Shown here piece by piece: positions 1 through 64,000 of a stretch of 64,000 nucleotides of DNA; within the stretch, counting starts at the first letter, position 1; every line of letters starts with the position of its first letter. A model generated the notes under the pieces. It was not told the DNA's origin. It saw only the letters and a list, made by a program, of their open reading frames with translations, and searched no databases. The position numbers and the translations under genes were made by a program. Source of the stretch: Sedimentisphaerales bacterium. Lineage in GTDB: Bacteria; Planctomycetota; Phycisphaerae; Sedimentisphaerales; SM23-30. Location: the NCBI GenBank assembly GCA_963663965.2, contig CAXXFK010000013.1, positions 64,001 through 128,000 of the forward strand, in the 5' to 3' direction.

Positions 1-3000
1 GATCCGATATCACTACCGGTTAAATTACCGCTGATTTCGCCATAGACCGAAACAGAACCAATCGATTCACTGGTTTTGACCGATCCGGTCAGGTCGCCGC
101 GTTTAATCGTCAGTTTTTTCAGGCTGTTGGCGGTCAGGTTGTCGACGGCTTCACCGTTGTGGTCACTGAGGAATTCAGTGGCCTGGAACGACTTGATGTC
201 ACCATTGATGGAGAAGAGGACATGATCGATCACATCGTCATGGTTCAGGTCAGTACCGATCCGATCGGCTTTGATGGTCATTGGCTTGGAGGATGGCGAG
301 TTACCGATAGCGATCGAGGCCCCTTCGGCGATATCGTTCAGATAAAGTGAGGCCAGCGATCCGCTGATATTAATGTTGTTATTCAAACTCAAATTCGGCG
401 CTTTAATAGATTTGAGGCTGCCCGAATCCAGGGTCATTATGGATCCGATCGTTACATCGCCATCGCTCTTGATGGTTAAGGTACTTTTTTCAGTGGTACC
501 TAATAATTCGATCAAAGCAATGTCAGCATAATTAGTTGCGCCTTCATTGAGATAGACTTTAGCCGTTCCTTCGTTTAGGCTGATCAGAACCCGGTTGCCA
601 TCGGCGTCAAAGAACGGCAAAGACTTGCCTTTGGATACTTCCTGAAGTGGCTGCCCCTGGCTGGTGCCGCTTACCGTGAAAGTATTGATGTTTTCATTCA
701 GATCGTCGCTGTAGATAGTAAATAGTGAATCGCTGGTGCCGGTGACACTGGGATCGTAATACAGATTGATCGTTTCAGTGTGACCCGCTGCGATGATGTA
801 AGACGTCTGGGTTCCCAGTGAGAACTGATTGTCTTCGCTGGTCCAGGAAATATGCAGGGGAGCCGTGCCATCCGCATTGGAGATGGTGACCGGTATGGTT
901 TGCGATTGCCCCATATCGGTAACGCCGAAATCGATAGTCTGCGGATAGGTGCCGTCTGACAGAGTAATGTCGATTTCGGGTGTCAGCGCGACGCTATCCA
1001 GCTGTATGGTACGCTGGTTGGGCAGATTGTAATTGATGATCAAAGAGCCGCTGTAATCGCCGGCAATGGGAGTGGGTACTACAAAGACGCATTTAAAGGC
1101 CAGGGATTCGCCGGGTTCCAGATCATAACCCCCGGGGATGCCGATATCCGTTGCGTTGGGATTGCCAATGCCAAAACCTTCGCCCTCGATAAAGACCGAG
1201 TAAATGGTCAGGTTACTGGTGCCGGTATTGACGACACTGAAAATGCGTGAAGTCTGCGGCTGGGGATTCGCGTAGGTGATGGTGACCGGATTGAAGGTTA
1301 GCGTGTCTGTTAGACTCTGGCCCTGGCTGTCTCTGACGGTGATCGCGGTGTTTAACGCGAAGCCGCTCAGCAGCACTTCATGGCTGCCGGCAAAATCGGT
1401 ATCGATGGTTAATTTGCCGCTGGAGAAACCTTCCATCGTCGCCAGGAACTGGACATCCACTTCCAGACGATTGACTTCGCCGGGAAGCAGTTCGACCATG
1501 GTGATATCCGTAATATCCGTGGCAATGCCATTGCTGTCGATTAACCGCATGTCCGCGATGATATACTGGTCATTGAGCGAGTCAATGGCCAGGTCACTGT
1601 TGAATTTCATGATTCCATTGCCTGAATTGGTCAGGGTCATCGTTTCGACAGCCTGCGTGGTGGTCTGGTTGGCGATGGTTCGGTTGCCGAAGTTGAGCTG
1701 GTTATCATCAACTACGCCCGCGGTTTCGCTGATGACCAGCGCAGGATCAACGGAATTGCCTTCCAGGGCCAGAGTATAAGAATAGAATTGGCTCTCGTCG
1801 CTGCTGTCGATCGTCAAGGTGGCATGGTTGGTATTAATGACAGTTGGAAAGTATTCCACCGATAAGGTGACATTTTCATTGGCTTTCAGCGTAACGCCGC
1901 TGCCGATCAGCGCCTGGGATGCCGCCGAAAGTTTAAACGGGGCAGGCATTAAGATATCATTGACCACCAGGTCCTGGTTGCCCAGGTTCGCCAGGAGAAA
2001 TTCCTGGGTAGCGGTTGATCCAACCTGTACGCTGCCGAATTCCAGTTTGTCATCATTGGCGATATTGGAGCTTTCCAGAACATGCAGGTCCGGTCCCTGG
2101 ATTGTCCCGGTCAGCGTGACGTGGTATTCCGCATTGGCCGACTTGATAATCACAGAATCGGTCAATGTTGCCGGGTCCGCGCCATCGCCGAATTCCTGCG
2201 GGCTGAATTGAACCCAGATCGCGCGATGTTCACCCGGCTGCACCGGGATGCCGCTGAGTTCATCCGTATTCAGAACGAAATTGTTATCGGTTTCGTTAAG
2301 GTCAATAACATTCACGGTAATAGCGGAATCACCGCGGTTGTAAACTCCGATGAAATTCTGGTTGGGCGGGGTCGTATTGCCGATAGTGAAGTTGCCGAAA
2401 TCGATCGAATAGTCATAAACTACGTTCGTGTTATCGTAGACAATGATGTCATAGGGATCGATAAACAACGGCTCCAGAACGGCGGTATTGTTCGTGTAGT
2501 TGGTTTCATCGATTGCCCGGTCAGGGTTCACTGTGGCGAACAGGTAATACTGACCGTCAAGTCCGGCAGGTATTTCAACTTCTGACAATACCGTAAAGGT
2601 ATCGCCGGCCAGCGCGGTCAACGGGGTAACGGTCGAATCATTCAGAAGGGTTGATGTCAGAGCCGTATCTCCGGCATCCAGGATATTGTCCAGGCTCAAA
2701 ACAAACTGAATATTCGGGTAATCGATAATATTGCCATCGCCAACATTCTCAACGGTTACTTCGACCTGCAACGAGGTGCCGGACTGGGCGTAGAGATCGA
2801 AAGGCAGTTCCGGCAGATGGATTTCGGACGGGGACATGTCCCCGGTTACCCCGCTGCCATAAAGAGAGATTTTGAACTGTTCGTCCAGATCGATCTGGTT
2901 GTTGAGGTTGGTATCGATTTCCAGGCTGAAATAACCTTCCCTTTCGCCGGCTTGTGAAGGCATAAACCAGATCGGAACATTTAAAGTTGAATTGGGTTGC

Positions 3001-3911
3001 AGGGTGAAGATAGAATCCGATTCGCCCAGAGTCACACTGTAGCTGTTGTTGCCTTTATAAACACCTGAACTGGTATTGGTATAGGAGACCAGGCGAACAT
3101 AATAGGCGCCGTCGCCAAAAATCGGAAACTCCAGGGTATTGCGTGTCAGTTCATCTTGAGAGAATACCGTATCCCCCAGTTGATTGAATACCGTTAGTTC
3201 AATATTGGATTCTGTGGGAGCATTGGTGTTCAGATCCAGGCTGATAAGGTCGCCATAATTGCCATCGAAACTGAACCAGGCCTCGTCATCGCCCTGGCTG
3301 GTTGTCAAAAAACCGTTGGATGGAAGATTGGTGGATAATGGCTTAACCACTTCTTTGGTGGTCAGAGCGGCGATCGTATATTCACCGGTATCGCCCATTC
3401 CGCTGACCCGAACGTAATATTCACCCGTATAAGGAGTAATCAAGGTATCGCTTACGCCTTCGAGGTGCGTGTTAATCTGATTGCCGTAAACACTGTAAAC
3501 CGTTATGAAGGCGTTAGACTGTATGTCGATCACCTGATTGGCAGTGGCTTCCAGAACATACCAGTCCTGGTCGTTGATGACCTCAATCAGATCAGTGATG
3601 ATCGAATTTAATGGGAGAGGGGAAAACGTTTCGGTCGAACTCGAAAATCCCGGGGGGGTTTGGATGCTGGCCGGGTATTCCAGTGTGAAGTTGGCATCGG
3701 AAACCGCCATATCGGAATCCGGATTCAAACTGAATTTTGTGATTGTCAACGGCTGATTGCCGCCATTAAAAATCGAGATCTGTTCCGGAGCGCTGCTCCA
3801 ACCCGTCAGGGTTTCTGGGAAACTGATTTCGAAATCGTCATTAGGCACATACGAATCAGTGACGCTGACTGATAATAGACAACGCGTTTCCAGTGCTTCT
3901 AATTTAAGCAT
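1..3911 (-). CDS. Large secreted/surface protein (3'-truncated by window edge) with LEPRxLL-type N-terminal motif, PPC-like, CARDB-like and ASH/choice-of-anchor-D-like Ig domains and C-terminal beta-helix-like repeats
   Basis: Not in ORF track because it runs off the edge. Manual translation from ATG 3911 (GGAG upstream): MLKLEALETRCLLSVSVTD...DQDWYVLEA...YYLFATVNPDRAIDETNYTNN...DFGVTDMGQSQTIPVTISN...FFDADGNRV. Frame open at all spots checked down to position 3. Confidence 0.88.
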   Translation of the reverse strand, partial: MLKLEALETRCLLSVSVTDSYVPNDDFEISFPETLTGWSSAPEQISIFNGGNQPLTITKFSLNPDSDMAVSDANFTLEYPASIQTPPGFSSSTETFSPLPLNSIITDLIEVINDQDWYVLEATANQVIDIQSNAFITVYSVYGNQINTHLEGVSDTLITPYTGEYYVRVSGMGDTGEYTIAALTTKEVVKPLSTNLPSNGFLTTSQGDDEAWFSFDGNYGDLISLDLNTNAPTESNIELTVFNQLGDTVFSQDELTRNTLEFPIFGDGAYYVRLVSYTNTSSGVYKGNNSYSVTLGESDSIFTLQPNSTLNVPIWFMPSQAGEREGYFSLEIDTNLNNQIDLDEQFKISLYGSGVTGDMSPSEIHLPELPFDLYAQSGTSLQVEVTVENVGDGNIIDYPNIQFVLSLDNILDAGDTALTSTLLNDSTVTPLTALAGDTFTVLSEVEIPAGLDGQYYLFATVNPDRAIDETNYTNNTAVLEPLFIDPYDIIVYDNTNVVYDYSIDFGNFTIGNTTPPNQNFIGVYNRGDSAITVNVIDLNETDNNFVLNTDELSGIPVQPGEHRAIWVQFSPQEFGDGADPATLTDSVIIKSANAEYHVTLTGTIQGPDLHVLESSNIANDDKLEFGSVQVGSTATQEFLLANLGNQDLVVNDILMPAPFKLSAASQALIGSGVTLKANENVTLSVEYFPTVINTNHATLTIDSSDESQFYSYTLALEGNSVDPALVISETAGVVDDNQLNFGNRTIANQTTTQAVETMTLTNSGNGIMKFNSDLAIDSLNDQYIIADMRLIDSNGIATDITDITMVELLPGEVNRLEVDVQFLATMEGFSSGKLTIDTDFAGSHEVLLSGFALNTAITVRDSQGQSLTDTLTFNPVTITYANPQPQTSRIFSVVNTGTSNLTIYSVFIEGEGFGIGNPNATDIGIPGGYDLEPGESLAFKCVFVVPTPIAGDYSGSLIINYNLPNQRTIQLDSVALTPEIDITLSDGTYPQTIDFGVTDMGQSQTIPVTISNADGTAPLHISWTSEDNQFSLGTQTSYIIAAGHTETINLYYDPSVTGTSDSLFTIYSDDLNENINTFTVSGTSQGQPLQEVSKGKSLPFFDADGNRVLISLNEGTAKVYLNEGATNYADIALIELLGTTEKSTLTIKSDGDVTIGSIMTLDSGSLKSIKAPNLSLNNNINISGSLASLYLNDIAEGASIAIGNSPSSKPMTIKADRIGTDLNHDDVIDHVLFSINGDIKSFQATEFLSDHNGEAVDNLTANSLKKLTIKRGDLTGSVKTSESIGSVSVYGEISGNLTGSDIG

Positions 3912-4817
3912 GATTATTACTCCAAGGTATTCAGGCGAGTCAGTTATCAGGCTGAAATCCGGTTCTGTATGGGTCGGTTATATAACCGGAAGTTTAGAGC
4001 ATTGCGCTCTTACCTGGCTTATTATTCATGATAAAAAAAATAGCATAATTATGTCAAGAATAATCGGGTTGATAACCGAACATATATTAATTGGCTGGGT
4101 CCTATCTTTCGTAAAATATATACAAGTTGCCTATTTTAACAGGTATTTCAGGATTATTACCAAAAATATCATACTTATCGCGATAACGGGGTGTGTCTGG
4201 TTATTGGGCTGACATGGTTTCAGGTTGGGGGGGGGAATCTATAATCCAAACCGTAACTATAGTTACTCATATAAATCGTTAAATGTATGTTAATAAAAAG
4301 CTTAAATTAAATTCAGCTGAGGGTGCGATATTTGGTATTTATAGGAAAAAATTAGCAAAAAATATGTATCTTATTTTCAATAAACAAGTTATGTCGATAT
4401 GGCCATACGGAAGAATCAAGGAAAACAGGTTTTTGATAAAAACAATTTTATGATCATCAGATGGTTTAAGTCGGTGGTCCGCCCAGCAATTGCGAGTGTT
4501 ATCGATTGGAATAGCGATTTTGTATCTTTAGTCCAGGCTTAGATTTTACTTGCCTGAAAGTGGCCTTTTAGTAATAATAGACTGCATCAGACTGAGATCA
4601 TTAGGGGGAAGAACGCTGCACAAGTCTGAGCCATCCCCAGTATAATTAACTAAAGTGGCGTCATTTTTCCTAAGATAAAGAAAAAAGCTAAGTTATGCAT
4701 TTGGAGAACTGAGATTTGCCAGCGGTGAGACTGCACGACAACTCGGTGATCCATGGACTGAAGTTCAATATTTTATATCATACATGATTGCTGCTGTTCA
4801 GGCAGCGAGGAGAGAAT

Positions 4818-7800
4818 ATGAACATTTTTTCAAAATGCCATGTGATAAGGGTTTGTCTGTATACGCTTCTCATCGGCCCGATCCTTGGCGGCATTACGAT
4901 AGCGCAAACCACTCGAATTTCCGGAACAGTAACGGGTCTGGTCGAAGATCCCGCTACCGGGACATATACGGTTGTTCCAATGCCACATATGATCATCCGG
5001 GCCAGTGGCAAGGAAAGCACCCTGTATTTCTGGGGATTGCGCACGGGCGGAGTTACCGGTTGGACCATGGGAACGGAATGGAATTTTGGAACGCCTTTGG
5101 GACGCGGTTCGAACTGTTTCGATCCGCTTTCGGGAGCTACTGGCAATTTTGTCTATGGCAATAATTTTCTGACCGGGGATTATACCGGACAACTCAATGA
5201 AACGAATTATCTGACTACTGCCCCGATCGATTGCACGGGAATGACCCATGTGCGTTTACGTTTCAAGCGATGGTTGGGGGTTGCCGGCCGCCAGGGGATG
5301 GTCAACGATAATGCGGTCGTCGAGGTTTCCAATGATGGCGAAGTCTGGGATCTGGTCTGGATGAATCCGCAGAGTCCGCTTTGTGATCAAAGCTGGCAAA
5401 CCGTTGAATATGATATTTCCGCCACTGCGGATAATCAAAGTACCGTTTATATCCGCTGGGGCATAGGTCCTAACAACAATCTGTTTGCTCCTTATTGCGG
5501 CTGGAATATTGATGATATTGAACTGCTTACCTATATCAATGGCCAGAACACCGTACCGACCGGAATGGACGGCGCCTACACGGTTGAGATTCCCTGGATA
5601 TACAATGATGTGACTTCGGCCATGGAGGGGTTGTTCTGTAAAGTAAATTACGATTACATCTTAACCAACCTGGAAGATTCCAGGTTCATTCAGCAGGATG
5701 TTGAGGATGGGGCCGTTGTCGATATTGCCTGGGACGATACCCTGTATCAGAATGTCGATGAGGTTAATGTTTACTGGCATATCAATCGGTTGCATGATCA
5801 TCTTAAGGCGATCGATCCGACTTTTACTTTGATGGATTATCCGATACCGGTTGTCTTGAGTAGAGATGGGTTTGGCTGGGACCCCTTGACCGGAATAATC
5901 ACCTTCAGGATTGGCGATGGCAGTCCTTACGAGGCGTGTTTCCAGTATACCCTGGCGACCATGGATAAAATTTACCAGGGATTGGATGTCAGTCAGGATT
6001 TGGAGTACCCGGCGATGCGTATTGCCATAGCCGATTATTATGCCTGTTCAATGACCGGGGCAACGATACCGACTTCGCGTCGAGATACCGATTGGAGCAA
6101 TGAAGCGGCCCAGGATGCCCATATCCTGACCAGCGCGTTGTTGTCCGCGGCGGAGCAGGCCGGTTATGACATCATCGATGAATTGGTGCATTTCGCGCGG
6201 CTTGACCGGCCCCGCAATTTTAATCAGTTTCTGAATGCCATGATCTTGAGGGATGATCAGCGTTATGGCGATAACAAAGTTCAGAACGCCTCGCCCCATG
6301 CCGATGCTATTTTCAACGCCTTTGGCAATAGCGGTATTGGCGGCTTACAGTTTGTCTATGGCAGCTTAAAGGTGATCGATGAAAGCGGCGACAACGATGG
6401 TTTGCTCGAACCGGGTGAAACAGCGATGTTGCAAATCAATCTTCAGAATCGCTGGGCTGACGCCACGGATATCATTGCGGAGTTATCGTCACCGAGCGAA
6501 ACGCTGACTATCACGGATGCGTTTATTGAATTTGGCAATAGTTCTTATGGCGTTGAAGCCAGTAATCCATCCGATGTGTTTGAAGTGTATTTGTCGGATG
6601 AAAGTCCTCTGGATTTAAGTATTCCGCTTACCATAACCATTACGGCCAGCGGTCCCTATGAATATCTGAGGGAATGCCAGCTCCGCTTGACCATAGGGTC
6701 GAACCAGTTTTTCTATGATGATGGCGATTATGATGAATCGGGCGAAGCGGTAAATTCTCCGACCGGTGTGTTTGTTTATTACCCAATGGCGGCTAAATTT
6801 ACGCCGCAGACCTATCCCTATACGGTTGAAGGCGTTCGAATTCTGCCTGGATTTGTTGCCGCTCAAGGTCCGGAACCCAAAGCGCTTTTAATCACCATCT
6901 GGGATGATAATGGCTTTGATGGCGGGCCGGGCGCCGTTCTGGGGACCAAGGAAGTCGAGGTCCATACAAGCGATCTGAATTCGTGGTATGATGTCGATTT
7001 GAGTGAATTCGAATTACAGATCGCTGAAGGAGGCATGTATGTCGGTTGGAGTACATTGGTGCTGGGCGGTGAGGCGCAACCGATCGGTTACGTGAATCAT
7101 TTTGACTATGATCCTCCTTATTATAATCAGACCTATGCGTTTATCGATGATGTCTGGACCAAATCCAGAGTCTGGGTTTTTATGCCAACATGATGGTGCG
7201 CTTACGCGGCTACTCTCCCGGTATTTTCCGATTAAATACCGTCAATGAACTGTATTGGAATCTGGGAGAACCGGTGAGTCACATTCTTGTGACTCAAAAT
7301 GCCGTCGAGCCGTTGCATACCTGGGAAATTCTGGGTGACGATAGCGCTAATGACGCCTGGCAGGAGCAGTCTCATCTGTTTGAAACGACGGGCGTGGCGC
7401 AAAACTGGAGAGCGGATGACGCGGTATGGACTTTGCCGTTGCCTTTTAATTTCCCCTATTTTGGAATCAATTATAACTCTGTCAAAGTTTGCAGTAATGG
7501 ATTCCTGAATTTTGGCGCTACCAACTCGCACGCCAATAATACGTTTGATCGTATGATCGCCAATATCAGAATCGCACCGCTCTGGGATGATCTCAGAACC
7601 GATGGTGATGGCGGCGACATTTTTGTCGATCAATCCCAGGCAGACCGGATTGCCATACGCTGGAAAGCGGTTACGCGCAATCTGGGGGCAGGAATGTAAT
7701 TTTGCCGTTGTTCTTTTCAGCAATGGCGATATCCGGTTCGATTATGGCAATGGTAATTCAGGATTGACGCCGACAGTTGGTATCTCTGCCGGCAATCAGC

Positions 7801-9797
7801 GAGATTATTATATGGCGGCTGGATACGATACCATCACTGATTTGGGCGGTAAAGTATCCATTCTGTTTAAGCCAGGTTTTGTGACTCCGACGAGTCCATT
7901 GCCTCCAGGCATCACTTTTGATGATCAACAGGGAGTTTTATCAGGCGTTCCATCCCGGTTGGGGGATTATGAAGTACGCTTTTCAGTAGGCGATTCCAAG
8001 ATCCCGTCGCGAACCGCGATACGCCGATATCTTATTCATGTGATTGATCGTCAGCCTTTATTCCGAGAGACATTTGAAACCGATCCCATCCAGTTCACGG
8101 TGAATAATTTCTTTGGCGACGGCAAAGGTTTGTGGCACTTAAGTTCGGATTGCTATAATGGCTTGCCTGGTCATAGCCCCGTGCGAAGCATGTATTATGG
8201 ACGTGACGGATTCTGCAATTATGATACTGGTCGTTCTGAAGGGGTCGTTACTTCAGCGCCCATACATATTATGGATGCCGAAAAAGTCGTGTTAACCTTT
8301 AAATATTACTTACAGTCCGAAGGGGATCCCGACTGGGATCATGCCATGGTTGAAGTGTCTGAAAACGGATATCCCTACCAGGTCATCGCTCATAACTATC
8401 CGGATGGGGAAGATGTCGTTAAACTGGTAGATTTTGGTGTTATCAATAATGGTTTCCGCCAATGCTGGGTATCGGGTTTAGTAGATTTGACCCGTTTTGC
8501 CGGATCTGAAATCCGGATTCGATTCCGTTTCCGTACTGTTGATGAAGGAAATAATGCCTATTTTGGCTTTATGTTTGATGACGTGGTTGTCAGATATTTA
8601 AAATCGATCAAAGCAGACTGGCATATTGATAACTTTTTCGATATTAATGATTTGGGCGCCATGGCCCGGTTCTGGTTACAGGAAGATATTGTTGATTACG
8701 ATCTGACTGGAGACCGGCGTGTCGACCTGGCGGACTTGTACGAGTTCGTCATGAAATACTGGTTGAGCCGGTTGAAATATTCTGGTGGTTCCGGATCAGT
8801 CAATAATCCATATCGTATTGCGAAAGCGGAAGATATGACGGAATTAATGAATACTCCGGCTGACTGGGCCTCCCATTTCAAAATTGTTTCTGACATCGAT
8901 ATGAGCGGGGCGGATCCCAATCTGATCGCTATGATCGGTACCGATGATAAGCCATTTACAGGAACCCTGAATGGCCAGAACCGGACTATCGTGAATCTTA
9001 CTTATCCTTTGTTCTGGTCGGCAGATGGTGCTGAGATTAAAGATGTCAATATCACGGATTCAATAATTGTCATTGATCAAGATGGGGTAGCGGTTCTGGT
9101 TTGCAAAGCGGCAAACCTGACTATGATTTCAAATTGTCATATCGACAATTGTGATATCCGGGGTGAGAATACCGTAGGAGCCTTAGTTGGCATTATGGAC
9201 GCCTCTTGTGAAATAGTCCAATGCTCAAGTAATGCATTTGTTTCCGGCCAGACGATAATAGGTGGTTTGGTTGGCCAGGCATCCGGAAATATTGAGCAGT
9301 CTTATACTACCTCAATTGTATCAGCGGTAATTGAACAAGCCGGTGTTATGGCTGGTAATTCTGTAAATGCTTACTATTTAAATTGTTACACTAATGGAAG
9401 TGTTTACGCGCCGATCTTGTCAGGGGGGTTCAGCGGTTTGTCTGATTTCAGTTTATATAAGAGTTGTTATGCGGCCTCCTTAGTCGATTTTGATAAGGAT
9501 GGCGATGAGGTAAATACCACCGTTGCCGGATGTTTCCTGGGTAATGACAGTGATATTGATAATTATAGTGTCTTTGTGACCTGTTTCTGGGATAACACGT
9601 TAAGCTATATCGATGATCATGGGGTCATTCCTGTACGAAGCATCGGTAACCGGGCAACTCCGGTAGAACTCAGAGGACGCAAAACCCAGTTGATGAAAGT
9701 GAAAAGTACGTTTACCGAATATGATTGGGACTTTACCGATGTATGGGCAATACAGGCCGATCACTATCCCGTACTGATGTGGACGTTGCCAGAGTAA
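4818..9797 (+). CDS. Giant secreted multidomain protein (~1660 aa) split into 3 ORFs by two frameshifts: jelly-roll domain, degenerate M4/M36-like domain, NIDO-like region, He_PIG-like Ig, dockerin-like pair, GLUG repeats
   Basis: ORFs 4788-7193, 7190-7699 and 7587-9797 join if one A is added at 7161-7163 and one G removed at 7684-7688. ATG 4818 follows GGAG. Motifs: signal peptide, CGWNIDDI, LPFNFPYFG...IAPLWDDL, LPPGITFD, YSGGSGS..PYRI, IGGLVG. Confidence 0.75.
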
Positions 9798-9838
9798 ATA
9801 ACTGCCTATAAACAAAAGCATTATAGGTTTAACAGGAT

Positions 9839-9874
9839 AATCCGTCGTTCTTTCAGAATGACGGATTTTTATTT
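9839..9874 (+). terminator. Rho-independent terminator
   Basis: AATCCGTCGTTCT-TTC-AGAATGACGGATT hairpin followed by T-rich tail after stop at 9797. Confidence 0.75.
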
Positions 9875-10158
9875 CATCATTGACAAACGGTTAACAAAAT
9901 AGCATATTTATTAATCAAGATGAATTGCTGAGAATTATTTTAGAAAAAAATTCATTTTTTTTTAATTTTTCTTTGGAATTTTTAAGGGTTTCAGTATATT
10001 CTATTCCATTCAACTGCAGTGCCAGGGATGGTATCTGTCTTGAAAGTATTTCATAACTTACTATAATTTCATTAAGTTAGGCAGTTTTATGGCGCCTAGT
10101 TAGCCTGAGCCAGGCAGCGAATCTAACTGGTTTGCCATTTGGCCGTCGCTTTATTGAT

Positions 10159-10230
<72 letters not shown>

Positions 10231-10336
10231 TTAGCGTAAAAAACTGGCTGACGGGTCTCGTGACTCGCAAAGCTAAAATTTGTAATAATTGAAAATAACA
10301 TAAGTGAACTCCCTTGTAACAGGAGGCAACCGAACA

Positions 10337-11542
10337 ATGGCTAAAGAGGTATTTGAAAGAACGAAACCGCATGTAAATGTTGGTACTATCGGCCACATCG
10401 ACCATGGCAAGACCACGCTGACCGCTGCAATCACCATGGTGCAGGCTGCTAAAGGCCTGTCCAAGGCGGTATCATACGATCAGGTAGCAAAGGCATCCGA
10501 AAGCCAGGGACGCCGTGACTCTACCAAAATTCTTACGATCGCGACCAGTCACCAGGAATATGAATCAGAAAACCGTCACTATGCCCATATTGACTGCCCC
10601 GGCCATGCTGACTATATCAAGAACATGATCACCGGCGCCGCTCAGATGGATGGTGCGATTCTGGTCGTGTCAGCTGCTGACGGCCCGATGCCCCAGACTC
10701 GTGAGCACGTGCTGCTTGCCCGTCAGGTGAACGTGCCCAAGCTGGTGGTGTTCCTCAATAAGGTGGACCTGGTGGATGATCCGGAACTGCTCGAACTGGT
10801 TGAACTCGAAGTTCGCGAACTGCTGACTAAATATGAATTCGAAGGTGACGACACCCCGGTTATCTATGGTGCGGCGGTTCATGCTTTGAACAATCCCAAG
10901 GATGCAGAGAAAACCAAATGTATTCAGGAACTGATGGACGCTCTGGATTCCTGGATTCCCGAGCCCATTCGTGAAACCGACAAGCCCTTCCTGATGCCGG
11001 TTGAAGACGTGTTCTCGATTAAGGGACGCGGAACCGTAGGTACCGGTCGTATCGAGCGCGGCGTTGTGAAAGTCGGCGAAGAAGTTGAAGTCGTTGGTAT
11101 CGTCCCAACCCGCAAGACCGTAGTTACTGGCGTTGAAATGTTCAACAAAACCCTGGATTTCGGTTCTGCTGGCGAAAACGTAGGTTGCCTGCTCCGTGGT
11201 GTTGAAAAGAGCGAACTGGAGCGTGGTCAGGTTCTGGCCAAGCCCGGTTCCATTACACCTCACACCAAGTTTGAAGGCGAAATTTACGTATTAACCAAAG
11301 AGGAAGGCGGTCGCCACACCCCGTTCTTTAATGGTTATCGTCCTCAGTTTTACTTCCGTACTACTGATATCACCGGCGGTCTCCAGCTGCTCGGCGGCGC
11401 TGAAATGTGTATGCCCGGAGATAATGTAACCGTATCTTGTGAAATTATCGCACCGATCGCCATGGAAGAAGGTCTTCGTTTCGCGGTTCGCGAAGGTGGC
11501 CGTACCGTGGGCGCTGGTGTGGTAACCAAGATTCTGGAGTAG
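10337..11542 (+). CDS. tuf: Elongation factor Tu
   Basis: [48 protein letters not shown] before ATG 10337. Confidence 0.99.
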
Positions 11543-11684
11543 TGGCCTGACTGAATTAAAGCTCGTAAATTGCGGGGGCGATGGACGTTTGAGTCTAATC
11601 GCCCCCGATAATCCCAATGGCCTGACGGGCTTGCATCTGTCAGGCCTGGCGAGTTGAACAAGAGATACCCAATTGGATTAAATT

Positions 11685-11852
11685 ATGGCTAAGAAAGCAA
11701 AACGCGAATACTTCTGGCTGGAATGCACTGAGTGTAGCGAGCGAAATTACCGGACACCCGTTAATATTATGGGCGGAGTTCCCAAGATGGAACTCAAAAA
11801 GTACTGCAAGCGGGATCGTAAACGTACGGTCCATAAATTGCGTAAGAAATAG
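11685..11852 (+). CDS. rpmG: 50S ribosomal protein L33 (55 aa, below ORF-track cutoff)
   Basis: Manual translation MAKKAKREYFWLECTECSERNYRTPVNIMGGVPKMELKKYCKRDRKRTVHKLRKK; CxxC..CxxD; tuf-rpmG-trnW-secE synteny. Confidence 0.96.
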   Translation: MAKKAKREYFWLECTECSERNYRTPVNIMGGVPKMELKKYCKRDRKRTVHKLRKK

Positions 11853-11863
11853 ACCTGCGGCAT

Positions 11864-11936
<73 letters not shown>

Positions 11937-11972
11937 TTAACAAACCCGAAAATATTAGTATATGGTGATCGT

Positions 11973-12392
11973 ATGAAGTTTGAATTCTACAAAAAAGGGC
12001 AAGGTTATTATACCAGGTTATGCACCGGTTTGGGCATCGGCTTTTTGTTGATGCTGGGCTGTTTTGCCTTATATAATGCCTTGGGCGTTTTGAACAAGGA
12101 AGGCAGTTCCGCCGGACAGTGGATTCAGATGGGGATTCCGTTTGTCATCTTCGTGGTAGGCGGTTGGGGAGTCTTCAAACTGGTTAACTGGCCCCAATTT
12201 GCCGATTTCATGATTTCCACTGAAGGTGAAATGAAGAAAGTCTCATGGTCGACCAGAAAAGAAGTCATTGGCGCCACCCGGATCGTCATATTTTCAATGT
12301 TCCTTATGTCCATTATGCTGGCGGCCACCGATTTTATCTTTAACTGGGTCTTTACTTCGATCGGTGTTATTTTAGATGTGACCAAAGGTTAA
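11973..12392 (+). CDS. secE: Preprotein translocase subunit SecE (3-TM form)
   Basis: YKKGQGYYTR N-terminus, FMISTEGEMKKVSW motif, position before nusG. Confidence 0.95.
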   Translation: MKFEFYKKGQGYYTRLCTGLGIGFLLMLGCFALYNALGVLNKEGSSAGQWIQMGIPFVIFVVGGWGVFKLVNWPQFADFMISTEGEMKKVSWSTRKEVIGATRIVIFSMFLMSIMLAATDFIFNWVFTSIGVILDVTKG

Positions 12393-12405
12393 CAGGAACC
12401 GAACC

Positions 12406-12999
12406 GTGACAGAAAATCAGGGAAATAACGAACTTACCGCTGGCGCCGCCATCAGATTTCACTGGTGCGTGCTGCGTGTTGCGTCCAACCGTGAACAGCA
12501 GGTATGCGAGGCGTTGATTCGTAAAGTGCAAATCGAAAATCTGTCCAGTGAAATTGGCCGGATTCTGGTGCCCACCGAAAAGGTCAAGCGCGTGCGTGGA
12601 TCTCAGTCACGAGTCTATGAGCGAAAGCTGTATCCCGGATATGTGTTCATGGAAATGCGTCTGGAAGAGAATGGCGCGATCCCGGAACGTTCCTGGTTTG
12701 TGATTAAAGAAACCGCCGGGGTCGGCGAATTTATCGGCACCGAAGGAAAACCCAGCCCGATGAATCATGCGGATGTGGCGAAAATGCTGCATCAGGTTGA
12801 CAGTGTGTCCGATTCGCCTTCAATCCAGGTTGAGTTTGCCAAAGGGGATCATGTCAAGATTAAAGGAGGCGCATTTGAGGGATTTGAAGGTACTGTTGAG
12901 GAGATTGACAGTGAAAAAGGCACCATCCGTGTGATTGTCACCATTTTTGGACGGGCGACACCTCTGGATATCGAATATTGGCAGATCGAAAAAGTTTGA
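12406..12999 (+). CDS. nusG: Transcription termination/antitermination factor NusG
   Basis: KLYPGYVF, KOW motif GDHVKIKGGAFEGFEG, VTIFGRATP. Confidence 0.98.
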   Translation: MTENQGNNELTAGAAIRFHWCVLRVASNREQQVCEALIRKVQIENLSSEIGRILVPTEKVKRVRGSQSRVYERKLYPGYVFMEMRLEENGAIPERSWFVIKETAGVGEFIGTEGKPSPMNHADVAKMLHQVDSVSDSPSIQVEFAKGDHVKIKGGAFEGFEGTVEEIDSEKGTIRVIVTIFGRATPLDIEYWQIEKV

Positions 13000-13061
13000 T
13001 TTGACGAGAAACAACCCTCCCGATTATAGCAGGATAGATTACCCTTACTGAGGAAATATAA

Positions 13062-13487
13062 ATGGCTAAAGAAGTTACTGGATTTATTAAATTGCAGGCC
13101 CCCGGCGGCAAAGCGACTCCAGCGCCTCCGATTGGACCGGCTCTTGGTCAGCATGGCGTGAATATCGGACAGTTTGTTTCGCAGTTTAATGAACGGACCA
13201 AAGACATGAACGGGATGACCTGTCCCGTGGAAATTACTGTTTTTGCGGATCGTACGTTTGAATTCATCATCAAAAGTCCGCCCGCGGCCGTTTTATTACT
13301 TAAAGCGGCCGGTATCGAAAAAGGCAGTGGTGTTCCCAATCTGGACAAAGTCGGCAAAGTGACGGCTGCCCAGGTGGAAGAGATTGCCAAAACCAAATTG
13401 CAGGACCTTAATGCTTTTTGCCTGGAACAAGCCTGCAAAATTATCCGTGGTACCGCGCGTAGCATGGGTATTGAGGTTGTTGACTAA
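13062..13487 (+). CDS. rplK: 50S ribosomal protein L11
   Basis: [26 protein letters not shown]. Confidence 0.99.
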
Positions 13488-13533
13488 ATTTTTAAACGGC
13501 GCTTTGGCGTCGTTCTGCGTGAATATAACATGA

Positions 13534-13568
13534 TGTTAGGCATACCACGGCCTGTGACAGTGGGAGCG
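13534..13568 (+). promoter_or_regulatory. Putative L1 autoregulatory RNA site upstream of rplA
   Basis: ATACCAC (13542-48) and GTGGGAG (13560-66) match the two strands of the 23S rRNA L1-binding site; CCAC/GTGG can pair. Confidence 0.5.
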
Positions 13569-13587
13569 AATTATCGCGAGGTTTCGT

Positions 13588-14280
13588 ATGAAATTTAGAA
13601 GCAAACGATATAAAAAGGATGCTTCCAGCCAGACCAAAGACAAATTGTCTCTGATTGAGGCGATCGCAAAGGTTAAAGGCTGGCAGACAACCCGTTTTAA
13701 TCAAACGGTTGAGTGTGTGATTCACTTGGGAATCGATCCGCGCCAGGCGGATCAAGCCATTCGCGGCGCGATTTCCTTGCCACATGGTATTGGCAAAACC
13801 CTTCGGGTTATTGCTTTTTGTGATGGCGCCGATGCCGAGGCCGCCAAAGCCGCCGGAGCGATTGAAGCGGCTTCCGATGAGCTGGTGGCCAAGGTTCAGG
13901 GCGGCTGGCTCGATTTTGATGTCGCCATCGCTCATCCCAAAATGATGGGACAGGTTGGCAAACTGGGCCGCGTGCTGGGCCCTCAGGGCAAAATGCCTTC
14001 TCCTAAAAGTGGCACGGTAACACCTAAAGTCGCCGACGCGGTCAAAGAATACGCCGCCGGTAAAGTGGAATTCCGTAACGATAGCGGCGGAAACGTCCAT
14101 GTTCCCGTTGGTAAAGCGAATTTCGACAATGAGAAACTGGCCGATAACATTAATGCGTTTATCGATCGCATCAAGAAAATGAAGCCGTCCAGTTCCAAGG
14201 GAGTTTATATGAAAAAAGTGGCAATTTGTGCCACAATGACCCCTTCGGTTGAAATCGATTTTACCGTTGCCCAATCGTAA
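13588..14280 (+). CDS. rplA: 50S ribosomal protein L1
   Basis: LGIDPRQADQAIRG, LGRVLGPQGKMPSPKSGT. Confidence 0.99.
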   Translation: MKFRSKRYKKDASSQTKDKLSLIEAIAKVKGWQTTRFNQTVECVIHLGIDPRQADQAIRGAISLPHGIGKTLRVIAFCDGADAEAAKAAGAIEAASDELVAKVQGGWLDFDVAIAHPKMMGQVGKLGRVLGPQGKMPSPKSGTVTPKVADAVKEYAAGKVEFRNDSGGNVHVPVGKANFDNEKLADNINAFIDRIKKMKPSSSKGVYMKKVAICATMTPSVEIDFTVAQS

Positions 14281-14325
14281 CGAATTGACAGCTTATTTAA
14301 AAGATAAAAGATAACGAGGTCTGAT

Positions 14326-14850
14326 ATGAGTAAAACAATAAAAAGTTATCTCCAGAATCAATTTGCCCGGGAGTTTGACCAGGTCCGCGATTTTATGGTT
14401 ATTTCCATGATGGGAATCAAGGGGAAGGATAATAATGAATTTCGCGGTGAATTGCTTAAGAAGAATATTGTTGTTAGAATTGTAAAAAATTCGCTGGCGG
14501 TTCGCGTCTTCGCAGACAATGGCATCGCTGGTTTGGATGATGTGCTGGTGGGGCCCTGTGCGGTCGCTTTTGGCGGTGATAACATTGTTGATCTTGCCAA
14601 GGAACTGGCCGTCTGGGAGAAGAAAATTAAAGCCCTGGAGGTAAAAGGCGCCTGTCTGGAAGGGGAAGCCTTGAATGCCGTCCAGGCCAAATTGGTCGCT
14701 AAGATGAAAAGCCGGGCCGAATTACAGGGCGATGTCCTGGGCGCGGCATTGTCTCCGGGAGCCAAGCTGGTGGGTGCGATTATTTCACCCGCATCGGCCA
14801 TTGCCGGCTGCCTGAAAACGATTATTGACAAGCAGGAAGAAGCGGCTTGA
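14326..14850 (+). CDS. rplJ: 50S ribosomal protein L10
   Basis: VKNSLA, GPCAVAF, synteny rplA-rplJ-rplL. Confidence 0.96.
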   Translation: MSKTIKSYLQNQFAREFDQVRDFMVISMMGIKGKDNNEFRGELLKKNIVVRIVKNSLAVRVFADNGIAGLDDVLVGPCAVAFGGDNIVDLAKELAVWEKKIKALEVKGACLEGEALNAVQAKLVAKMKSRAELQGDVLGAALSPGAKLVGAIISPASAIAGCLKTIIDKQEEAA

Positions 14851-15061
14851 TAGATCCTGAATGTTTGCAAAAATGCCGGTTTGAGTTCGCGCAAAGTAAT
14901 TTAACCATGATGATCCTCCCCCCGGCGCACTCAGCCGTTCCGGTTTTATATGGTAATAGAAATATATTAGTTTATTCGATCCGACTGTCCTCTTATGGGG
15001 TTAAACGGAATGGTGTAATTCCGGCCATTGGATCCGAAGTAAATCGATTGGAGTGATATAA

Positions 15062-15463
15062 ATGTCTGAAGAAACCAAAACCTATAGTGATGACATCAAG
15101 GCGCTGGGCGATAAAATTGTTGGACTGACCCTGCTGCAGGCCAAGGAACTGGCCGATTACCTGAAAGAAACCTATGGTATCGAGCCCGCTGCCGGCGCTG
15201 CGATCGTGGCTGCTGCTCCTGCGGCTGAAGGCGATGCTGCTCCCGAAGAAAAGACCAGCTTCAATGTGGTACTCAAAGCTTCCGGCGATCAGAAGATCAA
15301 AGTGATTAAAGAAGTTCGCGGCGCGACGGGTCTGGGCCTCAAAGAAGCCAAGGATCTGGTCGACAACTGTCCCAAGACCATCAAAGAAAATATGTCCAAG
15401 GAAGACGCCGAGAACCTCAAGAAGGTTCTGGAAGAAGTTGGCGCCACAGTTGAATTGGCCTGA
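15062..15463 (+). CDS. rplL: 50S ribosomal protein L7/L12
   Basis: [30 protein letters not shown]. Confidence 0.99.
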
Positions 15464-15532
15464 TCTTCTTTTGACTGGCAGATTGTCTTAAATTATATCT
15501 TGTAACGGACTCTGAAAGACTGGGAGATCGCT

Positions 15533-19273
<3,741 letters not shown>

Positions 19274-19465
19274 CGGTTACGATAACGATCCCTGAGTGTA
19301 AATTTTATGTTAAGTTAAGCGTTCTCGCAGAATGACCATGAAAACCAGCCCAAAACCAGACACCTGGATAATCCTGCTGGATGAAGGTTGGTTTTGCGAA
19401 CGCTTTGCCCTTTTATATAAGTAAGTGAGAGTAAATTCCGAACTTAACTTAGGAGTGAACCTGCA

Positions 19466-22400
19466 ATGGTAGAGTCGATTTACGACCGCATTAACGATTA
19501 TGGTTCCGTTAAAATCTCTCTGGCCAGCGCCAACGATATTCGCAGTTGGTCGTTTGGCGAAGTCCGAAAACCCGAGACGATTAACTATCGTACCTATCGT
19601 CCCGAAAAAGATGGCTTGTTCTGTGAGCGTATCTTTGGACCCGAGCGAGACTGGGAATGTGCCTGCGGTAAATACAAAGGCACTAAATTCAAAGGCATTA
19701 TCTGCGACCGATGCGGGGTGAAAGTAACCCATAGCCGCGTTCGTCGTAAACGCATGGGCCATATCAATCTGGCGGCTCCGATTGTCCATATCTGGTTTTT
19801 CAAGGCCATGCCCTCCCGTCTGGCGAATTTACTGGCCATGAAAACCGCCGATATTGAAAAAATCGTCTATTATCAGGACTATGTCGTTACCGATTCCGGT
19901 CCAACTTCGCTGAAAACCAAACAGCTTTTAACGGAAGATGAATACCGCCGGGCGCAGGAAACCTACGGCGCTGAAACCTTTGTCGCCGAAATGGGCGCTG
20001 ATGCGGTCCGTTCGCTTTTAAGTAAAATGGATTTGAAGGTTGAAGCGACCGTGTTGCGCGAAGAACTGATCAAGACCAATAGCCAGCAGAAAAAGAAAGA
20101 GATCAGCAAACGTCTCAAAATTGTCGAGTCATTGCGCAATAGCGAAAACGATCCGCTTTGGATGTCCATGGATGTGGTTCCAGTTATTCCACCGGATTTA
20201 CGGCCTCTGGTGTTGCTGGAAAGCGGTAACTTTGCCACCAGCGATTTGAATGACTTGTATCGTCGTATCATCAACCGAAACAATCGCCTCAAAAAGCTGA
20301 TTGACCTGAATGCCCCCGAAGTTATTATCCGTAATGAAAAACGCATGCTTCAGCAGGCGGTCGACGCTTTGTTTGATAATGGCCGTTGTCGCCGTCCCGT
20401 TCTGGGATCCAGCAACAGGCCGCTCAAGAGTTTGACTGACATGATCAAAGGCAAGCAGGGCCGCTTCCGTGAAAACCTGCTGGGCAAACGTGTGGATTAT
20501 TCCGCCCGTTCTGTGATTGTGGTGGGTCCAGAACTGAAAATTTTCCAGTGCGGTTTGCCCAAAAAGATCGCGTTGGAGTTATACCAGCCGTTTATCATTC
20601 GAAAACTGAAAGAACGCGGCCTGGCCGATACCATCAAGAGTGCCAAGAAAATGCTCGAGCGCAAGGAAGATTGCGTATGGGATGTACTCGAAGAAGTCAT
20701 TAAAGGCCATCCCGTACTGCTCAACCGCGCGCCCACCCTGCACCGAATGGGTATCCAGGCGTTTGAGCCGGTTTTGATTGAAGGGAACGCGATCCAGCTG
20801 CATCCCCTGGTTTGTAAAGGATTTAACGCGGACTTCGATGGTGACCAGATGGCAGTCCACCTGCCGTTAAGTGTTGAAGCTCAGGCCGAAGCGCATATCC
20901 TGATGTTATCTTCCAATAACATTTTCTCCCCGGCCAATGGTTCGCCCATCATGTCGCCATCTCAGGATATCGTTTTAGGTAATTATTATATCTCTTTGAT
21001 GCGGCCGCAGGAAAAGGGTGAAGGCATGGCCTTTGCCAACCCGTTCGAAGCGATTATGGCTTATGAAATGGGTTATATTACCGTGCATGCCAGAATCAAG
21101 GTGCGACTGCCCGAAACGAAACGCGCCAAAAATGAAGATGGTAAAATTACCGAACTGGGAGCCGTGATCGAAACGACTGCCGGCCGGTGTATATTCAATG
21201 ATATCCTGCCGGAAAAAATGGTGTTCTATAACACCCGGCTGGGCAACAAGAATCTCAGTGCGGTCATTAGCGATTGTTTCGAAGTGTGCGGTCGTTCCGA
21301 TACCATCGATCTGCTTGATAATGTGAAAGAACTGGGTTTCAAATACGCCACCAAGGCGGGATTATCCATGTCGGTAACCGATTTGCGCATCCCGACTCGC
21401 AAGCAGGAGATTATTGACAAAACTCAGACTCGGGTCGATAAAATCGTGACCAACTATAAAAAAGGCGCTCTGACTGACGGGGAACGCTATAACCAGATCA
21501 TTGACGCCTGGACTCATGCTCGTGTCGAAGTCACGAACGAGATGATGAAAGAACTGGAAAACGATGAACGGGATGGCAAGCTTTATCTCAATCCCGTCTT
21601 TCTGATGACCGAATCCGGCGCGCGTGGTCGTGTTGACCAGATCCAGCAGCTGGCAGGGATGCGCGCGTTGATGGCCAAGCCCTCCGGAGAAATCATCGAA
21701 ACGCCCATCAAGGCCAATTTCCGCGAAGGGTTGAACGTATTGGAATATTTCAGTTCCACGCACGGCGCGCGTAAAGGCCTGGCCGATACCGCGCTCAAGA
21801 CGGCGGACTCCGGCTACCTGACCCGTAAGCTGGCGGATGTCTGTCAGAATGTGATTATCAACCAGGATAATTGCGGCACCCTCAACGGCATCAACAAAAC
21901 CGCCGTCTATCAGGGTGAACAGGTCTCCGTACCGTTGCGTAATTTGATTATTGGCCGGGTGGCGCGCGATAATATCCGCAATCCGATTACTGATGAATAT
22001 ATCGTCCGTGAAAATGACATTATTACCATGGAAATGGCCCGCCGGATCGAAGAGCTGGGTCTGGATACGATTCGTGTCCGCAGCCCGATGACCTGCGAAA
22101 GCCCGTTGGGTATCTGTGCCAAATGTTATGGCGTTGACATGAGTACCGGTTTGGAAGTGGAACAGGGACTCGCTGTTGGCATCATTGCGGCTCAGTCCAT
22201 CGGCGAACCGGGAACGCAGTTAACCATGCGTACTTTCCATACCGGTGGTATTGCCGAACGCGCGGTCATGGAAAATCAATTACGTGCCTCTCAGGATGGT
22301 GTGATTAAATATATCAATCTGACCGTGGCGGATGTCCCGCAGGAGGATGGCTCCAAGCGTCGTGTCGCCCTTAAGCGTAATGGCGAAATTGCCATCGTGG

Positions 22401-23755
22401 ATGATAAAGGCCGTGAAATGGACCGCTTTACCGTGGCGTACGGCGCGGTGATTCTGGTTAAAGAAGATCAGAAAATCAAAGCGGGAAATCCATTGTTTGA
22501 ATGGGACCCTCACAGTGTTCCGATTCTTTCTGAAGCGGACGGTGTCATAAGCTTCCAGGACATTGAAGAAGGCGAAACGATCCGTACCGAAGTGGAAAAG
22601 GGCACCAAGCAGCGTCCTGTGGTTATCGAACATAAGGGCGAAAAACATCCGCGGATTGTGATTGAAGACAGCGAAGGCAAGATTCTGGACTTCCACTATC
22701 TGCCGGCCAAGGCCCGTATCCAGGTTGATGAAGGGATGACCGTTAACGCCGGGCAGGTTCTCGCTCTGCAACCGCGCGCCATTACCGGTACCCAGGATAT
22801 TACCGGCGGTCTGCCGCGCGTCACGGAAGTATTTGAAGCGCGCAAACCCAAAGAGCCGGCTGCGATGGCTGAAATTTCCGGAACCGTTGAATTAAAAGGT
22901 GATAAACGCCGCGGTAAAATGACCATTATCGTCCGGTCCGAATCGGGCATGGAAGTGGAACACCATGTACCGCATGATAAACATCTGCTGGTGCATGCGG
23001 GTGATTATGTCACGGCCGGTGATCCGTTGACTGACGGGCCTTTGGTGCCTCATGATATCCTGCGGATTAAAGGTGAAGAAGCGCTTCAGGCCTATTTGCT
23101 CAATGAAATTCAAAGTGTTTACCGGGCGCAGAAACAGACGATTAACGATAAACATGTTGAAATCGTGATCAGTCAGATGTTGCGTAAAGTCAAAGTGGAT
23201 AACGTTGGCAATACGGATCTGCTGCCGGGCGATATTCTGGATAAACATGTGTTCCGCACCGCCAACGATCGAATTGCCAATTCTCTCAGAGTGGCCGATA
23301 AGGGTGACAGTGATCTGACCGTCAATCAGGTCATTTCCAAAGAGGAATTGGCGCGTATCAACGAGCCGATCCAAGCCATCGGCGGTGACCCGGCGATTGG
23401 CAAAAAATGCCGGCCGGCTAACGGTACCACGATTCTGCTGGGTATTACCAAAGCGTCTTTGTCGTCCGATAGTTTTGTGTCGGCCGCCAGTTTCCAGGAA
23501 ACCACCCGGGTTCTCACCGAAGCCAGTATTTCCAGTAAGGTGGATCAACTGCTGGGCCTCAAGGAAAATGTGATTCTCGGACACCTGATTCCGGCCGGAA
23601 CCGGATTTAAAATGTATCTGGGAATCCAGGTCAAGCATAAGGCCGTCGTGGAAGTGCCCGCTGAGTTCGCCACGCGTGAGTTCGCGGATAAAGCCGCTCT
23701 GGAAGCCGCTGAAGACGCCAAAATTAAACAGGCTTTGGGCTTGACAGACAATTAA
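19466..23755 (+). CDS. rpoC: RNA polymerase beta' subunit
   Basis: NADFDGDQM catalytic motif, N-terminal Zn finger, [13 protein letters not shown]. Confidence 0.99.
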
Positions 23756-23824
23756 GAACAACGTATAATAGCCGTTCTCTAAAAAGAGGAAACTGCTAAG
23801 TCGTTATATATATTGGAGTAATAA

Positions 23825-24196
23825 ATGCCGACCATTAATCAGTTAATTCGAAAAGGCCGCAAAAAACCGGTGAAAAGAAGTAAATCACCCGACTTGGATC
23901 GTTGTGGCCAGAAACGCGGTGTCTGCTTGCAGGTAAAAACCCAGACACCTAAAAAGCCCAATTCCGCTTTACGTAAGGTCGCCCGTGTGCGTCTCAGCAA
24001 CGGTCGTGAAATTACGGCATATATTCCTGGTATCGATCATAACCTGCAGGAACACAGTATCGTCCTGTGTCGCGGCGGGCGTGTTCGTGACCTGCCTGGT
24101 GTGCGTTATCATATCGTTCGCGGTACTCTCGATTCGCTGGGCGTCGCCAAGCGTAATCAGGGCCGTAGTAAATATGGCGCCAAAAAGCCAAAATAA
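23825..24196 (+). CDS. rpsL: 30S ribosomal protein S12
   Basis: [24 protein letters not shown]. Confidence 0.99.
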
Positions 24197-24267
24197 TCGT
24201 AAGTATCAATAATAAAATAAGTTATATTAATTAATCGTGATGATGACCATGGAGGTTAAATAACGAT

Positions 24268-24741
24268 ATGCCAAGAAAGTTTACGGCATCCGAATTTCAG
24301 TTATCGCCTGACGCAAAATACAACAGCAAACTGGTAATGAAATTTATCAATTGCATGATGTATGATGGCAAAAAAAGTGTCGCTCAAAAAGTCGTTTATG
24401 ATGCGATGGATATTGTCAGCAAGCGGGTTAAAGATGTTTCTCCGCTTGAAGCCTTCGAGACAGCGATTAACAATGTCAAACCGCTGATTGAAGTTCGCAG
24501 CAAGCGGGTGGGGGGATCAACTTATCAGGTTCCCATGCCGGTTCCTTCCAAACGGCAGCAATCGCTGGCATTCCGCTGGATCCTGGCTGCGTGCCGAAAC
24601 AAAAAAGGCAAGCCCATGAGCGATAAACTGGCTGCTGAATTGACGGCTGCCTTCAATAAAGAAGGTACCGCTATGACGACTCGCGAGAATGTGCATAGAA
24701 TGGCGGAAGCCAATAAAGCATTCGCGCATTTCGCCTGGTAA
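24268..24741 (+). CDS. rpsG: 30S ribosomal protein S7
   Basis: [24 protein letters not shown]. Confidence 0.99.
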
Positions 24742-24759
24742 TCCTTTTTTCAGACTATC

Positions 24760-24803
24760 AATGTCACATTGGGGCCTCAAACCCCGGTGTGGCATTTTTT
24801 TTT
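24760..24803 (+). terminator. Rho-independent terminator between rpsG and fusA
   Basis: AATGTCACATTGGGG / CCCCGGTGTGGCATT stem followed by T9. Confidence 0.8.
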
Positions 24804-24946
24804 GCCATTTTCTTTTCCGATCAAAACGGATATGATAATGACAATAAGTAATTAATTCTATTATCTGTTAAGAAATGTTCCGTATTGAGATCGGAGAAGA
24901 TCTGCAACATAACATTTCAAGCAGTTTGATTCCCAAGGAACGATTC

Positions 24947-27022
24947 ATGGATCTGGAGAAGATCAGAAATATTGGTATTATGGCCCATATCGACGCCGGT
25001 AAAACCACAGTTACCGAGCGGATCCTCTATTTTACCGGCAAAACCTATAAAATCGGCGAAGTCCATAATGGCACCGCTGTGATGGACTACCTGCAGGAAG
25101 AGCAGGAACGTGGCATCACTATTACGTCTGCTGCGACCACCTGTCCATGGAAAGAATTCTCGATTAATCTGATCGATACCCCCGGCCATGTAGATTTCAC
25201 CATTGAAGTGGAACGTTCGCTACGCGTTCTGGATGGCGCCGTTGCCGTTTTTGATGCCAGCGAAGGGGTGCAGGCCCAGTCGGAAACCGTCTGGCGCCAG
25301 GCGGCCAAATACAATGTCCCCTGTATCTGTTTTATTAATAAAATGGATAAAATTGGCGCCGATTTCGAAATGAGTGTCAAAAGTATTCAGGAACGTTTGA
25401 TGGCCCATCCGGTTCCCATCCAGATCCCGGTGGGTTCCCAGGATGAGTTCGCCGGCTTTATTGACCTGATCGATATGAGAATGTTCCTCTTTGAACCGGA
25501 TAAGGTTGGCGCCAAATTCAATGAAGTGGATATTGATCAACCGTCTCTGGAAGAGGCCCGGCAGGCCCGCCTGCATCTGCTGGAAACGGCCGCGGAATTC
25601 GATGATCAACTGATGGAAAAATATCTAACGGAAGACACCATCGAACCGGAAGATATTATCCGGGCTGTGCGCGCCGGGACCATAGCCGGAAAAATTCAAC
25701 CGGTGCTATGTGGGTCAGCGCTGAAAAGCATTGGTTCGCGGAAATTGCTGGATGCCATTGTACGATATTTGCCCAGTCCGCTGGATCGCCCGGATGTGGA
25801 AGGACGCGATCCGGATCGTCCGGACAGGATCATCCCGATTGCCTGTGATCCGGATGGCGCATTGATGGCCCTGGCGTTTAAAATCACATCCGATCAACAT
25901 GGCGATCTGACCTTTATACGGCTGTATTCCGGCACCTTGAAAGCCGGCATGCGGGTTCTGAACAGCACGCGCAATAAAAAAGAAAACATTACCAAAATAT
26001 TTCGAATGCATGCGAATTCCCGTGTCATTCTGGAAGAGGCCCGGGCCGGCGATATTGTCGCGGTGGTGGGTTTAAAAAATTCCATTACCGGTGATACGAT
26101 CTGTCTGACCAAGGAACCGCTCCGCTTGCGCTCGATCGATTTTCCCGAACCCGTTATCAGTTTGTCTATCGAACCGCGGACCAGCGGCGAACGCCTCAAA
26201 TTGGCCCAAGCGTTGGAAACCCTCAAACGCGAAGACCCCTCTTTCCGGACTCATTATCAGGAGGAAACCGGCCAGACCATTATCAGCGGCATGGGCGAAC
26301 TCCATCTGGAAATTCTCCAGCATAAGCTGACGCGCGATATGAAAGTGGATGTCCTGATTGGCAAGCCGCGTGTCGCTTACAAAGAAACCGTTACCCAGAT
26401 CGGTCGGGGCGAGGGTAAATTTATCCGTCAGACCGGCGGACGCGGCCAGTACGGCCATGTCGTTTTGAATATCGAACCCTATTTACCATCTGCCAAGGGT
26501 GAAAAAAACGTCATCTTTGAAGATAAAACGGTAGGAGGCGCCATTCCAAAAGAGTTTATCCCGTCCGTTGCTTTGGGCGTTGAAGATGCCGCCGCCAGTG
26601 GTGTCCTGGCCTGTTTCCCGGTGATTAATATTAAAGTAACACTTCTGGATGGCTCATTCCACGAAGTCGACTCCTCTGATATCGCCTTTGAGCAGGCGGC
26701 CGCCCTGGCATTTCAGGATGCCGTCAAAAACGCCCGTCCGGTTTTGATGGAACCCATCATGAAACTGGTGGTTTCCACTCCGGAACAATTCTACGGCGCC
26801 GTTCAGGGCGATCTGACCCGAAAACGAGCCATCATCAATCAAACCGAGCAGCGCGGGCAGCTCCGTATCGTATATGCCCGTGTGCCCCTGGCGGAAATGT
26901 TTGGGTACGCTTCCGCGCTGCGCGGGGCTACGCAGGGTCGCGCCGGTTATACCATGGAAGCCGATTGCTACGAACCGATACCCGAGCAGATCTCACAGAA
27001 ACTGCTTGAAACCATTTATTGA
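24947..27022 (+). CDS. fusA: Elongation factor G
   Basis: [46 protein letters not shown] 24947 after AAGGA. Confidence 0.97.
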
Positions 27023-27041
27023 ATTGAGTGAGTGTACTATC

Positions 27042-27743
27042 GTGATTAGACGGACCCAAAGTCATAAATCGACATCCTCTCGGATGATATTGCACAATCG
27101 ATCATGGCGTTCTGCATGGATGAATGGTGTTGGAACTCAGGTTGGGATGATCGCCTTTGTTGTTATTTATCTGTCCGGTTGCGCCAATGTTCGAATTACC
27201 GACCCATCGCGGACGGCCACCGAACAGTTTCTTTTGTCTCAGGCCGTCATTCAAGCGGTTGAACCATTTTCTTTTGACGCCTTGATGGGGCGCAAAGTTT
27301 ATCTGGAATCCGAGTTTTTTGCCGCTAACGAAAAAGAATTTGTCCTGGGAGAGTTCCGCGCCAAAATGCTTTTATCCGGCATCCAGATCGTCAATGAAAG
27401 AGAGAATGCTGAAATTGTCGTTGAAATTCGTAGCGGCGGTGTTGGAATCGATCGATATGAAAGTCTGCTTGGATTACCGGCGTTATTAATGCCTTCGTTC
27501 GCCTCGATGGCGACGGATACCCCCATGGCCACCCTGATTACTCCCGAACTGGCCATCAGTAAGAAAGTCAAACAGGTGAGTTTTGCCAGTGTCGCCTATG
27601 TGGCCTACTGGGCCGATACCGGCGAAGTCGTGGCCAGCTCCGGCCCGTCACGTGGCAAAACCTGGCGTGAAGACTGGTGGTTCTTTGGCATTGGTCCGCG
27701 CTCCGTGGGGAATGTGCCTACGGTCGATCATAAGACCAAATAG
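27042..27743 (+). CDS. Putative lipoprotein (DUF6655-like; start uncertain 27042/27084)
   Basis: Hydrophobic stretch plus lipobox LSGC, followed by RTATEQFLLS. Confidence 0.7.
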   Translation: MIRRTQSHKSTSSRMILHNRSWRSAWMNGVGTQVGMIAFVVIYLSGCANVRITDPSRTATEQFLLSQAVIQAVEPFSFDALMGRKVYLESEFFAANEKEFVLGEFRAKMLLSGIQIVNERENAEIVVEIRSGGVGIDRYESLLGLPALLMPSFASMATDTPMATLITPELAISKKVKQVSFASVAYVAYWADTGEVVASSGPSRGKTWREDWWFFGIGPRSVGNVPTVDHKTK

Positions 27744-27775
27744 CCAAAACCTCACATTGGGTTGATCGATTTACC

Positions 27776-30700
27776 ATGAAACGAAAACTGCTCAAATTTT
27801 CGATTCTGCTGCTTGTTCTCGCCCTGTTATTTTTCGGCGTGATCCAGGCTGTTCTTTGGAGCGATCTGCCGCGCCAGTGGGCCATCCGTATCATTCAGTC
27901 TCAACTGGGCATGGTGACCGATCTGCAAAACTTAACGATTGGTTGGAATGGCCATACCGAAATCAAGGGCTTGCGGCTGGGCTTACCCGTTGAAAATGAA
28001 CCGTTCCTTAAAATTGACACCATTTCAGTGCACCATAATTCTCTGGCTGGCTTGGCGCTTTCCCGTCAGGTTCAGATCCAGACAGTTAAGATCGATGGGG
28101 TGGACCTGTCATGCCGCCTCCAGAAAAACCAGCGCTGGAACCTCGTCGACGCGATCGATATGCTTAAGCCACTGCTGGCCGGAAATAGTAATCAAAGTCA
28201 TACCTCGCTCCCACAGGTTGTTCTGAACCAGGCCAATCTTACCGTCGTCGATTCCGAGGGTAACCCGCATCCAATTGGACCGGTACATTTTGAAGCCGAA
28301 TCAGACCCGGAGTTTCGTTGGCATTTCCAGGTTCAGGATGCGGAGCATACGATTGCCAGCGGATCGTTGGCATTGCCGCAGTTACAATCTCATGAACTGA
28401 CTTTTGACCTGAGTGGCTGGGATGAGGTACTCTCGGTGTTCGTACCGGATTGCCCCGGGCCTGTCAATATTCAAGGCCATTGGTCCGGTGCGTTCAATGC
28501 CAATAGGTTGCAAGGGGAGTTAACGCTGCAACAGGCCTGTCTGGGCCCATATCATGCCTCCGGGAATCTGTCCGTTGCGGTAATGTCTGATACAATCCTG
28601 GTGGAACCGAAAGATCTGACCGTAACGGATCCTGCCTTATCTGACCAACCGTTAGTTTTCACGGATGGAATGTTCCAATACCATGCCTCGCTAATCTCAA
28701 TGGAACAATTGCAGCTGACCCTGGGGGAGAATTTATTTGCTCTCAATGGCAGCTATCGGTTGGCGGATGCAACCCTGGCAATGGGGGGGACTTGGATTTT
28801 TAATCTGCCGGATGAAGAAATCAGCAATCATGCCACCTGGCAGGCAACTGCCACAGTGCCTCTGGCCGGGAAGAAGCAAGCCACCGTGGAAGTTACAATG
28901 TCCGGCCGAACTCCCCGGCAGCAAGCTAAAATTAATGCGCTTATCACCGCCCAGGCAGCGGATTGGCAACAAGCCGGCCTGCAAATAGCGTTAAATCATA
29001 TCGAATTATGTCAGGATAATGAATGGGTGTTTCCCAAACCCCTGACGATGGCAGCTCATGTTGATAACAAAGGGATCTATCTTGACAAGTTTGACTGGCC
29101 CCAGGCCCGCGACATGACGGTTCAGGGGCAATATCGCTTCAAACCCCAGGACTGGCAGATCACGATCGATGCCAATTCGCTTGACATACCCCATTGGCTC
29201 GAAGCCCCCGTTTCATTGGAAACCTCACTGGCCGGTTCTGGTTCTCAATTTAATATCGATAAGGCCCATGTCAATTATCGTGACTTGATTCTTGATTTGA
29301 ATGGCGAAGTTTCTTTAAAGGACATGCGCCTGGTTAACAGTTATCTCCAATTGCAGGAAACGATGGATCCCCTTCGTGCCTCACCGTTCCAGGCCTGGCA
29401 ATTTACCGGACAGTTGCAGGGTGATTTGGCCGGTTTCAATCTGAATGGGGACGGAGATTTAGTCGTTGACCAGATCAATCTGGGGGCTCAGCCGCTCGAT
29501 TCTCTGTTGATCCCGGTCAATGTCAGTACCCGGTTGAATTCAATTACCGTCGCGTCCAATTCCTTTGCCTTGCTGGAAGGCCGGTCCAGTATCAATGGTA
29601 ATTTTGATCTTCAACATGGCAATGGAGTATGTCAGGTCCAGTTTCGCGATATTTCTTTACCGCGATTATCTCAAATACTCGGTTCCGATCAGGTCCAATC
29701 CGGATTGTTTTCCGGCGGCCTGACCATTCAGGTACCCCAGTTCGATTGGCAAAAATTGACCGCCTCCGGGCATTGGGAACTGGCGAACCTGACTGCCAGG
29801 GCGCTCGATATCCAACAGGCCGGCGGCGCTATATCGATGAAAAACGGCCAGATTCTATTCGATCCGGTTATTTTACATAATCGCAACGGCGATGTGCGCG
29901 GAACGGTCGGTTACACGGTTAACCATAGTAAAAAGCTGGACCTGAATATAGACATGAGTCACTGGCCGGTGGAATTCGATCCCGATTTTCAGATCGAAGC
30001 GAATGGTTGTGCGGAGGTTTCCATTGATCTGGATCGTGATAATATCAACGGGAATGTTTTGCTTTCCGGCCCGGTTCACTGGCAGGGGCATTCCCTGGGT
30101 GAGTTAACCATTCATTCCGATATTGTTGATCGGGATATCCGGATTGCCTCGATAAATGGAGACCTGTTGGGGGGGGCAATCAACGGAAGCGCCGGCCTGC
30201 CTTTGGATAACTGGCAGAATTTCCAGGCCCAATTGAAATATCAGGATGCCCGGTTGGATCAATTGACACAATGGTATCCATCTCTGATTGGATTGACTGG
30301 CCGCCTGTCTTCTCAGATCAACATTGGTCCGGCACAAGGTGCCCATCCACTCGAACCGCTGACGGCGGTCATCTCTTCCAGTTCCGACGATGCGCGTTTT
30401 AAAAGTATTCAAATCGGTCCCGCCCTGATCTCCGCCCATATCGGGCCTGAACGGCTGGTAGTGGATACGTTCGATTGTCAGGTTATGAATGGATGGGTTC
30501 GTAATCGTGCCCGTTTGTCCCGGCATGCTGACCGATTATGGCTTTATCTTTCTTCCGATCTGGATCGATTGGATCTGGCCCAGTTGACTCAGACTCTGCA
30601 ACCGGAATCCAGACCGGTGGTCGGCCGGATCAGCGGTAAAAGCGTTTTAGTACTTACCACGGATCCAAACAGCATGTCCGGCCAGATCGATCTGAAAATC

Positions 30701-31129
30701 TCAGACTCTGACCTGATCAACTCAACGATTTTTACGGCGCTGTATAACGCGATGAACCTCAAAGGTCTCAGTGCGAAACCTCAAGGTGAAGGATCGTTAC
30801 GGTTGAATGTGAACGGTACCCGGGCTGAATTTACCAGCTTTTATTATTTTAACCATGGGATTGAAGTGCGGGGAACCGCGCGGATTGCCGATCTGACCCT
30901 GGGTATCAATAGCCCGATCGAAGGATTTGTATTTGGTACCAGTCGGCCGCTCAAAGACCTGCGTTTACCGGGAATCGAAGAACTCGATCAACTCATGACG
31001 TCTTTACAGAATTCGACTGCGGTGGTCAAAATCTCCGGAACAATGGGGCAGCCTGAAGTGTCAGTCATACCCTTCCCCGAGGTGAGTAATTCCATTCGTA
31101 AGCTGCTTTGGGGACAGCTGAAAGAATGA
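27776..31129 (+). CDS. AsmA/TamB-like membrane-anchored beta-rich periplasmic protein
   Basis: Single N-terminal TM helix, 1117 aa beta-strand-rich, RWNL motif, C-terminal KISGTMGQPEV typical of the AsmA-like C-terminus. Confidence 0.7.
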   Translation: MKRKLLKFSILLLVLALLFFGVIQAVLWSDLPRQWAIRIIQSQLGMVTDLQNLTIGWNGHTEIKGLRLGLPVENEPFLKIDTISVHHNSLAGLALSRQVQIQTVKIDGVDLSCRLQKNQRWNLVDAIDMLKPLLAGNSNQSHTSLPQVVLNQANLTVVDSEGNPHPIGPVHFEAESDPEFRWHFQVQDAEHTIASGSLALPQLQSHELTFDLSGWDEVLSVFVPDCPGPVNIQGHWSGAFNANRLQGELTLQQACLGPYHASGNLSVAVMSDTILVEPKDLTVTDPALSDQPLVFTDGMFQYHASLISMEQLQLTLGENLFALNGSYRLADATLAMGGTWIFNLPDEEISNHATWQATATVPLAGKKQATVEVTMSGRTPRQQAKINALITAQAADWQQAGLQIALNHIELCQDNEWVFPKPLTMAAHVDNKGIYLDKFDWPQARDMTVQGQYRFKPQDWQITIDANSLDIPHWLEAPVSLETSLAGSGSQFNIDKAHVNYRDLILDLNGEVSLKDMRLVNSYLQLQETMDPLRASPFQAWQFTGQLQGDLAGFNLNGDGDLVVDQINLGAQPLDSLLIPVNVSTRLNSITVASNSFALLEGRSSINGNFDLQHGNGVCQVQFRDISLPRLSQILGSDQVQSGLFSGGLTIQVPQFDWQKLTASGHWELANLTARALDIQQAGGAISMKNGQILFDPVILHNRNGDVRGTVGYTVNHSKKLDLNIDMSHWPVEFDPDFQIEANGCAEVSIDLDRDNINGNVLLSGPVHWQGHSLGELTIHSDIVDRDIRIASINGDLLGGAINGSAGLPLDNWQNFQAQLKYQDARLDQLTQWYPSLIGLTGRLSSQINIGPAQGAHPLEPLTAVISSSSDDARFKSIQIGPALISAHIGPERLVVDTFDCQVMNGWVRNRARLSRHADRLWLYLSSDLDRLDLAQLTQTLQPESRPVVGRISGKSVLVLTTDPNSMSGQIDLKISDSDLINSTIFTALYNAMNLKGLSAKPQGEGSLRLNVNGTRAEFTSFYYFNHGIEVRGTARIADLTLGINSPIEGFVFGTSRPLKDLRLPGIEELDQLMTSLQNSTAVVKISGTMGQPEVSVIPFPEVSNSIRKLLWGQLKE

Positions 31130-31158
31130 TCGCATAAAGCTGTTTAGCGACAGGCGGG

Positions 31159-32133
31159 TTATTCGGTTCTGTCCACAGTGACTTCCAGGCAAATCGTATT
31201 CTCATCGATCTGGATTTCTGTCTCCACCTCTGCCGGTATCAAAAAAGTATCCCCGGCCTGATATGTTGATGGGGGGGTATGGTCGCCGAGATAGGTCCCC
31301 TTGCCGGTAATAATAATATGGACTTTCATTTTACCGGATGGAATAACCGTCTGTTCACCAGTAGTCCATTGCCTCTTAACCACGTTGAATTCCTTTACAT
31401 TGACCAGAACGCCTTCGTCACGAACTGTCAAATCATCCGGCCCCAGATCGAACCGGACACTATCCAGTCCCTGTTCGATATGCAATTGCCGGGGTAGCCC
31501 GGTGGCGGCGTCAAGCCGGTTCCAGTCATAAAGTCGATAGGTGGTATCGGAGGGTTGCTGGATTTCAGCAATCAGCAATCCCGCTCCAATGGCGTGGCAG
31601 GTCCCCGATGGAATAAAATGGCATTCGCCGGGCCTTACAACCACCTTTTCCAGTAATGTTTCACAATTTCCGGACTCGATGGCCGCTTGCAATTGAGCGC
31701 GATCCACGCCTTTGACTAACCCTTTATAGATCGCGGCGCCCGGTTCGGCGTCGATAATATACCAGCATTCCGTCTTGGGCTGCCCGCACCCCATTCGACG
31801 GCAGGCGGTGGCGTCTGGATGGACCTGGACGCTTAAAACATCCCGTGCGTCAATAAATTTAATTAATAACGGAAAGGCTTCCGATAACTCGGGATACCCC
31901 ATAATTTGTTTGCCATAAACTTCCAGCATTTTATCGATGGACCATCCAGCCAGCGGGCCATTGGCAATAACCGTCTTATCTTCCGGCAGATCGCTCAATT
32001 CCCAGCTCTCGCCAATGACGGCGCCCGCCGGCAACGCCTTTCCGAATCGCTCGGCCAGTTTGCGGCCGCCCCAGATACGGGTTTTAAATAAAGGTTGACA
32101 TTTCAATGGATATAATTTTTCTCGTGGGGTCAT
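31159..32133 (-). CDS. manA: Mannose-6-phosphate isomerase class I
   Basis: RIWGG, GESWE, FPLLIKFIDA..LSVQVHP, KTECWY, HAIG, EIQQPSDTTYRLYDW; GGGAG before ATG 32133. Confidence 0.93.
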   Translation of the reverse strand: MTPREKLYPLKCQPLFKTRIWGGRKLAERFGKALPAGAVIGESWELSDLPEDKTVIANGPLAGWSIDKMLEVYGKQIMGYPELSEAFPLLIKFIDARDVLSVQVHPDATACRRMGCGQPKTECWYIIDAEPGAAIYKGLVKGVDRAQLQAAIESGNCETLLEKVVVRPGECHFIPSGTCHAIGAGLLIAEIQQPSDTTYRLYDWNRLDAATGLPRQLHIEQGLDSVRFDLGPDDLTVRDEGVLVNVKEFNVVKRQWTTGEQTVIPSGKMKVHIIITGKGTYLGDHTPPSTYQAGDTFLIPAEVETEIQIDENTICLEVTVDRTE

Positions 32134-32397
32134 CGGGTTCTCCCGGGGGTTTTGTCTGGATTTCATATTTCAACGGTAAGGCTGGACGCCATTATAATCC
32201 GGTGAAAATTTCATTCAATGGTTGTGATTGAAAATCACTATAAAAAAGCTCAAACAGCGCCTCAATGGTTGAAACGGATCCTTAGCTATCTTAACTTGCG
32301 GGCTATTTCGTTTTTTTAGTGACCCATACCGGAAAATCGGACACAGGTTGGCCTATAATGATATAGTTGATATTATGTCAGATTTAGAGGAATTATC

Positions 32398-34074
32398 ATG
32401 ACCACGATCAATCGTTACAGCCAACGGATCACCCAACCCAAATCACAGGGCGCCTCCCAGGCCATGTTATACGCGACCGGTTTGACCGATGCGGATATGG
32501 CCCGCGCTCAGGTCGGAATCGCCGCCATGTGGTATGAAGGCAACCCCTGCAATATGCACCTGAACGATCTGGCCGCCGCCGTCAAAACCGGCATTCAGGA
32601 ATCGGACCTGGTGGGCCTGCAATTTAATACCATTGGTGTCAGTGACGGCATCAGTATGGGCACCGATGGCATGAGTTACTCACTCCAATCGCGCGAGCTG
32701 ATTGCGGATTCCATCGAGACCGTCGTGGGCGCGCATTGGCTGGATGGCTGTGTCTGTATTCCGGGTTGCGATAAGAATATGCCCGGCTGCATGATCGCGC
32801 TGGCCCGTCTCAACCGGCCGGGCATCGTGATCTACGGCGGCACCATTCAACCTGGTAAACTGGATGGCAAACCATTGGATGTCGTATCGGCGTTTCAGTC
32901 GTATGGTGAATACATCGCCGGACGCATCGATGAATCGACCCGTCATAAAATCGTCCGGTGCAGTTGTCCCGGACCGGGCGCTTGCGGCGGCATGTATACC
33001 GCCAATACCATGGCCTCGGCCATCGAAGCCATGGGTATGAGTCTGCCGTTCAGTTCATCCACGCCCGCGGTCGATCCGGCCAAACGCGATGAATGCCACT
33101 CGGTGGGCCGGGCCATGCGGTTGTTACTGGAGCGCGATATCAAGCCGCGCGATATCATGACCCGCGCCGCCTTCGAAAATGCCCTGGTGGTCGTCATGGC
33201 GCTGGGCGGCTCTACCAATGCCGTCCTGCATCTGCTGGCCATGGCGCGCGCCGCGGATATCACCTTAACCCTGGATGATATCCAGGCGGTGAGTGATCGT
33301 ATCCCGGTTTTGGGCGATATGAAACCCAGCGGCCGGTATGTTCAGGAAGATTTGCATCATGTCGGCGGTTTGCCGGCCGTCATGCGTCTGCTGCTGGCCA
33401 AAGGCCTGTTAAATGGCGACTGCCTCACCGTTACCGGCCGGACCTTACAGGAAAATCTGGAGCAGGCCGCCGATTTGAAACCCGGCCAGCAGGTGATCCT
33501 GCCCCTGGAACACCCGGTAAAAGCCACCGGTCATATCCAGATCCTGCGGGGCAATCTGGCCCCGGACGGCGCCGTCGCCAAAATCAGCGGGAAGGAAGGC
33601 CAGCGGTTTTCCGGCCCGGCCAAAGTCTTCGATAGCGAAGAAGCCATGCTGGCCGCGTTGGAAACCGGTCAGATACACAAAGGCGATGTTGTCGTGATCC
33701 GCTACGAAGGCCCCAAGGGAGGCCCCGGTATGCCCGAAATGTTAACGCCCACTTCGGCGATCATGGGGGCCGGCCTGGGCAAAGACGTGGCGCTCCTGAC
33801 CGATGGCCGGTTCTCCGGCGGCAGCCACGGATTCATCGTCGGCCATATCACGCCCGAAGCCCAGGAGGGCGGACCCATCGCGCTCATTCAGGATGGCGAC
33901 ACCATCACCATCGACGCCACCCGCAATGCGATCGAGGTGGATCTCACTGAGGCGGAACTGTCACGCCGTCAGAACCAATGGACCATGCCGCCCTACAAGG
34001 CCAGTTGCGGTACCTTGTACAAGTTTATTAAAAATGTCGCTTCGGCATCCGAGGGCTGTGTAACCGACCGCTAA
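32398..34074 (+). CDS. ilvD: Dihydroxy-acid dehydratase
   Basis: [35 protein letters not shown]. Confidence 0.98.
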
Positions 34075-35291
34075 TCTCTGGTTGCTTTGATGTCAACAGC
34101 AGATATCTCGATCATCCTGAAGGTTTTCCTGGCAGGATCAACCAGGAATTTATTGGGACAGAAACCCTGCGTCACTTGAGGATCTTTCTTCTCAAAATAG
34201 CTGGGATCCAGACACTCCTGTTCTGAAGCCACCGGCTTGAGCAGGTTGCCATCATCGGAAAATATCCAGAGACGATCGGTATTGATTTCCTGAATAAACG
34301 ATTCCGGCGTGAATTGTTCCGGCAAAGCCGGGCTTGCCAGGGGCGTCAGCTGCCCACTTGGAATGTGAAAGCGATACAGGGCAAAATCCTGCGAGCCGTC
34401 CGGTGGCCCGGCAATAATCATTAACGCGTCTTTCTCAGGGATAAACTCGATCGCCCGGATACCCCGCTTATCCAGATCCAGCAGGATGGGTTGGCCCAAT
34501 ACCGCCGATTGCTCGGATTGGATCATATCCTGGATATTATGTATGGATATCAGAATCGCTTTTTTGCGGCCATCGACCGGATCCCGGTATAACGGATTGC
34601 GCAACCCAATCACCAGCTGGTTGCGCCCGGGGATATAAGCCAACCCTTCGATATTCAGGCCGTCTTTTTTCGGGGCAAGCTTCTCGCGTTCTTTTTTCGA
34701 CAGACGACTGTCGTCCGCCGGCCCAATGGCTTTATCCAGCTGCAGAAAACTCAAGATCGGCGCCGTGCCCAGATCGGTCAACAGCCGGGTATAGGGCTTT
34801 CCGGTTGGGGTTAATACCGGCGTGGCCGTGGCTGCTCCCTGGCCCGGCTCCGGCCGGCCGGCGATCTCCAGGGCAAAGATCCGGCAGCGGCTTTCCCGTC
34901 GCCGCCCGTTTTTATTGCGACCATGTGAAGTGATCCACCAGCTGAGGTTCTGATACCGGCAGGCGCCTTCAATATCGGATTCGGGCTCTTCCGGATCGAC
35001 GTTCAAAAATTCGCTCAGATCCAGCTCCGCCACCGGCCCCGACTGATCGATTCGATAACTCCGAATCCTATTACTCTCATCGCTGGTCGCGGCAAAAGTC
35101 ATGGCCCCCAACGGTATCACCGCCGACACATCGCTGAACTGGCGATATTCCCGCACCGCCGCCAACGCCGGCGAACAGGCCAGAGTCGCCGTCAGGCAGA
35201 GTACCGCACTGAGAAGGGCAGCGACGGATAACGGCCCGGTTTTCACTGATCCCGCCGGATGCCGATAAAAATAATGATTTTCGGTAAACAT
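34071..35291 (-). CDS. Secreted DUF3616-like beta-propeller protein
   Basis: Signal-like N-terminus; [29 protein letters not shown] motifs. Confidence 0.75.
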
Positions 35292-35461
35292 ACCTCATTC
35301 CTGGGTCTGGTCGTTACTGAGTTTATTAGGCGCTCTCAAAAATAGCGCTATTACATTAACGGCTTCTATCGACCTTTTATTTCCCATCTACCCTGTCTCC
35401 CAAATAAATGACCGGCATTACCGATATCTCATAACCGATGGAAAACTCCCGCCCAATCGCC

Positions 35462-35489
35462 GTAGAGACGCAATGCATTGCGTCTCTAC
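35462..35489. repeat. GTAG-type REP palindrome
   Basis: Perfect 28-bp palindrome GTAGAGACGCAATG-CATTGCGTCTCTAC. Confidence 0.8.
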
Positions 35490-35532
35490 AGAATGCCAGA
35501 CACCATACGTTATCCTCCATACAATGGAATTA

Positions 35533-38500
35533 CTAATTCTCCAGCCAATAGGCTACAACCTCCATCAGATCATCCATCCCAAGCGCATCCAGCCATTCCG
35601 CCGATACTGCCGCGTAATCTTCCATATCCACACCATAACTCCCCGTCGTATCCCCGGGTATATCCCGCTGCCACCAGAGCATGGGATAGCCCGTTGCTTG
35701 ATAGGGCATATGCCAGGTATTATCAAAATCCCAACCTGCATTGAGAAACGTATTCACATCTTGCATCTCGGCGGTGGATTTACCAGTACCGCCATCACTA
35801 ATTAACCATCCGGAAGTTTCTGTATCCCAAAAACAGTTACTGATAGTACCAGCATATTTATATCCTACCAGCCCCCCGACATTATTGCCGCTACCAGTAA
35901 CCTCTCCGGTGGCATAACTACAATTGATTGTGCCAGAAGAATTATTATATACAACATTCCAACCCACCAATCCGCCGATATATTCAGTACCAGCAACTGC
36001 TCCGTTAGCATAGCTGCTACTGATTTTTCCAGAATTAATCCCCACCAAACCACCCAAACGAATATCACCATAAACAAGTCCAGTGGCATAACTGCAATTG
36101 ATAGTGCCAGAATTAATCCCTATTAGCCCCCCGACAACTTCAGTACCAGTAACCGCTCCGTTAGCATAACTGTAGCTGATAGTGCCAGAATTCCAACCCA
36201 CTAACCCACCGACATTATCATAGCCATTAACTTTCTCGGTGGCATAACTGTAGCTGATAGTGCCAGAATTCCAACCCACTAACCCACCGACATTATCATA
36301 GCCATTAACTTCCTCGGTGGTATAACTGTAGCTGATAGTACCAGAATTCCAACCCACTAACCCACCGACATTATCATAGCCATTAACCGCTCCGATGGAA
36401 TAGCTTGTGTTAATTGTGCCATAATAATTTTTACCTACCATTCCGCCGACGAAACTACCCCCACCAATATCATTATTTATTAATGCCAGATTATTTATCG
36501 AGCCATACAATGTGCTGAAAAGACCTATATTGTCTAAATTTGCCGCTATGGTCAGATTGGAGATGCTATGGCCGTTGCCGTTGAATATCCCATTAAAGGT
36601 TTCTGGAATAAACGCTTCCGTATAGGTTGTTCCGGTGAGATCTATGTCATTTTCCATACGGTAATAGCCAATGCGCAAGGTCGAATTATTTCTGAATTCC
36701 AGGATATCTTCAATGCTGGCAATAATAAAAGGATCATCCGCATAACCTGTACCACTCAGTGTGGTAGCGATATGATGTAAAGGTGGTTCAAGACCAGGTG
36801 CTTCCTGCCAGGTGAGTCTGGGCATATGACCCGCTTCAATAGTCCAGTAATCATTTGTGCCGTCAGAGCCATTACCAGCGAAGTCAAAACCAATAAAACT
36901 CTGCTGATCAACAATTTGACTATCATCCAGAGCCGTTCCATAACCATTATTCGGCCCGCCAAATAGATAAAAATAACTTGCGCTAGTTGTACCCCCAAAG
37001 GTCAACCCACCAACATTGTTGCTACCAGTAACCATCCCGGCAGCATAACTACTACTAATCGTGCTACGATAATTATTTCCTATCAGTCCACCGATATAAT
37101 CGCCACTACCAGTAACATTTCCAGTAGCATAGCTATTGCTAATTTCATTATAACCATAATCGCTACCGCCCACCAATCCACCGACAAGATTATTACCATA
37201 AACAGATCCAGTGGCATAACTACTGCTAATTACACCTCCATCACCCGCCAATCCGCCGACATGAGTCCAACCATTAACCGGCCCAGTGGTATAGCTGCTG
37301 CTAATTACGCCACCATACCCCGCCAATCCACCTACATAACTAATACCAATAGCTGCCCCAATGGTATGACAATTGCTGATTACACCGACATTACCAATTA
37401 GCCCACCCACGTAATAACTACCATTAACAGTACCGGTGGTGTAACAATTGCTGATTTTGTAAGCATCACCCGCCAGTCCACCCACATAGTTACTACCATT
37501 AACAGTGCCAGTAGTATAACTATTACTGATTATGCTATAATTACTATAACCTACCATTCCGCCGACGAAACTACCCCCACCAATATCATTATTTATTAAT
37601 GCCAGATTATTTATCGAGCCATACAATGTGCTGAAAAGACCTATATTGTCTAAATTTGCCGCTATGGTCAGATTGGAGATGCTATGGCCGTTGCCGTTGA
37701 ATATCCCATTAAAGGTTTCTGGAATAAACGCTTCCGTATAGGTTGTTCCGGTGAGATCTATGTCATTTTCCATACGGTAATAGCCAATGCGCAAGGTCGA
37801 ATTATTTCTGAATTCCAGGATATCTTCAATGCTGGCAATAATAAAAGGATCATCCGCATAACCTGTACCACTCAGTGTGGTAGCGATATGATGTAAAGGT
37901 GGTTCAAGACCAGGTGCTTCCTGCCAGGTGAGTCTGGGCATATGACCCGCTTCAATAGTCCAGTAATCATTTGTGCCGTCAGAGCTATTACCAGCGAAGT
38001 CAAAACCAATAAAACTCTGCTGATCAACAATTTGACTATCATCCAGAGCCGTTCCATAACCATTATTCGGCCCGCCAAATAGATAAAAATAACTATAACT
38101 GATGGTACCGCGATAGCTAGATCCCACCAACCCGCCAATATTCAAGCCATTACCAAAAACTTTCACGGTGGAATAACTTACACTGATTGTGCCATAATCA
38201 TTAAATCCCACTAGCCCACCGACACTACTATAGCCATTAGTTGTTCCGGAGGTATAACTATTACTGATTGTGCCATAATTATTGTATCCTATCAATCCAC
38301 CGACAAGATTGTGGCCAAAAATATTCACGGATATCAGACTAAGGTTGTTTATCACAGCAGCAGAAGTAGTATATCCAATCAGCCCAATATAATCTCTGCT
38401 AGTGCCATTAATAGTCAGATTACTAACTATGTGGCCATTACCATTAAATTTGCCATTAAATTGAGTCCCAGTAAAACCACTATTCGTATTGATATCCGGG

Positions 38501-38727
38501 GCGATGACTGCACGGGTGAAAGTATAACCAGCCAAGTCGATATTGGCGGTTAAAATGAAGAATTTGCTGTAATGAGTAGTAGTCTTACCCAGATTGATCA
38601 AATCCGTAGCAGTAGCTATCTGATAGGGATCGGATTCAGTACCAGAACCCCCGGAATACTGCCCCAATAGACACCCACCATCAATCAAAATAACAATCAC
38701 CATCAAAACAACCGCATTTTTAACCAT
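35533..38727 (-). CDS. Secreted GLUG-motif repeat protein with C-terminal dockerin-like tag
   Basis: YSGGSGTESDPYQI, many VGGLVG repeats, FLNAGWDF..W....GYP, GDTTGSYGVDMEDYAAVSAEWL. Confidence 0.9.
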   Translation of the reverse strand: MVKNAVVLMVIVILIDGGCLLGQYSGGSGTESDPYQIATATDLINLGKTTTHYSKFFILTANIDLAGYTFTRAVIAPDINTNSGFTGTQFNGKFNGNGHIVSNLTINGTSRDYIGLIGYTTSAAVINNLSLISVNIFGHNLVGGLIGYNNYGTISNSYTSGTTNGYSSVGGLVGFNDYGTISVSYSTVKVFGNGLNIGGLVGSSYRGTISYSYFYLFGGPNNGYGTALDDSQIVDQQSFIGFDFAGNSSDGTNDYWTIEAGHMPRLTWQEAPGLEPPLHHIATTLSGTGYADDPFIIASIEDILEFRNNSTLRIGYYRMENDIDLTGTTYTEAFIPETFNGIFNGNGHSISNLTIAANLDNIGLFSTLYGSINNLALINNDIGGGSFVGGMVGYSNYSIISNSYTTGTVNGSNYVGGLAGDAYKISNCYTTGTVNGSYYVGGLIGNVGVISNCHTIGAAIGISYVGGLAGYGGVISSSYTTGPVNGWTHVGGLAGDGGVISSSYATGSVYGNNLVGGLVGGSDYGYNEISNSYATGNVTGSGDYIGGLIGNNYRSTISSSYAAGMVTGSNNVGGLTFGGTTSASYFYLFGGPNNGYGTALDDSQIVDQQSFIGFDFAGNGSDGTNDYWTIEAGHMPRLTWQEAPGLEPPLHHIATTLSGTGYADDPFIIASIEDILEFRNNSTLRIGYYRMENDIDLTGTTYTEAFIPETFNGIFNGNGHSISNLTIAANLDNIGLFSTLYGSINNLALINNDIGGGSFVGGMVGKNYYGTINTSYSIGAVNGYDNVGGLVGWNSGTISYSYTTEEVNGYDNVGGLVGWNSGTISYSYATEKVNGYDNVGGLVGWNSGTISYSYANGAVTGTEVVGGLIGINSGTINCSYATGLVYGDIRLGGLVGINSGKISSSYANGAVAGTEYIGGLVGWNVVYNNSSGTINCSYATGEVTGSGNNVGGLVGYKYAGTISNCFWDTETSGWLISDGGTGKSTAEMQDVNTFLNAGWDFDNTWHMPYQATGYPMLWWQRDIPGDTTGSYGVDMEDYAAVSAEWLDALGMDDLMEVVAYWLEN
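36166..36387. repeat. Three tandem 78-bp intragenic repeats (26-aa GLUG unit)
   Basis: VNGYDNVGGLVGWNSGTISYSY x3, near-identical at DNA level. Confidence 0.9.
36433..38094. repeat. ~546-bp near-identical direct repeat (36433-36978 and 37549-38094)
   Basis: Offset 1116 bp; identical shadow ORFs at 36568 and 37684; one substitution noticed (GNGSDG vs GNSSDG). Confidence 0.95.
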
Positions 38728-38918
38728 GATCCAGCTCCTAAATGTTTAAATAGATAAGTTATTCCTACAAACTACCCAAATTGCATTGATTGCAGCTATT
38801 TCATTATAATCATATCAGAAGGAAAAAACAATCGTGGCAACTACGGTATCATTGCATTTTATAACCTCCTGTTCTGGGGGTAGATGAGTCTGTCCGGCTT
38901 GATAAATCGAATAGGCAG

Positions 38919-40006
38919 TAAACCCGTTCTACGCTTAAGGTTAGGTCGATATTTTACCATGTTGGCTTCGTTTGGTTTTGGATTAGTGTCGCTGCTCTCA
39001 TGGTTTTTTCCTTTCTTTGCGAGAAATACTGTCAATAGTGCCTTGGGGAGGCGGTGGTTAAAAGTAGCAAACTGGAAGTAGCAAGTAGTATATTTTTCAC
39101 GCCAATGAATTGGTGGGTTATTCACGGTTATCTCCTTCTGAGGCGGACCTTCGGCCTGCGGGGTATTATTGGTATCCGCCGGAGGGCGGATGGTCAGTTT
39201 TATCTATCGCTTCAGAGCGATATTCTGGCGGTTCGCCTCTGCGAGGCGTGGTAAAAAATTTTCAAATTCATGTTCGTTACCCAGGGTGGCGCTTGTCCCG
39301 TTACACGGAACTCGCTGACCCTCATAGGGCTATTGTATGCCGGTCCGTTGGGCTGCTTTGGGTTTTCGCCAGTCGGCGGAATGTTAATTTTCATTTTTGT
39401 TAAGCTCAATTAAATTGGAACTCACAGGGCGATAAATCCACCCACAAGCTGCGCTTGAAGGGTGCCACCCAAGGGATAAAGAATATTTTGTTAAGATCAA
39501 TTTATTGTTGAGGTTAGGGTGTTATTTTCTTGTGTTGGCTTCGTTTGGTTTTGGTTGGTATTGGTTACGATCATGGTTTTTTCCTTTTTCTTTTGCGAGA
39601 CATCTGTCGGTACGGCTCGGAGAGGCGGGGGTTAATTTTATCACGCTGAACTCCGTACGTTATTATTGAGCGTGGGCGGTGGCCGGCCTGTGTTTTAGTA
39701 GTGACGGCATTGGAGGGTGGTGTCGGTTGGGGTGTCCTGGGAATTTTCTGCCGGCGTGAATGGTTTTATGTCATTGTTATAATTTTGGTTATAGTCGTGA
39801 TTATTGGTGTTGGGTTCGTTTGGCGCTGGGGGATAGTTGGAGTGGTTGGGGTTGTATTGATGGGGTGTTTGGTTCAAAGGATCGGGATGAGATTCGTAGC
39901 GTTCGTAGCTGGAAGTGTGGTGGTAGTTATGGGTTGGTTTGTCTGTTTCTAAGTTGTTGTTATTATTTGTTTTATGGTCGAATTTGCCGATTTTGGGTTC
40001 GTTTGG
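38919..40006 (+). repeat. Four copies of tripartite motif TA(A/T)R-N17-KTTA-N18-TTGGSTTCGTTTGG
   Basis: 14-mers at 38962, 39535, 39810, 39993; (G/T)TTA exactly 22 bp upstream of each. Confidence 0.9.
39279..39353. repeat. Degenerate CCCAGGG...CCCT(GG)GCT REP-like hairpin element
   Basis: ACCCAGGGTGGCG...CGCTGACCCT...GGGCTAT nested inverted repeat. Confidence 0.45.
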
Positions 40007-40480
40007 CATTGGTTGGGTTTCGGGTTCGTTGTCTGGTTTGGGGGTGGCGTTGGGGTCGCATTGGATGGCGGGGGTGATCTGGTAGCCGGCTTCGAAGAGG
40101 ATTTCTTTGGATTGCTGGATGATCTGCTGGTATTCCAGGTCGGTGGGCGGGCCATCGGGGAGGCAATCTTTGAAGGAGTTGGAAACGGTGATGAATTGCT
40201 GGATGAGTTGGGCGGTGGCGCGGCGGGCGGTGACATTATTGTCAGAACGGGACTGGACGACGAGGCGTTGGAGGGCCTGGTGGCCGGCCCGGGTGGCGCG
40301 GAGTTTATAGTCGCGGCGGTCGTAGGCGATCAGGCCGGCCAGTTCGCAGTGGTAGGAATGGGTGTCGATGATGTACTGGTGTTGGCGGCGGGTGGTGTTG
40401 ATGGTGGCGAGGAAAATGTCATTGATTTCGGGGCGGTGGTAGTATTGGGCACGGGCGAGAATTTGCATGGAACGATTCAT
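39695..40480 (-). CDS. Orphan hypothetical protein with N/P-rich tail containing PNEPK/PNEPN
   Basis: 261-aa ORF with AAAGGAGG RBS and upstream TATAAT; coding strand strongly C/A-rich. Confidence 0.65.
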   Translation of the reverse strand: MNRSMQILARAQYYHRPEINDIFLATINTTRRQHQYIIDTHSYHCELAGLIAYDRRDYKLRATRAGHQALQRLVVQSRSDNNVTARRATAQLIQQFITVSNSFKDCLPDGPPTDLEYQQIIQQSKEILFEAGYQITPAIQCDPNATPKPDNEPETQPMPNEPKIGKFDHKTNNNNNLETDKPTHNYHHTSSYERYESHPDPLNQTPHQYNPNHSNYPPAPNEPNTNNHDYNQNYNNDIKPFTPAENSQDTPTDTTLQCRHY

Positions 40481-40617
40481 GTTATACCTCCTTTTAACCT
40501 TAATAATGTTTTGTGTTTGACCGTTAGTGGCCGACTGTTGGGATTATAGGCTATATTTTAATAAAAGTAAAATAAATAATAATATTATTTAAAAATAATA
40601 CATAATATAAGAAATTT

Positions 40618-40760
40618 TCACCATGAAGGTCATGAAGGGCATGAAGGCAAGAGGAAGAATTAACGGCTGATTTAACCGCAGATTGACACAGATAGACGCA
40701 GATAAAAACAGATTTAAGTTATTAAAATAAAATAAGATATGACCACGGAATACACGGAAG
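40618..40760 (+). repeat. Cluster of short periodic repeats
   Basis: CATGAAGG x3 (9-nt period), CAGAT x4 (10-nt period), CACGGAA x2 (9-nt period). Confidence 0.75.
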
Positions 40761-40839
40761 GCAATCAGGGTGAAGCAGATGAAATCAAAGGAGATAGAAC
40801 TGCGAAAGGGGCGAAAATAAAGGGTGGCGGGGCCACGAG

Positions 40840-42381
40840 TTAAAATTTTTCACCCTGAGTCCATAACTGTGCCAGATGTTCGAGTTCTTTAATAATTGGC
40901 TGGGAGGTTGGTTTATGGTACAAGTTGATTTTTTCATCGGGATCGGTTTTCAGATGATAGAGTACGCCGTCTTTATCGGCGATGCGGTTATCCATAAAGA
41001 ATATCAGTTTCCAATCGCGGGTACGGACCATGACACGCCGACCGCCGCCACGCAGTTCTTCATACATACTCTGGCTATGGTCAATTTCGCTGAAACAGGC
41101 CGGCCGCCATTTTTTGACTTTTCCTTGAATCAGCGGCATTAAACTGCGTCCGCGTATGGTTTGGGGGATATCCAAGCCAGACAGTTCCAATAAGGTGGGC
41201 AGGAAGTCGATCATTTCAACGGGTTCATCGATTACTTTGCCTTTGGGCAGCAGGGCCGGGCAACTCAGGATGAGCGGCGATTTGACATTGGCTTCGTAAA
41301 AGACCCGTTTTTTCCAGAGGCCGTGTTCGCCCAACTGGAATCCCTGGTCGGAGTTGATGGCTATAATAGTATTTTCCAGCAGTCCTTTGGATTTGAGGGC
41401 TTCGATCATGCGGCCTACTTGAACATCGGCCAGGGCCACCATGCCGTAATAAGTGCCCCGACATAAATCGATCTGTTTGCGGGTCAGTTCTAGACCACCA
41501 GCATAGGTTCGTAAGGGGCCTTGCTCAAACCTGGATTTACTGTTGAGTTCTTCCTGAGTGGGCAGAGGCAGATCGATTCCGGCCGGATCGATGAAATATT
41601 CCTTGGGTACATAACAGCCGACATGGGGGGCGTGAAAGGAAACCCGCAGAAAAAAAGGTTCATCCGGGTTCAACTTATCGATGGCGGCAACGGCTATATT
41701 GCCCAGTTGCCAGGTTTCGGTATCCTGCGGTTTGATTTTCTCCGTTCTGGCGCCGATCAGCCAGCCATGGGTCGGGGTTTTTACCATTGGCACATCCAGC
41801 GCAGACATATCATCGCCAAAAATCTTTTTAAATGCGGCGGTTGGACGTCCACAGACATCGAGCAGGGGCAGGGCATCTCCCAGACTCTTCCAGGATCTGG
41901 GGAAGCCATGAATTTTACCAATATTGGCGGGCTGGATTCCGGCCGCGGTCCAGCGGTCCAGCAGATTGGGTTCCCGGTCCAGTTGAGCCATTTGTGAGGC
42001 ATTGAGATAATCTCCCGGCGTTTCGGGGGCTTTGCCCATGGCAACGGGTCCGATTTGATGGGCGTAGAAACCGGTTTTCATGCTGCGCCGTGAGGGAACA
42101 CAGACTGGATTTTGCACAATAGCGGTTTCAAATCGAACGCCATTGGCCGCCAATGCATCCATATGGGATGTTTTTGGCCAGGACCGGCCGTAGCAACCCA
42201 GGGCGTCGGCCCGGCCATCATCGAACATGATCCACAGAATATTTGGTCGTTTTCCATTGATAACCGGTTTATGGGATTTATTCAAAACGTTATTCGTTTG
42301 CCGGCAACCTTCGATTAATCCCAGTCCTGCAGTTGCGGCTGAACTGATTCCGATCTTTTTTAAAAAATGGCGTCTGTTCAT
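40840..42381 (-). CDS. Tat-exported formylglycine-type sulfatase
   Basis: MNRRHFLK Tat motif, RPNILWI, CVPSR (CxPxR), SDQG..LGEHGLW.K, DPDEKINL. Confidence 0.93.
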   Translation of the reverse strand: MNRRHFLKKIGISSAATAGLGLIEGCRQTNNVLNKSHKPVINGKRPNILWIMFDDGRADALGCYGRSWPKTSHMDALAANGVRFETAIVQNPVCVPSRRSMKTGFYAHQIGPVAMGKAPETPGDYLNASQMAQLDREPNLLDRWTAAGIQPANIGKIHGFPRSWKSLGDALPLLDVCGRPTAAFKKIFGDDMSALDVPMVKTPTHGWLIGARTEKIKPQDTETWQLGNIAVAAIDKLNPDEPFFLRVSFHAPHVGCYVPKEYFIDPAGIDLPLPTQEELNSKSRFEQGPLRTYAGGLELTRKQIDLCRGTYYGMVALADVQVGRMIEALKSKGLLENTIIAINSDQGFQLGEHGLWKKRVFYEANVKSPLILSCPALLPKGKVIDEPVEMIDFLPTLLELSGLDIPQTIRGRSLMPLIQGKVKKWRPACFSEIDHSQSMYEELRGGGRRVMVRTRDWKLIFFMDNRIADKDGVLYHLKTDPDEKINLYHKPTSQPIIKELEHLAQLWTQGEKF

Positions 42382-42497
42382 ATTGATGTTCCGGAAAAAT
42401 TGTTCGAGACATATTATCCCATCAGTCTACTTTGTTTTACGGGGATATTGCAATATAAAATATTTTCTGGATAAACAGATCATGAAGCCGGATCAAT

Positions 42498-42528
42498 AAA
42501 AAAAGGCGCCGGCAATAATGCCGACGCC
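42498..42528 (-). terminator. Rho-independent terminator of LamG gene
   Basis: GGCGCCGGCA/TGCCGACGCC stem with A7 on + (U-tail on -). Confidence 0.75.
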
Positions 42529-42563
42529 CGGTAATGGACATTTAGAAACTATCAAACTGAATC

Positions 42564-44723
42564 TTACTGGCAGGTACTTTCCGGATACAGTCCGCAATCC
42601 AGCCATCCAGCGGCCATAATTGCAACGTCGGCAATGGTTACCTGGCAGTCATTATTCAAGTCTGCTTCCGGTTTAACCTGACAAGCGGGAACGCCACCAT
42701 CCGCATAATACTGAGCAGCGATTTCATCCGCGGTCAACGCATAGTTATAGACGCGAATTTCATCCAATTGACCGTTGAAGTAGGCATCATTCCATGCGCT
42801 CTTACCGATGTAGTTGTTTACGCGGGTGATATTGGTCGGCATTGGCATGGTTACCTGAGGCGTATTATGGGTTCCATTCGTGTTAAAGTAATAGTACTGC
42901 AAGCCATTCTTATACAGTTTGGCGACACCCGAGGCATCCTGAGTTGCGGTGAACATCTGCCATTTATCCTGCTCGATGGCTACGGTGCCACGCAGAAGGG
43001 TGTTCTGATTTATGCCAGTGGCATTTCTGAAGATAAAGTTACTAGTGGTGCTTTCACGACTCACGAAGATGTTTTCCAGCGGAGCGCCATTGGAGAACTG
43101 CATGAAGTTGGCCCAGCCACCAGCCGCCGTGGGTTTAGCCCAGAAATTAATGGTGATGCCACCCAGGAAGTTGGCGAAGCCATCCGGCAGGTCAATGTAG
43201 TTCTTATAGGTGTTGGACAGATCAACCGCCTGACCAGATACACCTGCGCTATAGGAGGGCAGAATGTTATCGGGTTCAGTGCCCAGGGTTGCGCCGGTTC
43301 CATGCAATTCGCTACCCGATGCATCGTCGGCATTGCCTTCGAAGGGATAGTAAGCATAGAGACGTTTGACGTAAACCATGACATTGGCTGTAGTTGAAGT
43401 GCCCCCCGTGTTCGTTGCAGTGGCATAGATAAGACCGTCATCGGCGGCCGTCACATTGCTAAAGGTCAGGGTCGATGTGTAGATATCACCATCATTAATA
43501 GTGTCTATCGTGACGTTGCCAACACCAGAGGTCAGTTCTTGATCGGTCTCGCCCATTTCTTTGTACCAATTGATAGTGATATCACTACTGCCTGGAATGG
43601 GTTTTTGTGTGACTAACGTATAAACCGCATCGTCACCCAACATAACATATTGATGAGTTGGAGGAGTGACAATAATGGGTGAATTGGGAAGGGTATCAAA
43701 GGTGTAGGTATAACTGATATACGTCTTACCGTCAGCCGTGGTATCGACTCTCCAATAATAGGTGGTTTCACGATCGAGTGAAGAGAGTGCATGGCTATTG
43801 GCAGTTAGAGCCAGGTTGGCAACAGTGGCGTAAGTCGTCATATTGGCGTTGGGGTCCAGCATATTCGGATCGGTACCTACATAGAGATGATAGCCAGAAG
43901 GCGTGATATCTGAAGCAACCGTCCAACTTAGCGTGGGGTCAGTGGCAACATTTTTTGCACCATCAGTTGGGGTAACGCTTTCTACGACAACCCGATTATA
44001 GGTATCCGGGCCCAAAGTATAGTTGAAGGCAACTTCTTCATCGCTCATGACATGGTCGTAAATACGGAATTCGTTGATGGTACCACTGTAACCAGGGTCA
44101 TTGTACAAGGCGGCGCCAATCAGGGCCATGGAACGAGCCACATTTGTCAATGAATGCTTAGTGGTGATCTCGTCAACCAGTACACCATTTTGATAAAGCC
44201 GCATCTGGGAGGTGGTTTCATCATAGACGCAAACAGCATGGATCTCAACATTTAAAGCGGAATTGTCAGTTTCGGCCCACTGCTCCCCATATTCCTCTAG
44301 GTAACCCGGGATACCACCGGTGGTGATCGAAAAACGGGATGTACCAGCATCAGTGCCGCCGGAGGTGGGAGTGTACATAATGTAATTTCCGCCGTTACTG
44401 CCATCGGTTTCGCCAAAGTCGAAAACGCGCTGCCAGTTCTGATCGATATTGATGGTATACCAGAACTCAATCGATACGCTGGTATAATCGCTCAACACAT
44501 CCGCCGGCAACGCGACGTGTGGCGCGCTTCTTCCACTGGCGCCGGCATTTAATACTAACTGGCCGCCACTGATGGTAGCGCCATTCATCAGGTTACCGTC
44601 TTTGCCACCCACCGAATCAATGGCCAGCGTACCGCCTGTAGTAAAACTATAACGGTTTACCAGTGTTGCCTGCGCTGGAATGATTAAAGCCAGTACGAGC
44701 AAACAAAACAATGCTTTTTTCAT
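42564..44723 (-). CDS. Secreted protein with two LamG/concanavalin-like domains, Ig domain and dockerin-like tail
   Basis: Signal peptide; WQRVFDFG, GTINEFRIYD, YYWRVD, FNGQLDEIRVYNYALT, ADLNNDCQVTIADVAIMAAGWL. Confidence 0.9.
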   Translation of the reverse strand: MKKALFCLLVLALIIPAQATLVNRYSFTTGGTLAIDSVGGKDGNLMNGATISGGQLVLNAGASGRSAPHVALPADVLSDYTSVSIEFWYTINIDQNWQRVFDFGETDGSNGGNYIMYTPTSGGTDAGTSRFSITTGGIPGYLEEYGEQWAETDNSALNVEIHAVCVYDETTSQMRLYQNGVLVDEITTKHSLTNVARSMALIGAALYNDPGYSGTINEFRIYDHVMSDEEVAFNYTLGPDTYNRVVVESVTPTDGAKNVATDPTLSWTVASDITPSGYHLYVGTDPNMLDPNANMTTYATVANLALTANSHALSSLDRETTYYWRVDTTADGKTYISYTYTFDTLPNSPIIVTPPTHQYVMLGDDAVYTLVTQKPIPGSSDITINWYKEMGETDQELTSGVGNVTIDTINDGDIYTSTLTFSNVTAADDGLIYATATNTGGTSTTANVMVYVKRLYAYYPFEGNADDASGSELHGTGATLGTEPDNILPSYSAGVSGQAVDLSNTYKNYIDLPDGFANFLGGITINFWAKPTAAGGWANFMQFSNGAPLENIFVSRESTTSNFIFRNATGINQNTLLRGTVAIEQDKWQMFTATQDASGVAKLYKNGLQYYYFNTNGTHNTPQVTMPMPTNITRVNNYIGKSAWNDAYFNGQLDEIRVYNYALTADEIAAQYYADGGVPACQVKPEADLNNDCQVTIADVAIMAAGWLDCGLYPESTCQ

Positions 44724-45921
44724 AATCGAACTCCTCTAAAATTAAGAAACGGTATCATTGTGCCAATACTGACCCGCTTCTAATCGCCAGTATTGGTGAC
44801 TGTTAAAAAAAAAATGTATGCTAGACCCAAATCAATAAACGTGTCGTCTCTTTTGTCATCATTCTGCTTTTAATCCGTTTAAATGTTTTTTTCGTCGTGA
44901 CAACGTAAAGAAAATATCAAGCAACATATGTCAGCTTACCGATAAAAAAGCCAACTCCTGCCGCTCAATCAACTGGCTACCCACTGTTAAATTTTACGTG
45001 ACACAAATAACGCTTTAATTCACAATTAATTTTAACTTCATTTACAGTGTAATGTCAAGGATATTTCTATATACCGGGACATTTTCATCCTTTTCCATGA
45101 AATTAAGATTCATCAGGGTTAGAGATATTCTGGAAATGAACTGATAAATCTAATTTCATTGCGACTATTCGCGAAAACCAATCGGTATCATAGCTTTTTA
45201 AATCAAAGCTAAACACCTAACACAAAAATGATAACAAATAGAATGATTAAATCATTTCGGTTGAACCATTTATTTCATAGCAACCATACCCTGTACCATG
45301 ATTAGGAAATTGGCATTTTCCAAGTTAACCTTTAAGGTTATCACTATCTTATCGGTTATTGGCGGTCGATTATTATCAGTTAATTTTAATTTGACTTTAA
45401 ACGATCCTAGTGGGCCGCCCAGAGCGGCGCTGCCACCAAAAGCCATGGTTCAATATCTGTTCATAAATGTCACCGAGGTTAACGATTTGACTACAAAAAT
45501 ATTTTTAAGCGTTCAATCAGGTATCGGCGATGTTTGTATACTGGTTTATATTCAGCTATTGATTAAAGGGAACTTGTTCATTCAGAACTGCATGCAAAAA
45601 TCTGAGTACAGCAAGCTGTGCATTTTCCTATAAATGGCGTTATAAAAAACCAGGAATCATATCAAACAGGCTCCAGTTTTGATTTTTGCCAGAGAGAAAC
45701 CATCCTCGCTTTAGCCTCAGTAAGGAACCGCGCAAAAATAACACCTTCATTTCTCATCCCATCTTGCCGCCATCTTCAGTCGCCTCTCAATCGCGAAATC
45801 CTCGACATAGAACAGCACTGCCTGCGGTTTCGCTCAATCGGCGCGACTGAATCTGACAACAAGCTGTGTGATAAATGTAGCATTTATTTATGCGCGGCTC
45901 CTAACGGTAGTTTTGGTGTGA

Positions 45922-46509
45922 TTAATCCAAAGCATTTCCGCAATGGTCACAATATTTAGCATCGGGATCATTTATTTCCTGGCAGGTCGAACATGATTTT
46001 GTTTTTATTAATTTTGCACCGCACTGGTCGCAGAAACGGGCGTTTGTTTCAGCGATATGATTGCATTTGTGGCACCTGATTGTAATGTTTATTTCATTAC
46101 GGCGAATATTTTTATTGGCATTGAATAAGTCTCCCAAGCCTGCTGCGGCAATACCAGTCGCCAGGCCTTCACCCATGGCTTGTGTCGCATGACGGATTCC
46201 TTCCTGAGTTTCGCTGGCCATATAATTGAAGGAATCTTTGGCAACCGGAGCCGTTTCTTCAGCCATAAATCTCATAATTCGTCCGGCGAAACCGATTTGT
46301 GTCATCATTGCGCCTATTCCCAGGAGCGGAATGCCTAAGAATGCACACCAGAACAATCGTGGAGAACCATGGCCGGCAAATGCCAAGAAAAAGTCAATCA
46401 AGCCGATTAATAGTCCTATACCACCTAGAATAATAAAAATGGGACCAATCGTACGTAAAATCGAACGTGGTGTTTTGTGGTTTTTGTCAATTCTGAAATC
46501 TTCTTTCAT
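45922..46509 (-). CDS. Membrane protein with C-terminal double zinc ribbon
   Basis: Two TM helices; CHKC, CDQCG, CSTC, CDHCG. Confidence 0.85.
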   Translation of the reverse strand: MKEDFRIDKNHKTPRSILRTIGPIFIILGGIGLLIGLIDFFLAFAGHGSPRLFWCAFLGIPLLGIGAMMTQIGFAGRIMRFMAEETAPVAKDSFNYMASETQEGIRHATQAMGEGLATGIAAAGLGDLFNANKNIRRNEINITIRCHKCNHIAETNARFCDQCGAKLIKTKSCSTCQEINDPDAKYCDHCGNALD

Positions 46510-46618
46510 TTGGTTTCTCCCACAGAAACTTGAAGAACCCGCATAAAATGCTATAAAAATTTACGTTTATGCCATTTATACTATTGAAAACGACGTAACT
46601 TAAGCAGAAATGTTACAT

Positions 46619-46720
46619 AAAAAAGGTGAAGCAGGGCAGGAGGGGTTTGCTCTGCTTCACCAGCAAAGGAGGAGAAAAGAGAATTTCAGTATTGAATTTC
46701 TAATTAACAGCTTCCTAACT
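46619..46720 (-). ncRNA. Candidate ~100-nt sRNA with anti-Shine-Dalgarno tracts
   Basis: TTGTGC-N18-TATAAT promoter (46756-46727), UCUCCUCCUUU tract, 14-bp terminator stem with CCCCUCC loop and U6. Confidence 0.5.
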
Positions 46721-47013
46721 TCAGGTATTATAATCGACAAAATGGCTTATGCACAAAAAATTATAGCCAAAATTTAAATAAATTTCCATACAAAGGTTAT
46801 ATTTTGCCTAATTTAACATATAAAATTTGCGGCATGTTAAAATGGGTAATTTATTAAAAAGTAAATTTTTTGTTAAATATTATTCTTGCGTAATACAAGT
46901 AAAAAAGTAGTATGGGAGATCTTATTACCGGATCGCAATCGGTTAAATAGAGTGATATGCAAGGTTTGCCAAGTTGAACCTGAAAAAACCATGGGAATTC
47001 ATTGAGGTGTTCC

Positions 47014-48543
47014 ATGTTAGCAAAAATCCCCAGTTCAGCGATGATTGGTATCGAAGCGTTTGAATGTGAAATCGAAGTGGATATCGGTGGTGGTTCGACG
47101 GAGCGGCCAATGATCGTTGGTTTACCTGATACTGCGGTAAAAGAAAGTATTGAGCGGGTTCGGAGCGCCATCAGCAACAGTGGATACCGGTTTCCGGTTG
47201 AATCGATGATCATTAATCTGGCGCCGGCCAATCTAAAGAAAGAAGGTCCGGCCTTTGATCTGCCGATTGCCATTGGGGTCATGGCGGCATCGAATTTCAT
47301 TACCTGTGACCATCTGGTGAAAATTATGATGGTGGGGGAAATGGCTCTTGATGGCCGGATTCGCCCGGTAAAAGGGGCGTTGTCAACCGCTATAATGGCA
47401 AGAGATAACGGCTATACCACGATGATTGTTCCGGCTGATAATGCGCGCGAAGCAGCGGTTGTTCAGGATATTGACGTCATTCCAGTGGGTTCGCTGACGG
47501 AGGCCGTTGGTTTTTTGAACGGTCAGCTGCCCATTGAACCCCTTTGTGTCGATATTGAGCAGGTTTTTGAAGAGTTATCAAGATACGATATCGATTTTTC
47601 AGATGTTAAGGGGCAGGAAGGTGTGAAGCGGGCCGTCACCATTGCCGCGGCGGGCAATCATAATCTATTACTGCTGGGGCCTCCCGGTACCGGAAAAACC
47701 ATGCTGGCCAAGCGTATCCCAACGATATTGCCCGCTCTGACCCTGGAAGAATCGTTAGAAACAACTCGAGTCCATTCTGCAATGGGATTACTGAATAAAA
47801 ACCAGGCGCTTTTAGCCACTCGGCCGGTCCGATTCCCGCATCATTCGGCGAGCGGCCCATCCCTGGTGGGAGGCGGCAGTGTCCCACGTCCGGGAGAACT
47901 CTCTCTGGCCCACCATGGACTGCTATTTCTGGATGAATTTCCGGAATTTAAACGAACCGTTCTGGAAACCATTCGCCAGCCACTCGAAGATGGCACGGTG
48001 ACGATTTCGCGCGCTGCCGGCACTATCACATTTCCAGCGGATTTTATGTTAGTTGCCGCGATGAATCCCTGTCCATGCGGCTACTTGACAGATCCCAAGC
48101 GTAAATGTAAATGCACCCCCATCCAGATAGAGCGCTATTTATCCAGGATTTCCGGTCCTCTGGTGGATCGGATCGACATTCATGTTGAAGTTCCAGCGGT
48201 GCCTTTCAATGAGTTGCAAAGCAAGCAGGATGGCACTGGTTCACAAACCATGCGTGAGCAGGTGATTATGGCCCGTCAGATCCAAGCCCGCCGGTTTAAT
48301 GGTGATGGCATTTTTACCAACGCCCGCATGAACAGCAGGATGATTCGCAAGTATTGCCAGCTTGACCAGGCCGGTCTGGATACCATCAAGCAGGCGGTTT
48401 ATGAGATGGGGCTCAGCGCCAGGGCTCATGACAAAGTGCTTAAAATCGCACGGACAATTGCGGATCTTGACAATATAGGCGACGTCCAATCCTGTCATGT
48501 TCAGGAAGCGATCCAGTACAGGCGTCTGGACCGTAAGTTTTAA
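47014..48543 (+). CDS. comM: YifB/ComM family Mg-chelatase-like AAA+ ATPase
   Basis: IVGLPDTAVKES.ERV, NLAPA, GPPGTGKT, PGELSLAHHGLLFLDE, AAMNPCPCG. Confidence 0.93.
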   Translation: MLAKIPSSAMIGIEAFECEIEVDIGGGSTERPMIVGLPDTAVKESIERVRSAISNSGYRFPVESMIINLAPANLKKEGPAFDLPIAIGVMAASNFITCDHLVKIMMVGEMALDGRIRPVKGALSTAIMARDNGYTTMIVPADNAREAAVVQDIDVIPVGSLTEAVGFLNGQLPIEPLCVDIEQVFEELSRYDIDFSDVKGQEGVKRAVTIAAAGNHNLLLLGPPGTGKTMLAKRIPTILPALTLEESLETTRVHSAMGLLNKNQALLATRPVRFPHHSASGPSLVGGGSVPRPGELSLAHHGLLFLDEFPEFKRTVLETIRQPLEDGTVTISRAAGTITFPADFMLVAAMNPCPCGYLTDPKRKCKCTPIQIERYLSRISGPLVDRIDIHVEVPAVPFNELQSKQDGTGSQTMREQVIMARQIQARRFNGDGIFTNARMNSRMIRKYCQLDQAGLDTIKQAVYEMGLSARAHDKVLKIARTIADLDNIGDVQSCHVQEAIQYRRLDRKF

Positions 48544-48710
48544 CTATGTAATGCCCGTCGTCCGGGCTCTGGAGCATTGAACGCCTGACTAAAAGTTCAG
48601 TGATTCGCTTGAATTTGAAGCCGGAGCGGATTATTCTGTTTGGTGGTTAAATCATAGAGGAGATCCATGGATATCTTCAATTCTTAAATTTTTCACAGGA
48701 ATATAGAAAA

Positions 48711-49391
48711 ATGAGCCAATTTGCCGGTGACAAGAAAGTGGGGCAATCGATTTTGGGGCCCATTGAAACCCGTTTTAAGAACGCGTTAGTGCCTCATTTT
48801 CCCAAATGGATCGAAACGTACCATTTAACACTGACCACAATTCTCTGGTCGGCCGGCATGGTTCTTTTTGGGTGGTTAACGCGTCGTCATCCAGCCTGGA
48901 CTTTTGGGATGTCAGTGATGCTGGTATTGCAATACCTGACCGATTTGTTCGATGGGGCGTTGGGGCGGTATCGGGATACGGGGCTTGTCAAGTGGGGGTT
49001 CTTTATGGACCATTTTTTGGATTTTATTTTTTCCGGTTCGATTGTCATTGCCTATGCCATGATGGCTCCGGAAGAGGTCAGCTTGTACTATTTTTTCGGC
49101 CTGATTCTTTGCAGCGGTGGATTCATGGTCAATTCTTTCCTTAACTTCGCTTCTACCAATGAGTTCCAGATATGTTTCTGGGGTATCGGGCCGACCGAAA
49201 TCCGGTTGGTTTATGTCATTATCAATACCATTATTTTTATCTGGGGGGTTGGGATTTTTAAAATTTGGGTCCCCATGTTATTTGTATTGAATTTGCTTTC
49301 TCTGGTGGTTATGATTTTCCGGTCACAGCAGAGGCTGTGGAGTATAGATATGACCGTAAAAAATAATCGAAAGGAGCCTGACAATGGCTAA
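48711..49391 (+). CDS. CDP-alcohol phosphatidyltransferase family protein
   Basis: DLFDGALGRYR....KWGFFMDHFLD signature; multiple TM helices. Confidence 0.9.
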   Translation: MSQFAGDKKVGQSILGPIETRFKNALVPHFPKWIETYHLTLTTILWSAGMVLFGWLTRRHPAWTFGMSVMLVLQYLTDLFDGALGRYRDTGLVKWGFFMDHFLDFIFSGSIVIAYAMMAPEEVSLYYFFGLILCSGGFMVNSFLNFASTNEFQICFWGIGPTEIRLVYVIINTIIFIWGVGIFKIWVPMLFVLNLLSLVVMIFRSQQRLWSIDMTVKNNRKEPDNG

Positions 49392-49746
49392 TGAAATTAT
49401 TGTCGAACTCAATGGATCTCAGTATAAGTTGCTGTCTTCCCTGGTTGATGAATTATATTCTGATGATACCAGTCTGGCCAGTCGAATTAAAAAACTCAGC
49501 AAAACGGAAGGTTACTATGAACTAACCCTGGGTGTAGAAGAATTGAGTACTATGTGCGAAGCAATAGCCGATGTGGCCAACCAGGAAGAGGATGCTCGTA
49601 AACAGAATAAGATTTTCGACCTGGTCGATTATCTGGAAGATGTTCTGTATGAAAACACCGAAGAGGTGGAAGATGAGGAAGACTGGGACGATGATGATGA
49701 GGAATGGGACGATGCCGATGAAGACGAATGGGATGATGAAGAATAG
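49384..49746 (+). CDS. Very acidic hypothetical protein
   Basis: AAGGAG RBS, overlaps upstream stop; C-terminal D/E tract with periodic W. Confidence 0.75.
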   Translation: MANEIIVELNGSQYKLLSSLVDELYSDDTSLASRIKKLSKTEGYYELTLGVEELSTMCEAIADVANQEEDARKQNKIFDLVDYLEDVLYENTEEVEDEEDWDDDDEEWDDADEDEWDDEE

Positions 49747-49807
49747 GATTTATCAACGCGTTCAGTCTGATCATTTAGCATGCTATTGACGCTGGCAAAT
49801 CATTTAG

Positions 49808-49851
49808 AAAAATCACATTCGAGACGGTAACTATCGTCTCGAATGTCTTTT
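49808..49851. terminator. Bidirectional terminator between convergent genes
   Basis: ACATTCGAGACGGTA/TATCGTCTCGAATGT stem flanked by A- and T-runs. Confidence 0.7.
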
Positions 49852-49856
49852 AGAAA

Positions 49857-50486
49857 TCACTTCAATTCGACAGTCCAATAGGCATGGTCAAGGAACTGTT
49901 TCCACGATCGGTAGCGACCATCGGTGAGATTAAGGCCAAGAACGGGAGAACGGTTGGGGCGTATTGGTTTTTTAATCAATTTCATGTTTGCTTCTTCCGG
50001 AGTGCGACTTCCTTTCCTGGTATTGCATTTTACGCAACAGCATACCAGGTTATTCCAACTGGCTTCTCCGCCCTGACAACGAGGAATCACATGGTCCAGA
50101 TTCAATTCAACCGTAGCAAACCGTCCGCCGCAATACTGACAGCGATTATGATCGCGGGCATAGATATTGCGCCGATTTAATTTTACTGATCCACGAGGCA
50201 ATCGGTCGTAAAATAACAACCTAACAATACGGGGGACGGCAATACTGATACGCACGCCGTGCAGCCAGTCGTGGGCATCGGGTTGAAATTCTTTTTTGAT
50301 TTGTGAGATATCGACCCAACTGGAGAAATCGTAATTGCTATAGCGGCCATCATCATATTCAACTACTTCTGCCAGACGGCGGCACAAAAGTGAGATAGCC
50401 CGTTTTACATTGACTACTCGTATAGCCATGTAATGTTTGTTCAACACCAGCACCTGACAATCCAAGGCTGTTGCATTGGCCAGCAT
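49857..50486 (-). CDS. HNH endonuclease (McrA-like, HNH_5)
   Basis: VLVLN, RRNIYARD..RCQYCG, LDHVIPR, WNNLVCCCVKCNTRKG.RTPEEA. Confidence 0.92.
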   Translation of the reverse strand: MLANATALDCQVLVLNKHYMAIRVVNVKRAISLLCRRLAEVVEYDDGRYSNYDFSSWVDISQIKKEFQPDAHDWLHGVRISIAVPRIVRLLFYDRLPRGSVKLNRRNIYARDHNRCQYCGGRFATVELNLDHVIPRCQGGEASWNNLVCCCVKCNTRKGSRTPEEANMKLIKKPIRPNRSPVLGLNLTDGRYRSWKQFLDHAYWTVELK

Positions 50487-50761
50487 AACATTCTCCTGTA
50501 AAAACGCTAAATTGCCATGTGGTTAAGTATTATCATAACCGAGGTCAAAGATTCGTACAAGTTAAATTAACGTCAGAATGCTGTTCAGAATTCATTGTAT
50601 GTTAATCACACAGCCAAATTGGCATATCAGGGAAGTAATATGATTGATAAATGGGTTAAAAGTTCTGCCATTATGGCATGAAATTTTGGCGCAAAATATT
50701 TTAAATGGCGCCATGATTTATAAGTTGTTACAAAATAACGAATTGTGATTTTGTTAGATTC

Positions 50762-50777
50762 TGGCACACAATTTGCA
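50762..50777 (+). promoter_or_regulatory. Sigma54 (-24/-12) promoter of hsp20
   Basis: TGGCACACAATTTGCA with exact GG-N10-GC spacing. Confidence 0.75.
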
Positions 50778-50839
50778 AATTAGATAAGCAGTAACGAAAT
50801 AATAAATTCAGGTGATACTTTTAAGAAAGGAGACTCATT

Positions 50840-51274
50840 ATGTTACCTGTACTGAACAAAAAATCTATTGAACCGTTTGCTCGTAATCCTCTTATTAATG
50901 CCATGGATCGTCTGATGGATGAAATGTTTACCGATGGTTTTGCCCTGGTGGAAACCGGCGGCCGAATGGACATGTATGAAGCGGGCGACAAATTATATGT
51001 CGAAGCTGAAGTGCCCGGTTTTAAACATGACGAACTGGATTTAAGCCTGGAAAACAATGTCCTGACTGTCAAAGCAGAGCAAAGAATCGAAGAAGAAGAC
51101 AAAAACGTAAATTATTACATCCGTGAGCGCCGTCGTCAACGGTGGGCCCGATCGATCCGGTTGCCCGTCAATGTGGACAACAACAAGATTAACGCATCAT
51201 TTAATGATGGTATTCTCAAAATCGAAATGGAAAAGGCCGAAGTGGCGAAGGCCCATAAAATCCAGATTAAATAA
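50840..51274 (+). CDS. Hsp20/alpha-crystallin small heat-shock protein
   Basis: DMYE, AEVPG, RERR, ASFNDGILKI, C-terminal IQI; AAAGGAG RBS. Confidence 0.95.
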   Translation: MLPVLNKKSIEPFARNPLINAMDRLMDEMFTDGFALVETGGRMDMYEAGDKLYVEAEVPGFKHDELDLSLENNVLTVKAEQRIEEEDKNVNYYIRERRRQRWARSIRLPVNVDNNKINASFNDGILKIEMEKAEVAKAHKIQIK

Positions 51275-51381
51275 CACTATCGCTTTGGCCTGACGGTAAG
51301 CGGCCTGGCCAGCTATGACAACAGCTTACCGGTTAACAGCAAATTCTTACTTTCGTTCATTGAATAACGACTCCTTTTCGG

Positions 51382-51415
51382 AAACCGTCGCGTCAGCCAG
51401 CGCGACGGTTTTTTT
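51382..51415 (+). terminator. Rho-independent terminator
   Basis: AAACCGTCGCG/CGCGACGGTTT stem plus T-run. Confidence 0.85.
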
Positions 51416-51548
51416 GTCGATCCTGATTAAAATTTTGACAAAGCTATTGAAATTGCCGGATCAGATTGATAAGATAAATAATATCCAAGCTTAAGGTTGT
51501 CTTATTATTCTGTTATCCGCATTTAATTGATGCGGGGGGAGATTCAAA

Positions 51549-52235
51549 ATGAAGAAGATTGTGGTTGTTATTTCGGTTCTATTGTTTGTCACTCCTAGCC
51601 TTGTTCTGGCTAATATATCCGGTCCAGTGTTTCCAGCTCCGGGTGGCGTGTCTTATACCATGACCGGCAATATTGCCCGGGCAGGAGGATTAACCATATC
51701 TTTTACCGGTCTTAATCCCTCAAATTATGACCAACTCTGGTGGGGGCCATGGGATGCTTCCAGCGTCTATCTGGATCTGGATAATCTTTATGAACGCACT
51801 GGCGACGTCACTACGCTTGCTTATAATCCAACTCGCGGTGTCTGGGAAGGGAGTTCCTGGATCCATCTTTTCAGTGAATCTACTCCAAGTTACAATCAAT
51901 ACTATACTCGATTAAAGGTATCGGGGGTGTCATTGATCGATTCGTCAACGATTGGACTGACAGATATAAATCATCCAGATGCCGTAGCGGAAATTACCGG
52001 GACCAGTTTTTCTGTCACCTTGATTTTTGAAGCGGCCCAGTATCAGAGTGGACCCTGGACACCCGCTTTGGACCTTTTTGACAGTTTGAGTACGATACCT
52101 GGTCACCAGGTTGACGCTTTGTTTTCGGGGGGATTTTTCTATACGAGCAGTGCGGTTCCGGCTCCGGGGGCGATGATGCTGGCCGGGTTGGGCACGGGTT
52201 TGGTTGGCTGGGTACGACGCCGTCGCCTGGAATAA
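51549..52235 (+). CDS. Secreted protein with PEP-CTERM-like (VPAPGA) sorting signal
   Basis: Signal peptide; C-terminal VPAPGAMMLAGLGTGLVGWVRRRR. Confidence 0.88.
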   Translation: MKKIVVVISVLLFVTPSLVLANISGPVFPAPGGVSYTMTGNIARAGGLTISFTGLNPSNYDQLWWGPWDASSVYLDLDNLYERTGDVTTLAYNPTRGVWEGSSWIHLFSESTPSYNQYYTRLKVSGVSLIDSSTIGLTDINHPDAVAEITGTSFSVTLIFEAAQYQSGPWTPALDLFDSLSTIPGHQVDALFSGGFFYTSSAVPAPGAMMLAGLGTGLVGWVRRRRLE

Positions 52236-52248
52236 TGCGAAAATTCAC

Positions 52249-52515
52249 TCAATCGTGGTCGAAGACCATTTTCTGGCATTCAACACCTTCGACCTGGTTG
52301 AGTTTATACATTAACTCGAAGCAGGTGTGGTTATCGCCAATCATTTCGAGTAGCACTAATCCATTGGGGGAACAGACCGTATCGCTGGCTTCATGCAAGC
52401 CAAGGCGGGTCTTGATATTACATCCATATTCAGTAAATAAGCGCTGAATTTCTGTGACATGTTTGATTCGGTCGGTAATGTGAACTCCCAGAATAATATG
52501 ATCTTTCCTGGTCAT
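52249..52515 (-). CDS. Small ACT-like protein (TM1266/iron-only hydrogenase system regulator-like)
   Basis: GVHITDR, Q..FTEYGCNIKTRLGLHE; AAGGA RBS. Confidence 0.7.
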   Translation of the reverse strand: MTRKDHIILGVHITDRIKHVTEIQRLFTEYGCNIKTRLGLHEASDTVCSPNGLVLLEMIGDNHTCFELMYKLNQVEGVECQKMVFDHD

Positions 52516-52627
52516 GATCGATCCTTTCGCGCAGTAAATAACGAATGGTAATTGTTGATTATTGTCAGATCGGTATTATAATAGTCTGTCAAAAAGAATT
52601 TTCCAGTCATTTTTCAGGGAGTATTCC

Positions 52628-53626
52628 ATGAGTTATGAACCAAATCCTCAACGATATGATGCCATGATCTATAACCGATGCGGTCGTAGTGGCTTGAAAT
52701 TACCGGCGATTTCGTTGGGTTTATGGATCAATTTTGGTGGGGTGGACGATTATGAAAACAGCCGCGCCATGATCCGGCGAGCTTTTGACCTGGGGATCAC
52801 CCATTTTGATCTGGCCAATAATTATGGTCCGCCGCCCGGTTCGGCTGAGACGATTTTTGGTCAGATTCTAAAAACCGATCTGGCAAATTATCGTGATGAG
52901 TTAATTATTTCGAGCAAGGCGGGTCATCTGATGTGGGACGGGCCTTATGGCGATTGGGGCTCCCGGAAATACCTGATGGCGTCACTGGACCAGTCGCTGG
53001 GGCGGATGGGTCTGGATTATGTCGATATTTTTTATCATCACCGTTTCGATCCAGAAACGCCGTTGGAAGAGACCATTTCGGCCCTGGCGGATATTGTGCG
53101 GCAGGGGAAGGCGCTGTATGTGGGGCTTTCCAAATATCCGCCCGCTGAGGCCCAGGTTGCGGTTGCGATGTTGAAGCAATTGGGGATTAATTGTTTGATT
53201 CATCAGCAACGTTATTCCATGCTGGTCCGTCATATCGAGACAGGTTTGCTTGACGTCGTGAAGAATCAGGGGACCGGCTGTATTGTTTTTTCGCCACTGG
53301 CCAAAGGGTTACTGACGGACAAGTATCTGAAAGGTATTCCCAATGGCTCGCGCGCCGCCAAGCCGCATGGTTTTATTCAGCGTGATGAACTGTCCAGTGA
53401 GCTGCTTAATAAAGTTCATGAGTTGAATAAAATTGCCGAATGGCGCGGGCAGAGTCTGGCGCAGATGGCCATTGCCTGGTGTTTGCGTCATGATCAGATT
53501 ACCTCGGTTTTGACAGGGGCCAGTTCGGTTGCGCAGATCGAGGCGAACATCGCCAGTCTGCAAAACACCCATTTTACCGATGAAGAACTGGAGGCGATCG
53601 ATCAGATATTGGCGGAGATTCAATAG
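52628..53626 (+). CDS. Aldo/keto reductase, L-glyceraldehyde-3-phosphate reductase (Gpr/YghZ-like)
   Basis: RCGRSGLKLPAISLGLW, FDLANNYGPPPGSAE, GSRKYL, FSPLAKGLLT; GGGAG before ATG 52628. Confidence 0.92.
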   Translation: MSYEPNPQRYDAMIYNRCGRSGLKLPAISLGLWINFGGVDDYENSRAMIRRAFDLGITHFDLANNYGPPPGSAETIFGQILKTDLANYRDELIISSKAGHLMWDGPYGDWGSRKYLMASLDQSLGRMGLDYVDIFYHHRFDPETPLEETISALADIVRQGKALYVGLSKYPPAEAQVAVAMLKQLGINCLIHQQRYSMLVRHIETGLLDVVKNQGTGCIVFSPLAKGLLTDKYLKGIPNGSRAAKPHGFIQRDELSSELLNKVHELNKIAEWRGQSLAQMAIAWCLRHDQITSVLTGASSVAQIEANIASLQNTHFTDEELEAIDQILAEIQ

Positions 53627-53669
53627 GCAGGGCAGAATATTTCCAACTTGATCCAGTTGATAAAATTCT

Positions 53670-54524
53670 ATGAAATCAAAACATTCAGGCAAGTCAAAAG
53701 CATTCAATAAACCCGCTTTGCGGATCCAAGTAACCACTTTGTGGGAATATCCCTCCCAGCATTATGGCGAGTCGGTCCAGGGGGATCCTGATTACCGGGG
53801 GGCAACTCCGAGTTATATTATCTGGAATCTGCTGCAGCGCTACACGAAGGAAAAGGATCTGGTTATTGATCCGATGTGCGGCAGTGGAACGACTCTGGAT
53901 GTCGCGCGGGATTTAAAGCGGCGGGCTTTGGGATATGATGTCAATCCAACCCGGCCGGATATTTTCAGAGTGGATGCCCGGAAGCTGCCGCTGGAAGATG
54001 AGAAGGCGGATTTTGTATTTATCGATCCGCCTTATTCGACTCATATCGATTACAGTGATGATCCGCGTTGCGTCGGGAAACTGCATGCCGGAAGTCCGGA
54101 GTATTATGAGGCGATGCGGTTGGTGATAGGGGAGATCCATCGGATCTTAAGGCCGGACCGCTATATGGGGCTTTATGTCAGCGATTCGCATGAGCCGAAG
54201 AAGGGATTCTTTCCGATCGGGTTTGAGTTGTTTGCCATTCTGCGTGAATATTTTGAGCCGGTGGATATTATTGCGGTGGTGCGGCATAACCGGACGCTGG
54301 AAATGGGAAATTATCGCAAGGCGGCTGAGGAGGGTAATTTTTTTCTGAGGGGATTTAACTATCTTTTTATTATGCGCAAGCCGGAGAAAAAGGTAGTGAC
54401 AAGGCCAAAAGAAACCGGGATTGATCAAGCGGGTAAAGACAGCAGTGTACCCAAGGCGGGATCAAAAGCTAATACAACTCAGGCCAGGCGACGCCGGCCA
54501 CCGGCGCGGCATAATCGTAAGTAG
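53670..54524 (+). CDS. Orphan SAM-dependent amino-methyltransferase (N4/N6 DNA or TRM11-like)
   Basis: DPMCGSGTT motif I followed by DPPY motif IV. Confidence 0.85.
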   Translation: MKSKHSGKSKAFNKPALRIQVTTLWEYPSQHYGESVQGDPDYRGATPSYIIWNLLQRYTKEKDLVIDPMCGSGTTLDVARDLKRRALGYDVNPTRPDIFRVDARKLPLEDEKADFVFIDPPYSTHIDYSDDPRCVGKLHAGSPEYYEAMRLVIGEIHRILRPDRYMGLYVSDSHEPKKGFFPIGFELFAILREYFEPVDIIAVVRHNRTLEMGNYRKAAEEGNFFLRGFNYLFIMRKPEKKVVTRPKETGIDQAGKDSSVPKAGSKANTTQARRRRPPARHNRK

Positions 54525-54559
54525 CTTGTTTGTAGGAAGATACGGTTTTTATGAAAATT

Positions 54560-54590
54560 AAAAAGCCCGACAGGACTGATCCTGCCGGGC
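54560..54590 (-). terminator. Rho-independent terminator of serA
   Basis: GCCCGACAGGA/TCCTGCCGGGC stem with A5 on + strand. Confidence 0.7.
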
Positions 54591-54661
54591 CGATGGTCTG
54601 CTAAAACTCAGTATTTCGGTCTGGTTTCAGAGACTTTATCTCAGGTGTTAAAGCAAGTTGT

Positions 54662-56254
54662 TTATTTAACTTTGGGCAACTGGCATACGAAAACCGATTT
54701 GACGAAATCCTGTTTCTGGAATTCGGCAATGGCGGCGGCATCCGGGGCGGCATCGAGGCTGATAGCCAGAACGGCGCTATCCGCAACACGGCCGACACCC
54801 ATGGTACCGATATTCAGTTTATGCTTGCCACAGATGGAACCGACGGCGCCAATCACACCGGGGCGGTCATCATTGAAGATGACCATAATGGTGCCTTCGG
54901 GTGACATTTCCAGCGCGAAGTCATCAATGCCAATGACGCGCGGGATACGTTTGTCGATGATGGTTCCCACAATTTTACGATCGACCTGATCGGTCACGAT
55001 GCGAATGGTCAGCGTGCTGGAGAAATCGCCGGCATCGGGATTTTTGACTTCATCCACGCTCAAGTTACGCTGTTTGGCGATGATGGGGGCGTTGACTTCG
55101 TTGACACCTTCTTCGATCTTTCCCTGCAAGATACCGATCATGGCACTGATGGTAATGGCCGAGATGTTATGTTCGGCGATTTCACCCCGGTAACCGACTT
55201 CCAGTTTCTTGATACTGCCCGGCGCGATGGAACTGAGAATTTTGCCCATGCGTTCGGCCAGGACACGATAGCGCTTGACCTGTTCGGGCAGGGATTTGTC
55301 GAGACCGGGTACATTGACGGCGTTGCGGATCTGGGTGCCGCGAATGGCATCGACCAGTTCTTTGGCGGCATCGACGGCCACTTCGATCTGGGCTTCTTCG
55401 GTACTGGCGCCCAAGTGGGGTGTGACAATACAGTTATCGAGCTTTTCGAACCGGCGGTTGGTGGGAGGTTCTTCGGCGAAGACATCGAGGGCGGCGCCGG
55501 TGATGCGTTTGGATTCGAGGGCGTCGTAAAGATCGTCTTCGTTGATGACCGCGCCACGGGCGACGTTGATGATCCGGGCGTTTGGCTTCATTTCGCTGAT
55601 CAGTTCTTTATTGATCATCCCGCGGGTCTGATCGGTCACGGGAACGTGCAGGGTGATAAAATCGCTAACCCGGCAGAGTTCTTTGAGGTCGGTGACGACT
55701 TCAACGCCTTCCTGTTCGGCGACTTCGGGTGCGGCGACCGGATCATAGCCAACGATATTCATTTTGAGGCCCATGGCGCGACGAGCCACGCTCATGCCGA
55801 TACGTCCCAGACCGATGACGCCGAGGGTTTTGCCCAAAAGCTGGGTACCCATATAGGTTTTGCGGTCCCATTTGCCACCTTTGAGCGAGGCATTGGCCTG
55901 GGGGATAAAGCGGGAGGCGGCCATCATGAGGGCCACGGTGTGTTCGGCGGCGCTGATGGTGTTGCCATCGGGGGTGTTCATGACGATGACACCTTTTTGG
56001 GTGGCGACGGGGATATCGACATTGTCGACACCGACGCCGGCACGGGCCACGCCTTTGAGGCGGCCGGGATTTTCCAGTACTTTGGCGGTTACTTTTGAGC
56101 CGCTACGGATAATCAGGCCGTCGTATTCGCCGATGATCGAGGCCAGTTCCTCTTCGCTGATGCCCACTTTTTCGGTCAGTTCTACATCGTCCTGGCTTTT
56201 GAGCCAATCGAGGCCTTCTTTTGCCAGTTTATCGGTTACCAATATTTTTATCAC
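54662..56254 (-). CDS. serA: D-3-phosphoglycerate dehydrogenase (long form, ASB+ACT)
   Basis: RAGVGVDNVD, GLGRIG, NVARG, TPHLGASTEEAQ, DRPGVIG ACT domain. Confidence 0.97.
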   Translation of the reverse strand: MIKILVTDKLAKEGLDWLKSQDDVELTEKVGISEEELASIIGEYDGLIIRSGSKVTAKVLENPGRLKGVARAGVGVDNVDIPVATQKGVIVMNTPDGNTISAAEHTVALMMAASRFIPQANASLKGGKWDRKTYMGTQLLGKTLGVIGLGRIGMSVARRAMGLKMNIVGYDPVAAPEVAEQEGVEVVTDLKELCRVSDFITLHVPVTDQTRGMINKELISEMKPNARIINVARGAVINEDDLYDALESKRITGAALDVFAEEPPTNRRFEKLDNCIVTPHLGASTEEAQIEVAVDAAKELVDAIRGTQIRNAVNVPGLDKSLPEQVKRYRVLAERMGKILSSIAPGSIKKLEVGYRGEIAEHNISAITISAMIGILQGKIEEGVNEVNAPIIAKQRNLSVDEVKNPDAGDFSSTLTIRIVTDQVDRKIVGTIIDKRIPRVIGIDDFALEMSPEGTIMVIFNDDRPGVIGAVGSICGKHKLNIGTMGVGRVADSAVLAISLDAAPDAAAIAEFQKQDFVKSVFVCQLPKVK

Positions 56255-56624
56255 AGCATTACCCTTTCATAAAAAGCCGTATAAACTTGTCTTTTCAACC
56301 AGTTCCTCATACTTCTAAGGACCTGTGATTATGGTGATCGCACTTTATTTTGTCCAGTATTTTTCAGGGCTCTTTGTCGGGAATTAGAAGAAAAAGGGGA
56401 GGGGAATGGCTATTTAATATTTACCTGGTTCGGATAAACTGTTATTGAAGAAAAAATATCTCACATGAAGGCGCGATGGCACGAAGGCAAGAAGACGAGC
56501 AGGCGAGTAGAAAAGTAGGTAAGAAGTTAAGAAGGTCAAAACGGCGGGGGGATGGGGCAGGGGTGGATTGACCTGGATATTCGGTTTCGGGGATAAGCGT
56601 CAACATTGTTTCTGATATGGCGTG

Positions 56625-56936
56625 TATGTCAATTGCATATAATGAGTTACGAGATTGTTTTTTGTCATTGGGTTCGTTTGGCGTTGGTGGTTGTTTACGA
56701 GGGTGGATCGGTATGGGAGGCTGGTGGTATCGCAAGCGGGTGGCCTGAGATGGATTGCCAGGTGGGAGGAGGATACGCTGAAAAACAGTCATACAGGCCG
56801 GTTTAACGGGGGGAGCGGTTGGGGGGATGATTTGGCTTGAGGGAGTCCTGATAAAATAACTTGTAAGAGAAAAACGCTATAAGGGATAGTAATATAATTG
56901 GTTATGATCGATCTGGCCGGCGTTGGGTTCGTTTGG
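56625..56936 (+). repeat. Two further copies of the tripartite motif
   Basis: TATG-N17-GTTA-N18-TTGGGTTCGTTTGG (56625-56681) and TAAG-N17-GTTA-N18-TTGGGTTCGTTTGG (56880-56936). Confidence 0.9.
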
Positions 56937-57053
56937 GCTCGGGTAGGGTGGGTGGAGATTGGTTGTCGGACTGGTGATAGAGGGCGATTGGGGAATTGGA
57001 GGGGGAATGTCAATTAGGCCAAATTGGACAGCCCATATTGTGGCGATATTTAA

Positions 57054-57066
57054 TTTTCAAAGAACG
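57054..57066 (-). promoter_or_regulatory. boxA-like antitermination element
   Basis: CGTTCTTTGAAAA on - strand, ~65 nt downstream of a consensus promoter and right after a CAGGGTT/AACCCTG stem. Confidence 0.45.
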
Positions 57067-57137
57067 TTTTCAGGGTTGATATTTATTTACGTTACCCATT
57101 CAGTTAAAAGGGAGTCTGGTTAACCCTGATCATTGGT

Positions 57138-57166
57138 ATTATAGAGTTCGTTTTTGTGTATGTCAA
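57138..57166 (-). promoter_or_regulatory. Perfect sigma70 consensus promoter
   Basis: TTGACA-17 bp-TATAAT on - strand. Confidence 0.8.
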
Positions 57167-57545
57167 ACAAATTGGAATATTAATTTATTTATAAATGCTG
57201 GTCTTAAATAGTATCTTTTTGAGAAAGACCTGTGGAACCACTCCAGCAAAGTAAGGCGATCCTTTTCAGGTGCTTAAAAGGTGATGGGGCGTAGTTTGAT
57301 AGTGATAACCATGCAATATTATTTCTGGAGTGGTCCTGAGCAGGATGATGTCAAGAAAAGGCACACAGGTTGATGGAGGAGGTCATGGGGTAGAGGAAAT
57401 GCCTTAACTGACCTGTCAACATCTTTTCAATTCATCAGACAGGTTTCATTTTCCAATTAGTTCTGAGCATAGTCTATTTTTAGACAGAGCTGTCTATTAT
57501 GGCCACTTGAAACCTATTCCGGCTCATAGAAAATAAGAAAATATG

Positions 57546-57582
57546 AAATAAATGAGGCCGGTATCAATCGGTGATACCGGCC
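57546..57582 (-). terminator. Probable terminator of the two secreted-protein genes
   Basis: GGCCGGTATCA/TGATACCGGCC perfect 11-bp stem with A/T-rich tail. Confidence 0.65.
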
Positions 57583-57634
57583 CCTGTTTAACGTCATATA
57601 TTCGATTGAAAAACACCCCATAAGCCGGACAACA

Positions 57635-59173
57635 CTATTTAGTAACCGGTGCTGTTAATGTATAGTCATTGAGCCATGCAGCGGCTATGATAGCAAAATC
57701 TTTCAGGTTGGTGACACAGTCTTCGTTTAGGTCCGTTTCTTCCGACTGGCCGTTACCTTCACGAGTGGCCTGGCAGGCATCTTTAAACACTCTAAGTAAG
57801 ACAGAACCTTCCACCGGAGTTGGATTGAATACATCGCCAACCGAAACCGAAACCGTCACCGAAGCTTCTTCTGTACTGGCATGGGTCATAGTCACTTTCG
57901 GATCCGCATAACCGGAAAATGGACCGGTATAGGTATAAGTGACACCGCCACCAGGAGTAAATGAAACACCTTCGGCAGGATCTGCCGTCCAGGTTACCGT
58001 TACATTTGACTTACCGTCATCGCCAAGCCCGGAAACCAACTGAACTTCCTGACCGGACCAGGTAATCTGATTGTTCATGGCACTGAGCGTTGGGGGAAGG
58101 TCATCAGTAACATTAAATGAATAGACAAAACCTTCGATCGGTTCTCCAATCAGGACACCGGTGCCGTCTTTGCCATATATATAGGCATCCACTTCCCAGT
58201 AGTAGGTACCAACGGCCAGCGGGACACCTGGAACCGCTGCGGAAGTTCCCGTTGTCCCTGAAACGATCCTGGTGTAATTTGAGCTCAGCTTGTTCGGCTC
58301 AGTACCAAACCATACATCGTAGTAGATCGAATCTTCCGGAACATTCGGCTCCAGAACCTTTATGTCAAAATAATCATTCGACCAGATCAATTCTGTCAGA
58401 GCGGTATCTTTCACGGTAGATTCATCTGCCGGTGCTATATTCATGACCGTCGGAAAATCAATCGCGGTCAGGATCGTATTGCCGCCTGTTACCACGATAC
58501 GGACATTATTGTTATGGCCAAAACCCGTAATTCTTCCGTCTGTAACTTCTTGTTTGACATTACCGGATTCATTGCCGATAATCACGATCCTGCCAAATTT
58601 AATATCCACATTACTGTCCGGGTGGATGGCACTGACATCATTAAAGCGGTCCAGGTTCAGTTCGCCAACATTCACATTAACAAATCCGTAAGTACCGGCA
58701 TTGTTATAAAAGTTGCAGCCAAACCCGCCCTTGACTTCTACATATCCGCCGTTGATATCGAGCATGCCAATTCCATTGGCTTGCTGCCCGACCCACAGAT
58801 GGCCGCCAAATCGTGCCGAACCGCCGGTTTCAACGATCATGTGGGCGGTATTGTTGAATCCAATACCCGTCCAGTTGGTACCGGTATTCAGGGCTCCACC
58901 GTTAACGATACGGGTCACGCCGCCCGGTCCACCGTCACCCTGAACGATATAACTGCAAACCGCAGGGCCTGAGATAATACACTCGGCGGCATCAGGGATA
59001 TTAAACACCACTTTATCACTGCCAACAGGGATCGCATTGTTGTCCCAGTTTGCTGGGGTTCCCCAGTCACCGGTATCCGGTGGAGTAATTCCATTTGCTG
59101 CGGGATTCCACACAGCGGCACTTGCCAAACCGGCCATGCTCAAGATCATACATAATACTATTAAGTTTTTCAT
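57635..59173 (-). CDS. Secreted protein: beta-helix-like repeats, Ig/PKD-like domains, dockerin-like tail
   Basis: Signal peptide; DW...NW, GxLxIxGG repeats, YDVWFGT, YYWEVD, TDLNEDCVTNLKDFAIIAAAWL. Confidence 0.85.
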   Translation of the reverse strand: MKNLIVLCMILSMAGLASAAVWNPAANGITPPDTGDWGTPANWDNNAIPVGSDKVVFNIPDAAECIISGPAVCSYIVQGDGGPGGVTRIVNGGALNTGTNWTGIGFNNTAHMIVETGGSARFGGHLWVGQQANGIGMLDINGGYVEVKGGFGCNFYNNAGTYGFVNVNVGELNLDRFNDVSAIHPDSNVDIKFGRIVIIGNESGNVKQEVTDGRITGFGHNNNVRIVVTGGNTILTAIDFPTVMNIAPADESTVKDTALTELIWSNDYFDIKVLEPNVPEDSIYYDVWFGTEPNKLSSNYTRIVSGTTGTSAAVPGVPLAVGTYYWEVDAYIYGKDGTGVLIGEPIEGFVYSFNVTDDLPPTLSAMNNQITWSGQEVQLVSGLGDDGKSNVTVTWTADPAEGVSFTPGGGVTYTYTGPFSGYADPKVTMTHASTEEASVTVSVSVGDVFNPTPVEGSVLLRVFKDACQATREGNGQSEETDLNEDCVTNLKDFAIIAAAWLNDYTLTAPVTK

Positions 59174-59281
59174 TTTTTATCACCTTTTAAAATATTTATT
59201 TTTAATAAATGGTAAACATTTAATACTATAATACTGGACGCTTGGGATTACTCCCAGGCATCTGACAGATCATAAACTTAA

Positions 59282-61822
59282 TTAGTCTTCAATGGGGCCG
59301 GTCAACGAGTAATCATCAAGCCATGCGGCCGCAAAATCTGCGAAATCATCGAGATCGGTAATGCAGTCCTTATTAAAGTCGGTTGGATTATCGGCCGCTA
59401 GAGCCTTGCTTAAAGTCGCCTTGCAGGCCGTATCATACACATCGATCGTCATGGAATCCGTCTTGGTATCAGGATAGGTTTCGTCGTTGATCACAACGGT
59501 TATCGTCACAGGAATCGGATCCGCGGACGGCTCGGCACCTGCCGGCATATCATAGGTAACCGTTAATGTCGCACGATTAGAAACTTCAGCCATACCAGCG
59601 TAGCATTCGATCTCCTGAACCGGAGTGGTCCCGCCAGTAAGAGGATCAGCCAGAGCCAGATAGACATCCGGGTAGATCATCAGTGCCAAATTGTTATTCG
59701 GCGACCACCCTTCACGATTGACAATCTCCTGGATCAGAACCTTAATATCAGGAGTATCCACTTTTGAACCAACCGCGGGACTGCCGGCAGGCGCCCAAGC
59801 AACCGATGCGGCCGATTTTTCGCGAGTGATAATATTGGGATCCGCCAAAAAGTCCGGCGCATTATCGACCGGCTGAACAAAGAGGGTAAAATCGTTGCTG
59901 TTGCCTTCATATTCATTGCCCGGATTTGACACGGTAAAGGTTATCTTCGCGCTGTTGATAGTCGAACCTTGAGGGATCCCCAGATCCTTGAACACCAGAC
60001 CCACAGTCTGCCAATCCAGACCGCCGACATCTTCGGAACCAACCTCCAGGCCCGTACGCTGCAAATCGAAACTGCCATAATTGCTGTCTGTATTCAACGC
60101 GTGGTTATTGATATGCTGTTCGGCATCATATTCCTGACCGGCAATTGCATTCGATGTCGTACGCTTGCTGGTGTCAACCGTAACGGTTGGAGTTGCCATA
60201 TCAGGATCGGCCGGATCAAAGGTCACACCATAGCCGGGCTCTGCACTCCAGTTATAATGGGTTACCGATGTCGAAGGAGGATCAACAGCCACCGCGTTTA
60301 AGGGAGTGGCCTGACCCGACCAGGAGATCATGTCGTCACCGAGATCGACTGAAACCACCGGCTTGTCATCGGTCGCCATAAAGGACCATTGGTCTCCGGT
60401 ACTCACCGTGGGTTCACCCGGTCCGCCATAAGAGGTGGTCGCGGGATCACCTTCAAGATAGGAGTCCACTCGCCAGACATATGAGCCATTGACGGGAAGA
60501 GTTGCTTCCACTACCAGGCCGTTGGTATCCTGGCCATCTACGATCTTCGTCCAGGTACCCGTGTCAGTGCCAAACCATACATCAACATATGTCGTAGTGA
60601 TATTCGAATTGGGATCGGCCGTATTGGGATCGGCATCGATCCAATCCAATATTACCTTTCTTTCTTCACCTTCTTCCAATGAGACAAATCCATTATCGGC
60701 AGGGGAGGGATTCCAGGCCTTATGGAATGTCGCTGTTATTATCGTCTTGTCGGGAATGGTCGTGGTATCATAAACCAACTCGCCCTCGCCGCCATAGGCA
60801 GTAATGTAGCCATCGTCAACATAACGCTTGAATGTTGTCGGGTCGGTCAGTATCAGTGTGCCTTTTCTGAAATCCATCCTGGGTTGAGCGGTTGTGGCAC
60901 CGGCCCACTGCATCTCTGCATGGTGAGCTGTAATCGTACCGCCATAAAGTAAAACGGTTCCTCTGCTGCCATTGTCCCTGGACACCGTCAATGGGCCGCC
61001 GGTTGTAATCGATCCGCCGTTCATCATTAAGGTACCTGTGCCATTCTCAGCGACATAAAACACACCGGTCCCCATTGTAATCGCGGCGTTATCGTTCATG
61101 GTCAACTCGCCTGCACCATCGTCGCCAATCTTAAGATAATCAGCGCCGGTAAGCGTGATTGACGCATTGTCATTCATAATGACATACCCCTTGCCTGAAC
61201 CGTTATCTCCGAACTGCAGATCATTGCCGACGGTCATCGAACTGTCATCGCTCATGATCAGCTCGGCTGTACCTGAGACTCCAAATGTCACTAGATCAGA
61301 AGCCTGGATCCGCGAATTGCCGCTCATGACAATTTTGCCATAACCAATGACAGCAGAACCGACAATCAGGTCTCTGCCATTTGGCAATACAATCTTTCCG
61401 TCACCAGTCATATTCACATATCCCATCGCCTCACGGCCGACAGTCAGGTTATTGCTGTCAACCGTAACAACGCCGCCGCTGACATTAAAGGTTCCGGCCC
61501 TGTCGGTACCGCCGTTATATCCAATGATAAACCAGCTTTTTGCCAACAGCGTACCGCCGGTGATGCCAAGAACGCTGCCGGGTAAAGAATTGGTCAGGTC
61601 GATCTCTAGAGTAACGGCATCACCTGAAACAATAATCGGGCCGTTGGTTATTGTGCCGCGGATATTTGTCTTCTGAGTCGCGTTGGGTACACCACCGGTC
61701 CAACTGCTTGCCTCCCACCAATCTGGATTTGCGTTGCCATTCCAGGTCGTTTCTGCCAAGGCGCTGCCAACCATTCCCGGCACCATCACTAACATCGCCA
61801 ATAAACATAATAATTTTCTCAT
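59282..61822 (-). CDS. Secreted paralog: longer beta-helix repeat region, Ig/PKD-like domains, dockerin-like tail
   Basis: GGAGG RBS before ATG 61822; xxxG...G.G.L.M repeats, VDVWFGT, YVWRVD, TDFNKDCITDLDDFADFAAAWL. Confidence 0.85.
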   Translation of the reverse strand: MRKLLCLLAMLVMVPGMVGSALAETTWNGNANPDWWEASSWTGGVPNATQKTNIRGTITNGPIIVSGDAVTLEIDLTNSLPGSVLGITGGTLLAKSWFIIGYNGGTDRAGTFNVSGGVVTVDSNNLTVGREAMGYVNMTGDGKIVLPNGRDLIVGSAVIGYGKIVMSGNSRIQASDLVTFGVSGTAELIMSDDSSMTVGNDLQFGDNGSGKGYVIMNDNASITLTGADYLKIGDDGAGELTMNDNAAITMGTGVFYVAENGTGTLMMNGGSITTGGPLTVSRDNGSRGTVLLYGGTITAHHAEMQWAGATTAQPRMDFRKGTLILTDPTTFKRYVDDGYITAYGGEGELVYDTTTIPDKTIITATFHKAWNPSPADNGFVSLEEGEERKVILDWIDADPNTADPNSNITTTYVDVWFGTDTGTWTKIVDGQDTNGLVVEATLPVNGSYVWRVDSYLEGDPATTSYGGPGEPTVSTGDQWSFMATDDKPVVSVDLGDDMISWSGQATPLNAVAVDPPSTSVTHYNWSAEPGYGVTFDPADPDMATPTVTVDTSKRTTSNAIAGQEYDAEQHINNHALNTDSNYGSFDLQRTGLEVGSEDVGGLDWQTVGLVFKDLGIPQGSTINSAKITFTVSNPGNEYEGNSNDFTLFVQPVDNAPDFLADPNIITREKSAASVAWAPAGSPAVGSKVDTPDIKVLIQEIVNREGWSPNNNLALMIYPDVYLALADPLTGGTTPVQEIECYAGMAEVSNRATLTVTYDMPAGAEPSADPIPVTITVVINDETYPDTKTDSMTIDVYDTACKATLSKALAADNPTDFNKDCITDLDDFADFAAAWLDDYSLTGPIED

Positions 61823-62349
61823 TATCAGACTACCTCCAATCAAAAAGGAGTAAAAAATTGCCGACGCCTTAACGGTTGAAGCAAGGACGGCATAACACTA
61901 TCAAATAATAATAAAAACCCTTTACATGAATTTTTTTTTCTCTCATGCCACTTTTCCTCCGACATAAACACGCACAGGCGTTTAACTGATGCCGAGCCAG
62001 ATCCCCAGCAAGAGATGTCTCTGTTTGTCCTACTTATTATTTGCATAAAGCCGAGCAAAAAAGTAATAAAACTTACAATATGGCATAAAATGAAAATACT
62101 TAACTGCAAGCCAATAAAAAGTTTTGCGTTTAATTCTATTATAGACAAAATCGGCAAACAAAAAAGCCATTATAAGAAAATCATTATCCATTTTAGGATA
62201 TTTTGTTTTTTTCCGAATTCTGCTATACTGTCGGAAGCCCTTTGGCAAACAACAATCGAAAATTAACAACAGGCACCATAACCACCTTTTAATACAGCAC
62301 TTACATATTTAAAAAAACAGCCCCCCATCAACCAAGGACAGAAAAACGC

Positions 62350-63519
62350 ATGGACAGACCACCAAAAATAATGCTACAGATCGAAGCAGAAACCAGCAGT
62401 TACGGCCGGCGATTCTTACGCGGTATTATAAAATACTCCAAGCTCCACGGCCCCTGGAGCTTTTATCGCAACCCCCCATTTTATGCACACTCCCATATCA
62501 CTCCCAAAAAACACATTTCCCAGCTTAAAAAAGTCCGTGCCGACGGTATAATTGTCCGACAATCAGATCCGGCCCAGGTAAGACCTTTCCTAGCCCTTGG
62601 CATACCGATCGTCGCCTCGCCCTATTTCCCCGATCCAGTCATTCCGACTATCGCGACAAGCAACGAGAAAATCGGGGCACTGGCCGCTGAACATTTTACA
62701 GAAAGAGGTTTCCATAACTTTGCCTACTGCGGCTTTGAGGATATGCACTGGTCGGTAAATCGCCATAAATGCTTTGTTAAGGAAATTGAAAAATCCAACT
62801 ACAAAGTCCATTCATTCCTCTCTCCGCTCAAATCCGTTTTCAGCCCCGAAGCAATCATTCGGCCAAAATTAAAAAAATGGCTGCATTCCCTGCCAAAACC
62901 CATTGGCCTGATGGCCTGTAACGACGACATGGGATGCTTCATTCTGGATATTTGCCAGGAAGCTGAAATCCTGGTTCCAGAACAGATAGCGGTTTTGGGT
63001 GTAGACAACGACGAGTTAGCTTGCGAAATTGCCGAGCCGCCCCTGTCCAGCATAGACCTGCTGGCAAGTAACGCCGGATACCGGGCGGCTGAGCTGATGG
63101 ACCACATGCTAAATGGCGAACCAATGAGCGGCCAGGTCCTCGCTCATCAGCCCTCTTATGTTACCACTCGCCAATCCACAGACATAATCGCCGTGAAGGA
63201 TCCCGATGTTGCCGCGGCACTGACCTATATAAAGAAAAATTACAATAAAGATATCACTGTCGATGATGTGGCACTTGCCGTCCATCTCTCAAGCCGCCAT
63301 TTGTTCAAAAAATTCAAGCAAACTCTCGGCTATTCGGTTTACAGGGAAATCAAAAGTCTGCGTATCCGGCACATCTGCAGCCTGCTGGCCGAATCAGATA
63401 TGTCGATCTACGAGATCACTCTGTCCCTGGGATTCACAGGCATCGAACATATCTCACGCTACTTCAAAGAAGCCATGGGTATAAGCCCCACAGAATATCG
63501 AAAACAATATCGGATATAA
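62350..63519 (+). CDS. XylR-type transcriptional regulator (LacI-like ligand domain + AraC HTH)
   Basis: YGRRFLRGI, AAEHF.ERG, LPKPIGLMACND, VLGVDND, PPLSSID, RQSTD, C-terminal SRYFKEAMGISPTEYR. Confidence 0.93.
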   Translation: MDRPPKIMLQIEAETSSYGRRFLRGIIKYSKLHGPWSFYRNPPFYAHSHITPKKHISQLKKVRADGIIVRQSDPAQVRPFLALGIPIVASPYFPDPVIPTIATSNEKIGALAAEHFTERGFHNFAYCGFEDMHWSVNRHKCFVKEIEKSNYKVHSFLSPLKSVFSPEAIIRPKLKKWLHSLPKPIGLMACNDDMGCFILDICQEAEILVPEQIAVLGVDNDELACEIAEPPLSSIDLLASNAGYRAAELMDHMLNGEPMSGQVLAHQPSYVTTRQSTDIIAVKDPDVAAALTYIKKNYNKDITVDDVALAVHLSSRHLFKKFKQTLGYSVYREIKSLRIRHICSLLAESDMSIYEITLSLGFTGIEHISRYFKEAMGISPTEYRKQYRI

Positions 63520-64000
63520 TTATCCTATAAAATCAAACTGAACTGAGATGACAACTGTTTTCAAGCAATTGGTCTATTCTCCTGATTTTCAGTCAAAATT
63601 TCCCCTGACCTGCGTTCCCATTCCTGTCCAAAACCAGTATATCAGTTACCCGCTCCCCACTTCCTCTCCACTCAAATCCAGAATGTCAAAGACGCTGTAC
63701 AGCCGCTGGGAGGGATTTTTGAGGGATTTCGATCTGACCCTTAAAACAAAAAGCACTTGTAAGGTTATCTTTTACAAGAGTTTGAGAATATCGCGGCGGC
63801 CGGAAATGTTCCGGCGACTTGCGGGCTGTGAATCTCTGGCTGAAAAACCAAGGCGGAATTGAGGGGCTCTCAATTCGACTTATTTCACCAGATGAAAGGA
63901 GATGGGCCGGGCTGGAATTCTGGCCCCTCCACGTGGGAGGGGGGAGCCGGGTTGATGGGCTGGTGAAGGGATGGCCGGTTGGGTTATGGGGGTTAATGTG

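Follow-up and report, generated by a model that had tools for sequence, protein, structure and literature searches.

The DNA motif described here joins a 14-bp core, in about half of its copies, to a symmetric block at a distance fixed within a lineage, occurs in co-oriented groups and accompanies two gene families, ORF-A and ORF-B. By its homology to known small terminases (TerS) and its position before TerL, ORF-B is a copy or homolog of the host small terminase. We give roughly even chances to the reading in which the motif marks where packaging starts, in the manner of pac/cos, and travels on minimal selfish TerS cassettes that would steer a domesticated particle resembling a gene transfer agent (GTA).

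Anatomy of the site and its copies in the window

In the window, the whole 64-kb stretch of DNA that was analysed, six exact copies of the 14-bp core were found, all on one strand and each where the original prediction had placed it. Allowing up to one mismatch on both strands added no further match, and an order-4 Markov model expects 0.002 such 14-mers in the window. On the minus strand, the full site reads as the 14-bp core, 18 bp and a symmetric TAA-N19-TTA block, and all six copies keep the predicted spacings of 18 bp and 17 bp (Table 1). The predicted reading frames also stood, with the qualification that the core at 56668 lies within a 116-aa ORF that matched no family. An Rfam scan of the window returned two tRNAs at gathering score and no structured-RNA match for the motif. 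The 'orphan' pair and the promoter match upstream of it are possibly a decayed cassette.

Table 1. Positions and strand of the motif copies and associated features in the window
Feature	Position	Strand	Remark
Ribosome-binding site and ATG	38855-38871	-	Terminates the ORF-less modules
Two ORF-less mosaic modules	38872..39694	-	Each with REP-like hairpins and one site; same kind as in ORF-A leaders
Full site 1	38919..38975	-	Core 38962-38975 + N18 + TAA-N19-TTA; ends non-coding module
Full site 2	39492..39548	-	Within hairpin-rich non-coding module
ORF-B	39695..40480	-	261 aa; by homology a host small terminase copy in its N-terminal ~135 aa; low-complexity tail that bears the sites; 14 loci genome-wide, this one included
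Full site 3	39767..39823	-	Within P/N-rich 3' tail of ORF-B
Full site 4	39950..40006	-	Within ORF-B tail; 183 bp from site 3
Sigma-70-like promoter	40543..40571	-	TTGAC/TTTAC-N17-19-TATAAT, common to ORF-A and ORF-B cassettes; consensus match only
Full site 5	56625..56681	-	Member of 'orphan' pair; inside 116-aa ORF 56442-56792
Full site 6	56880..56936	-	Second member of 'orphan' pair
Sigma-70-like promoter match	57138..57166	-	Upstream of orphan pair; consensus match only

Copies across the genome and its relatives

Genome-wide, the exact core occurs 105 times against 0.15 expected (order-5 Markov). Both downstream blocks are present at 52 of the 105 exact cores and at 145 of 288 relaxed cores. 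The expectation that other copies of the 14-mer would show the 18/17 spacing was thus borne out in part: at about half of the cores the blocks are missing altogether, not shifted, as peaks were seen solely at offsets 18 and 39. The spacing TA[AT]-N19-[TA]TA was found behind 162 cores and alternative spacings behind 13-53. The 145 full sites are grouped in co-oriented clusters, with the same orientation in 153 of 155 neighbouring pairs; 85 have an ORF-A or ORF-B gene no more than 1.5 kb away, always on the same strand as the site, and 60 are orphans. According to a simple gene caller, 137 of the 145 lie outside genes. Where it overlaps the 3' ends of homologous genes, the motif falls in different reading frames and in either orientation, which agrees with the earlier proposal that the DNA and not the peptide is conserved. 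A second core at a fixed distance is absent in this genome. Contigs assembled from three sequencing runs showed joints within repeats only, which is uninformative on rearrangement.

The exact 18/17 pattern was found in none of 300 genomes sampled from the phylum and in 2 of 150 from the order, and exact-pattern scans of sequence collections gave mostly chance matches or low-complexity repeats. This scarcity is misleading, because the spacing differs between lineages; a relaxed pattern is present in 60 of the 150 genomes of the order. In other genomes the inner N17 is constant and the distance from core to block is mostly 22-24 bp, so that the spacing, originally described as rigid, is rigid within a lineage (18 bp here) but not between lineages. 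Other lineages have a second core ~89-91 bp further on, with the bend block between the two cores. Copy number of the motif ranges from 0 to over 100 among relatives. The ORF-A gene was present in 31 of 34 genomes with at least three motif copies versus 26 of 116 others (a hand count in which kin are not independent), and beside ORF-A relatives in metagenome loci the motif matched 109 times versus 7 for reversed-pattern controls (436 kb).

The putative bend block and site classes set aside

The genome has one HU/IHF gene, which bears the IHF-beta motif R-x-E-x-R. Judged by the E. coli IHF consensus (WATCARNNNNTTR plus an upstream A-tract, 35-bp footprint), the fit of the sites is modest (median 3/9 mismatches, 62 distinct sites). 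The geometry of the TAA-N19-TTA dyad is presumably compatible with an IHF homodimer, and dyad and single IHF-beta-like gene together would fit a homodimer bend site. The data are compatible with the prediction of an IHF-like bend site in phase with a specific core.

Several known site classes were set aside. A sigma-54 promoter with an IHF site (GG-N10-GC) does not fit, since the GC position is unconserved and would sit 9 bp from GG. IS or MITE ends were set aside because the sites are direct, internal and multiple; neither inverted repeats nor duplications were seen by eye at the cassette ends. In a comparison with integron attC, the spacers were non-complementary by eye and a reverse core was not found. 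A PICI/SaPI satellite was discarded because integrase, primase/helicase and att sites are missing from the single-gene cassettes.

ORF-B and the host small terminase

A ribosome-binding site lies immediately upstream of 40480. Queried directly against Pfam, NCBIfam and PHROGs, ORF-B gave no significant match. Alignment with a profile of the relatives' TerS scored 85% in hhalign (E 6e-6, 83 columns), and the gene at the pre-TerL position in relatives matches a TerS PHROG with E down to 2e-10. A six-frame search of the genome with that TerS profile ranked the ORF-B copies next below two satellite TerS genes (12 matches at E 6e-4 to 2e-3 and one at 0.38). The most diverged ORF-B paralog is located directly upstream of the sole TerL match of the genome (contig C30:124448-121989), with sites at its own 3' end and behind TerL. 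An ORF-B model, built on an alignment with the relatives' TerS, gave weak viral fold matches (E>0.2) with TerS as the commonest named function. The ORF-B copies are mosaic and under purifying selection (pN/pS 0.15).

The original prediction held that the window lacks a cognate enzyme, a view that ORF-B with its two sites does not support. It favoured attachment, transposon-end or partition sites; the homology of ORF-B to the host small terminase points instead to DNA packaging. In P22, pac is located inside the TerS gene (PMC9611059). The arrangement that marks pac or cos, a site in or beside the TerS gene upstream of TerL, is present in this genome and absent from 12 relatives, whose 16-kb windows around TerL held no core. 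The core was also absent from 28 of 30 short TerL loci and from the head locus in 3 genomes, so that native TerS is unlinked to the motif outside this genome. ORF-B may have acquired the motif by fusion with an ORF-A-type cassette. The assembled reading frame of TerL in this genome is shifted ~20 residues before the end found in relatives.

The ORF-A family

The second motif carrier, ORF-A, is a 279-aa gene with 26 copies in the genome and belongs to an unannotated family of 52,899 clusters at 50% identity. Direct searches of Pfam, NCBIfam and PHROGs gave nothing significant, and neither sequence nor fold searches of the PDB did (the highest Z, 8.2, belongs to a generic helical hairpin). The ESM Atlas yielded unnamed clusters only, and a profile match to ORF-B or to native TerS was also absent. 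Among the weak PHROG matches, three of the top five are TerS PHROGs. Among phages the sole match is in Bacillus phage vB_BboS-125, where the matching gene precedes those for TerL and portal; the family of this gene aligned to ORF-A at 97% in hhalign over 41 columns, the comparison family having been picked for that match. The TerS likeness is limited to these ~41 residues; ORF-A has a TerS-like N-terminal motif and lacks an HTH.

The structure model of ORF-A is a helical hairpin. Head-to-tail self-binding was predicted for four modelled copies with a score of 0.76, versus 0.00 for the best control; in the calibration, the mark was attained in 20 of 30 cases for solved homodimers and in 1 of 23 for single chains, counts that apply only roughly to a model of four copies. 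Contacts agreed by at least 86% between runs, with pLDDT of at least 70, and the model supports head-to-tail self-binding.

ORF-A copies are under purifying selection (pN/pS 0.07) and mosaic; the highest identity between copies is 96%, and no identical recent copies exist. The cassettes share their left and right ends and hold a single gene, without integrase, primase/helicase or att sites; target-site duplications and terminal inverted repeats were not seen by eye at their ends. ORF-A relatives are scarce in viral contigs (3 loci), and their neighbours are mostly unrelated housekeeping genes, with some Abi, HEPN, restriction and PIN genes.

Host particle genes

The host particle genes were located via gene context and the SPP1_portal profile. 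They were missed by the profiles Terminase_6N, HK97-type portal, Phage_capsid and Portal_Mu (the control was silent in one search), and a screen for C3-rich ORFs failed to bring out the head genes. Of 151 genomes of the order, 136 have TerL and 122 the major capsid, each nearly always as a single match per genome, and an SPP1-type portal was found in 5 of 5 genomes. Portal, scaffold and capsid, whose identities were confirmed by PHROGs, form a conserved operon at a locus separate from TerL. Packaging and head genes that are conserved and single-copy, with no replication or integration genes alongside, mark a GTA, and this is the pattern observed. The host thus appears to keep a domesticated GTA-like particle, known here from its genes.

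Discussion

If the motif is a packaging-start signal, a TerS oligomer would bind the 14-bp core, and the single IHF-beta-like protein of the host would, as a homodimer, bend the neighbouring TAA-N19-TTA block. The carriers would be minimal selfish cassettes of a promoter, a TerS-type gene and co-oriented sites, together with many gene-less copies. The sites would direct the host GTA-like particle, encoded at the TerL locus and the separate head locus, to cut and start headful packaging there. Cassette and flanking DNA would be over-represented in particles and would spread via recombination in recipients. This reading draws on the strand-coherent placing of sites near ORF-A and ORF-B genes, the ORF-B paralog before TerL, the TerS profile and weak fold matches of ORF-B, the conserved TerL and head genes of the order, the TerS likeness and predicted self-binding of ORF-A, the association of motif and ORF-A across genomes and metagenome loci, the single IHF-beta-like gene with the favoured N19 spacing, and the selection on the mosaic copies. 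Against it stand the missing cores at TerL and head loci of relatives, the narrow TerS likeness of ORF-A, the modest IHF fit, the shifted TerL frame, the orphan sites, the scarcity of ORF-A relatives in viral contigs and their housekeeping surroundings, and the fact that packaging alone leaves insertion at new loci unexplained. Counted on the same side, discrete start sites are absent in RcGTA (PMC7947584).

In a rival account that we consider rather unlikely, a non-autonomous MITE- or cassette-like element moves within the cell without particles, and the motif is its end or the signal for its recombination. An IHF-bent loop would pair direct-repeat cores, and the TerS-like ring would be architectural for a nuclease, possibly TerL or a host recombinase. 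Co-oriented arrays, mosaic modules between sites, the shared cassette ends and the second core of other lineages are in its favour, as are the many genomes with 1-3 ORF-A matches yet 20-109 motif copies. The cassettes, however, contain no transposase or recombinase: none of the 16 tyrosine-recombinase and 11 Y1-transposase matches of the genome was seen inside one (coordinates by eye). Identical recent copies and, in this genome, the second core are lacking as well, and the TerS likeness of both carrier genes would be left unexplained.

The orphan sites, the location of most sites outside called genes and their position amid REP-like hairpins would suit an operator or nucleoid-organising site of a host or cassette regulator, or BIME-like repeat clutter, with the link to TerS genes a matter of hitch-hiking. 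We regard this as distinctly improbable given the strict strand coherence, the 3'-end position in a single protein family throughout unrelated metagenome loci, the patchy distribution that follows ORF-A and the different frames of sites in coding sequence. In a form of packaging interference or defence, the host would keep stand-alone TerS genes and sites as decoys, so that the terminase of an incoming phage, or that of the host particle, is titrated or sent astray. Dispersed copies under purifying selection, the defence-type genes beside some ORF-A relatives and a huge family almost missing from viral contigs speak for such a role; but neighbours are mostly housekeeping genes and the range of copy numbers among relatives fits selfish spread better, and we give it very little credence.

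The packaging reading can be widened, tentatively and at somewhat less than even chances, to a cross-phylum class of minimal selfish elements. A small-terminase gene with an IHF-phased packaging signal would parasitise host GTA-like particles or passing phages and bias which chromosomal DNA is packaged; with 13 additional loci, the host GTA TerS would here itself have become an element of this sort, and the ORF-A family of ~53,000 clusters would be the universal version. In the literature searched, which took in few subscription journals, we found neither the motif nor the ORF-A family described, and no account of a planctomycete GTA. If true, the packaging reading would mean a type of minimal selfish element that has not been described before, assign a function to one of the larger bacterial protein families still without annotation, and provide the first sequence handle on the cargo of a conserved Phycisphaerae virus-like particle, whose DNA would begin at the sites and run in one direction. 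It bears on the old question of how 'selfless' gene transfer agents kept by their hosts withstand cheaters, or get exploited by them. For bacteria in which genetic tools are scarce, a compact TerS and site able to redirect packaging would be a useful addition.

Comparison with known systems

The motif resembles the pac/cos sites of tailed phages (P22 and SPP1, with pac in or near the TerS gene) in being an asymmetric, oriented site in or beside a TerS gene, in its block for a putative bending protein (lambda cosB includes an IHF site) and in the adjacency of TerS and TerL at one locus. It differs in its ~145 chromosomal copies versus one per virus, in the lack of a viral genome, integrase and replication genes, and in that half of the cores have no bend block. 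SaPI/PICI phage satellites encode their own TerS and thereby redirect packaging; similarly, a capsid-less TerS with a presumed cognate site could here redirect the TerL and capsid of another element. In contrast to these satellites, the cassettes measure ~1.5-2.5 kb, number up to 40 per genome and show no integrase, primase/helicase, regulator or att sites, and a particle owned by the host, not a prophage, is the presumed helper. E. coli BIME-1/RIP (RIB) elements, REP-IHF-REP dyads tied to RAYT transposases, are likewise mosaic repeats between genes that combine hairpins with an IHF site, whereas the present motif is asymmetric, strand-coherent and linked to TerS-type genes. With RcGTA-type gene transfer agents, the host particle shares conserved, single-copy and split packaging and head loci, as judged here from the genes. 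RcGTA TerS has no specific DNA-binding domain (PMC7947584), whereas the native TerS here matches HTH-type TerS families, is multiplied in one genome and is tied to a specific repeated site.

The motif and its predicted bend block

The original prediction of six 14-bp cores in the window was confirmed: all six were found at their predicted positions on a single strand, without any further match within one mismatch. Chance alone would give 0.002 copies in the window; for the source genome, which contains 105, the expectation is 0.15. On the minus strand the motif reads C(C/G)AAAC(G/A)AA(C/G)CCAA - N18 - TA(A/T)(C/A/G) - N17 - N(T/A)TA. Genome-wide, block offsets after the core peaked at 18 and 39 only, and 145 of the 288 relaxed cores had both downstream blocks (full sites). 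The cores are grouped in 133 clusters with 153 of 155 adjacent pairs co-oriented, and A/T tracts are spaced ~10-11 bp apart along 62 distinct full sites. An Rfam scan of the window revealed two tRNAs and no other match.

The bend block, TA[AT]-N19-[TA]TA, lies downstream of 162 cores in the source genome, compared with 13-53 for spacings of 15-23. According to PMC8421141, IHF wraps 35 bp, of which one arm carries the consensus WATCARNNNNTTR and the second an A-tract; the bend block matches this consensus only modestly (median of 3 mismatches in 9 positions, 62 distinct sites). The genome has one HU/IHF gene, whose product displays R-L-E-F-R at the place of the R-I-E-I-R of IHF-beta. The latter residues read TTR; an IHF-beta-like homodimer would favour TTR on each arm, and the bend block may accordingly be a homodimer-type site, TAA-N19-TTA.

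Carrier genes and cassettes

All full sites within 1.5 kb of a carrier gene, 50 for ORF-A (279 aa) and 35 for ORF-B (261 aa), are on the strand of that gene; 60 are orphans. ORF-A is present in 26 full copies (94-100% identity to the query; 89-96% DNA identity between copies; pN/pS 0.07), in which about half of the site pairs, even <50 bp apart, failed the four-gamete test. The copies have a core-only site within the 3' part of the gene and a mosaic, hairpin-rich leader containing full sites. Their cassettes share the left end, the promoter and a right end ~80 bp past the stop, and inspection by eye revealed no target duplication at these ends. ORF-B was found at 14 loci, a few of them short or broken, with a pN/pS of 0.15 (95 codons, 10 copies) and the promoter layout of ORF-A. 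Of 45 promoter-like matches, 23 belong to ORF-A, 14 to ORF-B and 8 to neither.

A GLUG-repeat protein is encoded directly downstream of the window's ORF-B cassette, and 12 related proteins adjoin motif clusters in the genome, which hints that the cassettes favour this neighbourhood or were duplicated along with it. Upstream of the ORF-B cassette and near 45.8 kb there are short, high-copy tandem direct repeats, which we take to be of the GxxExxY-associated type; they increase depth in assembled contigs of the sequencing runs. Five near-identical genes (316-358 aa) look like REP-associated (Y1) transposases and may be the source of the leader hairpins.

Coordinates of the analysed features (C, contigs of the source genome, with the window at C13:64001-128000; L, other analysed loci)
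Feature	Location	Strand	Content
GLUG-repeat protein	window 35533-38727	-	
ORF-B	window 39695-40480	-	
Tandem repeats	window 40620-40760; 45740-45870		
Most diverged ORF-B copy	C30:124448-123912		
Packaging locus	C30:122206-130730	-	regulator, ABC-ATPase, acetyltransferase-like gene, TerS, TerL
Head locus	C30:195449-199417	+	portal, scaffold, major capsid, further genes
PICI-like island	C22:88738-92851		integrase, TerS
PICI-like island	C24:2173-6845		integrase, TerS, primase-like and AAA helicase-like genes
Y1 transposase-like genes	C20:163917; C25:217482; C29:187335; C30:15504; C33:124404		
Annealing protein-DUF968 fusions	L139:3164-4435; L140:3670-5004; L250:86-1381		ERF or Rad52
Plasmid NZ_CP016487.1	L143:23-5933		integrase, primase (PriCT-2), ORF-A relative

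Relationship of the carriers to small terminases

Judged by a paralog adjacent to the large terminase (TerL) and by profile matches, ORF-B is a copy of the host's small terminase (TerS). Its most diverged copy sits immediately upstream of TerL; sites occur within the 3' end of this copy, and a core follows TerL. In relatives, TerL is preceded by a sigma-like regulator, an ABC-ATPase, an acetyltransferase-like gene, ParB and a ~140-aa gene, for which 8 of the 10 proteins scanned matched PHROG TerS families, with E-values as low as 2e-10. When all six frames of the source genome were searched with a profile of 23 of these ~140-aa proteins, two satellite-borne TerS genes ranked at the top and ORF-B copies next (12 with E-values between 6e-4 and 2e-3 and another with 0.38), with all else below. 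Alignment of ORF-B with the relatives' TerS by hhalign was co-linear (85% over 83 columns), and a model built on it gave weak viral fold matches, most commonly named TerS.

The ORF-A family (52,899 clusters at E<=0.001) has no name in Pfam, NCBIfam or PHROG and, from sequence and modelling, is a large orphan family of apparently TerS-like type. Seven of 120 members weakly matched three TerS PHROGs, and the sole phage match, over only 41 columns (hhalign 97%), is to a gene of Bacillus phage vB_BboS-125 that precedes TerL and portal. Modelling gave a helical hairpin, for which no fold match reached significance; PMC9611059 describes TerS oligomerisation via hairpins of this predicted type. Four copies of residues 1-180 were predicted to bind head-to-tail (score 0.76 versus 0.00 for the best control), with runs sharing at least 86% of contacts at pLDDT of at least 70. 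The score mark was attained by 20/30 solved homodimers and 1/23 single chains, rough counts here as the ORF-A job is unlike the calibration. ORF-A has no HTH and no profile match to native TerS. Genes around its relatives are mostly unrelated, and a Pfam scan detected no terminase among 127 flanking proteins, although one Pfam terminase profile also misses the host TerL.

At three loci an annealing protein fusion lies immediately upstream of an ORF-A relative, in L139 and L140 with a core between them, an order resembling the phage layout HNH-cos-TerS; an annealase of this kind might provide the integration step that the cassettes lack. The plasmid locus, with its three genes consecutive, is a satellite-like setting in which no core was found. 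In eleven genomes of one Planctomycetota family (L153-L163) the ORF-A relative is mostly single-copy, lacks a core in its vicinity and no longer has the N-terminal motif; it may represent a domesticated form.

Occurrence in other genomes

In 107 loci with ORF-A relatives (80 from metagenomes, 3 viral and 24 from genomes; 436 kb), the relaxed core matched 109 times, compared with 7 for the reversed control pattern. Most of the core matches fell no further than 500 bp from the 3' end of the gene, and some were oppositely oriented; many loci had no core. Here the bend block follows 23-24 bp past the core, often with a second core at 89-91 bp. With spacers of 17-25 bp allowed, a scan of 150 further genomes from the order detected the motif in 60, in up to 109 copies. 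ORF-A was present in 31/34 genomes with at least three copies versus 26/116 others, a hand count in which related genomes are not independent of each other. The 18-bp form also occurs in Tepidisphaeraceae, other Planctomycetota and one Rhodospirillaceae locus adjoining an ORF-A gene. Four IMG/VR contigs (L015, L020, L024, L035) were rejected as chance matches in long low-complexity 9-bp repeat tracts.

TerL is present in 136/151 genomes of the order (114/118 high-quality), almost always in single copy, its named homologs being labelled Sedimentisphaerales, Phycisphaerales or Planctomycetota, and the major capsid in 122/151 (60-75% identity across full-length matches). Read from the genes of the source genome and loci L271, L273 and L320, this is a system resembling a gene transfer agent (GTA), split over a packaging and a head locus and conserved across the order. 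The source genome's TerL frame shifts ~20 residues short of the end seen in relatives, which is either genuine or an assembly error. The surroundings of TerL were free of the motif in 12/12 relatives and in 28/30 TerL loci of shorter length, as was the head locus in 3/3 genomes, so the link between native TerS and motif was seen only in the source genome. This genome also contains two PICI-like islands with TerS of the same HTH family, beside which no exact core was found.

A candidate packaging-start signal

Two unrelated carriers pointing to TerS, the split packaging machine of the order and the pac site of P22, located within its TerS gene (PMC9611059), together suggest that the motif is a packaging-start signal, to which we give an even chance. 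TerS would bind the core and IHF the dyad, and TerL would cut near the motif and package unidirectionally. Cassettes and gene-less copies would be over-packaged and then spread via recombination, which would fit mosaic copies under purifying selection. Counted against this are the motif-free TerL and head loci of relatives, the missing HTH and native-TerS match of ORF-A, its unrelated neighbours, the TerL frame change and the origin of new loci, for which the mechanism does not account. A further point against it is that RcGTA has no discrete packaging start sites (PMC7947584).

That the motif is instead a recombination signal of a non-autonomous element seems unlikely; we regard an operator or BIME-like clutter as rather improbable, and a packaging decoy as quite doubtful. 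No description of the cassette system was found in the available parts of the literature searched, which lay outside subscription journals and supplements. In contrast to PICIs, the cassettes are without integrase, primase or att sites; as packaging-start signals with their own carrier, they would resemble in their working the satellite combination of pac and TerS.
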